From Schizochytrium sp. TIO01 (lineage: Eukaryota; Protista; Bigyra: Labyrinthulomycetes), in the NCBI GenBank assembly GCA_004764695.1, contig SMSO01000036.1, forward strand, positions 1,240,001-1,304,000: a stretch of 64,000 nt of DNA, in the 5' to 3' direction. A model generated the notes under the pieces. It was not told where the DNA came from. It saw only the letters and a program-made list of their open reading frames with translations, and ran no database searches. A program made the translations under genes and the position numbers. Of the stretch, positions 1-64,000 are shown piece after piece (within the stretch, counting starts at the first letter, position 1; every line of letters starts with the position of its first letter).

Positions 1-2113
1 CTTTCAAGAAGATGTCCGCAAGGTTGTGCGTGTTCAAGCGTCAATGCGTTCATTTATTGCCCGTACAAAATATACGCAAGTGCGGCATATTACTATTCAA
101 TTGCAGAGTTTGGTGCGTGGCCACATGACTCGTTTTGAGCTTGCTAGAAAGGCAGCCGCTGCGACAATGGTGCAGAGCTTGGTCCGAGGTGTTCAAGCAC
201 GGCAAATGTGCAGCGCTAAGCTTGCATCCATTGTGAGATTGCAAGCCGCGGCACGTCGCTTCAACGCTGAGAGAATTCTTCATAAAGCACGCTCCTGTGC
301 AGTCCAAATTCAAGCTGCTCAACGTTGCTGGAATGCTTCGCTTATGTTTGCTGAGGTTCGCCGGAGTGTTTGTATCACCCAAAGCGTTGTGCGCATGTGG
401 TTGTGTCGTCGCAATCTTGCTCAGAAACACGACGCGAGTATTCGTATTCAGGCAGCTTGGCGTGCATCGAAGGACCAGCAGCATTTCCGTCAGGCATTGC
501 GCAAGGTCACATCAATTCAAAGCTTTGTCCGAGGTTATCAAGTTCGTCACATTTTTGTGATCGTTCGCTCCGCTGCTATCGCATGCCAGGCTGCTACACG
601 AATGTTCTCACAAAAGCGTGCATACCAGGCTCAGCGCGAGGCGGCTATTCATGCACAGTCTTTATACAGAGGTCACGTAGTCAGGCGCGAGATTGTTCGA
701 ATGCAAGAGTGCGCCACGCGTATCCAAGCATGGGTGCGTGGCCAGCGTGAGCTCATTGCATACAAGAATACAATTGCTGCTGTTGTTTGCCTACAGGCTC
801 ACATCCGCGGACGTCAATGCCGCACTTCCATGGCGCATGAAGACATCGCTGCTACGAAGGTGCAGGCGTTTGTTCGGATGACTCTTGCTCGAGCAAACTA
901 CTATCGCTCAATTCGACAAGTTGTCATAGTTCAATCATTTGCGCGCCAGATCTTGGCATCGAAACGTGCTCATGCTCGTTTTACGAATGTTGTGAAGGTG
1001 CAGTCTGTCTGGCGCCGTGCTCTCGTAGTTCGCGCATCTGCTAAGGAGTATTATGCTGCGGTTCAAATTCAGGCTCTTGTTAGACGTGTAATGGCCCGTC
1101 GTGCTGCACGAGCGAAGCTTGCTGCTATTGTCCGAATTCAGACAATTGGTCGAATGATTGTCGCTCGCAACGCTGGGGAGCGAAAGCTTCACTTGATCGT
1201 CCAGCTTCAAGCTATGTATCGTGGCAACTGTGCACGAAGAAAGCTTGCAGGTCTTGTAGGAGGCATCGTATGCGCTCAAAGCTTGGTTCGGATGCAGCAA
1301 GCCAAGCGCAACTTTCTTGCGCAACGCGCTGCTGCGTGTAAGATTCAGCGGTTCGGGCGGAAACACTGCTTTGCACACCTGGCGCAAATTCGCTCTTACA
1401 TCAAGTTCCAGGCAGCTTATCGAGGCTGGAAGGTGCGCCAGTCCACCTCAAAGGATCTTCTTCGCATTCGCCGCAGGATCGCCGCTGCACGTGACAAGGC
1501 TACTGGTAATATGACTTTGGGAGCACGCACTACCTCCGCGCTTTCATGGTTGCTTGAAAGTAATAATCTTGGGGCAATTCGGAAAGCATGCGAAGAGCTC
1601 GAGGTGTCAACTAGATACCCTCAGACAGCAGAGCTTCTGCTCAACTCAACTGCACCAGATGTGCTCTTTGCCTTAGTGCATTCCTGCAACCGAAGTTTGC
1701 CGCATCAAAAGTTGCTAGAAATTGCTCTTCACATTCTTATTCAAGTTGCCAAACATGACCGCAAACGCAATTACGAGCGACTTTTTGCCAACAAGGCAGC
1801 AAGCGCAAGCTCCATTCTAGATCTCTTGCAAATGTTCCGAGATCAGGTACACATTTTTGCGCATGCTCTCTCACTTTTATGTTGCTTTTGCTCTGACTCT
1901 AGTCGGGCTATCAACTACATTGTTGATGACCACGAGCTTCAGAGGCGTCTGCATCAGATTGAGAACATCATGCGTCGTAAGTGTGATATCAGTAAGCAAC
2001 ATCGTTCTGGCCGTCCCAGTGCTGTAAAGACAGAGCGACAGAAGAAGGAACAACTCGAATTTAGGCAGCATGCCAAGCTCAAGCGATTGTTGGATGAGCT
2101 AGATCAGTACTAA
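1..2113 (+). CDS. ASPM: Abnormal spindle-like microcephaly protein homolog (ASPM/Asp), C-terminal part; 5'-truncated by the window edge
   Basis: Frame is open from the window start. About 20 IQ-like motifs (e.g. IQAWVRG, LQAHIRG, FQAAYRG) are followed by the ASPM-type C-terminal helical region (LGARTTSALSWLL ... SCNRSLPH). Stop TAA at 2111-2113. Confidence 0.85.
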   Translation, partial: FQEDVRKVVRVQASMRSFIARTKYTQVRHITIQLQSLVRGHMTRFELARKAAAATMVQSLVRGVQARQMCSAKLASIVRLQAAARRFNAERILHKARSCAVQIQAAQRCWNASLMFAEVRRSVCITQSVVRMWLCRRNLAQKHDASIRIQAAWRASKDQQHFRQALRKVTSIQSFVRGYQVRHIFVIVRSAAIACQAATRMFSQKRAYQAQREAAIHAQSLYRGHVVRREIVRMQECATRIQAWVRGQRELIAYKNTIAAVVCLQAHIRGRQCRTSMAHEDIAATKVQAFVRMTLARANYYRSIRQVVIVQSFARQILASKRAHARFTNVVKVQSVWRRALVVRASAKEYYAAVQIQALVRRVMARRAARAKLAAIVRIQTIGRMIVARNAGERKLHLIVQLQAMYRGNCARRKLAGLVGGIVCAQSLVRMQQAKRNFLAQRAAACKIQRFGRKHCFAHLAQIRSYIKFQAAYRGWKVRQSTSKDLLRIRRRIAAARDKATGNMTLGARTTSALSWLLESNNLGAIRKACEELEVSTRYPQTAELLLNSTAPDVLFALVHSCNRSLPHQKLLEIALHILIQVAKHDRKRNYERLFANKAASASSILDLLQMFRDQVHIFAHALSLLCCFCSDSSRAINYIVDDHELQRRLHQIENIMRRKCDISKQHRSGRPSAVKTERQKKEQLEFRQHAKLKRLLDELDQY

Positions 2114-2380
2114 AGGTACCGAATTTCCATTTTAAAATACAACTAAGGACAAGGCCTCTGTTCGACAAGAAGAAAACTGTTTCTTTTCTTTTTTTAAAAT
2201 CGTTCTACAAAGATTAGATTGTATTATAGAAATAAAGTTATTCATCAATTTTCATTCCTATACTGAAAAACTTAATTCTCTTGACTTAATTTTTAGATCT
2301 GGTTAAAGCGAGGGAATGTGAGAGAGTATGGAACATCGAATATTCGCGGTATGTCATGTACAGGTCGAACAAGAAGATAG

Positions 2381-3518
2381 CTAGGGGGAACACGCAAACA
2401 GATATCCGTGGCGGTCATAAAAGGAAGCCCCGATCACGTAGTCTTCGGTCTGTCCTTGTACATGCAACCAATCTGCGCCATATCCAAGTGATTCCCATCG
2501 ACCAGGGGTGAATCCCTCATTATAAAATTGAGTAATCCTGATCTCCTCAGACGTGACCTTCATGTCGAGAAAGCCAGATCGCATGGTGGCAGACAAAAGC
2601 CTATCATCATCTGTTGGATGCCACTTGAGTCGCCACACACCACCTTCAGTATCTAAAGGCGCCACCGTAGGCTCCTTCAGGTTGCGTCGATCCCAGAGAC
2701 GAATGCGGCTGTCATAGGAGCCCGTGACGAACACGTTGGGCTTTCGAGGATGAAATTGAGTACTGCAAACGCCTGCATCGTGTTGAGTACATGTAGCAAT
2801 TGGCATGCTGCCTCCTACACGTAAGTCCCAAACCTTCAATTTACCTTCATCTGCACCACTGATTAAGACATTTGGATCAAAGCAGTCAAAAGCAGTAATC
2901 CATACTTCTGCCGGAGCAGGTCCAGGGTAGGCGTGCGCTGACCAAGGAGTCAACTATATCGAGGGTAGATTCACGTACAGCAATGATCGAAAGCTTGCCG
3001 TCCGACCGACTGACGGCGAGTTGAGTTTCCCCAGGCGCACATCCAGCACGATCATTCCAATCTAGTGATAAGGCAAAACATGGTTCTCCATCATCTTCGT
3101 CCTCATCTTTGAGCTGGACTCCTGCAGTAGGCTTTGATTTACCCAAGGCCCCAATGTTGCGGATTTGGCAAGTGCCATCCGCATGTGCCGAGGCGAGAAA
3201 GCTGCCTTCTGCATTCCACTTAATGTCAAAAACACCGGCAAGTTCTTCAAGATCTGCTTTGGGTGTCAATACAGGTTTATGGTCTTCAGTTTCGGTGAGT
3301 GTACAAGGTACGATTTGGCCTCGACGTACGTTTGTTGTTTTGTCAAGTTCATAGGTTGCCAAGGCCAGCGCAACGGTCTCACCATCGAGTGGCGCTCCGT
3401 TGGCGAGAGGTCTCCTCTCGGCACAGTCTGCGCAGTGAGTAAGGTCAAGACGTTGCCGCAAACAAAGAGTCTCAGCCATATTAGTCGAGTCTCCTACGGC
3501 TTCCGTTTTGTCACTCAT
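2381..3518 (-). CDS. DPH7: Diphthine methylesterase DPH7/WDR85 (WD40 protein), reading frame interrupted by one extra base at ~2944-2945
   Basis: ORF 2886-3518 (TYELDK..RRG, GVFDIKW, ALSLDW, SRSDGKLS) and ORF 2381-2953 (AEVWITAFD, SGADEGKLKVWDLR, HDAGVCS, TGSYD, GGVWRLKWHP, ESLGYGADW) are the two halves of a DPH7-like protein. Removing one base gives ...LDIVDSWSAH... and a continuous ~378-aa ORF. Confidence 0.8.
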
Positions 3519-4059
3519 CGTCTCGCTTGCCGCACTACACGAGCGCGATTTTTAGCTCCAACTGCGATTCGTTTTTACTCGCCATCCGTCCATTCATTAA
3601 ATGGGTGTGGTAAATCATGACCAGAGTTGAAATATAGCTGGAAATCTTTATAATATTATGCTATGTGTATCTCAAATGGAAGGGTGCGACCTGATTGCTT
3701 AGCTTTTGCGATGGGGGGAAACTTGGTTTGGTTAACTACTACGAGATGGTATTCATGAGGGTAATCAAGTCAAGTGTAATGATTATTTAAAGGAGGCATC
3801 TCTGTTTTTTTCAAGAAAGCATGAAAGAAAAAAAGAAGAGAAAAAAGAAGAGCATCAAAATTGAAATGCAATCTATCGAGCTCAAAAGCCCTGGAGAATG
3901 CTACGTCACCTTCTTCAGCAAAAGCAAAGCAGCAACTAACCTATTCAGCAAGCCGAAGGGGCGATGGAAAGTAGTGGTAAAACGAAAAAGGGAGGACCAA
4001 GGTCCCCGTGTATGAGTTGATTTATTAGGTTGTAGAGAAGCATATATGAGGAAACAAAA

Positions 4060-6570
4060 TTACTCTTCGTCAGAGGACATTTCCATGTCTTCGACAAGAT
4101 CATCCTCATCGACTAGTTTAAGAACCTTCTTCTTGTTCTTCGTGGCAGAGGGCTTTTGCGTAGTCTGCTTGCCCTTCTTGGTCTTGGTAACCTTTTCTTC
4201 TTCTTCTTCTTCCTCTTCTTCGGAGTCATCTTCGTCGCCTTCGTCTTCGGAGTCGCCTTCCTCCATGACAGCATCCTCACCTTCACTGTCGCCTTCCTCT
4301 TCGCTCTCATCCTCGGCTCCCTCGGATGCTTCAGATGCCTCAGCACCGGAGCTCTCAGCGGGTTCCTCGATGGTCTGGTTTTCAGTAATGTTGGCTTGAG
4401 CACGTGCCTCGTCCTCCTCGACGGACATAAAAGCGTTAATGCGTTCCACATTGGACGGGGCAAATGTCGATTTCTCGCGTTTCTGCTTCACGGTCTCTAC
4501 CCAGGCTTCAATCTTAGAGATAGCACCCTTGATGTCATCACGCGCACGCGGCAACTTGGACTTACGGCGAAAAGCACGCAAGGCAGCGAGGATGGGGAAT
4601 GCAATCTCAGGGAAGCCGATGGAGAAGCGGTAGCAGTCGAGGTAACGCTCAATGAGCTCAACTGCACGACGAACGAGCGCGTGTTGAGCAGGAGCTGAAG
4701 CGAGTGCGTTCTTGTTAAGGTAGAGCACTTCATCGAGGTTGGGTTCCTTCGCCATAGTGGCCTGGGGCGCACGCTCGCGCAATTCGGCGCAGGCAAAGAC
4801 ATCGAGCAAAATAGGTCCTATGGGGATAAAGTGGCGAGAGGATCGACCCAAGTTGATGAGAACAGCGGCGCAGTGGAATCGAACCGGGAAGTTACGCGAA
4901 GCAGGCGAAAGGCGGATAGTGCCTACAATGATCTGAATCAGAGGGTAAATAAGAGAGCGAAGTTGGTGATCTTCCGGGGTCGTTTTGGCGCCCTTCTCAT
5001 CAGCCTTGGGGGTACCCGGGTATGAGCTAAGAACAACGCCCCAAAGACGAAGACAGTGGATGAATTGCCAACCATAAACTCCACGCGTAGACTCGGTTGT
5101 CTTTGAGATGACGGCAGCACGCAAGTGCAGTGCGAGTTGGCGAATGTACACAAAGGCGAGCTGGTAGGTGACGCTGAGATCAATTCCGAACAGGTCAACT
5201 AAGCACTTGGCCTGCATAGCAATACGCGTGGCTTCCTGGGCAGAATTGTGCTTGGAACCACGCACGAACTCGAGGTATGTGGGCTTGAGGATTTCGGGGA
5301 GCATCTTCGCTGTGGTTTCTGTAGAAAGTCTCCTCAAGGAAGCGAAGGCGAGAAGACGCACACGGTCGGAGGTACGGCTAGCACCCCACTTTGCAATGAG
5401 AGTCTTAACGAACTTGCGCACAACCTTACCAGGGAAGGTGGCGATGTAAATTCCAAAGGCAGGCAAACGGCGGTACATGAAAATCTGCATATCCTCGGAG
5501 TTAGCCGTGTTGAGGAGCTGGACGACGGCGGCCAAGAACTTGTACACAAGCTTTTCGACCTTGCCCCACTTAGCGTGCGACTTGACGATCTTGCGGCGGC
5601 CCTCGACCTTAGGACGCTGCAGCTCAATGTGGTTATCGATAGCATCAGCAAGACGAGACATGGCAATCCGAATGATGCGCTCCTTCACAAGCTCGTTAGT
5701 GATCTTGTACTCAGAGCTCTTAGGCTTTTCATCGCCTTCAGGAGTGCTCTTCTCGGCTGCGACAAAGGCAAAGAGCGTGATCATAGTTTTGAGAGTGGCA
5801 CGTGTGGGCTTGGACTTCTGTAGGTCCTTATCCAGGGAGCGCAGAAAGTTGAATGTCACAAGGGTCTTGCCATTAGAAGTTTTTCCATCCTTCTTCTCAA
5901 CAGGTTTGGCATCTTCTTCCTCGCTCTCACCTTCTTCGTCGCCAGATTCCTCTTCCTGGCCAAAGGTAAGCAGGCCAGCATCTTCCTCCTGAAGGTATTT
6001 GTAGAACTCCGGGTCCTGCTCTTTGAGAGCCTCTAATTCAGCCTTGTGTGTTTCCTCGTCCTCAGACTCATCCTCTTCTTGATCTTCCTCCTCGTCTTCA
6101 GATTCGTCTTCGTCTTGGTCCTCAGCGGCCTCACCTTCGTCTTCGCTGTCGCTATCCTCAGCATCGCCCTTGAATCCTCCTGCCAGAAAATCTTCGATGC
6201 TCATGGATCCATTGATGGCGTTTTTGTTTTGGTCAAGATCATCTTCGACCTCTTCATCGTCCTCGTTTTTAATGGCCTTTCCGGTTTTCTCGTCGAAGAG
6301 CTTGCGCTGCTTGGTCTCGGCAGCAGGGCCCTTAGCCTTGGCACCATTTTCAGAAGGTGACCGCTTACGTTTCTTGAACTCCTTTGCAATCAGGGACTGC
6401 ACAGATGGGTTTCCTGACTTTTTGCGAGAGTTATCAAGAGCTCTGGCGGCTTTGCTGGTCTTGGTCAAGCTCTTGGACTTGAGGCCACTCGCCACAACAT
6501 CAGTGTTGCCAGAAGCCTTCTGCTTCTTGGCAAACTTCTGAATAAGCTTCTTCGTCTGCTTGCGGCCCAT
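4060..6570 (-). CDS. NOC2: Nucleolar complex protein 2 homolog (NOC2/NOC2L), 60S biogenesis
   Basis: 836 aa. Motifs LKEQDPEFYKYL, YQLAFVYIRQLALHLR, VYGWQFIHCLRLW, LIYPLIQI, FPVRFH and IGFPE, with acidic N- and C-terminal tracts. Confidence 0.92.
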   Translation of the reverse strand: MGRKQTKKLIQKFAKKQKASGNTDVVASGLKSKSLTKTSKAARALDNSRKKSGNPSVQSLIAKEFKKRKRSPSENGAKAKGPAAETKQRKLFDEKTGKAIKNEDDEEVEDDLDQNKNAINGSMSIEDFLAGGFKGDAEDSDSEDEGEAAEDQDEDESEDEEEDQEEDESEDEETHKAELEALKEQDPEFYKYLQEEDAGLLTFGQEEESGDEEGESEEEDAKPVEKKDGKTSNGKTLVTFNFLRSLDKDLQKSKPTRATLKTMITLFAFVAAEKSTPEGDEKPKSSEYKITNELVKERIIRIAMSRLADAIDNHIELQRPKVEGRRKIVKSHAKWGKVEKLVYKFLAAVVQLLNTANSEDMQIFMYRRLPAFGIYIATFPGKVVRKFVKTLIAKWGASRTSDRVRLLAFASLRRLSTETTAKMLPEILKPTYLEFVRGSKHNSAQEATRIAMQAKCLVDLFGIDLSVTYQLAFVYIRQLALHLRAAVISKTTESTRGVYGWQFIHCLRLWGVVLSSYPGTPKADEKGAKTTPEDHQLRSLIYPLIQIIVGTIRLSPASRNFPVRFHCAAVLINLGRSSRHFIPIGPILLDVFACAELRERAPQATMAKEPNLDEVLYLNKNALASAPAQHALVRRAVELIERYLDCYRFSIGFPEIAFPILAALRAFRRKSKLPRARDDIKGAISKIEAWVETVKQKREKSTFAPSNVERINAFMSVEEDEARAQANITENQTIEEPAESSGAEASEASEGAEDESEEEGDSEGEDAVMEEGDSEDEGDEDDSEEEEEEEEEKVTKTKKGKQTTQKPSATKNKKKVLKLVDEDDLVEDMEMSSDEE

Positions 6571-8973
6571 CGTGCCTCAGACAATATCGAACTCGATCGA
6601 CTCCGACCCTAAACCGAGTTTCTCTCGGTCTCGAACCAAAGCCCAGCCAGTTCTCGCACTACTTTCCACATCCACTTGCTCACCCAGAATCAGGCGCCAC
6701 CTCCGCCACCACCCACCTCCACGGACCCGCATACCTCCTTAACTGCGCAACACATTTTCAACCATAACTCCTACTTCCACCTTAAATCTCCCGGTGCCCA
6801 GCCATTCCTTCTTTCGCCAAAAGAAGGACCAAGGTTGGAGGTGCTATAGTTTAACCTAGTAATGGCTCAAGTCTCCCTTGCTTCTTGTTTTCCTAAGAGT
6901 ACTTAACACAGTTCTGCTCGTTTTTAATTTTCACTTGCGAATTGGTCCCGGTTTGGGGTGAGCGTGAAATGAGTTTTAGACAGAGCATCGCAGTTTTGTG
7001 CGACAGTTGTACTTAGAATCCAGGCTCCCGAGGATGACTCATATAAACATTGCATGAACTTGATGGGCTCTGTAGAGGGTGCAGTGAATGGTGAGATGGG
7101 ACAAGAAAAAACACGAGGGAGCGTAGTATTACAAGATAACCAGCCTCATCGTACTAATTTAAAGCCAACCGGAATTGGATAAAGAAGTAAGATTGCTAAG
7201 TTCTTAAATGAAAATCGCCGTTTGAAATAAGTAAATAAACTTGCTGGGACCAGATCAAGTATTAGTTCATTGCTCAAGCGTAAACTCGATAAATGCGGGA
7301 GAAGTATTTACGAAACGTCTTTAGACACCGAAGTAGATAGAAATTGAAAATCATACAGAAGGTCAAACGTTTTGCCTACTCACCCTTTTAGGACAATTTG
7401 TCATTATTATGCAAATTGAGCGTTGTACCTTGACCTGTTCTTCAACCCTGTTTCTTTTTTCTTCAATGAATGCACGGTATCACCCTGTCCCATTCTAAAG
7501 TGCCCTGCTCTAGAATGTACCAGTCCTGCAAACAAGCATTATTTCAACAATGAAAATTACGAGGCTTACTATCCAATCGGGATTTCAATTGGTTTTTCAA
7601 TATATTTCAACCAATTCCCAGCCATAAAGACCATGAATGAGTACCCTTAAAACCGAGATTCTGTACGTTTTAACTCACCAACAAGCAAGATCGAAATTCA
7701 TAGAACAGAGTCAAGGAAAATAGGTTGTGTCAAAAATGGTTGCATAATTTAACACAAGAGTTTACTTTGAGAGCATTCGCACCAGCTCGGTCTCGACCCA
7801 ACAATAAAACCGTCTCAAACTCAATATTTCACATGATTCCTATTCGCTCGCCACAGCGTACTGTTTGAGGATAATGTTAATCATAAGTCGTTACAATGTG
7901 CTTTTAGTCTTAAAAACTATGTTTAACTACCTCGAGAAGCACGCGTAACTGCACAGCTCTGAATCTTCACTTCAAAGATTTATTAGGAAAATGAAGGCCA
8001 TAGTTTTAAAAAACCTGTATCTCCCATGTCCAAATTCTATATCTCGGCAAGGCTCAGTCTCCCAACATATACGTATTAGACCTCTTCCTGTTAGGTATTG
8101 ACGCCTTCTGTATACTTCAAGACAAAGCTTCTAAGAAGAACCAAACACACTCAAGAAGGGGGCGCTCTTTTCGTAACAGCGGGTTGCCGTACAATCTTCA
8201 AATTCACGCACTGAACGTTCTCCATTTAACGAAACTGTGTCTAATATCAATATCTTTACTTCAGGAGACCCTATCACAGATACAACTTCTGCAGAAACTA
8301 TCCATCATAGCAGCGCCTGATATATTCCTCACAAAGCTGTCCCGTATAAGTCATTCTCTAATCTAACATCTTCTAGCCCAAGCTACATTTCAGTGAAGGG
8401 TTAAGTATCCGCTAGCGATCACTACAGTTGTGAAACTTTACGAGGAAAATAAAGTAGAGCAAAAAAAAAGTAAAGCGACTCCAGTCCTTCATCCTAATAG
8501 TCACTCCCACTCCGGAAGCTCTGGAGTAGCCTGGCAGCGGTGTCGAGCCTAGACCGCATTCAACTCTTCTGTGCACATTTCAGGCATTGGCCTGGGGGTG
8601 TGACGACTTCCTGCGGTGCCTCCTAGCAAATCCACCGTGCGTCACGGTCATTGAACCTGAAGGTGGTCTCATCGCAGCTATTTGTCATACGTAACAGATA
8701 ATACAACGCTGTGTCGAAAGACTCTGGGCTAGATTCTCCCTGAAAGCCTTGAGCAAAGCACTTGGTAGTCGAATTGGAAAGCGTGGAGCGCGGCACCTTC
8801 GCAAGAACCGTAGAAGAAGTTTACTCAGAGGAAACAGTGAGTGGTGTCTTTCCGCGTGATTTGACTAGGTCAGGATTAGCCAGGCTGGTTTTGTACTTCT
8901 GGTGGAACTCCTCAGCCAACGCTCCTGAGCTTATTCAGGGTACGATTGACGACCTTCAAAAGGCTGCAGAGAA

Positions 8974-10149
8974 ATGTCCGACGATCAAAATGCGAATATC
9001 CTGCGGGCCATGCAACGCAAAACGAAAGAAAACAGGTTCTGCTTTGAGTGTGGTGAACGCGGGCCTAGCTACGTCTGCCTTAACTTTAACACATTCGTGT
9101 GTACCAGCTGCAGCGGCATATTGCGCGAGTTTAGCTATCGCGTCAAAGGTATTAGTATGAGTACATTTACTGATGAAGAAATGGCTCAGATTCGCGATGG
9201 TGGTAACGCTAAGGCAAGGAGCATCTGGCTTGCAAAGCACAAATCCAAAGATTTCCCTGAGCCTACACCTGGGCAACGCGATGCCATTCGCAAGTTTATC
9301 ATGTACAAGTACCAGGATAAACGGTGGTACAAGAGTAGTGGAAGTAAAAAGAAGAAGCAAGTCATTTCTGAGTCCGAATCCGAAGAAAGCTCCTCCTCTT
9401 CTTCAAGTGACTCTGATGACTCCGAAGAGGAACGCCGTCGCGCTGAGGCAAAGGCCCGTAAAAAGGCTGCTAAGAAGGCTGCCAAAAAGGAATTGAAAAA
9501 GTCAAAGAAAACTAAGAAGAAATCAAAAGCAGCCTCGGATTCCAGCTCATCGGAATCTGAAGATGAAACGGAAACTTCGTTCCGCGCCCCGCCCACCCGG
9601 GATATTAAAGATATCATGCCAAACGCACCTAAGCTTGTTATAGGAGGTCCATCTTCATCAGGCGCTACAGGAGTAAGGGCGCCCACGGCTGCTTTGAGCA
9701 AACCCCCTGCCACACAAAGGTCTGATGCAGAGATATTTGGTTTTGATCTCTTTGCGGCCCCGTCGGGAGGACCTCGTGCACTTCCTCGTAGCTTTGCGCG
9801 AAGTGATGACCCTCAAACCATGCCAACGTCTGCTCCTGTACCAGTACAGGCGGCAATGCCAGTTTCTTCAGCTGAGGCTGAAGTTGACTTTGGAGATTGG
9901 GATGCATTTGAAGAAGCTCCGTCAGCCACTTCTCAGGTCCATCCATCAGCACCTCCCCAACAGCACCCGGCCCAAGAGACATCGCGACAGGTACCTGCAA
10001 ATAGCTTTTCATCGGCGGGTTCTGACTTTGGAGACTTTGCTGAAGCTTTCCCGACACAGCAGCCAAGTCAGGTGATGCATAGCCAAGTCCAAGGATCACA
10101 AACAAACGATTTTTTTTCCATGCCACAGCAGCAGCAGCAGCAGCAGCCG

Positions 10150-10180
<31 letters not shown>

Positions 10181-11166
10181 CTCAGCACTCTGGACAGCTT
10201 GGCTATGCTCAACCTAGTGTGGGTGACTCCACTTTTATGAATGGGGCAAATGGCAATTCTGCCCACAGAAATGATTCTGCAAATGGAACAACTGTCCTTG
10301 ATGATCCCTTCGCAGCACTTACTTTCGAGGCAACTTCTTCAATGGCGCCGTCAAAGCCGCAAGCTCATTTAACTCAACAGTATCCACACCACCCTGAGGT
10401 TCACCACACCTCTGCCCCTCAAGTATTGCACCAGCAATTTGGTTATCAATCTCAACATGTACCTGAACAACAGGGCTTTCAGACTTCCCAAGGTGGTCAT
10501 ATGCCACGCCGCAACTCTGATGCATCATTCGGTAGCTTTGGAAATGTATCTTCCAGCTCAAACATACACCCACAGGCTGAGGTAGCCCACCCGTCGCAGC
10601 ATATTGTAGCATCATCTGCAGAATTTTCATTTGATGAGTTTGCTCCTGCTGCTCAATCCATTCCACAATCTTCTGAGTGGATTCAAAATGGCGGAGCTCA
10701 TATGCAGCAACCTTTGCAACAGCAGCCTTTGCACCATCAACCTCTGCAGCAACAACCCCCGCAGCAACAACAGCCTTCCCAACTTTCTCGGAAAGATTCA
10801 GAATCTTCATTCGGAAGTTTTGGTGAGGCTGCATTTACACCCGCACCGCCAAAACAAGAGGACTCGAAAACAAACACCCCACAATACGACTTCTTCGGAA
10901 TGCCTCAGCAACAGCAACAACAGCAGCAGGCAGGTTCTCAATTTCCCGGAATGCAAAGCCAACAAGACCCGACAGCTTCGTACGGGTTTCCTCAAAACGG
11001 CAACAATATGCAGATCCCGCAGCAGCAACCTCAGCAAATGCATTTCCAGGCACAGCCGCAGCAGCAGCAACAACAATTTGACTTTTTCAGCGAGTCTGCC
11101 AAACCGCAAGCGTCGAGCCAGAGCGCGAACAAGCCTCCAGAGGGCAATCCATTTGATCTCTTTTAA
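8974..11166 (+). CDS. ArfGAP-domain protein of the AGFG/Hrb type with a low-complexity Q-rich tail
   Basis: N-terminal CFEC-x16-CTSC zinc finger and RVKGISMSTFT ... GGNAKARSIWL ... FIMYKYQDKRW. The disordered tail has DPF, FGDW/FGDF and a terminal NPF (GNPFDLF). Confidence 0.88.
10126..10179 (+). repeat. (CAG)n-CCG-(CAA)n polyglutamine-coding tract inside the ArfGAP gene
   Basis: cagcagcag...ccgcaacaacaa... read directly; encodes Q7-P-Q10. Confidence 0.9.
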
Positions 11167-11363
11167 TGCAGAGAGGATATTATGCCTGATAAATTTTAAA
11201 GTAGCCAAGCAAGGGACAACAATTAGTGCGTTAAACTCTTGTCTTCGTGCATCGAGTACTAGATGAATCAAGGAACTATCAATTGACATATACTTTTACA
11301 CTAACTATTTGGAATACATTTATGCAATATGCGTATTAGTATTTCTTACCCTTACATGCCGAG

Positions 11364-12392
11364 TCAGTTGTCTTCGGTCCATGCAAGGATTTCTGTCATA
11401 GAGTTTTGGTCTAACTGCGTGGCATCACGAAGAGCGTAGTAGTCTTGTTCGGTGAATGAATCGAAAAATTGAGAGTCGAAAACAATCGGCATGCCAAAAA
11501 TCTCAAATCCTCCGGGAACAATTTTGACATCTGGTGTAGCAAAGGACTTGCAACGACGCGGGTACACTGCAATACGGAATGGACGGTTGGGTACATCCAG
11601 AGAAAAGAAGTTGTGCGCCATGTCGGCTTCTGCTAGGCATTGCAAGAACTTACGTAGAGCCTCTGCATACTCCTCTAAAAAGTTCTGATCGCGAAGCTCG
11701 AAGACAACACACCCGACATGGTATCCTGTGTGATCGTGCGCAGGGGCAAGGATGGAGCCCCAGCTGTGTTCAGCAAAAGGCTCGAAATGCGCTGCTTCTA
11801 CCATCGAACATCCTCCAGAATGAATAGGGTGCGGGAGTATTTGGGTATGCAAGTGGTTGACACTAGCAAATGCACCGAAGGAATTAAAAATAAGCATCCA
11901 TCTGTTTTTGCGTAGTTCGATCGCGAGATCAATGGCCGCAATCAGAAAAGGCAGCGTTTCTGGGGAAACATAGTTCTGTGCACTTTGCATTTGGCTATGC
12001 ATGATGAAATGATGCTCACAAATAGGAAAGAGATTATAAACCACTCGGAAAATGTCACTAGAGTAAACTACTTCCTCGTTTGGGATCTTAAAAAAGTTGA
12101 ACCCAGCATCTTTCCAAGGCTGATTAACTAAGACTAGGTCTGGACTAGGTTTGCGCTTTTCAGTGTTTCGTTTAGGATTGTATACGATGCTCAAGCGCGC
12201 TTCTTGACTTTGCTGAAAGGTTTCTCGGAGTTGTTGTTTATCCTCATTCTTTCCGCCATCGCTGAGAGCTTCAACATCCACCACGATTTCCCTAATGCGC
12301 ACGTCGGCTAGAAAATGTTTCAGCCTTGCCACAATGTGATGCGAGGAGCTCCAGGCCTCCTCGAGTGCCTTGTGTACACGTGTGGCTGACAT
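11364..12392 (-). CDS. GDP-hexose phosphorylase of the VTC2 / GDPGP1 (HIT superfamily) family
   Basis: 342 aa. Family motif FNSFGAFASVNHLHTQ, upstream YNPKR and FNFFKI..EE, N-x-F-P-I-x-x-x-H, and a downstream AHN ... VYPR. Confidence 0.8.
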   Translation of the reverse strand: MSATRVHKALEEAWSSSHHIVARLKHFLADVRIREIVVDVEALSDGGKNEDKQQLRETFQQSQEARLSIVYNPKRNTEKRKPSPDLVLVNQPWKDAGFNFFKIPNEEVVYSSDIFRVVYNLFPICEHHFIMHSQMQSAQNYVSPETLPFLIAAIDLAIELRKNRWMLIFNSFGAFASVNHLHTQILPHPIHSGGCSMVEAAHFEPFAEHSWGSILAPAHDHTGYHVGCVVFELRDQNFLEEYAEALRKFLQCLAEADMAHNFFSLDVPNRPFRIAVYPRRCKSFATPDVKIVPGGFEIFGMPIVFDSQFFDSFTEQDYYALRDATQLDQNSMTEILAWTEDN

Positions 12393-12947
12393 CTCGCAGT
12401 CTTTTGATAGAATCCTGTGTCTGTTTGTAAATGGTCCATTGTTCTGTTTCTATGAAAACATTAAAACTGTTATAGCCTCCAAATGGTAGCGCCTATTCCA
12501 CCACATAAATAATGATGATTTATACTTATGTAGGTCTTCGTTGCGAAGTGGAGGTTAGTTAGACAAGAGAATGAGATGGCCAAGGAACCACCAAGCTCCA
12601 AACACTGCAAGAGAAGCAAGCCTTCAATTGAACTTATCAAAGTACTTCAACCAGAAGTCACTCGTCACTTTGCACATTTACTTATCCATCGATGCAGCGA
12701 GATCCTGGTTCAAGTGAGTTATAGGTGCGGGGTATACTGTAACATTTTATCCAGAAAGTGAACTATAGAAAACATATACTGTTTGTAAACAGAGAGGTAA
12801 AAGTACAAAGTAGAGTATTCATTTCTTCGTCTGGCTCAATCAAAGTAAACGACTTGGAGAAGTTTTCCTGCCAGATGAAGGCTGTGTCCATGTGCAAATC
12901 TCCAATTCACGCATTTGAAACTCGTGGAGCGCTCTGTGTGTGGCAGC

Positions 12948-13928
12948 ATGCTGCCTTCCGATAGAAATGGGGACGCTCGCGTGCCTTTGCGAAAGAGTGC
13001 ACGCAACGTGAGTGAGCAGCAAGTGGAGCTGAGGCCAATCTTGGGCGATGAGGAGGCGGGAAATGCAAGGTTGGCGCCGAAGTCGAAGAAGATTCGCGCC
13101 GCAACGGGCTCTGGCGAGGTATCAGACGCAGGAACCGAGGTAGAGGTTAACGAATCCAACCATGAGTTCCACTGCGGGGGTGCCTGTGTGACAGGTCCTC
13201 CAGAGGAAGACTGTAACTTTCAGAGGGCAATGATCTTTGTCTTTGTCTTTGTGTTCATCGCGTATGCTGTTGTGAGCGGCCTCTTTCTCTTCGAATATTT
13301 CCCCATATTGGGTGCCATGCCTCTTGTTTATTTACTTTTAGACTTTCTTGCATTTTGCCTCACTGGGTGTACAGATCCAGGCGTCGTACCACCGCAACCA
13401 GATCCAGGTGTGACCGCAGATCCAAGCAAAAGGTATTGCACAATTTGTCATGTGTATCAGGAGGATGGCCAGCGTCATTGCAGATTCTGTAACGCCTGCA
13501 TTCGCGAGCTGGACCATCATTGTGGAGTCACTGGCACTTGCATTGGTGCTCGCAACAAGGTGCACTTTTCGATGCTCTTCTTTTACTACATGATGTCTGT
13601 GTGGTCGTTAATAATTGGTGTGGCTTACATTGCGATATGCACCACGCTTTCGTCATCTTCTGGTTTTGACGGATCTTTTCCGCAAGCAGTTACCATTTCT
13701 GCACGAGTATTGGGTATCGTTCTTTTAGTTCTTGCTGTGGTATCCTTTGCATTCTGGTTCCTTGCTTACTTTGACCTACTTGGTAGATGTCCATGCATTT
13801 ATAACATTTGCTGCTGCATCCCTGGAGGTCGTCGTGGAAGCAATTTATTTATTACCGATATTGAAAGAGAGCCCGGCTGTGGTCCTTTTGCTTGTTTGAG
13901 CGTCCCGAAACGTGAATTCTACCCTTAA
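12948..13928 (+). CDS. DHHC-type protein S-palmitoyltransferase (ZDHHC family)
   Basis: TDPG motif, Cys-rich domain YCTICH...HCRFCNACIRELDHHCGVTGTCIGARN and four hydrophobic segments. The first in-frame ATG is at 12948 (the ORF track starts at an alternative codon, 12915). Confidence 0.9.
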   Translation: MLPSDRNGDARVPLRKSARNVSEQQVELRPILGDEEAGNARLAPKSKKIRAATGSGEVSDAGTEVEVNESNHEFHCGGACVTGPPEEDCNFQRAMIFVFVFVFIAYAVVSGLFLFEYFPILGAMPLVYLLLDFLAFCLTGCTDPGVVPPQPDPGVTADPSKRYCTICHVYQEDGQRHCRFCNACIRELDHHCGVTGTCIGARNKVHFSMLFFYYMMSVWSLIIGVAYIAICTTLSSSSGFDGSFPQAVTISARVLGIVLLVLAVVSFAFWFLAYFDLLGRCPCIYNICCCIPGGRRGSNLFITDIEREPGCGPFACLSVPKREFYP

Positions 13929-15540
13929 AGTTCAAAGATGACAGTGTAAATATCATGTCTTCTTGATTACGAAAGTTATTGTAAAGCAAGCATGAATCTT
14001 AAAACAAACCGCTTGTTTTGAAGTAACGAAGCAAACAACACAATGATTTAACTGCTTAATGGGCGATGTATACCTGGCTTCCCAAGGAGCACCAAACAAC
14101 ATCGGGCTGCCTTGCCCGAACGTTAAGATTGTAATGGAAATAATAGAGTGCATCATCTGCAATAGATTTTCGATACAAGTCTTCTCCTTCTTGACTTTCT
14201 GCGGGATCCTTCTAGGCGACTAAAAACAAACAAAATCATTACTACAGCTAGGCAAAAACTTAGTCAGAAGTACAATATATAAACCTTTCTCTGTAAAACC
14301 CATACATCAGGATACGTTCTCTTAAACAAGACTTGCAATATTGAGCATCAAGTATTCCTACCAAATAAGGCCTTGTGATTTTTTTTTCTTAACCTCAACT
14401 CTTGTGATGAAAAATTTCAACATACCAAGCGGAGGTGAGGGGACTCTCTATATCCATAGGATCTTCAAAAGTTTCACTGTGATGGGTGGTCTGTAAGAAC
14501 TCCAAAGAGAAGTATGATCTATGATGTGTAATTTTGTAGCGGACTATTTAAGCCACACACTATCTAGCTCGTAGCTTTGCCAATGGGGCTGTCCCTGACT
14601 GTCAACTATACATTTTAGGTTCACTAAAGTGCGATCGTTTGCTTTGTTACAAGATGCAAAGGCTATGGTTCTAGACGCATTTAGCATTCTTTCAGACGTC
14701 TTCGTTACCTTCAAGTTGGGGCCAGATTGCCAAGGGTAGCATCGCGCTAAGGCGCCTCTGCGACGATGCAGTATGAGTCTCGAAATACGAAGTCCTCGAT
14801 CTGGCTCATGGCATCGCGGTCGCCACCGAAGGATCCATGACGCACTCAGCCAAGACTTGCACTGCGATGATCTTCTTGCCAACCTGAAGAAGAAGCCTCC
14901 GGGAAGAGCAAGACACAGTTCTACTGACTTCGGGTGTAATCGTATCGCTACGAGCTGCCAGCTGAGGGTGCACTACAAACCCAGCCATTCTCAAAGGACC
15001 GAGCAAAGCCATCCTCGGCGGACCAAGGGTAGCTAAACAGCTCAGTCTCGTTCGTCATCCAGCATTTTCAACCAAGGCAACCTAGGGCTCGGCTCCGATG
15101 ATGCATTATTGCGGGGTGCAAGTATCGATCGCTCAAGTTTCCTCATTCAGCACTCTCAAAACCTGCCGAGTGAGAAGGAAACCAAGTCCAAAAACCGCGC
15201 TCTTCTTACGAGCTATGTTCTTTTTCGATGTGGCTCGTTGTCATTACACCCACAACGATCAGAGTTTGGTCGGGGAAAAGCTGCTATGTGTCCCAAAGCT
15301 GAAAGAAGCTAGCTTGCTTCTCTTAGCCACGGCACAGCTTAGATCTAAGCCTACACATCTGCATCAGTCAGCACCTATTGGCACCTCTTAGTTAGCCTGT
15401 TAGGCCGCGGAGGCGCTGACTACCAATTCACTTTCACTGTTCCTATTCTGCTTCTGCTATCTTTCATCTTCTTATGAAACTTGGAAATTTTATTATAAAA
15501 ACATAATGAAAGTAATCTTACAGTCATGGTTAGCATCATG

Positions 15541-15593
15541 ATAAAAGTTAATAAAAGTTAATAAAAGTTAATGGAGGTTTTAATAAAAGTTAA
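15541..15593. repeat. 10-bp minisatellite (ATAAAAGTTA)x3 plus one further copy
   Basis: Read directly. Confidence 0.85.
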
Positions 15594-16052
15594 CATTTTT
15601 ATTATTATTCTTTAAGTATGTATGCCTGTTATAATCATGACAGAGTTGCAAAATTAATTTTTTATAATCAAGCATCGCAAGTAGCACTACCTACTGCCCA
15701 GCTAGGCCTCGGCAGGATGCCTGAGAAAGAAGAATTGCCCTCGCTCCATCTTCCCTCGCCCCGGAAGCCTCGCTCAGGCCTCGAGCTCGTTTCCGTAGGC
15801 AGTCGGAGGGTGGTTTTGGGCATCAGAAGGCCATACAGAAGCAAGTTCCAGGCCAAGGGAGGGAGCTTCCCGCCTGTAGGCTGTTTGCCACAGGGTTGCG
15901 TCACGCCTCCACTTGGCTTATAAATGCAGACGACACACGGATCTCCAACGCTCGGGACCCCTCTTTACTCACCTATAAAGTCATTGCGTTTCTCTCTTTT
16001 TCCTCTTTTTCCTCTTTATTCTCTTTTTTCTTGGAGGTTTTAGGTGAACTTG

Positions 16053-16054
16053 GA

Positions 16055-16124
<70 letters not shown>
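16053..16124. repeat. (GAAA)18 microsatellite
   Basis: Read directly. Confidence 0.95.
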
Positions 16125-16126
<2 letters not shown>

Positions 16127-16457
16127 AGAAAACTTGACTTGACATACCTCGATCGAATCAAACGTGCGATTGATCGATTGATACTGATCGATTGATAGAT
16201 CGATCGGTGGGAGCAAGCTCTCTAAGCAGCCAAGTTGTCAACAACTTGATCGATTCGATGCGCTGATGCGGGTAAGCAGCAACTCTCTCCATGGGCCCAT
16301 AGAAAATGAATGCCCTTTCATCGGAAGTGGAGCGCGTGCTCTTCAAAGAAAGCATCCTGGACGAGTTCTTGAGGCCCTTAGAGGAAGCAAAGCGCGACAG
16401 GTCCCCACAATTACCTTCAAGCTAAGAGACCATGTCATCGATTCACTTCTTATGTAA

Positions 16458-16605
16458 TCATTCATTCATTCATTCATTCATTCATGATTTGTTATTCATG
16501 ATGTATAATTCATGATTTGTTATTCAGGATTTGTTATTCATGATTTGTTATTCATGATTTGTTATTCATGATTTGTTATTCAGGATTTGTTATTCAGGAT
16601 TTGTT
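16458..16605. repeat. (TCAT)n running into a 14-bp minisatellite ATTCA(T/G)GATTTGTT
   Basis: Read directly; about 8-9 copies of the 14-mer, one of them degenerate. Confidence 0.9.
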
Positions 16606-17014
16606 AACAATTCAGGATATATTATTCTTGAAAGGAGCCGCCTTCGAGTTGTTTTAGGCAGCCAAGAAGGAATGAATGAATGCCTATCTCTAATTCCATT
16701 CAATGCAGTTAGTTCTCTGCAGAGTCGCGAGGGATGACGAAATCCTTCGTGGAGTTGCGGCTGGAAACTGCCTGTGTCCATCGTTCGAGTTATTTTTTCG
16801 CTGCTTTGAGCAATCTTTCCGAGTCTTCAGAACGGACGACATGCAAGCTTCTTTCAATTTGCGGGGCTGATCAGTGGCCGCCAAGGCTTCCTTCCACAAA
16901 GTAGGCGAGGTCAGCGACCTGTTCAAGATAACTTGGACTTCGTTCGCCTCCACCTCCATCATCGATAACGAACTAACTGCCGTACTGACTGACGAATTGA
17001 CGAATTGACTGAGC

Positions 17015-17038
17015 AACCAACCAACCAACCAACCAACC
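17015..17038. repeat. (AACC)n microsatellite
   Basis: Read directly. Confidence 0.85.
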
Positions 17039-17754
17039 TCATCATCGCCACCGGAGTTCATCGCCATCCGTCGCCAATTCCGCACGAACTAAGCTCCACT
17101 GAGTGCAATCATCAGCTTCGGTACGCTTGCATTGGCACTCCTCAGTCCAACATCATTCTCCAAAGGCCGCGAAGGCGGAATTCCAATCTTCTGTGGTAAT
17201 TAATATCTGCGCTTTTCAATATGATGGGCCCAACCAAACTCAGTCAGCCGCTTCTTGGATAGAATAGAAATCAAACACTCCGCTCCTCCCTCCACACGGC
17301 CACGGGCAGTTTCAGACGCAGCTGATCTCCACTCGCTGAAAGGGGCTCGCGAATTTGCTTCTTGGACCCTCACGCTTCTTCGTGGCCTCCACGATTTTCA
17401 TTATGAATCCGTGAGCAAACGATCGTTTATCCATGTTTTTTAGACGCGCTGCACATGCAGCGAACAGGGTGTGTACCGCGGCGGCGGCCATTTGTCGATG
17501 CGTGCAAAACAACCAAAGGCAAGGCCTGCGAGCTAGCTCCAAGGGCTCGACGGAGCCGGCCTCGGACAGGGCAGATAAAGGCTCGCGGTCGATGGCAATC
17601 CGTTGCCGCCCACGCGTATCCTGTCGCAGAAGAGTCCGGCGCAAGTTGGATGCGCTTCATGCACGAATTCCTAGAGACTGTTTTAGGCTCATGGCCCTTT
17701 CATATTCAGCATGAACATGGATGGCTAAACTCATTAAAAAATGTAAATGAAATA

Positions 17755-17809
17755 ATGTAAATCAGATGTAAATCAGATGTAAATCAGATGTAAATCAGAT
17801 GTAAATCAG
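17755..17809. repeat. 11-bp minisatellite (ATGTAAATCAG)x5, perfect
   Basis: Read directly. Confidence 0.95.
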
Positions 17810-19276
17810 ATCATCACTCGCTCACTCACTCTAAACCAACCAAACTGGAACCAGGAGACGCTCGGAAGAAGCGCTCCGGAGAAGAGCACGGAACTCGAGT
17901 TCTGCCTCTGCGCTGCGAATTTGCGATGTTTCTGAACGGAGTCGCACGCTCCTCGAATGCCGAAGCCGGGTTACTAACCACTTTGTGCGGCTGGTTCCGG
18001 CGCAGATCTTGCTCAGAAACCATTCAGTTCTTCAAGTTTGCAGCGTCGCCGTGGTCTCTCTTTAAAGCGACTCTTTTGTTGCCATTGTCATCTTTGCTGT
18101 TGTTGTTGTCGTTGTGTCATTGTGTCATTGACGTCGTTGTTGCCATCTTTATAGTTGTTGTTGTCTGCTTAATCGCTTTATTAATGGTTAACTTTGGTAG
18201 CATTAAGCGATTGCCGGGACTTCGATCTCTCTCCGCAGAGCTGGAAACTGCATTTCGCGCGCTGGCGAGACTGCTCTCTCGCTGGGTAAGCACGGGAGGT
18301 GCATGCATACCTTTCATGGGTGCTCGCTTTGAAGAGTCTTGGCGACGCTCCAATCGATTTCTATAAATCGATGAAAACGAATCGATCTATGGATTAATCA
18401 ATCAAAAGTTAATTAATTACCCAATCAATGCCAAACAAAGTCAAAGCCGTCCCTAACTGAGGGTCTGACTTTGTCTAAACATGTCTTGGTGCGCATAATT
18501 AGTCGCGACTTCGAATGGCACCAGAAGCGACAGCTGTGCCAACTCCAGGCTCGAGAATAAGCTTGCTTGAGCTTGAGCTTGGCTTGGACTTTGATCAACT
18601 CAGACTTGAACTCATTCGAGGGATTGGATTAGACGGACTTCGGTTCTTTGGACGGGAAAGAGGATCTAAAGAGAATGGAAGACGAGAAAGTAATAGGGAC
18701 CTACCTACCTAATCGCTAGAAAAGGCTCGAGAGGATGCTAAAGAGAGGGCTCTGACGGCGTGTTTAAGCGGCATTTATCATTCAGCCTCTGAGGAAACCA
18801 TCCACGAATCTATCTCATCGAGTTAATCACCAATGGTTTTCCTGGTCGTGATGGTTTTGATTCTTTCCGAGTGTATGTTTTTTTAATAAAAAGCCTTGCT
18901 CAACTTGAACTTGAACCAAGGACATAATTAGAACTTGAAAGTTTGTTGTTTGTTGGTTTTTTTTGGGGAGAGAAGATTAACGATTACTTTAAGCCTCGGT
19001 AGGTGGGTATGGAAGGTATATCTTCTGCTTTCGGGGCCCAGGATAAAAGTGGAGAATTAGAAAAAAAGTTCACTTCAAGCACGTCATCGGAATACCCGTT
19101 GCATTATTCTGGAAAAGGTCTTGGGCAGCGAGGAACAAATGTAGTTACATCCAGGTTCTGCTTGAAGTTAGGAGAGTGCAATAAATATAGAGGAAAACTG
19201 CACCATAGAGGTGACCAACACGAAGAAAGTTAATTTATGTAAATTAGAAATAACAAATATTAATTAAAATAAAAAC

Positions 19277-19329
19277 AAGAAGAAGAAGAAGAAGAGAAGA
19301 AGAAGAAGAAGAAGAAGAAGAAGAAGAAG
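19277..19329. repeat. (AAG)n microsatellite
   Basis: Read directly; one interruption. Confidence 0.9.
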
Positions 19330-19925
19330 CCAAAAAGCCTTGACTAGTTCGACAAAGCGCTCAATAAGTGAAGCATATTGGTCTCAACAGTAGTTAGAGC
19401 CCAAGTAGAGCGTTGTAATACACAAAAAAGTCCCATAGGAAGAGACAATCAAAGGTACCTTTTCCTAGTAAAAAACAAAACAAAACAAAAACAAAAAACT
19501 TTTTAAAAATAATTAAAAAAGGGAAAGGAAAGAAAAGAAAGAGAGACAGACAGATAAATCATGAGTTAGAATCAATCAATCAGCAAATCCATTGATCGAT
19601 CAATCAATCCCGGATCGACATCCTCCCTAACCTTGAGGCAGGGGCAACGTTGTTGGGGTCAAGTGCCATCAACTCAGCGACTGGAGTTCTTCTCCGCCAC
19701 GCAAACATTAAAGCAAAATTGCCTGGAAGTCTAGGCCCGGAGCTCAAGTTCTGACCCAATTGTTGTTGTCGTTGTCGTTGTCGTTGTTCGTGCTTTTGCA
19801 ATTGCTGTTGCTGTTGCTGCTGCAACTGCCTCTAGTTCGCTGGAGCTGGTGTTGTCCTGAGAACAGCTGCAGCAAAGGAGCCAGGGATCAACTGAAATCT
19901 GTGCCTGCACTACAAAATCTCGCAA

Positions 19926-22900
19926 ATGGACTCGACGCCCCTGCTCGAGGGCGCGCGTTCGCCATTGGATCGATTTCGGGATTTTGAGAGCCAATTACCC
20001 ACACATGAACTATCACCTCAAATTCAACATCGGCGAACGCAAGCCCATGCAATTGCAGTGTGCAAACAGAGAACCACAATCTTGCTTGGAGAAGTAGCAA
20101 GATTACTGCTGATTGTTGTCCTCTGGAGTATTGGTTGGTGGGGTTTGAGCATTGGAACCCTTGCCAAACGCTGGCAAAAGCAAGATACCAATGAATGGAG
20201 TGGTCTACTTGTCCCTGCACTCTGGTGCGCCCTTGTACCCGTATTTTGGGCAGTCTGGAGTGCTAGTGCAGCGATTCCCCAGCCGGCGGCACATCGGAAC
20301 GATGGTGGCCGTGTTTACATTTGGTGTGCAAATAGAGCTCAGACTATGGCTGCCATGACATGCGCTTTTCTTGGTGCAGGTTGCGCAGTACTCGCAGACT
20401 GGGCGCCTCTTCAAACTTACGAGGAGGATGCAACTGACGTACAGAGCTTCCTCTTTTCGCTTGGTGGTCTTTGTCTAACTGTTTTTGTATCCTATTACGG
20501 TTTCCGCCTCAAGGGATGTGTTCTGGCACTTGCAGTCATCTACTTGAATGTGTGGCAAACTGTGGCCTCCCTTGCACTCAGGGACAGTCCTCGGGGTGAT
20601 CAGGAGTGGATTTCGCATCACCCAAAGCTTTACATGGCACTGGCATTTGGCCAACTTGGTCTCTTATGTCTCGAAGTTGCCACCGAGGCGTTGCTTGTGT
20701 GCATAAATTGCCAAACGCAAATTGTGCAGCTAGCCTTTGCCACGGCAGATGCCATTTGGATCTTTGTCAGAGTCGTGCTCTTGTTCTGGCAAGGCGACCA
20801 CTTTCTTGAGCTTTGGACAATGCCAGTAATGGCGGCCATTTCCTTGTTTTTTCTCGTCGGGGATCTCTTCCTACGTGTCAACTGCATTCAAAATGCATCT
20901 CAAAGACCAAGCGATGGACAAAACCACAAGTATGTGCGTCTTGCTGAGCAGGATCAAGCCTCTATCTTCTCCCGTTACACATTTTGGTGGGTCCTGCCTA
21001 CACTTCGCTCTGCTAATCGCTTCGGGCGCCTGGACATTGCTGATCTGCCTCAGCTACCTCAGCAAGACATGCCCATGTACCTTTTTCGTCGTTTTGGCGA
21101 AGAATGGCAGGGTGAACCTCTGAATGGTTGGAAACTTTTGGTGAAAATTTGCTATAGTGTGCAGCGCACTGTTTTCTTCTCCTCAATGCTTCATGGCTGG
21201 GCCTACCAGTTGTTGATGCTCTTGGACCCAATCATCCTCAACAAGCTGCTCAAAAACTCTGACAAATCAAACTCAACAAATGATTCAGACCTCTCGAATA
21301 GCTTTATTCTGGTCGGGTTACTTTCTGTGAGTATGTTTATTCGAGTTACTTTCATGGAGGTTTGCTTCTTTGCCTCCACGCGCGTAAATAACAATGCACG
21401 TACAGTTCTTGTCACATCAGTTTTCCGTAAAGTCTTGCGCGGTGAAGAGTCTCCTGATTATGATTCGGGGTCACTTACCAACCTCATGGCTACAGATGCA
21501 GATAAGATTGGCAAGACTTCTTGGATGTTGTTCTTCTTTGCGCAGTGGAGCTGGGCTATCCTTTCCCTCCCTGTGGTTATTTACTTTGTTTACCAGGTTG
21601 TAGGTAGCGCAATTTGGATGGGAGTGGCCACCATGCTTCTGGGCGGTGTTGTTACCCGTAAAATGTCTAATTTTGTTCGCCCAGCAGTTTTGGCCTCTCA
21701 GGAAAAGCGTGATATCCGTAGTCAGCTCATCAAAGAAATACTATCAAGTATTACTGCCATTAAACTACAAGCTGGAGAAGAGGAATGGATCGAGCGGGTC
21801 AAACTTGCTCGTGCCGAGGAAATGAAAGAAATCTTCAAAATTCGCGTACTCTCCGCTGTCAACTCGGCCATTGGTACCGTTGTGTTTGTCGCTGTACCTG
21901 TTTCTATCTTTGCATGGTATGTTGCAGTTGAGGGGCGTGAACTGGATAGTACCACAGCTTTCACCACCTTGGCATGGATTGCACAGATGCGCTGGAGCAT
22001 AAACGTGCTGCCAGATATTTACAATATGTACGCCTCCTTGGCTCCAAGTTGTGATCGCCTGGCAAAGTTTTTCAATGACGAAACACTAGGAAGTGTCCAG
22101 AGTTGGCTTTCTCTCGATGATACAGAGTCTGAGGAAAACTTCAATTCAAGTGTTACTTCGCTGCCTCCTGACACTGCTGTAGCTATTCAGGGCGTTCTTG
22201 GATATCGTCAAGCAGGTGGCAAGGAAGTAACCACTGTTCTCAAAGATATTAACTTGAGTGTACCCCGTGGAAAGTTCATGATCATCGTTGGCGCGGTGGG
22301 TTCGGGTAAATCGACACTGCTTGCTGCAATGTCGAAGGGCCTGCCAATGCTCAAGGGGTCGTGCCAAACAAGGGGGTCACGCGCGTATGTGAGTCAAATT
22401 CCATTTCTTCTTAATGACTCCGTGGAGAACAATATTATTTTTGGCAAACCTCTGGACGAGCTGCGATTTCAGCAATGTGTCCATGATGCTGCACTGGAGC
22501 AAGATCTAGAGTCTTTCCAGAAGGGACGATACACAGTAATCGGTGATAAAGGTGTACAACTCAGTGGTGGTCAGAAAGCACGTTTGGCGCTCGCTCGGGC
22601 ATTGTACATGGATAGGGATATTTACTTTCTTGATGATGTTCTTTCAGCAGTTGATGCCACTACAGGGCAATTTTTGTGGAAAAATACGCTCATCAATGGC
22701 CTCGTGCGTCGCGGCAAGACTGTGGTACTTGTAACACACCAACTGCAATACTTGTCAAGAAGTGAAGTTGACTTGGTTGCAGCTGTTGCAGATGGCAACA
22801 TTATCGTTGGTACATGGGAAGAGGTTAAATCTCAGGTGAATGAAGATATCTCGTCGTTTGTTGAAACTCGCGAAAGAACATCGTCTACACCCTCTTCTCC

Positions 22901-25010
22901 GTCATCATCTGGTAGTGTTTCATCACGCTCGGCAAGTGATGATGAAGATTCTCAGGGACAAGCAACTGGAACAGGTGGAAGTGCTTCGTTGTCAGCCAAT
23001 GATAAGACAAAGTCTAAGAAGAACAAGAAGGATACTAAACCATCAAGAAAACCCAAAGAAGAGCCCAACTATGTCACTCTTGAGGAGTGCGAAACGCGGA
23101 TTCAAATGCTTCTAGATGAGCAGCGGGACCGTGTGCTTGACGACCGAGTTGTGGAAGAAATTATGGCAGCGCTTAGGGGAGACAATTCTCAAAGTGAAAA
23201 GAAAAATGTTGGAGTCATTGCTTGGCGGGATTTCAAGGTTTACTTGCAAGCCTTTGGAACGCGGCTGACTCTTATCCTCTTGGGAATTATTCTCATTGCT
23301 ACAGCTGTCTCTAACGTTGTTATGAACGTTTGGCTCTCAGTATGGGGTGACACTCCGCATGCCAGTATAAATTACCTGTACGTGTACGTCGCATTAGGCT
23401 TTGCAGCAGCATTTCTAGCAGGTCTGGAGGTCATAACGCTTGCTCTCTGTGCGTTCTCAGCTAGTCAAGTAATCCATGAGTATATGATTCATGTGCTGAT
23501 CGGCGCAAGCATGGGTTATTTCAACCGGACTCCCTCAGGCCACCTTCAAAACCGCTTCTTACAAGACCTCTCGAATATCGATATTGGAGTGCCAGATTGT
23601 ATTGTAGATCAGCTTAAGAAAACATTGAGTATGGTGACTCAAATTGGACTAGTGCTCCTGTTTGCCCCGTGGGTGATTGCAACTCTGCCTCTGATCATGA
23701 TTCCCTATATGCTGGTTTTTGGCACTGTAAGATGCGCAGCACGCGATAGTCGTCGACTTGAAGCAATGGCTCATACTCCTGTATATAATCAGTTCTCTGA
23801 TGTACTTCGTGGAAAACTATCCATTCGTGCCTATGCAGTAGAACCCCTTTTTGAGTCTTGGAACTTTGACTTAGTACGTGATATGTCTCAAGGTAGGTAC
23901 TCCAATGAAGCAGTAGGAAAGTGGGCGCAAACTTTGACAACCCAGAATGGATGCTTGCTCTATCTTGTCTGTGGCTTCATGTGCGTCGTACTTGTTTCAC
24001 GGGGAGATATGACTTTGGGACAACTTGGACTTGTTCTCCTTTACTCTGCTCAGCTGCAACGTGCATCTATGGATTATATGATGGGTCTCACTACTGTCGA
24101 GACAAACTTCGTATCTGTGGAGCGCATTGCAGACTTTTTACGTACTCCAGATGAATTTGAGCAGGACAACAAAAGGATTGAGAAACTCAAGCTTGCTCGC
24201 CGGTCCTGGTCGATGGATAGTCTCCATGAGCCAGAGGTCATCACCCCAGAATGGCCGGAGCGTGGTGCTATTGAAGTAAAAGATGTACACATGCGTTATG
24301 ATTTACATCGCCACCGAGTTCTCAATGGTTTGTCCTTCTCCGTAGGGGCGGGAGAAAAGGTTGCCCTTTCCGGTCGTACCGGGTGTGGCAAGTCATCGAC
24401 ATTCGGAATTTTGTGCCGGCTGTATCCTATGTCCAGCGGAGAGGTAAAAATTGATGGAATTGATATCTCAGAAGTCCCACTGAAACGTCTTCGTAGCGCT
24501 ATTCGCGTAATTACGCAGGACTCTGTACTAGTAGCTGGTACTCTCCGCAGTAACCTTATGAGCGGTGGTCCAGGGGCATCTGAGTCTGACCTTTGGGACG
24601 CCTTGGCCAAGGTTAATCTGAAAACTATGGTTGAAAATCAACCTGGAGGCTTAGACTGTGTTGTGGAAGACGGAGGTCGCAACTTTAGTGTTGGCCAACG
24701 CCAGCTTTTATGCACCGCTCGAGCCCTCCTACCGCGCTATGGATGTGCCCCTCGTGTACTTTTATGCGACGAGCCAACAGCAAATATTGATCTTAATTCT
24801 GACCGCAAAATCCATGATGTCATACTTTCCTTGGATGCAACTGTGATCATGATCTGTCACCGTCTTCAGCACGTACCTCGCTTTGACAAGGTTGTTGTTT
24901 TGGCTCCGGGTGGGCGTCTTCTTGAGCAAGGAGCTCCTCGAGATTTGTTGGCAGACCCAACTAGCGCTATGAGTGATTTGTTTGTTCGTGCCGGTCTCCG
25001 CGCAGAATAA
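19926..25010 (+). CDS. ABC transporter, subfamily C (MRP-like), full-length with an extra N-terminal membrane domain
   Basis: 1694 aa. NBD1 has GAVGSGKS / LSGGQKAR / YFLDD and NBD2 has GRTGCGKS / FSVGQRQ / LLCDEPT. ABCC hallmarks ASIFSRYTFWW (lasso/L0), YFNRTPSG..NRF..D, SVERI and WPERGAIE are present. Confidence 0.95.
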   Translation: MDSTPLLEGARSPLDRFRDFESQLPTHELSPQIQHRRTQAHAIAVCKQRTTILLGEVARLLLIVVLWSIGWWGLSIGTLAKRWQKQDTNEWSGLLVPALWCALVPVFWAVWSASAAIPQPAAHRNDGGRVYIWCANRAQTMAAMTCAFLGAGCAVLADWAPLQTYEEDATDVQSFLFSLGGLCLTVFVSYYGFRLKGCVLALAVIYLNVWQTVASLALRDSPRGDQEWISHHPKLYMALAFGQLGLLCLEVATEALLVCINCQTQIVQLAFATADAIWIFVRVVLLFWQGDHFLELWTMPVMAAISLFFLVGDLFLRVNCIQNASQRPSDGQNHKYVRLAEQDQASIFSRYTFWWVLPTLRSANRFGRLDIADLPQLPQQDMPMYLFRRFGEEWQGEPLNGWKLLVKICYSVQRTVFFSSMLHGWAYQLLMLLDPIILNKLLKNSDKSNSTNDSDLSNSFILVGLLSVSMFIRVTFMEVCFFASTRVNNNARTVLVTSVFRKVLRGEESPDYDSGSLTNLMATDADKIGKTSWMLFFFAQWSWAILSLPVVIYFVYQVVGSAIWMGVATMLLGGVVTRKMSNFVRPAVLASQEKRDIRSQLIKEILSSITAIKLQAGEEEWIERVKLARAEEMKEIFKIRVLSAVNSAIGTVVFVAVPVSIFAWYVAVEGRELDSTTAFTTLAWIAQMRWSINVLPDIYNMYASLAPSCDRLAKFFNDETLGSVQSWLSLDDTESEENFNSSVTSLPPDTAVAIQGVLGYRQAGGKEVTTVLKDINLSVPRGKFMIIVGAVGSGKSTLLAAMSKGLPMLKGSCQTRGSRAYVSQIPFLLNDSVENNIIFGKPLDELRFQQCVHDAALEQDLESFQKGRYTVIGDKGVQLSGGQKARLALARALYMDRDIYFLDDVLSAVDATTGQFLWKNTLINGLVRRGKTVVLVTHQLQYLSRSEVDLVAAVADGNIIVGTWEEVKSQVNEDISSFVETRERTSSTPSSPSSSGSVSSRSASDDEDSQGQATGTGGSASLSANDKTKSKKNKKDTKPSRKPKEEPNYVTLEECETRIQMLLDEQRDRVLDDRVVEEIMAALRGDNSQSEKKNVGVIAWRDFKVYLQAFGTRLTLILLGIILIATAVSNVVMNVWLSVWGDTPHASINYLYVYVALGFAAAFLAGLEVITLALCAFSASQVIHEYMIHVLIGASMGYFNRTPSGHLQNRFLQDLSNIDIGVPDCIVDQLKKTLSMVTQIGLVLLFAPWVIATLPLIMIPYMLVFGTVRCAARDSRRLEAMAHTPVYNQFSDVLRGKLSIRAYAVEPLFESWNFDLVRDMSQGRYSNEAVGKWAQTLTTQNGCLLYLVCGFMCVVLVSRGDMTLGQLGLVLLYSAQLQRASMDYMMGLTTVETNFVSVERIADFLRTPDEFEQDNKRIEKLKLARRSWSMDSLHEPEVITPEWPERGAIEVKDVHMRYDLHRHRVLNGLSFSVGAGEKVALSGRTGCGKSSTFGILCRLYPMSSGEVKIDGIDISEVPLKRLRSAIRVITQDSVLVAGTLRSNLMSGGPGASESDLWDALAKVNLKTMVENQPGGLDCVVEDGGRNFSVGQRQLLCTARALLPRYGCAPRVLLCDEPTANIDLNSDRKIHDVILSLDATVIMICHRLQHVPRFDKVVVLAPGGRLLEQGAPRDLLADPTSAMSDLFVRAGLRAE

Positions 25011-25749
25011 TTTCTTAGAAGAGTGATGTCGCAATGTCTTACGTTTGCGTGGCGCTGCGCCTTAGGTATTCTGGTATTGGTCTTTCTGATATGTCATTGT
25101 AGATGATGGCTTTTTGTTGGTCTTTAAAAATTTGAAGCGGAACAATAATAATATAATTAGTTTGTTGTGATGTATCATCATGTTTCTAGGTCTATTCGAT
25201 TGACTATTATCTCAACAGATCTTAGGCTTTCTCTTCTTCTATGAATAAAAGGGGAACTCGATCGAATTTTGAGTACGAGGATATTGACAAACTAATTCAT
25301 GTAGGCAACCCATCCTTTTGTTCACGTCAAAGGAGATATTACTTAGACCTACTTTCCTTTAGGGGCTCTTGCATAGGTATGTTAAGTGATGTCACTTTGT
25401 ATAGCAGTTTTGCATCTTGCTGTCAACCTCCGACCTGAAAAATTACTTACAATTTTCGAATAGGAAGCAAATAAACAGATAAAATGGAATAATTTTTTAG
25501 GAAATTGACCTGCAATAGATACTTTTGAAATTGCAGAAAGAGAGCTACAGAGTATAAGGCATGTTTAATGCTTAGGGAAATACAGATATTAACACGAATT
25601 TAATAATAATCAGTAATAGCTATTCAGCCGGCTCCTGTTTAGCTATGATATGAACCCTGTGCTGAAGACGGTTAGACGTGTTTTGTTTAAACATGTTCAA
25701 TTGATGAGAAGGTAGCAGCAAAGATTGATTGGGATTTGGTGCGCCCAAA

Positions 25750-26382
25750 TCAAGCAATCCAGCTGCGAATACCTTCATTGCCATAAATATTTTTGAATGG
25801 TGTGATACGCTTAGCATATGTATCGTATCGTTCAATCAAACCACGAGACCAGGATGGCATGATGTTAAAATCTACAAATTTCAAGCCCCCTTTCTGATCC
25901 AGAAACACGTTTGAATTAACCTGGACATCAAGCATAATCTGGTCATTACTCTCAAGCCACAAGTCGAGTTGCTGCAAACGATAATAGTTTGCTTTTCGTT
26001 GTGGCTCAACATCCTTTGCGTTAAGAGCGCGCTCCATTTCAATGGTCTTACCGTCATATGAAATTACATCAGCAATGAAGGGCAGCTGCGAGTAGGACTT
26101 TTGCCAATGCTTATTGGTATACTGCTGCTTCCAGAGTCTCCATTTACATTGAAATACCTCTTGCATTGATGCACAAGACCGAGGGACTTTGATGACTCTA
26201 TCATCTAGAATGCAAACCAGCTGCGCGGTCTGTCCCATAAGGTTGTTTTCAGCACATTCCGGGATGTTTCGTTCTTGTTGTCCCAAGAGTTTAACAGCAA
26301 GAACCTCGTCAAACACCAGCAAGGCAGCAGCCATAATCGTGCATGAAAGTAGAGCCAATGCTTGAAGACGCCGGAGCATCAT
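25750..26382 (-). CDS. Signal-peptide/signal-anchored protein with a minimal protein-kinase-like fold (orphan)
   Basis: 210 aa. Hydrophobic N-terminus LQALALLSCTIMAAALLVF, then kinase-like elements in the correct order: GQT..V, RVIK (beta3 Lys), IEMER (hinge), DVQVNSNVF (catalytic D...N), KFVDFN (DFG-like). Confidence 0.6.
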   Translation of the reverse strand: MMLRRLQALALLSCTIMAAALLVFDEVLAVKLLGQQERNIPECAENNLMGQTAQLVCILDDRVIKVPRSCASMQEVFQCKWRLWKQQYTNKHWQKSYSQLPFIADVISYDGKTIEMERALNAKDVEPQRKANYYRLQQLDLWLESNDQIMLDVQVNSNVFLDQKGGLKFVDFNIMPSWSRGLIERYDTYAKRITPFKNIYGNEGIRSWIA

Positions 26383-27055
26383 TCTGTGTAGGTTTCCCTA
26401 GGTCGTATTTTGGGCTCTTTGAGAGAATGGTATTCTAAAAAAGGTTCAATGGTGTCTTTTCTTAGAGCTGTCTACAGCTTTAAGCTTGAAATTCTATTTC
26501 AATCACTTATTTGAAATAGTTTGGTCAAGGCATACGTTACTGTTGACCCTCTTAAAATGCAATTATATTCTTGTCCAGCAACTTGTTTAGAAGTTTGCTG
26601 TAGGAGAAAGCGTGATCACCTCGAGGATTTATCCTTCTCCAAAGACTTTATGCTTATCATGCACTCAATATAATTTGCTCTGCAAAAAGCTTTAGAACCT
26701 AACAGGCAAGCTCCTTGGAAAGCAAACACCACACAAGGCGATCAACGCAGAGTTAAGGGTTTGCTAACCAAGATCGTTTACTCTGACGCACTTCCCGCAT
26801 TACCAATAAACCGAGTTTTACAGGTGGAGGTCAGCAATTAAATCATTTTGGAAACTGAGTCCTTTTCAATTTCGGCAGGTCGGTCATCGGTCGTCATACG
26901 AGCCACTGGCACTGGCACTGTTTAAGGAATCCCTATAGCTAAAATTACGGACCTCATGGTACCTACACTATATTATTTATTCTTTTTATTTCTCTTCAGG
27001 TTGGGACGCTGTTTCCACAGAAGTGAAATGAGAAAACCTTTACTTAGGTCCTAAC

Positions 27056-27086
27056 TAGGTAGGTAGGAAGGTAGGTAGGTAGGTAG
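27056..27086. repeat. (TAGG)n tract, left
   Basis: taggtaggtaggaaggtaggtaggtaggtag read directly. Confidence 0.9.
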
Positions 27087-27645
27087 ATACACTGCTGCTG
27101 AAGATGTGGTAGTGCAAGAACAACGAACGTGCTGAGGGAGGGGGCGCTCAAAATGATGGTGAGCGTGGTTGCCGGTCTATAATGTTTCTATGAATGTGTG
27201 GAAGAGGCCAAAGCCCCCAGTTCCTCGCTTTTTCGAGAGCTCAGCCAGCATCAGCTTCGTGAAGTATCGATATGCAACTTGATCATGGCCTCTTTGTTTG
27301 ACTTCTTATTAGTTCATTCACAATGTAAAAGTGCGGAAAATTTGCGGGCTCAAGTTTCTTTTTCGGTCCTGTGGACCTCTTGAGATTAACGCATTTACTT
27401 TGTATATATATTTCATATTTTCTTTACGACTCCTTCCTCTTCAGCCTCTGATCTTCATTCTAATTTTCAGTGTCGTGGCATGATTCTCAAGTCTAAAGAT
27501 TGTAATGGAGATTGACGGAAACGAGAACAAAAGAACTCCGCGGCTAGACTTTCGTAACCTGTACTCGGAAGAATCATTATAATTGAGCGTGAAGCTGGCC
27601 GATAGTTTCGACACAATTTGCTTGCTAAGGACGTCTATGCAGAAA

Positions 27646-27680
27646 GAAGCCAAGCAAAGCCAAGCCAAGCCAAACCAAGC
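27646..27680. repeat. Imperfect (AAGCC)n pentanucleotide repeat
   Basis: aagccaagcaaagccaagccaagccaaaccaagc read directly. Confidence 0.75.
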
Positions 27681-28955
27681 GAGAAATCCATCAATCACTA
27701 GATTGCAATGAGTTCATCGCAAGGTTATAATCTTCAACACTACCATGGTTTACCTGCCTCGGCAATGATATGAAGAGTTTACTAAAAAACAACTAAAATG
27801 AATAAGCGCTGAAGTCCTCACCTCGTTCAGCCTTCTTTCATTGCTTTCCAGTGTTCTTCGCTTCCTTACGTTTTTCTGCTCAGCTCGGACTTGCCTTCTA
27901 CCGCCCTGATACCCTCATTTCGCCGGCGTGACGATCTCGATTCCTGAGATCTCGCACGAAGCTCTCCAGATACCATCGCCATTGCATCCATGGCTTCGCA
28001 GAGCACCTTTCCGAGCGCATGTATTGTGTAGCTCTCTTTGATGTTTACGGTCTTTTTCCTTGGAGAAAAACGACAGAAAAAGGAAAAAATAGAAAGCAAG
28101 TAAGAAAGAAAGAAAGCAAGAAAGAATGGAAATGAAACTACAAAATAAAAACTAAAATAGAAACAAAACGACAATGGAGTAATAGAACAGCACCGAAACC
28201 TAAATTAAAAACCGGTAAGGTAGTACATAAGTACATACCCAAAAAACTAGCTAGCTACATAGTGACACCATACAAATAAATAGTTTATTTTGAAGAATAG
28301 GCCAAGGTATCCACCACATATATTATATATACTTTGTCTTTTCTTTCTGATTTTGTCCTTTTAATTTTTAATTTTTAAAAAAGTTTTAATTAACTTGTTT
28401 TTAAATAGTGAAAAAAGAAATAAACTTCTGAGGGTTCCTCGTTCCTTTGCCCAAAGAGGTCCTTGATTCCAGCAGCCAAAACCTGAGCTTCCATCGTCTC
28501 GGAGAGCGAAGCCACCGGAATGTGTGGAGGTCCAGATGTCAATCGATCGCTCGAGCCAGCGCCGACCACGGTCGCGAGCACGGCACCGCGGAGGCGCGAA
28601 GCTCGTGGCTGCCAGGCTTAACTCAGTCTAGCAATCTGCAGCTGAAAACCCTGACCACACCCTATAAAATGGTGCCTGATCTCGCTCGAGATCCGAATAA
28701 TTAGGCTTCGAGGGCTTCAAGAGCATCCTCGATTGGAGGACAGCGGCGATACTTGAATCAAAGACGGAATCGTCGAGGTTTAGAGCAGTACGCCGCAACA
28801 TGGGGACTTGTGCATTGTCGGCGGGAGAGCATGACGTACGTCACAGAAATATGAATTGTCACACGGTCCCGAAGACCTCTGTACTGCAGCAAGGGCTTTT
28901 TAGGTATCAGAATTAAGCGCATACACCCAATTGCGATGGCAATGCAGGGTGATCC

Positions 28956-30099
28956 TGGAAAGACGACAGTCATGAGTCTTAGATGTAAGCATTCGAAGCA
29001 CCCATCGTCCAAGCTGGACTTTGGAGATTGCTCAAACGGGGAACTGCTTGGAAATGCGGCTACATCCGAGCATGGGATTAAATGTCCATATGCATGTGCA
29101 CAGACAGCTAGCTAGTGCACAAATCGAAAACTTTAGATTTGATGAACAAGAGCTTTCGCGATAGAATCCAGAAGCTGGGAACCATGTTATTTTTTTTCAT
29201 AATATATGAATGGATTTCTTTCCAAATCGCATCTCAATATGGAAAGACGACAATCGTAGCTCTTAAATGTAAGCTGTCGAATCACCCATCGTCCAAGCTG
29301 GACTTTGGAGATAGTTCAAACAGGGAACTGCTTGAAAATGCGGCTACATCCGAGCATGGAATTAAATGTCCATATGTGTATGTATGTCAAGAGCGCACAC
29401 CTAAAAATTTATATGAACAAGAGCTTTTGCGAAAAATCCAGAAGTTGGGAACCATTCCTATTTTATCTAATATAAGATTACTTGAACCAATCGGAATAGA
29501 TTGCCATTTTAAATCGCATCTCAATATGGACAGACGACAATCGTAGGTCTTAAATGTAAGCTGTCGAAGCACCCATCGTCCAAGCTGGACTTTGGAGATA
29601 GCTCAAACGTGGAACTGCTTGAAAATGCGGCTACATCCGAGCATGGGATTAAATGTCCATATGCATGTGCACAGACAGCTAGCTAGTGCACAAATCGAAA
29701 AATTTAGATTTGATGAACAAGAGCTTTCGCGATAGAATCCAGAAGCTGGGAACCATGTTATTTTTTTCATAATATATGAATGGATTTCTTTCCAAATCGC
29801 ATCTCAATATGGAAAGACGACAATCGTAGCTCTTAAATGTAAGCTGTCGAATCACCCATCGTCCAAGCTGGACTTTGGAGATAGTTCAAACAGGGAACTG
29901 CTTGAAAATGCGGCTACATCCGAGCATGGAATTAAATGTCCATATGTGTATGTATGTCAAGAGCGCACACCTAAAAATTTATATGAACAAGAGCTTTTGC
30001 GAAAAATCCAGAAGTTGGGAACCATTCCTATTTTATCTAATATAAGATTACTTGAACCAATCGGAATAGATTGCCATTTTAAATCGCATCTCAATGTGG
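28956..30099. repeat. Tandem satellite of four ~285-bp units arranged A-B-A-B (~570-bp higher-order dimer)
   Basis: The anchor CCCATCGTCCAAGCTGGACTTTGGAGA recurs at 29001, 29285, 29572 and 29855 (spacings 284/287/283). Units 1 and 3, and units 2 and 4, are near-identical, while A and B differ in their second halves. Confidence 0.95.
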
Positions 30100-30838
30100 G
30101 CCGGTGCAATATTATTTCAGCCTTTCGCTGCTCTGTAATGCGATAACATGTAACTAACCTTTACTACAAGAGTTTCTCGGGCAATTGTGACCATAATCGC
30201 TGGCGCACACCTGATGCACAAGTTGCGCACTCGTAGGACAAAGGCCGGCATCTGCGAATGCTTGAACAGGTTTGCAGAGGCCTTCGTTGTTTGCGCCCGG
30301 AGCGCTGATGGGTTCGCACGAAGCAGCAGGTAACAAGAGGTGGCAAGGGCACTGCGAGTTGCGAGCACTGCGAGGCTTGGTGCGAGCTTCAAAAAGTCCA
30401 GTGATCGTTGTGCTTGGTTCGGCAGCAGAAAGGAAGAAACAGGCGTCGAATTATTGACCTTTGCTGGATGCTGGCAAAGAAACCACCCTAAACATTGAAG
30501 TAAACACGGAAACAACTTCAACGCAATGAAAGAAACTGGGAACCGAAGCAAGGCAGCTTCTTCGCCCCATTGAAAAGATTAAGGAGACTGAAGACCTGGC
30601 TAGCCCAGCACCCTGCTTCAGGTGCTGATGCTTGTTGAGGTCTTCCCCACGATCCATCCAGGCACGATCCAGAGCATTTTGATTAAAACGTGATTGCCTG
30701 TGTGCTAGACGTGATAAAGACAATGTAACGACGGAATGGAGCAGACTTTGGGCGTCATTCGCACATAGAAGATGACTCAACAAAAAGAAAACGACGACAA
30801 GAATATAGGGCGGCCAGAGGATTGCTTGTCACCTTACC

Positions 30839-30864
30839 TAGGTAGGTTGGTAGGTAGGTAGGTA
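30839..30864. repeat. (TAGG)n tract, right
   Basis: taggtaggttggtaggtaggtaggta read directly. Confidence 0.9.
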
Positions 30865-33656
30865 CAAGCATCTCCAAGTAATCATACTATTCGTACTACC
30901 ACTTTCAATAGTCAGTGGTACTGAGTTAAAATCTTTTAACTTGGGTAAAACACTCAAGTGCCAAAACAATCACTCAATATGTCATACTATCACGTTCGAT
31001 ACACATTGAATCTCTATGATTCTCAAGTTTCTGCACAAGTCTTGAAGGATAAATTCAAAGTTTTCATTGAATCTATAGAATCAGCAAGATGGTCCTTGCA
31101 ACAAACTTCCCTCTTCGGTCCCTACTTGAGGTTTTCTCAATAAGAAATATTTTATCAACACACGAGACTGGGTATATCTGCCATGCTGACATGAGCTCAA
31201 AATGACAACTCGCGAGACATAGGAGAGAACTAGCGGAGTCTCCGCACAAAATTATTGTGTTGTCGAGTTTTCTGATATGCCTTCAACAAGATATAATAAA
31301 GCTTTAAATGTGGAACGTGAGATGACATTTAGCTTTAAATCTAAAACTCTTAATGCATTTTTTTGTTTTAGCAAGAACACAGTGATCACTTTCCTCTACT
31401 TCCACTGTAAATAATTAAGTCTACGATCACCGGGGCTCCTCACAAGGCAGTCCATAGTGCTTTGTAGTTACACGTTAACTATAAGTCTAGTTATAAATAG
31501 AAAAGCGCTTAGAAATTAATACCAGACTATTCTCAAGAATCTGCGACCTTGGCAAAGCTACCTAGGTTTCTGCGCCTGGAAAATCGAAATAACGCGATAT
31601 TGAACATGTGAATCAATGAAATTTGGATAGAGAAATATTTCCTGGTTTTCAGATATTGGCTTGTAGTTTTACTTACTTCATAAATGAATAGTCAATTATG
31701 GAAAGTAAGAAATTTTGGAAATTTTTGGGACGAAGTAGGAGACATGGTCTCAAGTTTAAAGTTACTCAATTGAAACTAGTGCAAACATCTACATCTTGCA
31801 TACTCGCCCCATCCAAGAAGATCTTCTGAAGTTCTTGCTTTAGAACGTGAAGCATTTTGATAAAAGGACGCCCCCCCCTTCCTCAAATACAGATTTCTCT
31901 ATAAATGGTCAGGTGATTCACAGCAGCTTTTAAACATCGTTCGATATGAACACGATGTAGTCCCAGCCTCATTTTGAGCTTTATCTGCAATTCGAGTAGC
32001 TGGAGCATCACCAGTATAGATCCTCGCAATAAAGAGTTCAGAAGATGACAGATCATTTTAGCAAACATTACATGACATCGACCTGAGGCACGTAAGGATC
32101 GTTCTTGTAAAACATTTAGACTCGATAGATTAGCTGTGAGTGAAATTTATAGAAGCTAAGCTGGGAGGTCTATGTGTAAAGGCTTATCTCGTGGATTTGC
32201 CGATTGAACATCAACCGCAATGTCTAAAAAATCCACAGTTTCAGAAGTGCTACTATTTTGCTTGTGAACCCTACATCAAACCCTTTGCTATGTGAAGTAA
32301 AGCAAGATAGGACAACATGACTTTGTCAGAATATCGAATTTGTACGAGTAAACTAGCCAGGGATTTAAGGTCAAAATATTAAGTTGAACTTCTTGCAGAA
32401 ATTTCACATTTGACTCTTGGTTGGAACGCTGTTCTAGAACGTTTCATCTAGCCTCCATACTAACTCAAGTCGAAATTTTTGCTCAGTTCAAGTTGGAAGA
32501 GAGACTTTCGTCAGTCAGCATGGCAGTTCAGCCTGGGTGCTGCGGTAGGCTTAGTAAGAAAATGAGGTATAACTAGTCAGAGGTTATTTTAGGCGATTCT
32601 TCAACTTCCATAAGAACTCAATACAAAGCACAGTAGTACTCATTGTGTCATTACATCCTGTCAGGAGCGTAGATGGTAGGTAGGCAGTATTCATTGTACG
32701 TTTTTATACATCACACCTTCCCTTTCTGACGCAGTTCTGAATGTATAAAGTTGCCTCTAAAGATGATTGGGGAGTCTCTAAAATCCTCAAAGAAGTCGTG
32801 TGACACGTACAAGCTCTGGATAGACTGAGCAAATTGAAGATCAAAATTTTAAGTGGAAGCGGCATCAGCGTTGCCAAAACAAATAGTACACAAGCGTCAT
32901 CCCCAAGATAACTGAATGAAAAATAACGAGGTTGGGCGAGCCTTCGTACCGGACTTCGCGCCCAGGCATCGCGTCATGACTGATGGGAGGCTAGGGTTCC
33001 TTGGGAACCATTCTCACTGTGACAAGACAAAGGCTGTGCCTTTCTTTTCAATTTCAAAGGTATGGTTCTCTCTCTCGCAATAGTGTGATACGTCACAATT
33101 CAACATTTTAAACTAGAATGCTCTTTAAAAACAGAAAAGTTTGCTAGATTACGGAGCTTACCCATTCGTAGTACCACCAGGTAAGAAATCAAGTAATAAC
33201 TAACCGGGCCTATATTTACACTAAAAGGATTACGCCTACTCAAGGTATGTGAAGGATCTGAAGCTTATCTTAGCGATCGTAAATGAAATGCTTAGTACAC
33301 ATTTCAAAAGCCAAGAATGCCTGCCTTCCACGTTCTCTCTCCATTTTTTTTTTTTTCAACTTATCTTAGTTTATACTGGTTCTCCAACTACTGGACAGAG
33401 AACTGGAGCTTCTACGTTTTGATTCTATTCTTACTACAGACATAAGCAATTATATGTTTACTCCAAAAGTTTCTTGTTCTGGAATTTACTACCAAAGTTT
33501 GAGTCCGGCTAGTTTATAAAGCATATGCTCTTTCTTGTTTAAAGATTTCCACTATAAATTTTGAAGCACAACTTAGCATTAAAGAACAATGCTTATGCTG
33601 ATTGAATTCACATGTGTAAATCATCTTGTACAAACTTGTAAAAGATTTATATATCT

Positions 33657-34712
33657 TCACACAGGTTGCACTTGAGCAGCGTTTTCCTGAAAACTACTAG
33701 CGGAAGTACCAGTAGATGCGGCCTCGGTCATGTTACTGTTTTGATACTTCAATTTGTCTACAATCTGGCGAACTTTAGAACCACGTTTTTTACTGTTCAC
33801 ATGAGTTTGGCGTTTCCAAATGGCCATTGTAATACTTGCTGCCGCCACAAGATTGGCGATCACATCAAGGGGCGCTAGGGCCCAATCGACCATGTACAAA
33901 GTATATAAGTGTAGTCCTTTTGATTCATTTGCCTGCACTATTATGCGAACCGTCGTGACTATAGTCAGCAGGATAAACGAAGTGACAATTGTGAAAGTGC
34001 CCCAGAAAAAGTTCTTATGAGCAACTCGATACAGTTTGGCTGTACTATCTGCTGATGCTTGTCCAGACTTGCTCATTACACGTGCTTGTTCATAAAGGGG
34101 GTAAACAAAAAGCACGAGAAATGCAGCGCAGAGCGTTGAGTCAGTGATCGCAACAAGAATACTGAGCCACCAGGGAAACGTCTGCACACAGACACCATTC
34201 GGTAAGAGCTTTCCTCGCAAGACAATGAACACGAGTACATTTGAAAGCAGCATGCCATAAGAACCCGCCATAGTGAGTAGACGAAGATTGCGCATGATTC
34301 GAGATTTTCCTGTGTCTACGATCTTTGCGCGTTGTAGGAATATCAAATAATTTGATGCGTGGCCAAGTACATAAAATGGTGATGGCAACGAGCCAGCGAA
34401 TGAACACCATGGCCACATCTCAGGCTCTATCCTTATTACTGACAAGACGAATATGCCTAAAAGGCAACAGTTTGCAGAGATAACATGCACTAGAAGCAAC
34501 AAGAATGTTTTTTTTTGTGCCGGATTGCGGCGTACCTGACGGCTTTGTTTCAAAATATATAATAGCAGCGAGGAAGCATAAGCCAGACCTAAGCCTGACA
34601 ATACTGACTGAGTAACCCTGAAATTAGTAAATGAACTTGTCTCCTCAAAGTCATCGTCCACAAGTACGGTCGTTGCTTTGCTCCGTACGACATATTCGCT
34701 CCAAAAGCTCAT
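33657..34712 (-). CDS. 7-TM GPCR-like receptor, array copy 1 (subfamily A)
   Basis: 351 aa with seven hydrophobic segments. Motifs WPWC, HASNYLIFLQR, LLPNGVCVQTFPWW, D..LFVYPL, KNFFWG, DWALAPLDVIAN. Paralogous to the other 8 copies. Confidence 0.8.
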   Translation of the reverse strand: MSFWSEYVVRSKATTVLVDDDFEETSSFTNFRVTQSVLSGLGLAYASSLLLYILKQSRQVRRNPAQKKTFLLLLVHVISANCCLLGIFVLSVIRIEPEMWPWCSFAGSLPSPFYVLGHASNYLIFLQRAKIVDTGKSRIMRNLRLLTMAGSYGMLLSNVLVFIVLRGKLLPNGVCVQTFPWWLSILVAITDSTLCAAFLVLFVYPLYEQARVMSKSGQASADSTAKLYRVAHKNFFWGTFTIVTSFILLTIVTTVRIIVQANESKGLHLYTLYMVDWALAPLDVIANLVAAASITMAIWKRQTHVNSKKRGSKVRQIVDKLKYQNSNMTEAASTGTSASSFQENAAQVQPV

Positions 34713-36856
34713 TGTAAATTTCCATCCAAAAGAAGCTCAAGGTCAAGGAAAATATTCTTGTGGTCCGGTCTTCAAACCGAAGGAAGTAGAAGGTTTGTTC
34801 TACCATAATCTAACAAAGTCAAAATGTTCCAGTAATCACATAATGAATAAAAGTAGGCGGTCAGAAGTTACTGTTTCTTTCAAGTTACAATCCTTTTATA
34901 TCAATACTTTTTTCAGAACAACAACTGTTAAATGAGTTCAAGTTATTGCCGCCATGCTGCTTTTGTAGTATTGCTGGCTGCACTTGAATGTTCTTTTTTG
35001 CCTTTGTTATTCAATTAAATAAAATTATACGTGTAAATAGCCGTTGACTCGATCGTACTTTTTAACACCATGGTATGGGGAAGCCGCATTAGTTAGAGGA
35101 ACAGCCTATCGAGATTGGCTGCGTTTCTTATAAAGAAGAAAATCAATTCAACGGCTCATCCAAATCTGTACTTGCAATTTTGAATTCAGATGTCTTTGTA
35201 TTTGCCAACGCAATATTTAATCGTTTTTATAACTTACTTATGCGATGAATATATGTGCTGATTCACATGTCAATCTTGAGACGTGGGCTTTCAGTGTTCA
35301 TGAGATAGAGGAATTCGTGGTAGTTAACCCCGCCCAATATAGATAGCTAACAAGAAAGTAATCGATGTTGGTTCACCTCGTTTTGTAAACTAAGGAAAAT
35401 TGTGGACAATCTCATTTAATTGAATATGTTATGTTCCTACTATTTATTTGGGACCACCACCCAACCCTAGGATATTTGATGCCCTTCCAATGATTTAAAC
35501 TGCCTTTATTTGCGTATTTACAAAGTTTTGGTAAACTGCGTACTGTAGTTAGGGGCGTGTTGTTCTCAACAATTATTGCTATAATGTTAGTACAACTCTA
35601 AGTGTTGAAAGATGAAAATGCTTAGTTAGATGCTGGCTAAGAGGATGGTCACTTGGGAAGCTTGCCAAACTCTGGCCTTTAGTTTTTGAATGGATAACAT
35701 GATGTTTCTGAAGATGAATTCCAGGACAGGCTATAACTAGGATACTAGGTTCAGGCATACTTAACGAGGTTAGATTAATCTTTTTTTCAAGCATCATTTC
35801 ATACTTCACCATACTTAATTCCAGGGCAAATTTATTTCTACTTTCAAATCTTGGCTATCTCGAGTTCAAGACTATGGAACTGGCTGTCTAGTCCTGGTCC
35901 TACCGGCTCCTTGAGTGTTTACAATGAGACGCACATATGTCTTGTCCACAAATTTATCAGTTGGGGATCTCAGCACTGAGGTGTTCCTCGAAAAGCAATC
36001 AACTCTGTATCTGCACATTTTCACTTGTTCTTCCGAAGAATTGATCACATTAGATGGTTATATGAATTTTAGAAAAAGATATCTTCTGTTCCTACTGTTA
36101 AAAAAATAGATCGATTATACATGTCTAATTATTTTTTATTTCTAGAAAATTGACTTTGCTCCTTTCAATGAACTTGTTTTATTTGAACAGCTAGGTATGT
36201 ATGCCGAAAAATATCAATACTTATATCAAAGTTTAGGATACCATTATTGAGTGTCTCTCTACAAGAATTATACGTGTGAAGATCAACAATTCTAAGATGG
36301 TGAGAATCCTTGCTAATCCTGTATCTAACGAAAGGACGCTGGATTACACGTACATCAGTATGAAAGAAGTCTGGGTGACAGCGATCAATACCCAAAAATG
36401 TGTTTAACACACAAATATGATTGCTGGATATAATGCTACTAAAAGCCAAATCTAATGGTTAATTGTTTACATGCTCATCTTACTTGACCCATTAAATAAC
36501 ATATGTTATGACCAAACCTAGTAAGTCAAATCCTAAACACGAATCATATTCATATTAAGCTTTACATCCGTTCCAACGTCAGCAGATTGTTAATCTAATA
36601 AGCTAAATCTAAATAAGTTTTTGAAGTCTCTTGTATGTATCTTACTAGCAAGTGTCGGTGTTTCTTACATCAGGACAGACTGCAAAAAGGTCTTTGCATG
36701 GTGTTTTTTACCTATCAATGCTGCTCATGCGAAATCGCAAGTTCTTCTCTTCGAAAGAAAATGAATATTAAATTCGAGACTAGACGTATCAAAATCCCCG
36801 ATATAATCCTCGTATCCTCTTTGAATTATCTTCTTTCGCTTTAAATTTTAATTCTG

Positions 36857-37882
36857 CTAAACAGCATCGCTGGTGTTTGATTTCCCGGTAGACGGAAGAG
36901 ATTCCAAAGGTACAACAGCATGTTTCGCTGACTTTAAAGAATTTACGGTATTAGCACGTGGCAGTCTTCGATGTTTTGAAGGTTTCCAAATTACGATAGT
37001 AATGTTACAAGCTGCAATCGCATTAGCCATCAAGTCGAGGGGGCCTATCGTCCAGTCGACAAGATAGAATCCATAAACACGCTCACCAGACCGCTCGTGC
37101 ATTTCAGTCAAAACCCGGATTGTTGTTGTAAGAACTAAGAAGATGAATGAGGTCGCAATTGTGAAAGAGCCCCACTTCAAATTTTTAAGAGCTACTTCCT
37201 TCAGTTTTTTACTACTTTCCGAGGATACGTTTCCATATGCACTCATTTTATTAGCTTGCTGGACTAGAGGATAGATGAACATAATTAGAAAGGCTAAGCT
37301 CAATGCAGAGTCTGCAATCGCGATAAGGATACTCAACCACCAAGGAAATGTCTGCACGCAGACATTGTTTGGAAGCAGAATTCCACGGAGGATTACAAAC
37401 ATGAAGCAATTAAAAGCCAACATGAAATAAGTTCCTAGCGTTGTAAACAAACGTAGCGCATTCATCAAAGATGAGTTCCCCAACTCTATGATCTTTGAGC
37501 GTTCCAGGAAAATCATATAATTCGCTGCATGGGCTAGAACATAGAGCGTAGCTGGAAGCGAAGCTAAAAAGGAACACCATTGCCAAGAGTCCGCACTTAT
37601 TTTAATAAGAGAAAGCAAAAACATCAAAAAGCTGCATATTACAGCTGCACCAAGATGAAACAGAAGATATTTGAAGATTTTGCTTTGCTTATCATTTCGG
37701 TGTACATACCTACTACTTCGAAGGACATAAATCAATATGGTAAGGCATACGAGCAGTGTGATACAGCAAAAAGTAGATTGGACAACTCGAAAATTAGTAA
37801 ACGATGATGTTTCCACAAAACCATCATCAACAATAACAGTAGTGGTTCTGTTCCTTACAACATTAGTTTCCCAGAAACTCAT
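36857..37882 (-). CDS. 7-TM GPCR-like receptor, array copy 2 (subfamily A)
   Basis: 341 aa. WQWC, HAANYMIFLER, LLPNNVCVQTFPWW, KNLKWG, DWTIGPLDLMAN. Confidence 0.8.
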   Translation of the reverse strand: MSFWETNVVRNRTTTVIVDDGFVETSSFTNFRVVQSTFCCITLLVCLTILIYVLRSSRYVHRNDKQSKIFKYLLFHLGAAVICSFLMFLLSLIKISADSWQWCSFLASLPATLYVLAHAANYMIFLERSKIIELGNSSLMNALRLFTTLGTYFMLAFNCFMFVILRGILLPNNVCVQTFPWWLSILIAIADSALSLAFLIMFIYPLVQQANKMSAYGNVSSESSKKLKEVALKNLKWGSFTIATSFIFLVLTTTIRVLTEMHERSGERVYGFYLVDWTIGPLDLMANAIAACNITIVIWKPSKHRRLPRANTVNSLKSAKHAVVPLESLPSTGKSNTSDAV

Positions 37883-40040
37883 GATTCAATTAAGCCTGCA
37901 TGCCACGACATCCAAAGAGATTTAGTTTTGCAGGGCGTGAGATCCTGTTTCAAAATGTTGTTATTTTTGGTGGTCTTGAACATAAGAAAGCATTAACGGG
38001 CTGTTACAGAGATGACTTTTATTCGTTTCAATTTCTTTTGATGATTCAAGCAGTGATTTCGAGAGCAAGGACTAGGTGAATATGAAGTAGTAGAGGAAGT
38101 TGCTGATGGTTAGCAAACTATCTTTGAATGAATTAGTGCTTCATTATTGGTTATCATGGCTGTGGCTAAATTTCGTTTCGTGAAATGAGTAAAATGGCAG
38201 GGTTTTTGCCCAGTAAAGGGAAGCAAGCTTTCAAAAAATCAAGAAAAGAAAAATTGTTTTGCTCGCAAGATCTTATCTTTTGTGCTCTTTATGCGGACGT
38301 TGTATGTATGACCCCTGTACTTGAAGCATCAGATTTCGTGCGTATTGACTGCAAATAAGTTACCGTTGAAATGCTTCTTTTCAGAAACGGTTGAATATGT
38401 CATCCAGATACTTGAAAGAACATGTTTCACACAAGAAGGGAAGAAAAAACAAGTGCACGCATCAATAATTGTCGTGAAAAAAAGGCAATATGAACATGAT
38501 TGAGAAGTATGCGTTGAACTGGTCAAAAAGACTCTTTGATGCTTAGTCTTCAGATGAACACATTGTGTTCTTATCTTATAATTTGACGAGGAAACAATAG
38601 AAATGTGATCCTATCGGTCTTTGAATTGAAGTAAAAGCTAATATTAAAGAAAGAAAGAAAGAAAGAACGATGATCGCCTCATTGAGTTCTACACAGATTT
38701 GCACTCTTTCAAACCTGGTAAGATTCTTGAACCAGTCGATGTCCGGCCACAACACATTGGTAGTGTGTTCTTCCTGTAAGATATTATGCATTGGCAAAGT
38801 AAGCAATACGTCTTTGAGATTATTTTCCAAATACAAGGCATCTAGGGTGAATAATGAGAGCAGCATTCAGAAGCACTCTAATTGCATTGAGGTCAGAGCC
38901 GTTAAACGATGTTCCAGAACAGTACCCAAGTAATATGCTTGATTTTTTTTTAATTTAATCAAAATAATCAAAATAAATATATATAGCTGATTCCCTACAT
39001 TAAAAATTAAAAGTTTACATAAAACAACTTTCTTGAAAAAATAAGTTTGATAAATATTAAATATTACTTTAATGTCAATTTCAATTTCAATTTCAATTTC
39101 AAAACAAAATATACATATGTACATATGCAACAACAGAGGAAAATGCAAGCTACCATCTGAACCTATGCCATGCGGTCAGTAAAGTTGTCCACAGCTATGG
39201 GTTGACTGACTTATGACGCTTAAATATTATAGAATCCGGAAAACATTAAAAACAATTAAAATTACTTGCAGTATTTTTATTTTTTTTCATTGATGGTATC
39301 GCAGCCACAAATTTATGTATCATAGTTTCTTGACCGTGCTCGACTTAGTCTTGCATTTGTGAACATATATCTAAGACATAGCTACCATAGCGGAGAGAGA
39401 TAATTTGTATCAAAAGACTAGACTGGCTTCAAAGTTCAAACTCCTTCGAAAATATAATAATTCGTTTGAGAGGCGACTAAGTTATCTTAATGAAGTCTTA
39501 GCTAATCTAAAATTAGAGCCAAAAAAACATTTCTCTCCTTATCGTTGTTTACGGCTCTTTAGAGGGACTTACACTATTCGAGTTCTCTAGCTGCGCTCTT
39601 TCTCGTTCCGTGCAGTGCGAACTGCTCCAGAAATTCACATCCCAGTATATTATCAAAAGATGGCGTAAAAGCCATATAAAAATTAAGTCAAGCGCAGTAG
39701 GTGCAATAGGTTATACCTTTAAATTATATTGGGTGAAAGAGAGCCAGGCTATGGATCTTTCTTCAAACATCGACCATTCTACTATAATCGTAAGTAATTT
39801 ATCATAAGAGTCTTGGGTGAATACTTTCATCTATTTGTATCATCCATTCTAACCTATGCGGGTGTCGCGCCATGTGCCAGTACCGAGTTGCACTTTAGCG
39901 AACGAATAGATATTCGTTTACGAAAGTCAGCATTCGTACTTTTGTGACATTATTACCTCGTCTCTTCGGTAACTTTGATAAATGGAACAACAAACTTTGA
40001 TTTAGTATAGGCGCTGATCTGTATAATATGAAGAAGCGCA

Positions 40041-40996
40041 ATGAGCTTTTGGAGTGAATACGTCGAGCGAAGTGAAGCAACGACTGTAGTTGTAGACGAT
40101 AAGTATGAGGACACGCGCACATCCAATAAACTCAGACTTTCGCAGACAATAGTTTCTAGCTTATGCCTACTTATAACTACTCTGTATTTTATTTATATTT
40201 TACATCAAAGTCGCCAGGTTCGCCGAAAACCTACGCAGAGAACCATATTCAAGCTCTTCGTTGGACATGTACTTTCAGCAAGTGTTGCAAATTTAGTAAT
40301 TCTTGTATTATCAGTGGTTAATATAGAATCTGATGCGTGGCGGTGGTGCTCTTTCCTTGGTTCACTCCCCTCACCATGCTATGTATTAAGTCATGGATGC
40401 AATTATTTGATTTTTCTTAAGCGATCGAAGACGGTTTACACAGGATCATCAAGATTGATGCGCCTTTTCAATCTATTTACATTATTTGGTACTTATGGTA
40501 TGTTGTTCACAAATGCATGCGTGTTCATTCTTTTGCGAGGGTTGCTATTACCGAATAATGTTTGCGTACAGACGTTTCCCTGGTGGCTCAGCGTCCTTAT
40601 TTTAGCTGCAGACACGTCGCTCACCACCGTATTCCTCTTCCTTTTCATTTACCCCCTTCGTCAGCAAGCTCATGCTTTGCGCACGTGTGGCCAAGGAATA
40701 GCAGATAGTACGAAGCGGCCCGTAACAACTTCGTTTGGGGCACATTCTCAATTTCCACTTCGTTTTGTATGCTGTTGATTACTACAGTGGTTCGTTTTAT
40801 CATCGAAATAAATCAGGCGAACGATCATAAATATGTTCTGTTTATGCTTGAATGGAGCCTAGCCCCTATTGATGCACTTGCTAACATGATTGCAGCAGCC
40901 CAGATCACAAGGGGTATCTGGAAACCTAAATTTTCTTTACATAAAGATTCCAACAATACAACGTTGAAAACCGGATCAATTCACTATTCGAAGTAG
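40041..40996 (+). pseudogene. 7-TM GPCR-like receptor, array copy 3 (subfamily A), inverted and frameshifted by a ~13-nt deletion at ~40717/40718
   Basis: ORF 40041-40778 matches copies 1/2 up to ...ADSTKR. The family sequence ARNNFVWGTFSISTSFCMLLITTVVR...EWSLAPIDALAN resumes in another frame and ends at TAG 40994-40996. Confidence 0.85.
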
Positions 40997-42072
40997 TTTG
41001 ATCTTTTGAGGGCAAGTGCTGCAGCTACTGTAGGCAATGATACAGCTTAGCGTCATCAATAAACTCATCGAATGGAAACCATTAATCTTTTGCGGACTCT
41101 GTGAGTCTATTGCTAATTGAGACTTATTCGAACTGTTTTTTAGTTTTGGATTGTCTCTTCTTAGCTCTGTCTTAGAGTATGACTTTTGTAAACTAATCCA
41201 CCAACACAAATTCAGGTTGATAAACCTGAATTTGTACCTTAAAAGCTCTGTAATTATCCCCAAATAAATGGGTGAGGGTTCTTTTTGCTCATATGCTCTC
41301 CATAACGATGTGCGTGTCGCTTGTAATAGAATGATCGTCCAGAAGAAAAAATGAAAAGACAAATTATCGCGTGTCCGGTTTCATAGTACATATTTGTTCT
41401 TTTTATCGATTCGTCATCTTAAAACATAATACCTACTGAGAGTGGATTCATGATGTACTCCTTTAAATCAAATCCCCAAGTTCTCTTTAAAATAAGTCTT
41501 GCCAGTACCATAGCAACCTTTGTTTACATCATCGATTCATCCTTGTATTGCACATTATATTTGTATCTGCACTTCTCTAAGTGCTTATGTAGTGCATACT
41601 AATGTACTCCTACGATCACACTGCCAATAATTGTTAATGAGCTACTCTTATCAATCAAGAAGCCAAGTCAAAGTATATAGCACTCAAATTTGCTCCTCAT
41701 GAAACCGATCCTCAACGTTTTTCTTCTGTAATTAGATCAAAATCGAACCAACGAAGCCACTTCACCACAAATTTAAATTTTGGTTTCCAATTGAGATTGA
41801 CTTTTCTATCAGCAAAACTTGAGTCTCCTTCATGTTTGGGAGACATCTAACACGTCTTTCCTTTGAACGTGCCAGATATCCATATATCCATGGAAGAGAC
41901 ATAAAACGTAGACGTAGCTCAGTCATCAGATTCAGCAACACCCTTTGTGAGAATACATATCATAAGATTGTTGATTTAGTTACATGTATCCCCTCTTCCC
42001 ATTCCTTTCCGCTTTACGACCTCAAAAGTGAGCATATGGACATAAGATCTTACTTTTCTAATTAGGTTTGTC

Positions 42073-43119
42073 TTAAACTGGTGTTATAGCAACATGGCTC
42101 TTAAGAACCGACTCATTGACAGAGTCTAGCATTTTCTTAGTACCTGCTACAAGGGGTGAAACTGCTGAACTTCGCCTACTTGGATTACTTCCATTGCTCT
42201 TTAAACCATTATTAGTCTTTTGCTTTCGAGCCCACACGCTGGAGGTAATTTTCAATGCCGCGACCATGTTGGTTATGATATCGAATGGGCCCATTGCCCA
42301 ATCGACAAAATATAGGGAATAGTTCTCATTCTCAGAATGATTTTTTAGAGCGATTCGTACAGCGGTAATAACGATTAACGAAGCAAATGTGGTACATATT
42401 GTTAGTGCGCCCCATAATAAATTTTTTCTTGCTAATTTCAGTAAAGGATCGGAGGTTTTCGAGGTTGCTTTGATCTTACTCATTGATTCTGCCTGTTTCC
42501 ATACAGGATATACAAATAGGACAAGGAAAGCTGCAGATACAGATGCATCGCCAGCCATAAGAAGGACAGGAAGCCACCATGGAAATGTCTGTACACATAC
42601 TCCATTTGGGAGCAAAATTCCTCGAAGGATCACAAACATAATTGGAATTGAGCACAACATAGCAACGGTTCCTGCTGCAGCATACTGCCAAATATATCGT
42701 AATCGTTTGGAGTCAAGAGCGCCCGCAACTTGAGCTCGATGGAGAAAGATTAAATAACTGAATCCGTGCGATAAGACGTAAGTCGTGGCGGGGAGCGAAG
42801 CCAAAGCAGAGCACCAAGCCCATCCGTTTTCTGAAAACGTAACAACACCCAATACGCACATGGAAAATGTGCATGCAATCATGGCAAGGAGGTGCCCAAT
42901 CAGGAGTTTCAATATACGGCTTTGCGAGGGACTCCGCTTTTGGTTCTTGCTTCGCAATAGAACAAGAATAAACGCAGAAAGTCCTAATACAAATGCTGTT
43001 CCTGTTGTGATTGACTGCATTCTACGCATCTTTCGAAATCCTTCTGTGACGGTGAACCCAGGAATTTGCTTGACTGTTGTCTCACGACTACGTCGCACGA
43101 ACTCCTCAATGAACGACAT
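42073..43119 (-). CDS. 7-TM GPCR-like receptor, array copy 4 (subfamily A, divergent)
   Basis: 348 aa. WAWC, HGFSYLIFLHR, LLPNGVCVQTFPWW, KNLLWG, DWAMGPFDIITN. Confidence 0.8.
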   Translation of the reverse strand: MSFIEEFVRRSRETTVKQIPGFTVTEGFRKMRRMQSITTGTAFVLGLSAFILVLLRSKNQKRSPSQSRILKLLIGHLLAMIACTFSMCVLGVVTFSENGWAWCSALASLPATTYVLSHGFSYLIFLHRAQVAGALDSKRLRYIWQYAAAGTVAMLCSIPIMFVILRGILLPNGVCVQTFPWWLPVLLMAGDASVSAAFLVLFVYPVWKQAESMSKIKATSKTSDPLLKLARKNLLWGALTICTTFASLIVITAVRIALKNHSENENYSLYFVDWAMGPFDIITNMVAALKITSSVWARKQKTNNGLKSNGSNPSRRSSAVSPLVAGTKKMLDSVNESVLKSHVAITPV

Positions 43120-44338
43120 TCTGGTGCGGGCTTTGTCTTACTCACACGCAATAGACCATGATTATCAATAAGAAATAGGTTTGCTCGAAATTCGTTTTCC
43201 AATTTATGCATTAGAATTAGAGCGGTTCGATTGTCGCACACACCTCAGAACGGTCCCTTTATAAAATATTTAATAATAGGTATTGTCTAGTATTCTTTCA
43301 GCTGTTCAGGCGCTTCTCCTCACGTCCTATAACTCCGCGAGAATTCTTCCCTGCATAGATTCGGCCCAACAAGAGGCTAAGAGTTCAATGCATATATGCC
43401 CCTTTGTTTTCGTGTTGCCTATCGTATGAATTTCATCTCCATTCGTATGGAAGGAGGTGGGTAATTCCATGGCTACAAGTTTTTTATGTTAGAAAAAAAA
43501 ATTAAAAGAAAATTCAACCAGTCTTACTTATGCTAACAATTATTAACAAGTGTTCACAAAGAAGAAAATTAGGAAAGAGCTGTAGATTTTTCTATTGAGT
43601 ACGTACTGTCTTATGTCTGGCATTAACTGCACCCACATCTCCACTGGAATTATCTGGATAGCTTGATAAGAAGTCATAGTATATACTCTTACCAGATGGT
43701 ATCAAGTAGCCAAGAAATAAATATCAAAATACAGCATTTATTAAACTAGCTTCAACACAAGCATACATTCTGATTAGGAATCTATAAGACTTCAGTTTTA
43801 AACTAGTAATAGCACACGACATGAAGCATATGTTTCAGTATGTAAAATATTACAGTAGCTGGTTGTCATGATTCGTCAGTAAGAACCGAATTGGAAAAGG
43901 GGCTATTTCTGGCAGAATCGAATTGAGGAAATTGCAAAGTCAAGCTCCGAAATGCAGCTACTCTAATTTACCTGATCAGAAATCAAAACCTTATTATTCA
44001 CAGGAAGCTTCAGCAATTTTTCAGTCATGCATGTACCTGTCATACTCTCCTTTGATGTGATTTGCGTGGGTTTAAAGTTTATACCTAACCATCCGACAGG
44101 CAGTTCATAGATCACGATTCGGAACCTAATCAAGAGTAATGTGTAATGTTTCAAGAGCCACCAGAAGCTACATAGAAAATATAGCACAAAATTTTAGCAA
44201 GAATAATAAGTTTATATTTTAAGAGCCTGATTGCAAAAAAATGAGTCCCAAATTCTTGTCAAAATCTACTGGCATGCAACGTTCCTTTGTTGATCAAACA
44301 TCTAAAATGTGCAAGCACACTTTCAGATATAAGTGAGC

Positions 44339-45355
44339 TCAAGAGCTTAAGCGTAGTGATGATCTGAACCCCTTTTGTGTTGCGAAATCCTTTGAAAACA
44401 ATACAATGCTTCTAATTACTGATTGGTGGCTTGCGCCTGGCATGACCCGAGTTGGCTGTACCTTCCAGACCGGGCTTGTAAGCTTCAAAGCTACGATCAA
44501 ATTGCATGTCGTCTCAAATGGACCAAACGCCCAGTCCAAAAGAGAAATTGAGTAAGAATCTCCACCCCGCCGTTGTAATATGAACGCGGACAAAATAACA
44601 ATGAGAATATATGAAATAGTTGACAATAACGACAAAGAACCCCATACTAGGTTTTTTTTTGCAATAAATAGTAATTTTTCGCCACTTTCAACCATAGCAA
44701 CTTGATCTTTCAAAAAGCGAGCCTGGGCTTGAACAGGCAAAACAAACAGAGCCATAAATGCTACACCTAATGGGACTTCAACGACAAGCACAATGATGCC
44801 TCCCCACCATGGATATGTGTGTGTACACACACCATTTGGCAGAAGCTCCCCGCGAACCATCGCAAAAATGAAGACTGTACCAACTACGGTTGTATAGGTC
44901 CCAATTACTGCTATGTGCATTGCCATGTTGACTATTGATGCTTGTGGCATGTTTCGAGAGACAATTTTAGACCGATGGAGAAAGATTAAGTCCGAAAAGC
45001 AGTGAGAAAGAGCATATGTAGTCGATGGAAATGACCCCAAGAATGCACAGGTTCTCCAATGCCCAATTCTCAGATGAATGGTTCCGAATAGTGCCATCAT
45101 AAAGTTCGTAATGATATTTGAAGAAATGTGCAAAAGCAATAACTTAAAAAGATAGGACTGCGTTTGCGTGCGTCTCACCGCACGACTATGCAGAAGAACA
45201 TAAATTGCAACAATAGTTGCAAAACCCAGTGCAAGAATTGAGCAGATTGCTTGCATTTTGCGCAAAGATTCAAAAGCTGCACTTTCTTCGAAGAGATCAT
45301 CTTCGATGACTGTGTTATTCCTTGATCGACTAAAGACATCCGAGATAACACGCAT
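44339..45355 (-). CDS. 7-TM GPCR-like receptor, array copy 5 (subfamily B, divergent)
   Basis: 338 aa. WRTC, HCFSDLIFLHR, LLPNGVCTHTYPWW, KNLVWG, DWAFGPFETTCN. Confidence 0.8.
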   Translation of the reverse strand: MRVISDVFSRSRNNTVIEDDLFEESAAFESLRKMQAICSILALGFATIVAIYVLLHSRAVRRTQTQSYLFKLLLLHISSNIITNFMMALFGTIHLRIGHWRTCAFLGSFPSTTYALSHCFSDLIFLHRSKIVSRNMPQASIVNMAMHIAVIGTYTTVVGTVFIFAMVRGELLPNGVCTHTYPWWGGIIVLVVEVPLGVAFMALFVLPVQAQARFLKDQVAMVESGEKLLFIAKKNLVWGSLSLLSTISYILIVILSAFILQRRGGDSYSISLLDWAFGPFETTCNLIVALKLTSPVWKVQPTRVMPGASHQSVIRSIVLFSKDFATQKGFRSSLRLSS

Positions 45356-45576
45356 GCTTCCTTCTCCACGACGCGATCAATGTGATAAATGAAATGAAAT
45401 GAACCTAGTAGTGCCTCCTTTTGGCACCCTTTTAGTGATAGCCATGCATTGCTGCAATATCCCTCCAACGATGCCGGATGCCCTGTCAGACACTGCTCTT
45501 GCAATGTTTGCAGGTTTGCAGGTTTACTGGCATGAACTACAGAAACGTTTCCTTTCAACGTCGAATTTACAATGCA

Positions 45577-45607
45577 AGAGAGAGCGAGAGAGAGAGAGAG
45601 AGAGAGA
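45577..45607. repeat. (AG)n microsatellite upstream of receptor copy 5
   Basis: Read directly; one interruption. Confidence 0.85.
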
Positions 45608-48600
45608 AATAACATAAAACAATTAATAAATTCTAATTTTAAATGGTTATTTATAAAATAAAGTGAACTAACTGTTTACATACTATCTTATTCCCATATC
45701 TGTTATTTAGCTTTTTGCTTTCTTCTTTTTAAAAGTAAAAGTTAGAAGAAAAAAACTATTAAAAAAATACTAATATTAAAAAAGATAAACCACTTTATTC
45801 ATTACTTATGTGAGAAATAAAATCATTGCTCTTTAAAAGTTGACGATCAACAGATTTGGTCCCATCACCCCAAACTATCACCCCCTCTATGTTCGTGCAT
45901 GTTCCAAGTAGCATGAGTAATAAGAGAACTGATAAGTAGAGAACAATGTCACTTTGCTAGTTCTTGTTTGTTGAACCAAACTGTGACCTAGTAAACTTGC
46001 CCACTCGTATTATTTGTCCTTAAAAGAAGCAATCGATAGGGGACGTGAAAGTCTCTGTGGGGAGCGGAGCAGGTGCATGATTAAACTCCGATGCTCTTGC
46101 GCAGTTCACTCTACCAGGTACAAATGTAACACAAAGACGGCCGAAGTTCTGCTCTATTTGGATCACTACTAGTCTCAAGGAAAGGACGCTACGAACTCCT
46201 GAAACAAAATAGGGAATGTTCCGTTGGGAAATGTGTAAATTTACGGCTAACAGAAGCAAGGTTTCTCTTAAATATTGTTGGCATCCATATGTATTATATT
46301 TCATTTTTAAAAAATAACTTTCGAAGTTTAAAAAAAAAAATTAACCTACAGGAGGGTATAAATATATTTAAAAGTTGACACCATCTGTTGGTAAGGGATA
46401 CGAGGTAAGTTTAGACTTTGGCTATATGCTAATTCCCGGTCTTGCATGGACAGTTGATCAATTGACCTGGCCAAGCTTGCCTTGAGAAAAGACGTTTGCT
46501 GGTTGAAAAGTCAAACAGAGACTTCAGATCTGTGCTGCGCAACTTGACAGATGCGCTAGCACATGGTTCTTGCATGTTCTTGTAATGTCTCTATATGTCG
46601 ATGAATTATATTTTAAAATCTGTAAGCCCTTCAGATCGAAACATCAGGAATGGAGGATCAACTAATTGATACTTTTATTGAATAGATATCGCGTGCCATG
46701 ACCGTACATTGAAAAGATGATAATATGGAGCGATAGATAAGCTTCATTCTCGATATGACATTGTATCGATAGAAGGTCAATGTAAATTATTTAAATATTT
46801 CTGTCAAACTATTGTATGATTGAAAAATGGTCATAAAGTCATTTTATTATAGCACATTATTGCATACAAAAGTCGAGTAAGCCTCTATATGCACCATCTA
46901 CTGCTCTAATGCACCTTTTCATTCTCGCCATGATGTCATCTGTCAGCTTCAGAAAATTTAAGCGAACTCGGCATAGGAGAATAATTCTTAACCTTAGGTA
47001 TTCTCTGTTCGATCCATTTAAAACAGCTGATTTTTTTTGTTATAGACTAGCTGCTGATTTTAACAGTAATGATTGCATAATCTTGATAGAGTGCGTTTGT
47101 AACTATTAATCATTAGTTCACAGCAAATCGAGTTCGAAATAGACCATACTATTCATGCGCTGGAAGAGTGTTATTGCGAAAAATCTAGCAGGTAACTATA
47201 AACTCGTTTTGATGACTTCAAATAGCTAGTATATTCGAAAGACCGCAAATTGGTGGTACTTTAGTTCAAAACATGACTTGTACCTTTGCAAAACAGAATT
47301 TTTAAAATTACATACGGGATTAGTATCCAGTCAAATTTATCTCTAATGTAAGATCAAACAGTATCAAAAGTCTGAAAAGTGACTTATACAGACTTAAAGA
47401 ACTTGGGGAGCGGTACAAGAGAGTGTTGGCCGTTTTAGTAGGTTTTGCAAGTAGCGCAGCGGCTTAGAACCTAAACAAAGCTTGACTCATTCGCACGAAT
47501 ACACGCAGATAAATAAGAACAAACACCTCAAGCTATATCAGCAGGATATTACATCCATTTTCAAGATGTTTTGTGGGTCCAAAACTCGTGAAATTCATGT
47601 GTATGCTTCGAAATATGATCAAGAACTCGTCCGTCATATTGAAATTAGGCATCTTACCAAATAATCTCAATCATGTCGTGCTCTGAATACAGAGCATTTT
47701 TGATAAACTCTTATGACAACTTTTAAAGTCAATTTTCTTTTAGATTTTTCGCAAAGGGCTTTATCAGAGACATACATCTGTTCAGTTTTACTGAAAATCG
47801 CAAATCTTTACCAATTATATTTTGGCTTTGATTGTATGGTTGGGTATTCTCTTCTTCTTTATTTCTTTTGATCTGCCCGATGCTGATCTCTGAGACGGCT
47901 CGCTTAACTTGACAATAAAACACAAGGCAAGTGCACCTCAAAGCTGTTCAGGGGTTCTGCACGCGGGAAAGCTGTCGAGCTCGGGTGCAGCCAAGACGGA
48001 GCAATCCAGGAATAGCTGACTGCATTGAGCTCGACTCTCTCAATGAGACTCTACGTTTCTTATCTGGAGATCATGGGTCTTGTGGCACTCTCATATCCTA
48101 TTCTATCTGGGTGAAAGAAAGGTCATTCTAGCGCCCAAGATGCTGCAATTGGCAACTACGAATCTTTCAATACTGACGATCCGTCGCTTTCCTCAGTAAG
48201 TTCAGTACTCCTGGTCTTTTCCTCTGTTGTCTTTAGCGATGAGGCTAGCAGCATGAACATGCAGACCAAAAGTAAACAAATCAATTTCCTTGAACCTCAC
48301 TCTCGCATGTGATTATAGCTTTCCCATAAATTTTATAAATTGAAGCTCCTGGAGTAGATTACAAGATTGAATTCCACCTTTCGGGTTTCTTCCTTTTTCA
48401 AAGAAAAGTATTCATATCTTTGGGCTCATGTTCCTATTATATTGTATTGCTCTCATGTATATAGGTCAATCCTAGTGTAATGAATCCTAGAAGCAGAAAT
48501 GTAAGGCTGCATGTTTATATTTTATTTCAAGAAAAAAAGACTTCAGTTCTTGGACTGAAGCTCCACTGTATAATTGCAAAAGAAATTAATAAATTCTCTG

Positions 48601-48743
48601 TAAATCCATAAGCTTTGTTTCACGCTGAGCTACAATTAGCATTACGTGCGAGTGCACTTATTAAGTGGAATAACTTAGACATTGTTCTCTAATAAATAAT
48701 ACAACAGTATACCATTAAATCACCCTTCATCCATTCATTCGTA

Positions 48744-49769
48744 TCACGATTGGAACTCTGCGAGATTATCACTCCGTCTAATATTATTGTTTGTGTATGA
48801 CCTGGATAACATCTTGATACTTCGAACTAAAGAATCGGTCATCTTAGTTCGGGGAACAACAGAACTGGATGAAGCTTTCCATACTGGTTGTGTAAGTTTC
48901 AGTGCTGCCAGCAAATTTGCGGAAGTTTCAAATGGACCCAAACTCCAATCTAACATATATATAGCCCCATTATGACTCTTACTCAATTCAAGGATGGTTC
49001 TTGCAACCATCACTATCGACATAAAGACGAGCGTTGTACACAAAGACAACGACCCCCACAAGAAATTTCGCCGAGCGATACGCATTAACCTTTTGCTACT
49101 TTGTGCTGTTGCTGTATGCTCAGAGAGAAACTTAGCTTCTTTTCGGAGCGGTCCAATAAAATGAATTAGGAAGGATGTACCGAGAAGAAATTCAACCATA
49201 AGAACAACTATGCTGCCCCACCAGGGATATGTATGAGTACAGACCCCATTGGGTAGCAGAATCCCGCGGAGTAGAATATAATTTCCGCCAACACTAATGA
49301 GAGTAATGTAGGTGCATATTCTAGCAATGTATAGAGATATATCCATAGCTCTCGAAGTATTTATGTTCTTTGTGACTAAATTCGACCTTTGCAGAAATAT
49401 TAAATTAGAAAATGCGTGTGATGAAATGTACAGGGTACCAGGCATCGACCCAAGGAATGAGCACCATCGCCAGTTTTCCGTTTCAATAGTTACCATACCG
49501 AGAAGCATCATGAAGAAATTAGAAGAAGTATTTGCGATGATGTGTATTAGTAGCAGTTTAAAAAGATACTGCTGGGTAGAAGTTCTCCGCACAAAGCGAC
49601 TGTGATACACGACATAGAGCAGAGCTATAATGCTCCACAAAAAAGCCATACACCCAGCAACCGCCTGCACTTTTCTTAGATGATAAAATGATACAGACGC
49701 GACGAAGCCATCATTATCAATCACAGTTGAGGATTGGCTTCTTCTAATCACTCGGTCGTAAAAGCTCAT
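48744..49769 (-). CDS. 7-TM GPCR-like receptor, array copy 6 (subfamily B)
   Basis: 341 aa. WRWC, HAFSNLIFLQR, LLPNGVCTHTYPWW, RNFLWG, DWSLGPFETSAN. Confidence 0.8.
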   Translation of the reverse strand: MSFYDRVIRRSQSSTVIDNDGFVASVSFYHLRKVQAVAGCMAFLWSIIALLYVVYHSRFVRRTSTQQYLFKLLLIHIIANTSSNFFMMLLGMVTIETENWRWCSFLGSMPGTLYISSHAFSNLIFLQRSNLVTKNINTSRAMDISLYIARICTYITLISVGGNYILLRGILLPNGVCTHTYPWWGSIVVLMVEFLLGTSFLIHFIGPLRKEAKFLSEHTATAQSSKRLMRIARRNFLWGSLSLCTTLVFMSIVMVARTILELSKSHNGAIYMLDWSLGPFETSANLLAALKLTQPVWKASSSSVVPRTKMTDSLVRSIKMLSRSYTNNNIRRSDNLAEFQS

Positions 49770-50569
49770 TGGTCAACTAGATCATATTATGCCAGTGCGG
49801 TTAGGCAAAGCGTTGCCTTCCTCATTCAACTAACCTAGGTTTGCGAGGGTTCTAAATGTGCTCGAGCCCAGGTCTTGATTGGGTAATTAATCCGACCATG
49901 CCTTGCAAGGTCAGTTTCTCAGCTCTGTGATGTGGGGGCGAGTGTAGAAACTACTAGCACAACAAGAAGAGATCCGTTGGATTGAACCTGTTATATTCCA
50001 AAAATAACTCAAAGAATGACCTCTTTAACAGACGACAGAAGTTGTAGTGTCAAGTTGATCCTTAGATTTAATGCATTTTACTCTCCGATGTGCCCAATTT
50101 TAAAACTACAAACTACAAACTGCAAGCTGTAAAAAAAACTTCAAACCTGAATTAAGCCCATTATAGGCGTTTTCTTGTGAAGGCGAATACCACAAACGCT
50201 TAAGATAATTACTATACAGCTCCTAGTATAGTGAACAAAATTGTTTGAAAGGAGATCCCTTTGAGCACAAATAAATAGAAAACCTCAGTTATAATACCGA
50301 CTATCTTTTTTGGACTTTGAGAAAATATCCAAGATCTGCACTAGAGGCCGTTCCACGCAGGTTCACACCAAACGCTTCAACACATAATTGCAAATGAGGT
50401 TTCAGCAAGTGATATTTATATTATGTACTCTCGCGAGGTGATCAAGGAAAACCAATTACAACTCAACAAAAAGGTTAATCTATTTTGAACTTGAACTAAG
50501 AAGATTGAAATAATAGTTGATAACTCAATATACATTGGAGGAAAAACACCGTTCCTGAATAAATCTATA

Positions 50570-51736
50570 TTACTGAATAGCCTTGATAGAGGGTGCCCTA
50601 GAAGTTAATAGCGAACTAGATTTTTTAATTGATTGACCAGACCTAATTTGCGATGGTCCTGACAATGCTCTTGCGGTTGATTGCCGATTCGGTTGCCAAT
50701 TCAAACTTGATGGAAGCTGGGAAGATCTACGCAAGTCATTGTTTGTATTGCTTCTTGGGAAGAAGCTTAAACGTTGCAATACATGGTGATTCTCGCTGCT
50801 GCTGCTTTTATAACCGCGAGATAAAATCTTATTATTTCTTCTCCAGACAGGAGCTGTAAGTTGTAGCGCTGCTAACAAATTAGCCGATGTTTCGATAGGT
50901 CCAAACGCCCAATCTAACATATAAACTGCATATACCTCATCATTGTTTGTCTCGAGTACAATTCTTGCAATAATTACTATCCAAATAAAGCAAAATGTGG
51001 TTGCCAATGAAATAGAACCCCAGTACAGGTTCTTTTTTGCAATCTTCATAAGCTTTAAACTGCTTTCGGCAGTCGCTGCATGTTCAGAGAGAAATTTTGC
51101 TTGTGCTCGAACGGGCTCAACAAAAAGAATCAAAAATGCTGTGGCAAGTGACAGGTCACCAACTAAAACCACAATAGCGGCCCACCATGGATAAGTGTGT
51201 GTGCAGACATTATTTGGAAGTAGCATGCCGCGAAGAAATACATAGCATGCTCCAACCACTAGAAGCATAGCATACGTTCCAAACGTAGTAATTCTAAGAG
51301 TGTTTCTCAATGTTATTGAACCTTGCATATTCTTGGTCACTACCTTCGATCTTTGTAGAAAGATTAAATTTGAAAATGCATGTGAAGTCACGTAAGCTGG
51401 TCCTGGCATTGAACCTAGAAAGGAGCATAGCTGCCAATGTTTCGGATATATATAGACTGTGCCCAGAAGCATCATATGAAAGTTTGAAATAATATTTGCT
51501 GCAACATGTGCCAGTAGAAGCTTAAATAAGTAGCTTTGTGCCGGAGTTCTCTTCACATGCTGACTTTGGAACAAGACGTATGCTAATGCAAGAAGTCCAA
51601 GAACAAACGCAAGTGTTCCACCGGCCGCTTGCATTGCTCTTAAGCTCACGAAAGCTTCTGTTTCAACAAAACCATCATCAACCAAGACTGTAGTTTCTTT
51701 TGATCTCTTTATGACGGAATTAAAATAATTGCCCAT
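50570..51736 (-). CDS. 7-TM GPCR-like receptor, array copy 7 (subfamily B, long Ser-rich tail)
   Basis: 388 aa. WQLC, HAFSNLIFLQR, LLPNNVCTHTYPWW, KNLYWG, DWAFGPIETSAN. Confidence 0.8.
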   Translation of the reverse strand: MGNYFNSVIKRSKETTVLVDDGFVETEAFVSLRAMQAAGGTLAFVLGLLALAYVLFQSQHVKRTPAQSYLFKLLLAHVAANIISNFHMMLLGTVYIYPKHWQLCSFLGSMPGPAYVTSHAFSNLIFLQRSKVVTKNMQGSITLRNTLRITTFGTYAMLLVVGACYVFLRGMLLPNNVCTHTYPWWAAIVVLVGDLSLATAFLILFVEPVRAQAKFLSEHAATAESSLKLMKIAKKNLYWGSISLATTFCFIWIVIIARIVLETNNDEVYAVYMLDWAFGPIETSANLLAALQLTAPVWRRNNKILSRGYKSSSSENHHVLQRLSFFPRSNTNNDLRRSSQLPSSLNWQPNRQSTARALSGPSQIRSGQSIKKSSSLLTSRAPSIKAIQ

Positions 51737-53183
51737 TTGTCTTTCGAAATATTGATTGTACTACACAAAACGCATTTAGGCAAACTGGATCAGGTCTCGC
51801 AAGCAATGGGTGCCTCAGGCGTACTGTTTCTGGTTCGCAGTAGTTTGCAAATGTAAATGTATGTGAAGTGGAAGACTGCCACTAATACCTGGCAGAAGTA
51901 CGTGTTAGATAGGGCAAGTGCCCAACCTATGCTCTATACTTTGAACTGTGACCATTTCAATTCTGCATTCGTTCCTTGTCAGGCATTCCAGACAGTGCCA
52001 AGCTACCAAGTTATATTACCTTAGTTCCTAAATATATCAGATGGTCAACAAGTAGAAAGGAAGCACATTGCACCTTTACTGTAAGGGTATGTAATAAAAA
52101 ATAATGTTACTGTTGAGCTTGATTCTCACATTCACTTGAAGCACACTAAGAACAATTTTCGTGTTATTTTGTTTTTGGTTGTTTCACGTACTGAGGTAAC
52201 TTATGAGCCAAACTGGCCGGGTTGAACGGAGTTGTGTCTCTATTCGGTACCGCTTGAACCGTGTCGAGATTTGCAGTATATAGATATAGACCGGGGAGAA
52301 CTTCGTACTTCTTCATGATTTTGTCCGTTGAAATCTCCTCACGGAAGAAGTGCTTCATTAATTCCATGGAATAGACATTTGTTAGGAAGGAAGCTTTTCG
52401 AAGATCAGCATGTAATGATCACATGAAGAGTATTGTGAACTGTGTATTCAGCAAATGAAGTAATGTCCTTATTTTCATCACTCTTGGTATATAGGCCTGC
52501 TTCTCGTTTTTCTTTTCTTTTTCAATAGAGTAAAAACTTTTCATGAAAATATAGTTAGAAGTTATATAAGGAATTATTATTAAAAGTTTGGGGGACATGT
52601 GACGATCTATTGCTTAGTCTAAGAGGGCTCTTGCTGCACTAGTATAATTAAATGCATACATCATGACCAGGGAACGCATAGCTATCTAAACTCTGTTTGT
52701 CCCATGTCGTAAAAAAATCATGTCATCTTGCCCACAAATTTTATCTGATAAAGTACTTCTCATGAATAGAACCTCTGAAAGTGAATGATGTGATTGATAC
52801 ATGAAACAAGACCATGGTTTGGACACATTGGCTTTACTAAATCATACAAAGGTAGACTAGTCTTTATCTTATTCTCAATTGAAATCTTGAAATGTAGATA
52901 GAAACTACTACGAAACGTGCATAGACAGAATATCTCAAGATTCATCAACTTTGCAATTTAAAGCGTGTCAGGAGCCTTCACACAGAGAAAACAATAAATA
53001 AACTTAGTAACTGTGGCAGGATATTCACAAATGCACGGATCATACCATACCAAATAGACTCAGACTCAGTTTATATGCCTAGGCTGAAAAACTGAAATGA
53101 CGACACTAAATAAGCGTCATTTCAAGAATATCAAGATTTGTGGTGTATATCAAGACTGGTAGATTCGTCCTGAAATACCATTG

Positions 53184-54260
53184 TTATGAGCCTATCGATG
53201 CGGAACCGCGAATCACCGTACTTAGTTTTCGAGGTTCATTCTCATTTTTGGCAGCAGAGCTATGATGAGCTAGAGAGCTTCGAACAAAGTTGTAATTACT
53301 TTTGGTTGCATAGCTTCCACTACGACTCTGAGTCGAACGGGGCAGAAGTTTATGATATTGCCTTTTCCAAACTGGTGCGGTTAAATTTAATGCAGCCACA
53401 AGATTGGCAGTTGTTTCAAGCGGACCGAATGCCCAGTCTAGCATGTAAACTGCATAGACTCCGCCACTTGAGTTTAGTGCGAGGGTTATCCTTGCTAATA
53501 TCACTATCATCGTGAAACAAAAGGTTGTTCCTAGAGAAAATGAACCCCAGCGTAAGTTTTTGCGGGCAACATTCATGAGCTTCATGCTACTATCAGCCAT
53601 TGCTGCATGCTCTGAGAGAAACTTGGCCTGCTGTCGCAAAGGCTCCACAAAGAGGATAAGAAAGGCAAGCGATAGAGATAAATCCGTGATCAAGACAATT
53701 ATTGCACCCCACCATGGGTAGGTATGTGTACAGACTCCATTAGGAAGCAGCTTTCCACGAAGGAAAACATAAATTGCTCCAGCAACAAACAACATGATAT
53801 ATGTGCCCATTGTGGCGAGTTTCAAAGTGATATCCATAATCTTTGAGGTATGCATATTTTTTGTAACTATCCGAGATCTTTGCAGGAAAATTAAATTTGA
53901 GAAAGCGTGTGATGTGACGTAAATTGGACCTGGCATGGACCCCAGGAAAGAGCATAACCTCCAATGATCAGGATCTATTTGTATAGTGCCAAGAAGCATC
54001 ATGTGAAAATTAGATACAATGTTTGCTGACACGTGCAGAATTAGCAGTTTGTATAGAAGGTTTTGAGTAGAAGTTCGCTTCACAAAGCGACCTTGGTAAA
54101 CCACAAGGACCATGGCACTAACCCCAGCCAAGAAGGCAAGCATTCCCCCAACTGCTTGCATTTTCCGCAGCAAGAGAAAAGCTGTGTTTTCCACGAAATA
54201 TTCATCTTCAACGACAGTTGTTTCTCGCGATCGTTTGACAACAGTCTGATAAAAGTCCAT
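53184..54260 (-). CDS. 7-TM GPCR-like receptor, array copy 8 (subfamily B)
   Basis: Start placed at ATG 54260 (MDFYQTVVKRSRETTV) by alignment with the paralog N-termini; 358 aa. WRLC, HAFSNLIFLQR, LLPNGVCTHTYPWW, DWAFGPLETTAN. Confidence 0.8.
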   Translation of the reverse strand: MDFYQTVVKRSRETTVVEDEYFVENTAFLLLRKMQAVGGMLAFLAGVSAMVLVVYQGRFVKRTSTQNLLYKLLILHVSANIVSNFHMMLLGTIQIDPDHWRLCSFLGSMPGPIYVTSHAFSNLIFLQRSRIVTKNMHTSKIMDITLKLATMGTYIMLFVAGAIYVFLRGKLLPNGVCTHTYPWWGAIIVLITDLSLSLAFLILFVEPLRQQAKFLSEHAAMADSSMKLMNVARKNLRWGSFSLGTTFCFTMIVILARITLALNSSGGVYAVYMLDWAFGPLETTANLVAALNLTAPVWKRQYHKLLPRSTQSRSGSYATKSNYNFVRSSLAHHSSAAKNENEPRKLSTVIRGSASIGS

Positions 54261-55298
54261 TGCACCTTGACCGAATCGCTTACTCTTTTGACTATGCAAC
54301 TATTTTGCATACTCCGAAGCTTCGCTCAACATGCGCTGTTATGACTCTCACGCACCCGGAGAAGGTAGAGATGATTCGCAAATGTTCACTAGTCCTGGAA
54401 CTTGGTTTCACAAGATGGTTTACACTTGCTGGAATGTTTGTCAAAGAACTACCTAATGTGAACTCTTAACTCAAAGCTACGATCTCTTAACTTTGTTGAG
54501 TTTGATCTGGTTTAAATTATGCCAAAAAAAATTGATTTACTATAGATTGTATTTTAATTTTTTAATTATATTTTTAATTTTTTCAATCATTCCGTTGGAC
54601 TTTTTGTCTTGAATCAGGGTTCAGATACGAACTTGACAAGAGTACTATGTTCCACATAGCGAACATTGAGGGGAGTGTGTATTGGAACATTACCTACTGG
54701 TAAATAGTGTGTATATACCTTTAAACCATGTGGGGAGCCGAAGTGAATAGGTTGTAGTGTCATCGTATATTGTATAAGGAAGTTTAATTGGATCAGACAG
54801 AAAGTAATTTGGATGTTTACGCCCTTGATTAAAAAACAAAAGTAAAAAAAGCATATATGATGTGAGATCTGAAAGGAAGAATAGCATCCACGGGTCCATG
54901 ATTTGTGTCTAGCTTCTTTATGCACTTAACCAAGCGCACGCTGAATTTTGTTATTGCAATGGTGAATATTTAAAGGCACGAAGTTGAAGCAACTTAGAAT
55001 TTAACGAAGACTGTGGCGTAGCTAAAGGTTTTGGGATCTATTAACGATATCCCATCTGAATCAAAACAAAATTTATGTTGTCAAAATCACCACTGGGTCC
55101 AGCTTAAAGCATTTATTGCATAATTGTCAGAGGTACTATTTTTCAAGTTTTAATAAGAGTAACTATTCGATGTGAAAATGTATCTCGTATAAAGTTTAAT
55201 ATATATAACCAAAGAGCCTCATGCTGTGTCATGCTTTGAATCCCACTCATTATAAACATGGCATTTCCTGCTCAGGAGTTGTCGAAGCTGTAGACGGT

Positions 55299-56384
55299 TT
55301 AATCAGCGGTACTCTGAGTTTTCCGGGAAGAATTGAATGTTGAAGTTACGGGAGCAGAAGGTAGAGCTGCTGATTGAGCATACCGCAATGAGATTCTGGA
55401 TTTGGAATAGGATCCATGATAAGTTCCATTCGGACCAAGGGCGGGGTTGATGATATTGCTGCGATATTTTAAAACAGAAATGTATGGTTGCTTCCATACT
55501 GGGCTTGTTAATTTTAAAGCGGCCAGAAGATTTGCTGAAGTTTCGAAAGGTGCAAATGACCAGTCAAGCATGTAAACTGCATATGATCTTTCATCTTGGA
55601 GCTCTAACACCATTCTTGCAACGATAACAATCATAATAAAGCAAAAGGTTGTGCAAAGAGAAAATCCACCCCAGCGGAGGTTCTTATAAGCAATCCGCAT
55701 AAGTTTCTCACTACTCTCTTTAGTAGCTTTATGTTCCGAAAGAAATTTTGCCTGTGCTCGTACAGGAGCAACAAAAACAACGAGGAACGCTGCTCCCAAA
55801 GACAAGTCAGCTATAAGAACTATAATTGCTCCCCACCAGGGATAGGTGTGGGTGCAGACATTGTTTGGCAGAAGCTCTCCTCGAAGGAAAAAGAAAATTA
55901 TACAAAGTACAACGAGAATTGCATATGTACCAATCGTTGCGAGATATAGCGTGACTTTTAGGCCTTTAGACATCAACATGTTCTTCGTGACAATTTTTGA
56001 TCTCTGTAGAAAGATCAAGTTCGAAAATGCGTGCGAAGCAATGTATGCTGGTCCTGCAATAGAACCCAACACAGAGCATAATGCCCATGCACTGGGTGAA
56101 ATGTTTATGTGTCCAAGGAGCATCATATGGAAATTGCATAAAATGTTGCAAGTAATATGCAGAAGCAAAAGTCTGAAGAGGTATTCTTGTGTCGCACTCC
56201 TTTTGACAAAGCGACTATGTAATATAACATAACATAAGGCTAGAACTCCAAACGTAAGGGAGAAAACTCCACCGATTGCTTGCATTTGTCTGAGCTTCAG
56301 AAAAGCATTTGTTTCTTTGAAATTAGGATCATCTAGTACCGTAGTTTCCCGAGTTCGCTTGACGACCGTCTCCCAGAACTCCAT
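55299..56384 (-). CDS. 7-TM GPCR-like receptor, array copy 9 (subfamily B)
   Basis: 361 aa. WALC, HAFSNLIFLQR, LLPNNVCTHTYPWW, KNLRWG, DWSFAPFETSAN. Confidence 0.8.
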   Translation of the reverse strand: MEFWETVVKRTRETTVLDDPNFKETNAFLKLRQMQAIGGVFSLTFGVLALCYVILHSRFVKRSATQEYLFRLLLLHITCNILCNFHMMLLGHINISPSAWALCSVLGSIAGPAYIASHAFSNLIFLQRSKIVTKNMLMSKGLKVTLYLATIGTYAILVVLCIIFFFLRGELLPNNVCTHTYPWWGAIIVLIADLSLGAAFLVVFVAPVRAQAKFLSEHKATKESSEKLMRIAYKNLRWGGFSLCTTFCFIMIVIVARMVLELQDERSYAVYMLDWSFAPFETSANLLAALKLTSPVWKQPYISVLKYRSNIINPALGPNGTYHGSYSKSRISLRYAQSAALPSAPVTSTFNSSRKTQSTAD

Positions 56385-56672
56385 GGCTTGTTGAGCACAC
56401 GTTGCAGGTAACTAACACAGCGTCAAAACTCCATCGAAATAAATATGTACCAAACGCATGTACTCGGAACTGCTAGTGCAAGAAATAATATCTGCGACCA
56501 ACTGGACCACGGAGTCACGCAGCACGTCCAATGCCACTAATCCGATTATAGCTATGCACCTTCTCTGACAAACTAGAGTTTTCTGACTTTGACATTGCAC
56601 TCCTCAATTCATCAAAGCAGCCAAAGTTGAGAAACTACGCTGTACCCCAGCAGGACAATACCCTAATCTAGT

Positions 56673-56702
56673 TAAACAATCTTAATGTAAACAATCTTAA
56701 TG
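56673..56702. repeat. Perfect 15-bp tandem duplication (TAAACAATCTTAATG)x2
   Basis: Read directly, ~290 bp upstream of receptor copy 9. Confidence 0.85.
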
Positions 56703-59700
56703 TTAGTCCTAGTCATTGATTGATCCGTTGTAATTTGCACTCCTAAATGAATCTAATCCATATTGAATGGTGCAAGTTCGTCAAAGGCTGTTCAGTAGGA
56801 GTGATCAGCTGGTGTGCTATATTCTCAGAACAAAGTAGAAAGTTACACAAAAATAGCCAGTAGCACTTGGTCCGTATGACCAGAAGCGGCATTCTTATGT
56901 GTACTTTCTATTTGGGTATATGGTAGTTGCACTCGCAGCCTACACGCTTAGGTACTCATTGTATTTTATTCTTTCAAGCAATTTACTTGAAAAAAAAGCA
57001 ACTCGGGCGAATAACAGTATCCTTTGTTCTCCTCCTCAAAACAGAACCTGATTCCACATCTAGTTTACTTCATCAAATTTTCCAAACAATAGTCAGTAGC
57101 AGATGACTTATATTTCGAGTCGCTGCTGCAGCAGCACAAGGTTTGCAATCTTGACTCCCTTAATTGTATGAGTGAATATATCTCAATTGTGGTTGTTACA
57201 CTCGGCCATCTACCTCATTCACCTGCAGCAAGCTTTCCGACAGATCACAAAGGATGAAGTGTTTATGCGCGCACACCAACAGCGATATCGAGTCGTTGCA
57301 ATTGGCTGAGGGGTACAAGCGTACATGTTCTCTCTGTGAGCTACTGACACAGTAAGCTTATTGTACATCTTGGTAAGTAAACTCAAGCTTTGAAGCACCG
57401 AACATTTGATTAAGATGACATAAACTAGCACTTTTTTAAATAAATTTTCTCCAACATGATGGTGTTTTTTTTCATTGCTCTTCTTTTCTATTCTTTTTTT
57501 TTTCATATAAAAATAAAATAAACAAATATACACTTGCGTACTCTCCAAAGTCGTGGTAGCTGGTGTTAGATTGCACAAAACGTTGGGCATACTTTCTGCG
57601 CCGCAATGCAATGGGCTCTCAAAGGCCTGTAATTCACGATAGTCAAATAAGTTACATTCATGCTTGAGTCGAAATCTTTTCCTATTTCATTTATCAAAAG
57701 GGACTCATTAACTCATAAGCAAATGATATATCTTTCTGAAAGCTCAGCTGGAGACCGCGTGCCAAGCATCCAGAGCTACTTGTCAGCTTACTTGATTATT
57801 TACCTCGAACTGATTCTATTCCAGCGATATCGACTTAATTGTTTTGTACTTATCATTCGGTCTTCATCCACCTAGGGTGCGAGGTACTATGGTCCGCCTT
57901 AGGGTTTGACAGTTTCATTTTAAAACTACCAATCGCGAAAGATTGACACGAATAATAAATATCGAAGGCATCGGGCCGTACAGATGACGACTCGCACACT
58001 CCCTCGCTCAATACACTGTTTCATGCACAATCATGCGCTTCCCTCGATACAGGTTGTGTGGCATCACACACAAAACAACTTGAGTACGCTTGCTCGTTTG
58101 GAGATTGTGCTGTCTCCTGGGGACGTGGGCGATTTGTCCCCATCTAAATATCATCAGAACAAGTGTATTTGATTATGTTTAAGATAATATTTATTAGGTC
58201 TTATAAGAGATGCACGAGCGCTACATACGGCCTATACGTTTCTTGCGAAACGTTCAAGACACATATTTTTAGCTCTGCTTGATGTTGCAACTGAATGTGA
58301 GTCCGCATAAACACTATAAAATAATCTTTGCAGCTGTAGCTATAGAGGTGAGTTCCCGCACGAGGGTTTATAGTGAGCTGCTTTGAGTGCCTCTAGTGTT
58401 GAACGAGTGTTGAAAAAAAATCCGGGCTGCAATCTATGCATTATACATTCAGACACTAATTATGATATTAATCAATAATGAAAAGTGAGGCTTCCTCTAC
58501 TGATGTTCTTTTTGGTCTTAAAATCTGATGACATAAGGCCGGGGATGGAGTAAACCCATCATGGTGATCAAAGATTAGTTATTGTACTAGCGTATTCATA
58601 ATTTACAACTCAGCTCATTTTTATTTTTTATTTTTTGAATTAAACAAGAGATCATAAAATAGCAAATAAAAATATATTCAAAAACTTAAGGGAACTGCAA
58701 ATACTGCCTAAGCGTGATTTGTCGTTTGGATCGTTGCATAGTTTATCTGCGTGGCTGTACGGCGGTGAGAGGCACGGTCCCAAACTGATGTCTCATTGTT
58801 GCCTTTAAAAAGAAAAACCCAAGGATTTCTACGATGCAAATGCCATATGGAATCACCTAATAGTGCGAATACCCTTAACAATAATAGGGGTTACTACAAG
58901 GTGAAAAGAAACGGGGAACGAAACGATTGCATCAATACCCCCACCCGCGAGAAACTTCAAGCGAGGTGTCCTCCTCTTCTTTTATTTTACTCAAGATAAG
59001 AGAGTGATGTCTACGCGATCTTAATGTCCTTTGGTGACCTGGTTGTTTCGAAGGTGTAGATGAGGTTCCGTGTTAGTAGTTTCTTTACCTGGTCCCCTTA
59101 GACGTCAAGGGGGTATTCGTGATGTTAATATTCTTCTAATAACCATACGTAGTTTTATAAAAATAAAGAAAGCAAAGTGTAACGAAGGATCAACTCTTGT
59201 AGAGAAGAGGGCGTCGAGCTCAAAGCTAGGAGCCGGCTTCATCAGAGAGTTTAATGTTTATTTGAGATGGCGAAGGCCTTCTTCGTGAGAGCATCTAGAA
59301 GATGACGTAGGGGTTTGTCAAAACATTATATTAGCAAATGCATCGCATTCACTCTTTTTATTGACATTTTACTTTCTTCAAATGCCGCCACTCTCAAGGT
59401 CTTGAAATGGTGTGTAGATCCTCGATCCCTTCGTGAGGTGTTATATTTCGTTGCAGTGATCCCTCCTTTTTACGCTTTTTTCTTGTTCTCGATATTTTGA
59501 CGGTATCCTCCAGATGCAGGTTGTCAGGGTCCTCCTAATTCTCTCTGCGTCATGGCGCCCTACGTAAGGAACGCCACCTCTGTTTTCATCCGTGTTTTAT
59601 TCAATTTGTTTTCATATTCGTTTCTTTATGCAGTACTATGTTTATTCTTTCTTTATTTCTTTCTTTATTCTTTTTTAACTACATTGGAATGAATAAAAGA

Positions 59701-60411
59701 CCACCTAACAGCAGAAACGGGGTTTCGCTTTACTCGTCAGCGTTAATCGAGAGAGCTGGCAAACTTTGCTATAGCCTTAGTGCGTCGTGGTGACTGTCCT
59801 AGTTGAAGTAGACGAAGTGGGAAACGCCTCACCTCTCTAAGTTCGACTTGAAGGTGTTGAATGTGGCGAATGTCGTTCCTAAAGTAATGCTTAGTCATTC
59901 TGGTATGAGGTAGTAAGACAAAGGAAAAGCTTCCTTCTTTCTTTACTTTTAAAAGTACAGCTTTCATGGAAAGTAAAAAGGAAAGAAAAAAAAATGTTTA
60001 GGAAAGAGAAAAGAGGTTTTGCCTTACAGCAGAACTTTGAAGGTTACATTTTCATCAAGTTTTAGCCTGGGCAAGAGCGGTACACAGAGCTACATCGTGA
60101 GGGTTTCACTTGCACAAGGACAAAGTTTGAGCTCGAGACGGCCACGAGTTGGAGAAACCGGGGAGAAAGCAAACCTGATTTGGACCATCTGGGAGGAAGA
60201 GCTAGAAGAGTTGACAAGAAGAATTATTGCGGAGACCACTGGGACCTCAAGCCGGTCAAAGGGACTTGGTGAGAGGGCGCAATTCCAGCGAGGAATTGGA
60301 AAGACTGCTCACCTTGTGTCTCTCATTACCCGCGTCCGACAGCGTCTGCATAGAAGGCGCAATAAGCGAAGGCAGATCTCCTTCAAAGGCCAATCAAAGC
60401 CGATCGCCAAG

Positions 60412-61875
60412 ATGGACGACGGAGCAGATGACTATTTTACAGAGGACTTGATGCGAGAAGAGGAGAAGACACAGAGCCCTTACTCTTCGCAGTCATCGTC
60501 GCTTGGAGATTATGAGGAGGCATTCTTTCCGCCACCACCCCCGCTTTTCCCACCAAACGACGCCCTTGTCAAGAACAAAAACGAAATCCATCAGCTCGAT
60601 GCCATGATAGACTCGCGGCGACGCTACGGGCGATGCAATTCAACGTCCACTGTTAAGGTGGACACGACCATGGCACACCCTAATCACGATGCAACGATCG
60701 AAGTCATCGCACGTCGACTCCATGACATGATGGTTACTTGTGAAGAAGCTAACACAGGAATCCTTCGTATTGACCGCCACGCAGCCTCAGTCAACTCGAA
60801 GAATAACAGTGGCAGCAACCGGAACATCACAGACCCTTCTAGACGGTTTGGCAGCGTGGATCTCAGTTGTTTCAATGACCCAAACTACAAAGTCCTTAAT
60901 TCTTCATACTGGAGTGATAGCGACAGTGATGATGACTACGAGGCCCTCGAGGAGTTTGTTGCCTACCATGAGGTTGAGGAGGAAAAGGACGAGAACAATT
61001 TTTACAATGAGTTTGTAACAGCACCTGCCTGCAACGAAAATCGATCATGTGGTACTAATACAGCACATGGATCTCTTCTCGTTCCGGCTCGCACTCGCGG
61101 AGTTTTAACAGAGCATAGCCCTCGAAACAGTAAAAATGGGCCAAGCTCTTACAGAAAAGGAGGGTTCCAGGAACCACGAAAAAACACCCGGATCTCACAG
61201 CAGCATCACCTACCTAATATTCCCAAGCCTTCAACAAGTACTATTCGTGAACATGTAAGAAACATGTTTGTCACTGCCCAATGCTCAGAAGAATGCAATA
61301 TCATTTGCCTGCTGTATGTAGAGCGCCTGCTCGAATGTGCCGACAATGTCCTGGCATTCAATCCATACAATTGGAAAGCAATTGTGATGATGGCTTTGCT
61401 TCTTGCAAGCAAAGTTTGGGATGACTTGAGCATGGTGAATGAGGATTTTAGCATCTTCATGCCTTACTCCCTGGAGCAAATCAACCGCTGGGAGTCGCAG
61501 TACTTGACTAGCATTCAGTTTAATGTCCGTGTCAGTGCCTCTCAATATGCCCAGCTCTATTTTGAGCTTAGGAAACAAGCCCAACTCGCCGGGTTTGAGG
61601 GACTCCCTCAAAAGGAATTAGATGTTGCTAAAGCAACAAAGCTAGAGGCACTCACAACCACAATGGAGAAACGAACAAAGCAGATCAACCATGTCTATGT
61701 GGCTAGTGAGTCTCCAGGGGCACTTTCCAGCCCCAATGGCCCCGGAAATGTAATGCTTACACCCATTCCAGGCACAGATGTTCAAGCTGAACAACGCATG
61801 GCGCAGAGACACCTCCGTCGCGTTAATTCTGACGCCGGACCTCACCGTTCCGCATGTCGATTTGTCATCGATTAA
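60412..61875 (+). CDS. CCNY: Cyclin Y-like protein
   Basis: Cyclin box AQCSEECNIICLLYVERLL ... NWKAIVMMALLLASKVWDD..MVNEDF ... INRWESQYL..IQFNVRVSASQYAQLYFELR, characteristic of the cyclin Y family. First in-frame ATG at 60412 (487 aa); the frame is open upstream to ~60019. Confidence 0.85.
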   Translation: MDDGADDYFTEDLMREEEKTQSPYSSQSSSLGDYEEAFFPPPPPLFPPNDALVKNKNEIHQLDAMIDSRRRYGRCNSTSTVKVDTTMAHPNHDATIEVIARRLHDMMVTCEEANTGILRIDRHAASVNSKNNSGSNRNITDPSRRFGSVDLSCFNDPNYKVLNSSYWSDSDSDDDYEALEEFVAYHEVEEEKDENNFYNEFVTAPACNENRSCGTNTAHGSLLVPARTRGVLTEHSPRNSKNGPSSYRKGGFQEPRKNTRISQQHHLPNIPKPSTSTIREHVRNMFVTAQCSEECNIICLLYVERLLECADNVLAFNPYNWKAIVMMALLLASKVWDDLSMVNEDFSIFMPYSLEQINRWESQYLTSIQFNVRVSASQYAQLYFELRKQAQLAGFEGLPQKELDVAKATKLEALTTTMEKRTKQINHVYVASESPGALSSPNGPGNVMLTPIPGTDVQAEQRMAQRHLRRVNSDAGPHRSACRFVID

Positions 61876-62087
61876 AACTTGAGCCGGCCTCGCATTTCCT
61901 ATCGTAACTATCCACAGTGTGACGCCGATTTTACACCCATATTCTAGATAACTATACAAAAATCACAACAGCAAACTAACTATAAAACAAATGTACACCT
62001 TTCCAAGTTTCTACTGTGCCTTCACATTTTCAAATAATGAACTAACGAACCCAGTAGATCAGATAATTTCAAGACAAGTTTGCTTCC

Positions 62088-63476
62088 CTAGAGACAGCAA
62101 TTTGTCCCTCTCGTTACCTGGGGTAGCGCAAAGTGAGTTCCAACACCAGCTACCATGCAAAGAAACGCGCAAATGAAGAGAGCTACCGATTGCGAGTGAG
62201 CAAAGAGAAGCTGGCCTATAAATGGACTCAGCAATCCACCAATCCGAGCAAATGCAGTTACCACACCAACACCGAACGCGCGGTGTTGCGAGGCAAAAAA
62301 CGAGGAACTGTAAATCCAAAGACTTTGGTTAAAGCCGAGGGCCGATGCTCTAGCACCGAAAAGTAGAGCTGTGGCTATCCTGGTATCAACTTGATCTTTA
62401 CTTACTGCAAGGGTGCTCATCACGAGACAGAAAAAGGCACAACTAGCAAACATAATTGCGACAGAACTTCTTGACCCTAGCTTTCGAACACATCCTAGAG
62501 CAGCAAAGAGTCCAGGAAGCTCTGCAGCATTTACAATAAGGATCTGTAGGTAAGTGTTATTCTGCAGCCTTCCGCTGGATTCTGGCCACAGATAAACAAG
62601 GCTAAGTTCCACTAGTGCATAATACACAACAGCCATGATTGCAAAGAGACTACACAAAGCAGATACTGCTTTAAGGCTTGTTGCCTGTGGTAAGTATAGT
62701 CTAGGAGGCTCTGCGACTGTATCAGTTTCATCCACGTGTAATAGTTCAAGATCTTCATAGTGTTGCTCGTGTGGTGACTTCGGAGAACTCTTGTTCATAG
62801 AAGTCATTTGAGACAATACAGTTCGCGCCTGCATTTTACGGTTGCGGGTGGCAAGAAATACTGGACTTTCTGGCAAGCACCAAGTCAAAGTCGCAACACA
62901 CAAACTGGGTAAGCATGCAAGTTGCAGAAACATTCGCCAGCTCTGGGCTCCTGCCAAAGTCGCCCATGCAAGCCCGGCGCATGCGACACTTCCAATCGAG
63001 AAGAAAAGAAAAAACCAAATTAGCCAAGATTCCCGGCGACTCCGAGGCAAGACCTCAGAAAACCAAGCTAAGGCGCAGCTAGCACCGCCCAGCCCACATC
63101 CAACAAAGAAGCGTGCCACATAGAGCTGCAAGTGGCTTGAAACTAAAGAGCTTGCAAATCCTGCTACCCCAACTAGAAGACTTGTGCCAAATGTGCCATT
63201 TCGTCGTCCGTAATTATCAGCGACCCATCCCCAAGATGGAGCGCCAATAAGCATACCTGCAAAGACACAGAAACTAAGCATCCAGGTAGACTCCAAATGC
63301 ATTGGTGAGTGTTCGGGCTCTTCAATTGATAGCGCGCCGGCAAGGAGCGGTAACAAAATAAGCTCCATTGCATCTGAAAATTGAGTCCCTCCACAGATCA
63401 TTAACATGATATACTGAAATTTCCCAACGCCTACTTCACGCTCTAAAACTTGTTCTACCCATTCTGTATTTGACAT
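62088..63476 (-). CDS. Major facilitator superfamily transporter, SV2/SVOP-like
   Basis: 462 aa, ~12 TM segments. GVGKFQY, DAMEL, WGWVADNYGRR (MFS motif A), RFFVGCGLG, EVLP, WR and LPESP; second half RKLGSR and RIGGLLSPFI. Confidence 0.88.
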   Translation of the reverse strand: MSNTEWVEQVLEREVGVGKFQYIMLMICGGTQFSDAMELILLPLLAGALSIEEPEHSPMHLESTWMLSFCVFAGMLIGAPSWGWVADNYGRRNGTFGTSLLVGVAGFASSLVSSHLQLYVARFFVGCGLGGASCALAWFSEVLPRSRRESWLIWFFLFFSIGSVACAGLAWATLAGAQSWRMFLQLACLPSLCVATLTWCLPESPVFLATRNRKMQARTVLSQMTSMNKSSPKSPHEQHYEDLELLHVDETDTVAEPPRLYLPQATSLKAVSALCSLFAIMAVVYYALVELSLVYLWPESSGRLQNNTYLQILIVNAAELPGLFAALGCVRKLGSRSSVAIMFASCAFFCLVMSTLAVSKDQVDTRIATALLFGARASALGFNQSLWIYSSSFFASQHRAFGVGVVTAFARIGGLLSPFIGQLLFAHSQSVALFICAFLCMVAGVGTHFALPQVTRGTNCCL

Positions 63477-64000
63477 ACTTATATTGGTCTCAAGCTTCCC
63501 TGATCCGGATGCGTACTTTTATAGCGTGACTACACCACTGTTGCCCGTCACAGATACAGTGCACTGCTAAAAGCGGGCTCCCTGGCCCAATCAAGTTGTC
63601 GGCAGTAACGTTGGCGTCAACTCTACCCCGGCTAAATAAACACCGTTGTCTCAAAATGCTCCCTTCCGACGGTAAATTCTACGAGCGCGAGTCTGGAGTA
63701 TAGGAGACACGACTGCTGATCTCGAAGCTTGTCTCGTGACTGGTTTTCGACCCTGCGTACTCCCAAGAACTTTTGATACTGGGCCTTCGTTCGTTGTAGT
63801 AAAAGTACCTAGCTAGGTGTTTACGGACTCACTATCTAATGGTATATAGCACTAATCTTAGACAAAAGCTTAGTCTTCCTCTTCACCTTTGACTATTAAA
63901 AACTTAGGTCGACGCAATGCACACGAAAGAACTAAGCCCCTCATACATTGTTCTACTTCACATACTACAGATATTTTGAGGTCAATCGGAAACCTTAGGA

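Follow-up and report, generated by a model that had tools for sequence, protein, structure and literature searches.

An abundance of G-alpha subunits and class C receptors has been described for thraustochytrid genomes (PMC6050695), and the class C expansion shares several properties with the gene family reported here, being large, partly tandem and intronless and standing beside an expanded G-alpha set. However, the class C members are 800-1300 aa long, carry big outer sensor domains and match 7tm_3 strongly, whereas the proteins of the present family consist of a bare seven-helix domain of approximately 340 aa without a 7tm_3 match.

A second point of reference is provided by RSF, GPRch1, GPRch2 and GPRch3, new protist GPCR families that were discovered through clustering and structure prediction (Garcia De Las Bayonas and King, eLife 2025; PMC12716839). 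Like our family, these are orphan seven-helix proteins of unicellular eukaryotes that lack both additional domains and a Pfam model. We set the family beside them by their published descriptions. On this basis an identity with RSF is disfavoured, since ECL3 is short in our model (approximately 4 residues) and the RSF motif is absent from the paralog alignment. According to the same study, GPRch1 is related to GPCR-PIPK, while GPRch3 reportedly has no counterpart among known GPCR families, even at the level of structure. The defining feature of GPRch2 is its exceptionally large ICL3, and outside holozoans this family was found only in green algae; it was also reported from ichthyosporeans, where our family has members as well.

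Nine paralogous genes within 23 kb

The window (the whole stretch of 64,000 nucleotides of thraustochytrid DNA that was analysed) contains nine paralogous ORFs between 33.6 and 56.4 kb, at the places given by a first-pass annotation of this DNA. Eight are intact (338-388 aa) and one has a single frameshift:

33657-34712, minus strand: paralog 1, intact ORF of 351 aa (family profile E 7e-151), grouping with paralogs 2 and 3 in the tree
36857-37882, minus strand: paralog 2, intact ORF of 341 aa (family profile E 2.5e-148)
40041-41023, plus strand: paralog 3, ORF of 245 aa (40041-40778) ending in a frameshift, the rest readable in another frame to approximately 41023
42073-43119, minus strand: paralog 4, intact ORF of 348 aa (family profile E 1.5e-139)
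44339-45355, minus strand: paralog 5, intact ORF of 338 aa (family profile E 1.3e-145), grouping with paralogs 6-9
48744-49769, minus strand: paralog 6, intact ORF of 341 aa, the copy used for the AlphaFold model
50570-51736, minus strand: paralog 7, intact ORF of 388 aa
53184-54260, minus strand: paralog 8, intact ORF of 358 aa with the top family score (E 2e-165)
55299-56384, minus strand: paralog 9, intact ORF of 361 aa (family profile E 8e-161)

The open frame of paralog 8 extends to a TTG at 54299, but the ATG at 54260 is the likeliest start. Paralog 3, the sole copy on the plus strand (family profile matches L009 and L022), is closest to paralog 1 (pS 0.60, dN/dS approximately 0.26), and we take it for either a young pseudogene or a gene with a truncated product; the same truncated ORF is present in a public assembly (P0004). 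A tblastn search of the window with 25 family proteins returned exactly nine intervals and no additional family fragments. Between the paralogs we found no further ORF of at least 150 aa, in line with the earlier claim that no other intact gene intervenes, although this search covers uninterrupted frames and spliced genes are possible in the gaps.

Full-length pairwise identities among the array paralogs are 33-55%, far beyond chance. All nine copies fall into a single clade (support 94/95) whose sub-clades track physical order; judged from the sequences, the array arose by tandem duplication. Values of pN are 0.27-0.49 compared to pS values of 0.60-0.85, which are saturated, and by these estimates the copies are old and under purifying selection.

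Evidence for transcription comes from sequencing runs whose RNA nature is the guess of the tool used. For paralog 6, a transcript-like contig of 1371 nt (48503-49860) from an RNA-like run comprises the gene and short flanks only, and for paralog 7, contigs of 1395 and 1446 nt (50505-51950) were obtained from two RNA-like runs, with no intergenic cover. Paralog 8 is represented merely by small fragments. Contigs from the three RNA-like runs end at gene ends, whereas the coverage of a DNA run is even throughout, at approximately 30x. Paralogs 6 and 7 appear to be transcribed and are probably unspliced.

A predicted GPCR fold with an outer N-terminus

The AlphaFold model of paralog 6 (pLDDT 86.5, pTM 0.82) has seven helices, with a beta-hairpin in ECL2 (residues 168-180) and a short helix 8 (residues 294-297). 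The best 50 PDB matches in Foldseek are all class A GPCRs, with E approximately 1e-4. In VIA, an independent structural search run all-against-representatives, HCAR1 is the best match (Z 18.1, rmsd 3.5 over 244 residues), and the first 34 rows hold nothing but GPCRs, nearly all of class A, and designed folds of the GPCR type. The best class A structural matches comprise HCAR1/HCAR2, OXGR1, the thromboxane A2 receptor, GPR55, P2Y receptors and rhodopsin, with Z of 16-18 over approximately 245-265 aligned residues and identities of only 6-13% (VIA) or 8-18% (Foldseek). The best natural non-GPCR in VIA is the microbial rhodopsin KR2, a sodium pump, with Z 15.4, approximately 2.7 below the best GPCR; this is a modest margin for helical bundles, which get Z of approximately 14 through arrangement alone.

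With jumping-spider rhodopsin (Z 17.2), bovine rhodopsin (Z 16.7) and KR2 among the matches, the proteins might be read as retinal-binding light sensors, either opsin-like or microbial-rhodopsin-like. We consider this extremely improbable, as the rhodopsin matches are level with those of dozens of non-opsin GPCRs and TM7 has no conserved Lys across the paralogs. The only Lys near the inner end of TM7, K291 of the modelled copy, is N, S or Q in other array copies, and an opsin or microbial rhodopsin identity is disfavoured because the retinal-binding Lys is not conserved.

The net charges of the N-terminus (-2.1), ICL1 (+2.4), ICL3 (+4.6) and tail (+4.6) follow the positive-inside rule, and an N-terminal N-x-[ST] sequon is present in 15 of 25 paralogs, in 9 of those at aligned residues 11-14; paralog 2 has an N-terminal N-x-T sequon at residue 11. 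Loop charges and sequons support an N-out/C-in topology, and both invariant cysteines would therefore be on the outer side. In the model, Cys103 is located at the top of TM3 and Cys177 in the ECL2 hairpin, which is the placement that a predicted TM3-ECL2 disulfide (Cys103-Cys177) calls for, and the [RK] residue lies at the inner end of TM3.

Seven-helix bundles recur among unrelated families, so a transporter, channel or enzyme, for example of a PAQR-like or insect-odorant-receptor-like type with inverted topology, also has to be weighed. However, no such fold is found among the best matches in either Foldseek or VIA, the N-out loop charges are the reverse of those in insect odorant receptors and PAQR proteins, and weak Pfam matches to transporter-like families are single and inconsistent, making this alternative very unlikely. 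As far as the model goes, the GPCR-like reading holds for fold and topology. The first-pass annotation had predicted a 7-TM, N-out protein with its two cysteines on one side of the membrane and a GPCR rather than a transporter or enzyme fold, and it is borne out on each of these points.

A family outside the named GPCR classes

The fold resemblance to class A extends to several landmarks: seven helices, an outer N-terminus, a TM3-top Cys paired with a Cys of the ECL2 hairpin (predicted in our case), a basic residue where TM3 reaches the cytoplasm, and a C-terminal part made up of a short helix 8 and a tail rich in Ser and Thr. By contrast, D2.50, CWxP and NPxxY are absent from the paralog alignment, with TM2 lacking an Asp and TM6 lacking W-x-P. 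Of E/DRY, only the Arg/Lys is retained (79/80 sequences), and TM7 carries [DE]...N. Unlike class A receptors, the family has motifs of its own: F..P and [KR]N..W[GS] mark the inner ends of TM5 and TM6, respectively, and [DE]...N lies within TM7.

Profile searches place the family apart as well. Among 25 paralogs and 72 distant relatives, Pfam gave nothing consistent even at E 10, and 7tm_1 (PF00001) had no match at all at that threshold; a whole-genome search with 7tm_1 matched only loci outside the family. Likewise, class C (PF00003) and the cAMP-receptor type (PF05462) had no match in protein scans and gave only other loci in genome searches. The best match in a PDB profile search had an E of only 1.5. 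With hhalign, the family aligned to a small alignment of thraustochytrid class A receptors with 56.6% probability over 178 columns, and to a class C control with 70.5% probability over 113 columns, confined to TM1-TM3. Since the value between class A and class C is 1.5%, the GPCR profile signal of the family is weak and not specific for a class. In the weak class A alignment, Cys103, Arg128 and Cys177 are in register with class A landmarks. By these searches the family is not part of any named GPCR family, and the earlier remark that it was not recognised as any of them is upheld.

Conserved residues on both faces of the bundle

Every motif listed in the first-pass annotation was recovered. 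All nine array copies share, without exception, W..C at the top of TM3, LLPN[GN]VC in the TM4-5 loop and IFL.R. For [KR]N..WG in TM6 and DW...P.[DE]...N in TM7, the same is true of the eight intact copies, which are the only ones scored because the frameshifted ORF stops before TM6. The C-terminal tails contain 20-28% Ser+Thr and 12-18% Lys+Arg, compared to only 2-7% Asp+Glu, and are indeed basic and Ser/Thr-rich as had been described. In an alignment of 80 family sequences from several lineages, the signature positions are Cys103, Cys177 and [RK]128 (79/80 each), Phe204 (80/80), Pro207 (76/80), Asn235 (74/80) and [DE]281 (74/80).

Across these 80 relatives, the cytoplasmic halves of the helices are more conserved than the outer halves (2.71 versus 3.16 bits; Mann-Whitney p 5e-6), which is the expected pattern for receptors that have a common transducer and differ in their ligands. 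Within the array, the most conserved segment is the outer ECL2 cap (0.39 bits), and the variable parts are TM1, TM4 and the outer half of TM6. The conserved cap is easier to reconcile with a ligand common to all copies, or with a built-in plug, than with an odorant repertoire that has diversified.

This bears on the proposal that the locus has the organisation of animal olfactory and taste receptor clusters. The tandem single-exon seven-helix genes, the one broken copy and the clades in physical order do correspond to such clusters. Slow turnover and the cap being the most conserved segment speak against the likeness, as an odorant repertoire with rapid birth and death of genes would look different. 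Single-exon genes look common in this genome, given that uninterrupted frames are found for all matches to G-alpha and to the class C 7TM domain as well as for the flanking genes in the window; moreover, unlike in animal olfactory clusters, the duplicates are ancient (saturated pS), only 1/9 is broken and the outer cap is conserved. For these reasons, we regard the likeness as a weak analogy.

Family distribution and G-protein setting

Profile searches detected at least 30 family members in the genome, arranged in several tandem clusters. The array clade itself has no relatives outside the species in the databases, and to that extent the description of the genes as lineage-specific is correct. 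It does not apply to the wider family, which also occurs in other labyrinthulomycetes, two ichthyosporeans and one chytrid, all of these proteins being unnamed. The same genome has at least 13 full-length G-alpha genes, more than 40 RGS-domain matches and 3 G-gamma genes, together with at least 37 class C receptors and only 2 class A receptors and 1 cAMP-type receptor. Among the seven-helix sets counted in the genome, the family is the second largest.

Several orphan seven-helix families act without G-protein signalling, and a common fold alone proves no function. The array proteins could have a GPCR fold and yet serve, capped and constitutively folded, as a scaffold, as a trafficking or lipid-handling factor, or as a receptor using another route. 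This would agree with the absence of the classical class A activation motifs and with the N-terminal segment and ECL2 cap being the most conserved part of the array. On the other hand, the residues conserved across the wide family are on the cytoplasmic face and include the basic residue that ends TM3, the tails pair a basic character with a high Ser/Thr content, and the genome combines many G-alpha and RGS genes with few canonical receptors beyond class C. On balance, we consider an action without G proteins unlikely, though it deserves to be taken seriously. A predicted complex with one of the at least 13 G-alpha subunits scored 0.32, compared to a mark of 0.34 and 0.31 for one control.

We somewhat favour the view that the array is a branch, expanded by local duplication, of an unnamed eukaryotic GPCR-fold family and that its nine genes encode G-protein-activating cell-surface receptors. 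The short, acidic and often glycosylatable N-terminus would be extracellular, and a disulfide would link the top of TM3 to the ECL2 beta-hairpin. The conserved N-terminal segment probably joins this hairpin to cap the outer face, a proposal based on conservation and the secondary structure of the model. The conserved residues are concentrated on the cytoplasmic side: [RK] and F..P at the ends of TM3 and TM5, respectively, the Asn at the start of TM6, [DE]...N of TM7 and a Trp of helix 8, with the basic Ser/Thr-rich tail following. A ligand in the outer half of the bundle would move TM5-TM7, this shift would activate one of the many heterotrimeric G proteins of the organism, and phosphorylation of the tail would turn the receptor off. 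Localisation to the plasma membrane, binding of a ligand, coupling to G proteins and a possible part in chemotaxis are inferred; for an organism with so many G proteins, the array proteins make good candidate sensors.

Implications

Thraustochytrids are abundant marine decomposers and industrial producers of DHA. In this genome the family contributes at least 30 bare seven-helix candidates for receptors, which are invisible to domain-based surveys because no Pfam model exists. Its compact signature (two Cys, [RK] at the end of TM3, F..P in TM5, Asn in TM6 and [DE]...N in TM7) would allow profile building and family searches across eukaryotes, and its occurrence in ichthyosporeans and a chytrid bears on the number of receptor classes in early eukaryotes. 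Since Aurantiochytrium is transformable, deleting the 23-kb array would be a practical way to study chemotaxis or nutrient sensing.

Thraustochytrid zoospores are chemotactic (Fan et al. 2002, as cited in PMC12221091). It is conceivable, but in our estimation quite doubtful, that the family represents an ancient unnamed GPCR class common to stramenopiles (labyrinthulomycetes) and opisthokonts (ichthyosporeans and chytrids), and a main input to the expanded G-alpha set of thraustochytrids. If this were true, the conserved N-terminus and ECL2 cap would suggest membrane-entering, lipid-like ligands or a built-in agonist, and the array would provide the first candidate receptors for zoospore chemotaxis in thraustochytrids.

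An array of nine intronless paralogs

ORF calling on the source assembly (64 Mb in 37 contigs) revealed nine paralogous open frames between 33.6 and 56.4 kb of the window, numbered here in physical order. Eight copies are intact, lie on the minus strand and encode proteins of 338 to 388 amino acids. The copies referred to by position are as follows.

33657-34712, minus strand: paralog 1, intact
40041-40778, plus strand: paralog 3, which ends after 245 amino acids, with its last third in another frame to approximately 41023
48744-49769, minus strand: paralog 6, intact, the copy used for structure prediction
50570-51736, minus strand: paralog 7, intact
53184-54260, minus strand: paralog 8, intact
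55299-56384, minus strand: paralog 9, intact

Since the missing third of paralog 3 is readable in another frame, a single frameshift separates its two parts; we translated this copy frame by frame and kept the pieces unjoined. The identical truncated ORF is present in a public assembly (P0004). A tblastn search of the window with 25 family proteins matched these nine intervals and no others. The intergenic gaps of 0.8 to 3.4 kb (35% to 38% G+C) have no ORF of 150 or more amino acids, and a repeat search for conserved intergenic elements in the array returned repeats within coding regions only. The first-pass annotation of this DNA had described nine paralogs with a shared set of motifs, and every motif that it named is found in the copies, together with basic, Ser/Thr-rich tails.

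The flanking genes are ordinary and encode an IQ-motif protein, Noc2, an ArfGAP, a DHHC palmitoyltransferase, an ABC transporter, a cyclin and an MFS sugar transporter. GC3 is 0.34 to 0.43 in the array genes, compared to 0.40 to 0.59 in the neighbouring housekeeping genes, and overall G+C is also lower in the array genes. The array lies within a block of approximately 34 kb (window 26000-60000) with 35% to 43% G+C versus 44% to 52% in the flanks, for which low expression, a different replication or chromatin domain, and age are possible causes.

Separately, a 59-nt stretch between paralogs 6 and 7 (window 50329-50387) recurs with 100% identity at no fewer than 40 genomic sites (104 candidates at first look). 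The copy that was checked (locus L060) falls within a large-subunit rRNA gene, and many of the copies are close to contig ends. Sequencing depth over the stretch spikes up to 25,000 in the three RNA-like public runs described below and to approximately 1,800 in a DNA run. In appearance, the stretch is an insertion of a short rDNA fragment into the spacer.

The encoded proteins have seven predicted helices and a predicted GPCR-like fold

An AlphaFold model of paralog 6, with an alignment of 25 paralogs as input (pLDDT 86.5, pTM 0.82), has seven long helices, with a beta-hairpin (residues 168-180) between helices 4 and 5, cytoplasmic extensions of TM5 and TM6, a short helix beyond TM7 and a disordered tail. 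Loop charges obey the positive-inside rule for an N-out/C-in topology, and the N-terminal segment of 15 of the 25 paralogs carries an N-x-[ST] sequon, which in 9 of those falls on aligned residues 11-14. Both invariant cysteines are on the outer side, one at the top of TM3 (Cys103) and one in the ECL2 hairpin (Cys177). The seven-helix, N-out topology and the placement of the two cysteines on one face of the membrane, both proposed beforehand, are supported.

Searching the PDB with Foldseek, the best 50 hits were exclusively class A GPCRs (E approximately 1e-4, TM-scores 0.4 to 0.55). A second structural search, independent of Foldseek, gave HCAR1 at Z 18.1 (rmsd 3.5 Å over 244 residues) and dozens of GPCRs at Z 15 to 17, with the class D receptor Ste2 at 16.3 and the first microbial rhodopsin at 15.4. 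Re-examination of the best 1000 Foldseek chains left this picture unchanged, and no receptor sub-family stands out. Given that helical bundles may score Z 14 without kinship, the fold match taken alone is good, not overwhelming; both searches agree with the earlier expectation of a GPCR-like fold rather than that of a transporter or enzyme.

Residues 1-25 of each protein (e.g., 49695-49769 on the minus strand) are strongly conserved among the paralogs from the initiator Met onwards, with the consensus M-S-F-W-E-x-x-V-x-R-x-x-x-T-T-V-x-x-D-D-x-F-x-E-T and a pLDDT of 85 to 90 in the model. Receptors do not usually have so conserved an N-terminus, which suggests that it acts structurally or in a ligand-like manner in the outer cap that this segment probably forms with ECL2.

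The family appears separate from named receptor classes

Pfam scans of the nine array proteins, the 25 paralogs and 72 distant relatives, at E-values up to 10, gave no consistent match. DUF3169, Orbi_NS3, VTT_dom and other stray single matches were rejected, as all were below their own cut-offs and inconsistent. When run against the whole genome, the 7tm_1, Dicty_CAR and 7tm_3 profiles matched only loci other than this family. A family profile searched against all PDB sequences hit CX3CR1 only, at a non-significant E-value of 1.5, in an alignment that places Cys103 and Arg128 on class A landmarks. In the family alignment none of the class A switches D2.50, CWxP and NPxxY is present, and only the basic residue of E/DRY is retained. 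TM7 has no conserved Lys, making an opsin-type function unlikely.

Profile comparison with hhalign against individual receptors of this genome, of class A and of the cAMP type, was uninformative (probability approximately 1%). Against a thraustochytrid class A alignment, the probability was 56.6% over 178 columns, with Cys103, Arg128 and Cys177 in register, but the control, an alignment of this genome's class C receptors, scored higher (70.5% over 113 columns), while class A versus class C gave 1.5%. The sequence signal is therefore weak and selects no class, and a reading of the 56.6% score in favour of class A was rejected in view of the class C control. We treat the array genes as a separate GPCR-fold family outside class A.

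The nearest ESM Atlas clusters are an unnamed eukaryotic cluster (0.93), a 'serpentine receptor class gamma' cluster (0.92) and fungal DUF7703 clusters (0.87 to 0.90, and below 0.9 in a named-only search); all Atlas neighbours share at most 166 of 256 features and serve as leads only. DUF7703 (PF24802) appeared in none of the Pfam scans. A literature search found no paper describing the family. A recent catalogue of protist GPCRs named six new families (PMC12716839), and the array family may correspond to its GPRch2 or GPRch3, both of which were compared on their published descriptions. Another of its families, RSF, does not correspond, as its TM6-TM7 loop contains an additional helix and a motif. 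In agreement with the initial failure to recognise any named family, which the Pfam, PDB-profile and class-specific searches uphold, the array genes constitute a seven-helix family with a GPCR fold, its own motif set and no name.

Relatives in other organisms and a cytoplasmic signature

Among 1.84 billion representative proteins, the array profile matched 125 at E of 0.001 or below. Most of the top 15 are 94% to 100% identical to paralogs of this genome, indicating that they are from the same species. Named sources outside the species are Hondaea fermentalgiana (the source of the closest named match to a family member), Aplanochytrium, the ichthyosporeans Pirum gemmata and Abeoforma whisleri, and the chytrid Batrachochytrium salamandrivorans; all these proteins are annotated as hypothetical. 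The Pirum and Abeoforma members may already have been placed in GPRch2 or another cluster of PMC12716839. Another protein search with a family profile, subject to a word-index limit, returned same-species proteins only.

Signature residues in an alignment of 80 family sequences
Cys103 (top of TM3): 79/80
[RK]128 (end of TM3): 79/80
Gly169 (ECL2): 64/80
Cys177 (ECL2 hairpin): 79/80
Phe204: 80/80
Pro207: 76/80
Asn235: 74/80
[DE]281: 74/80
Asn285: 60/80

Except for the disulfide cysteines and Gly169, the signature residues are in the cytoplasmic halves of the helices. Across all helices, the inner halves (2.71 bits) are more conserved than the outer halves (3.16 bits; p = 5e-6). Such a pattern would be expected if the receptors shared a transducer and differed in ligand.

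Old duplications retained by selection

The genome has at least 32 family matches, approximately 25 of which are full-length single ORFs, and further tandem groups are located as follows.

Contig C35, 1349-1355 kb
Contig C33, 3345-3352 kb
Contig C34, 1671-1678 kb
Contig C13, 5944-5954 kb

Maximum-likelihood analysis places the nine window copies in a single clade (support 94/95) with sub-clades that follow physical order (copies 1-3; copies 5-9, 100/100), and every other tandem cluster likewise groups as a separate clade. Orthologs from other species exist for some of the paralog lineages outside the array; for the array clade, the databases gave none. Between copies, pS is 0.73 to 0.85 and saturated in almost all pairs (0.60 in the youngest pair), with pN at 0.26 to 0.49. 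Saturated pS together with lower pN indicates that the duplications are old and the copies retained by purifying selection. Within the array, conservation is highest in ECL2 (0.39 bits), followed by the inner halves of TM3 and TM5, and TM7; TM1, TM4, the outer half of TM6, ECL3, ICL2 and the tail are the most variable.

All G-alpha and class C matches, as well as the flanking genes, have uninterrupted frames, so that single-exon genes appear to be common in this genome. This, together with the slow turnover and the conserved outer cap, weakens the proposal that the array has converged on the organisation of animal olfactory receptor clusters.

At least two copies appear to be transcribed

Three public runs from the same organism each yield contigs totalling approximately 37 Mb, versus approximately 64 Mb for DNA runs; they are RNA-like by a tool's guess rather than on record. 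They contain 32% to 42% of the words of window 48500-54400. Their contigs on this stretch, at 48503-49860 (1371 nt) and 50505-51950 (1395 and 1446 nt), comprise gene plus short flanks, are gapless inside and leave the intergenic DNA uncovered, whereas a DNA run covers the entire stretch evenly at approximately 30x. The third gene of the stretch (paralog 8, 53184-54260) has small RNA-like fragments only. We read these data, with the RNA nature of the runs being guessed, as transcription of at least two array copies into unspliced mRNAs of approximately 1.4 kb. Small contigs from these runs also occur between paralogs 7 and 8, at 52674-52894 and 51924-52116, outside ORFs of 90 or more amino acids; possible sources are a long 5' leader of paralog 7, a small transcript that is unannotated, and stray DNA reads.

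Signalling context and candidate function

Enrichment of G-alpha and class C domains in thraustochytrids has been noted earlier (PMC6050695). The signalling complement of this genome is as follows.

G-protein signalling genes in the genome
Full-length G-alpha genes: at least 13
RGS-domain matches: more than 40
G-gamma genes: 3
Class C receptors: at least 37
Class A receptors: 2
cAMP-type receptors: 1

Four of the full-length G-alpha genes are within 26 kb on contig C30 (1577709-1603772; L032 and L033), forming another tandem cluster. The short contig C8 (834-1880) carries a G-alpha copy that scores the same as C30:1602726; duplication or an assembly repeat may account for it. The genome has just two confident class A (7tm_1) genes, arranged head to head, approximately 2 kb apart, on contig C31 (8838361-8841883; L035 and L036). 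Among named proteins, the closest to them comes from Hondaea and carries the annotation of a pyroglutamylated RFamide peptide receptor. A class A receptor of the genome shares 46% identity with a Hondaea protein, which, like the closest named match of the array family, fits a thraustochytrid.

We infer that the 30 or more bare seven-helix proteins would be a natural candidate partner for the G proteins of this genome. Complex prediction with receptor residues 1-305 and the G-alpha protein C30:1602726 speaks neither for nor against coupling. Chemoreception during zoospore chemotaxis, as suggested in the first-pass annotation, is a plausible candidate function. Orphan GPCR-like families keep emerging in protists, and the array family is one more of these rather than a new kind of system.
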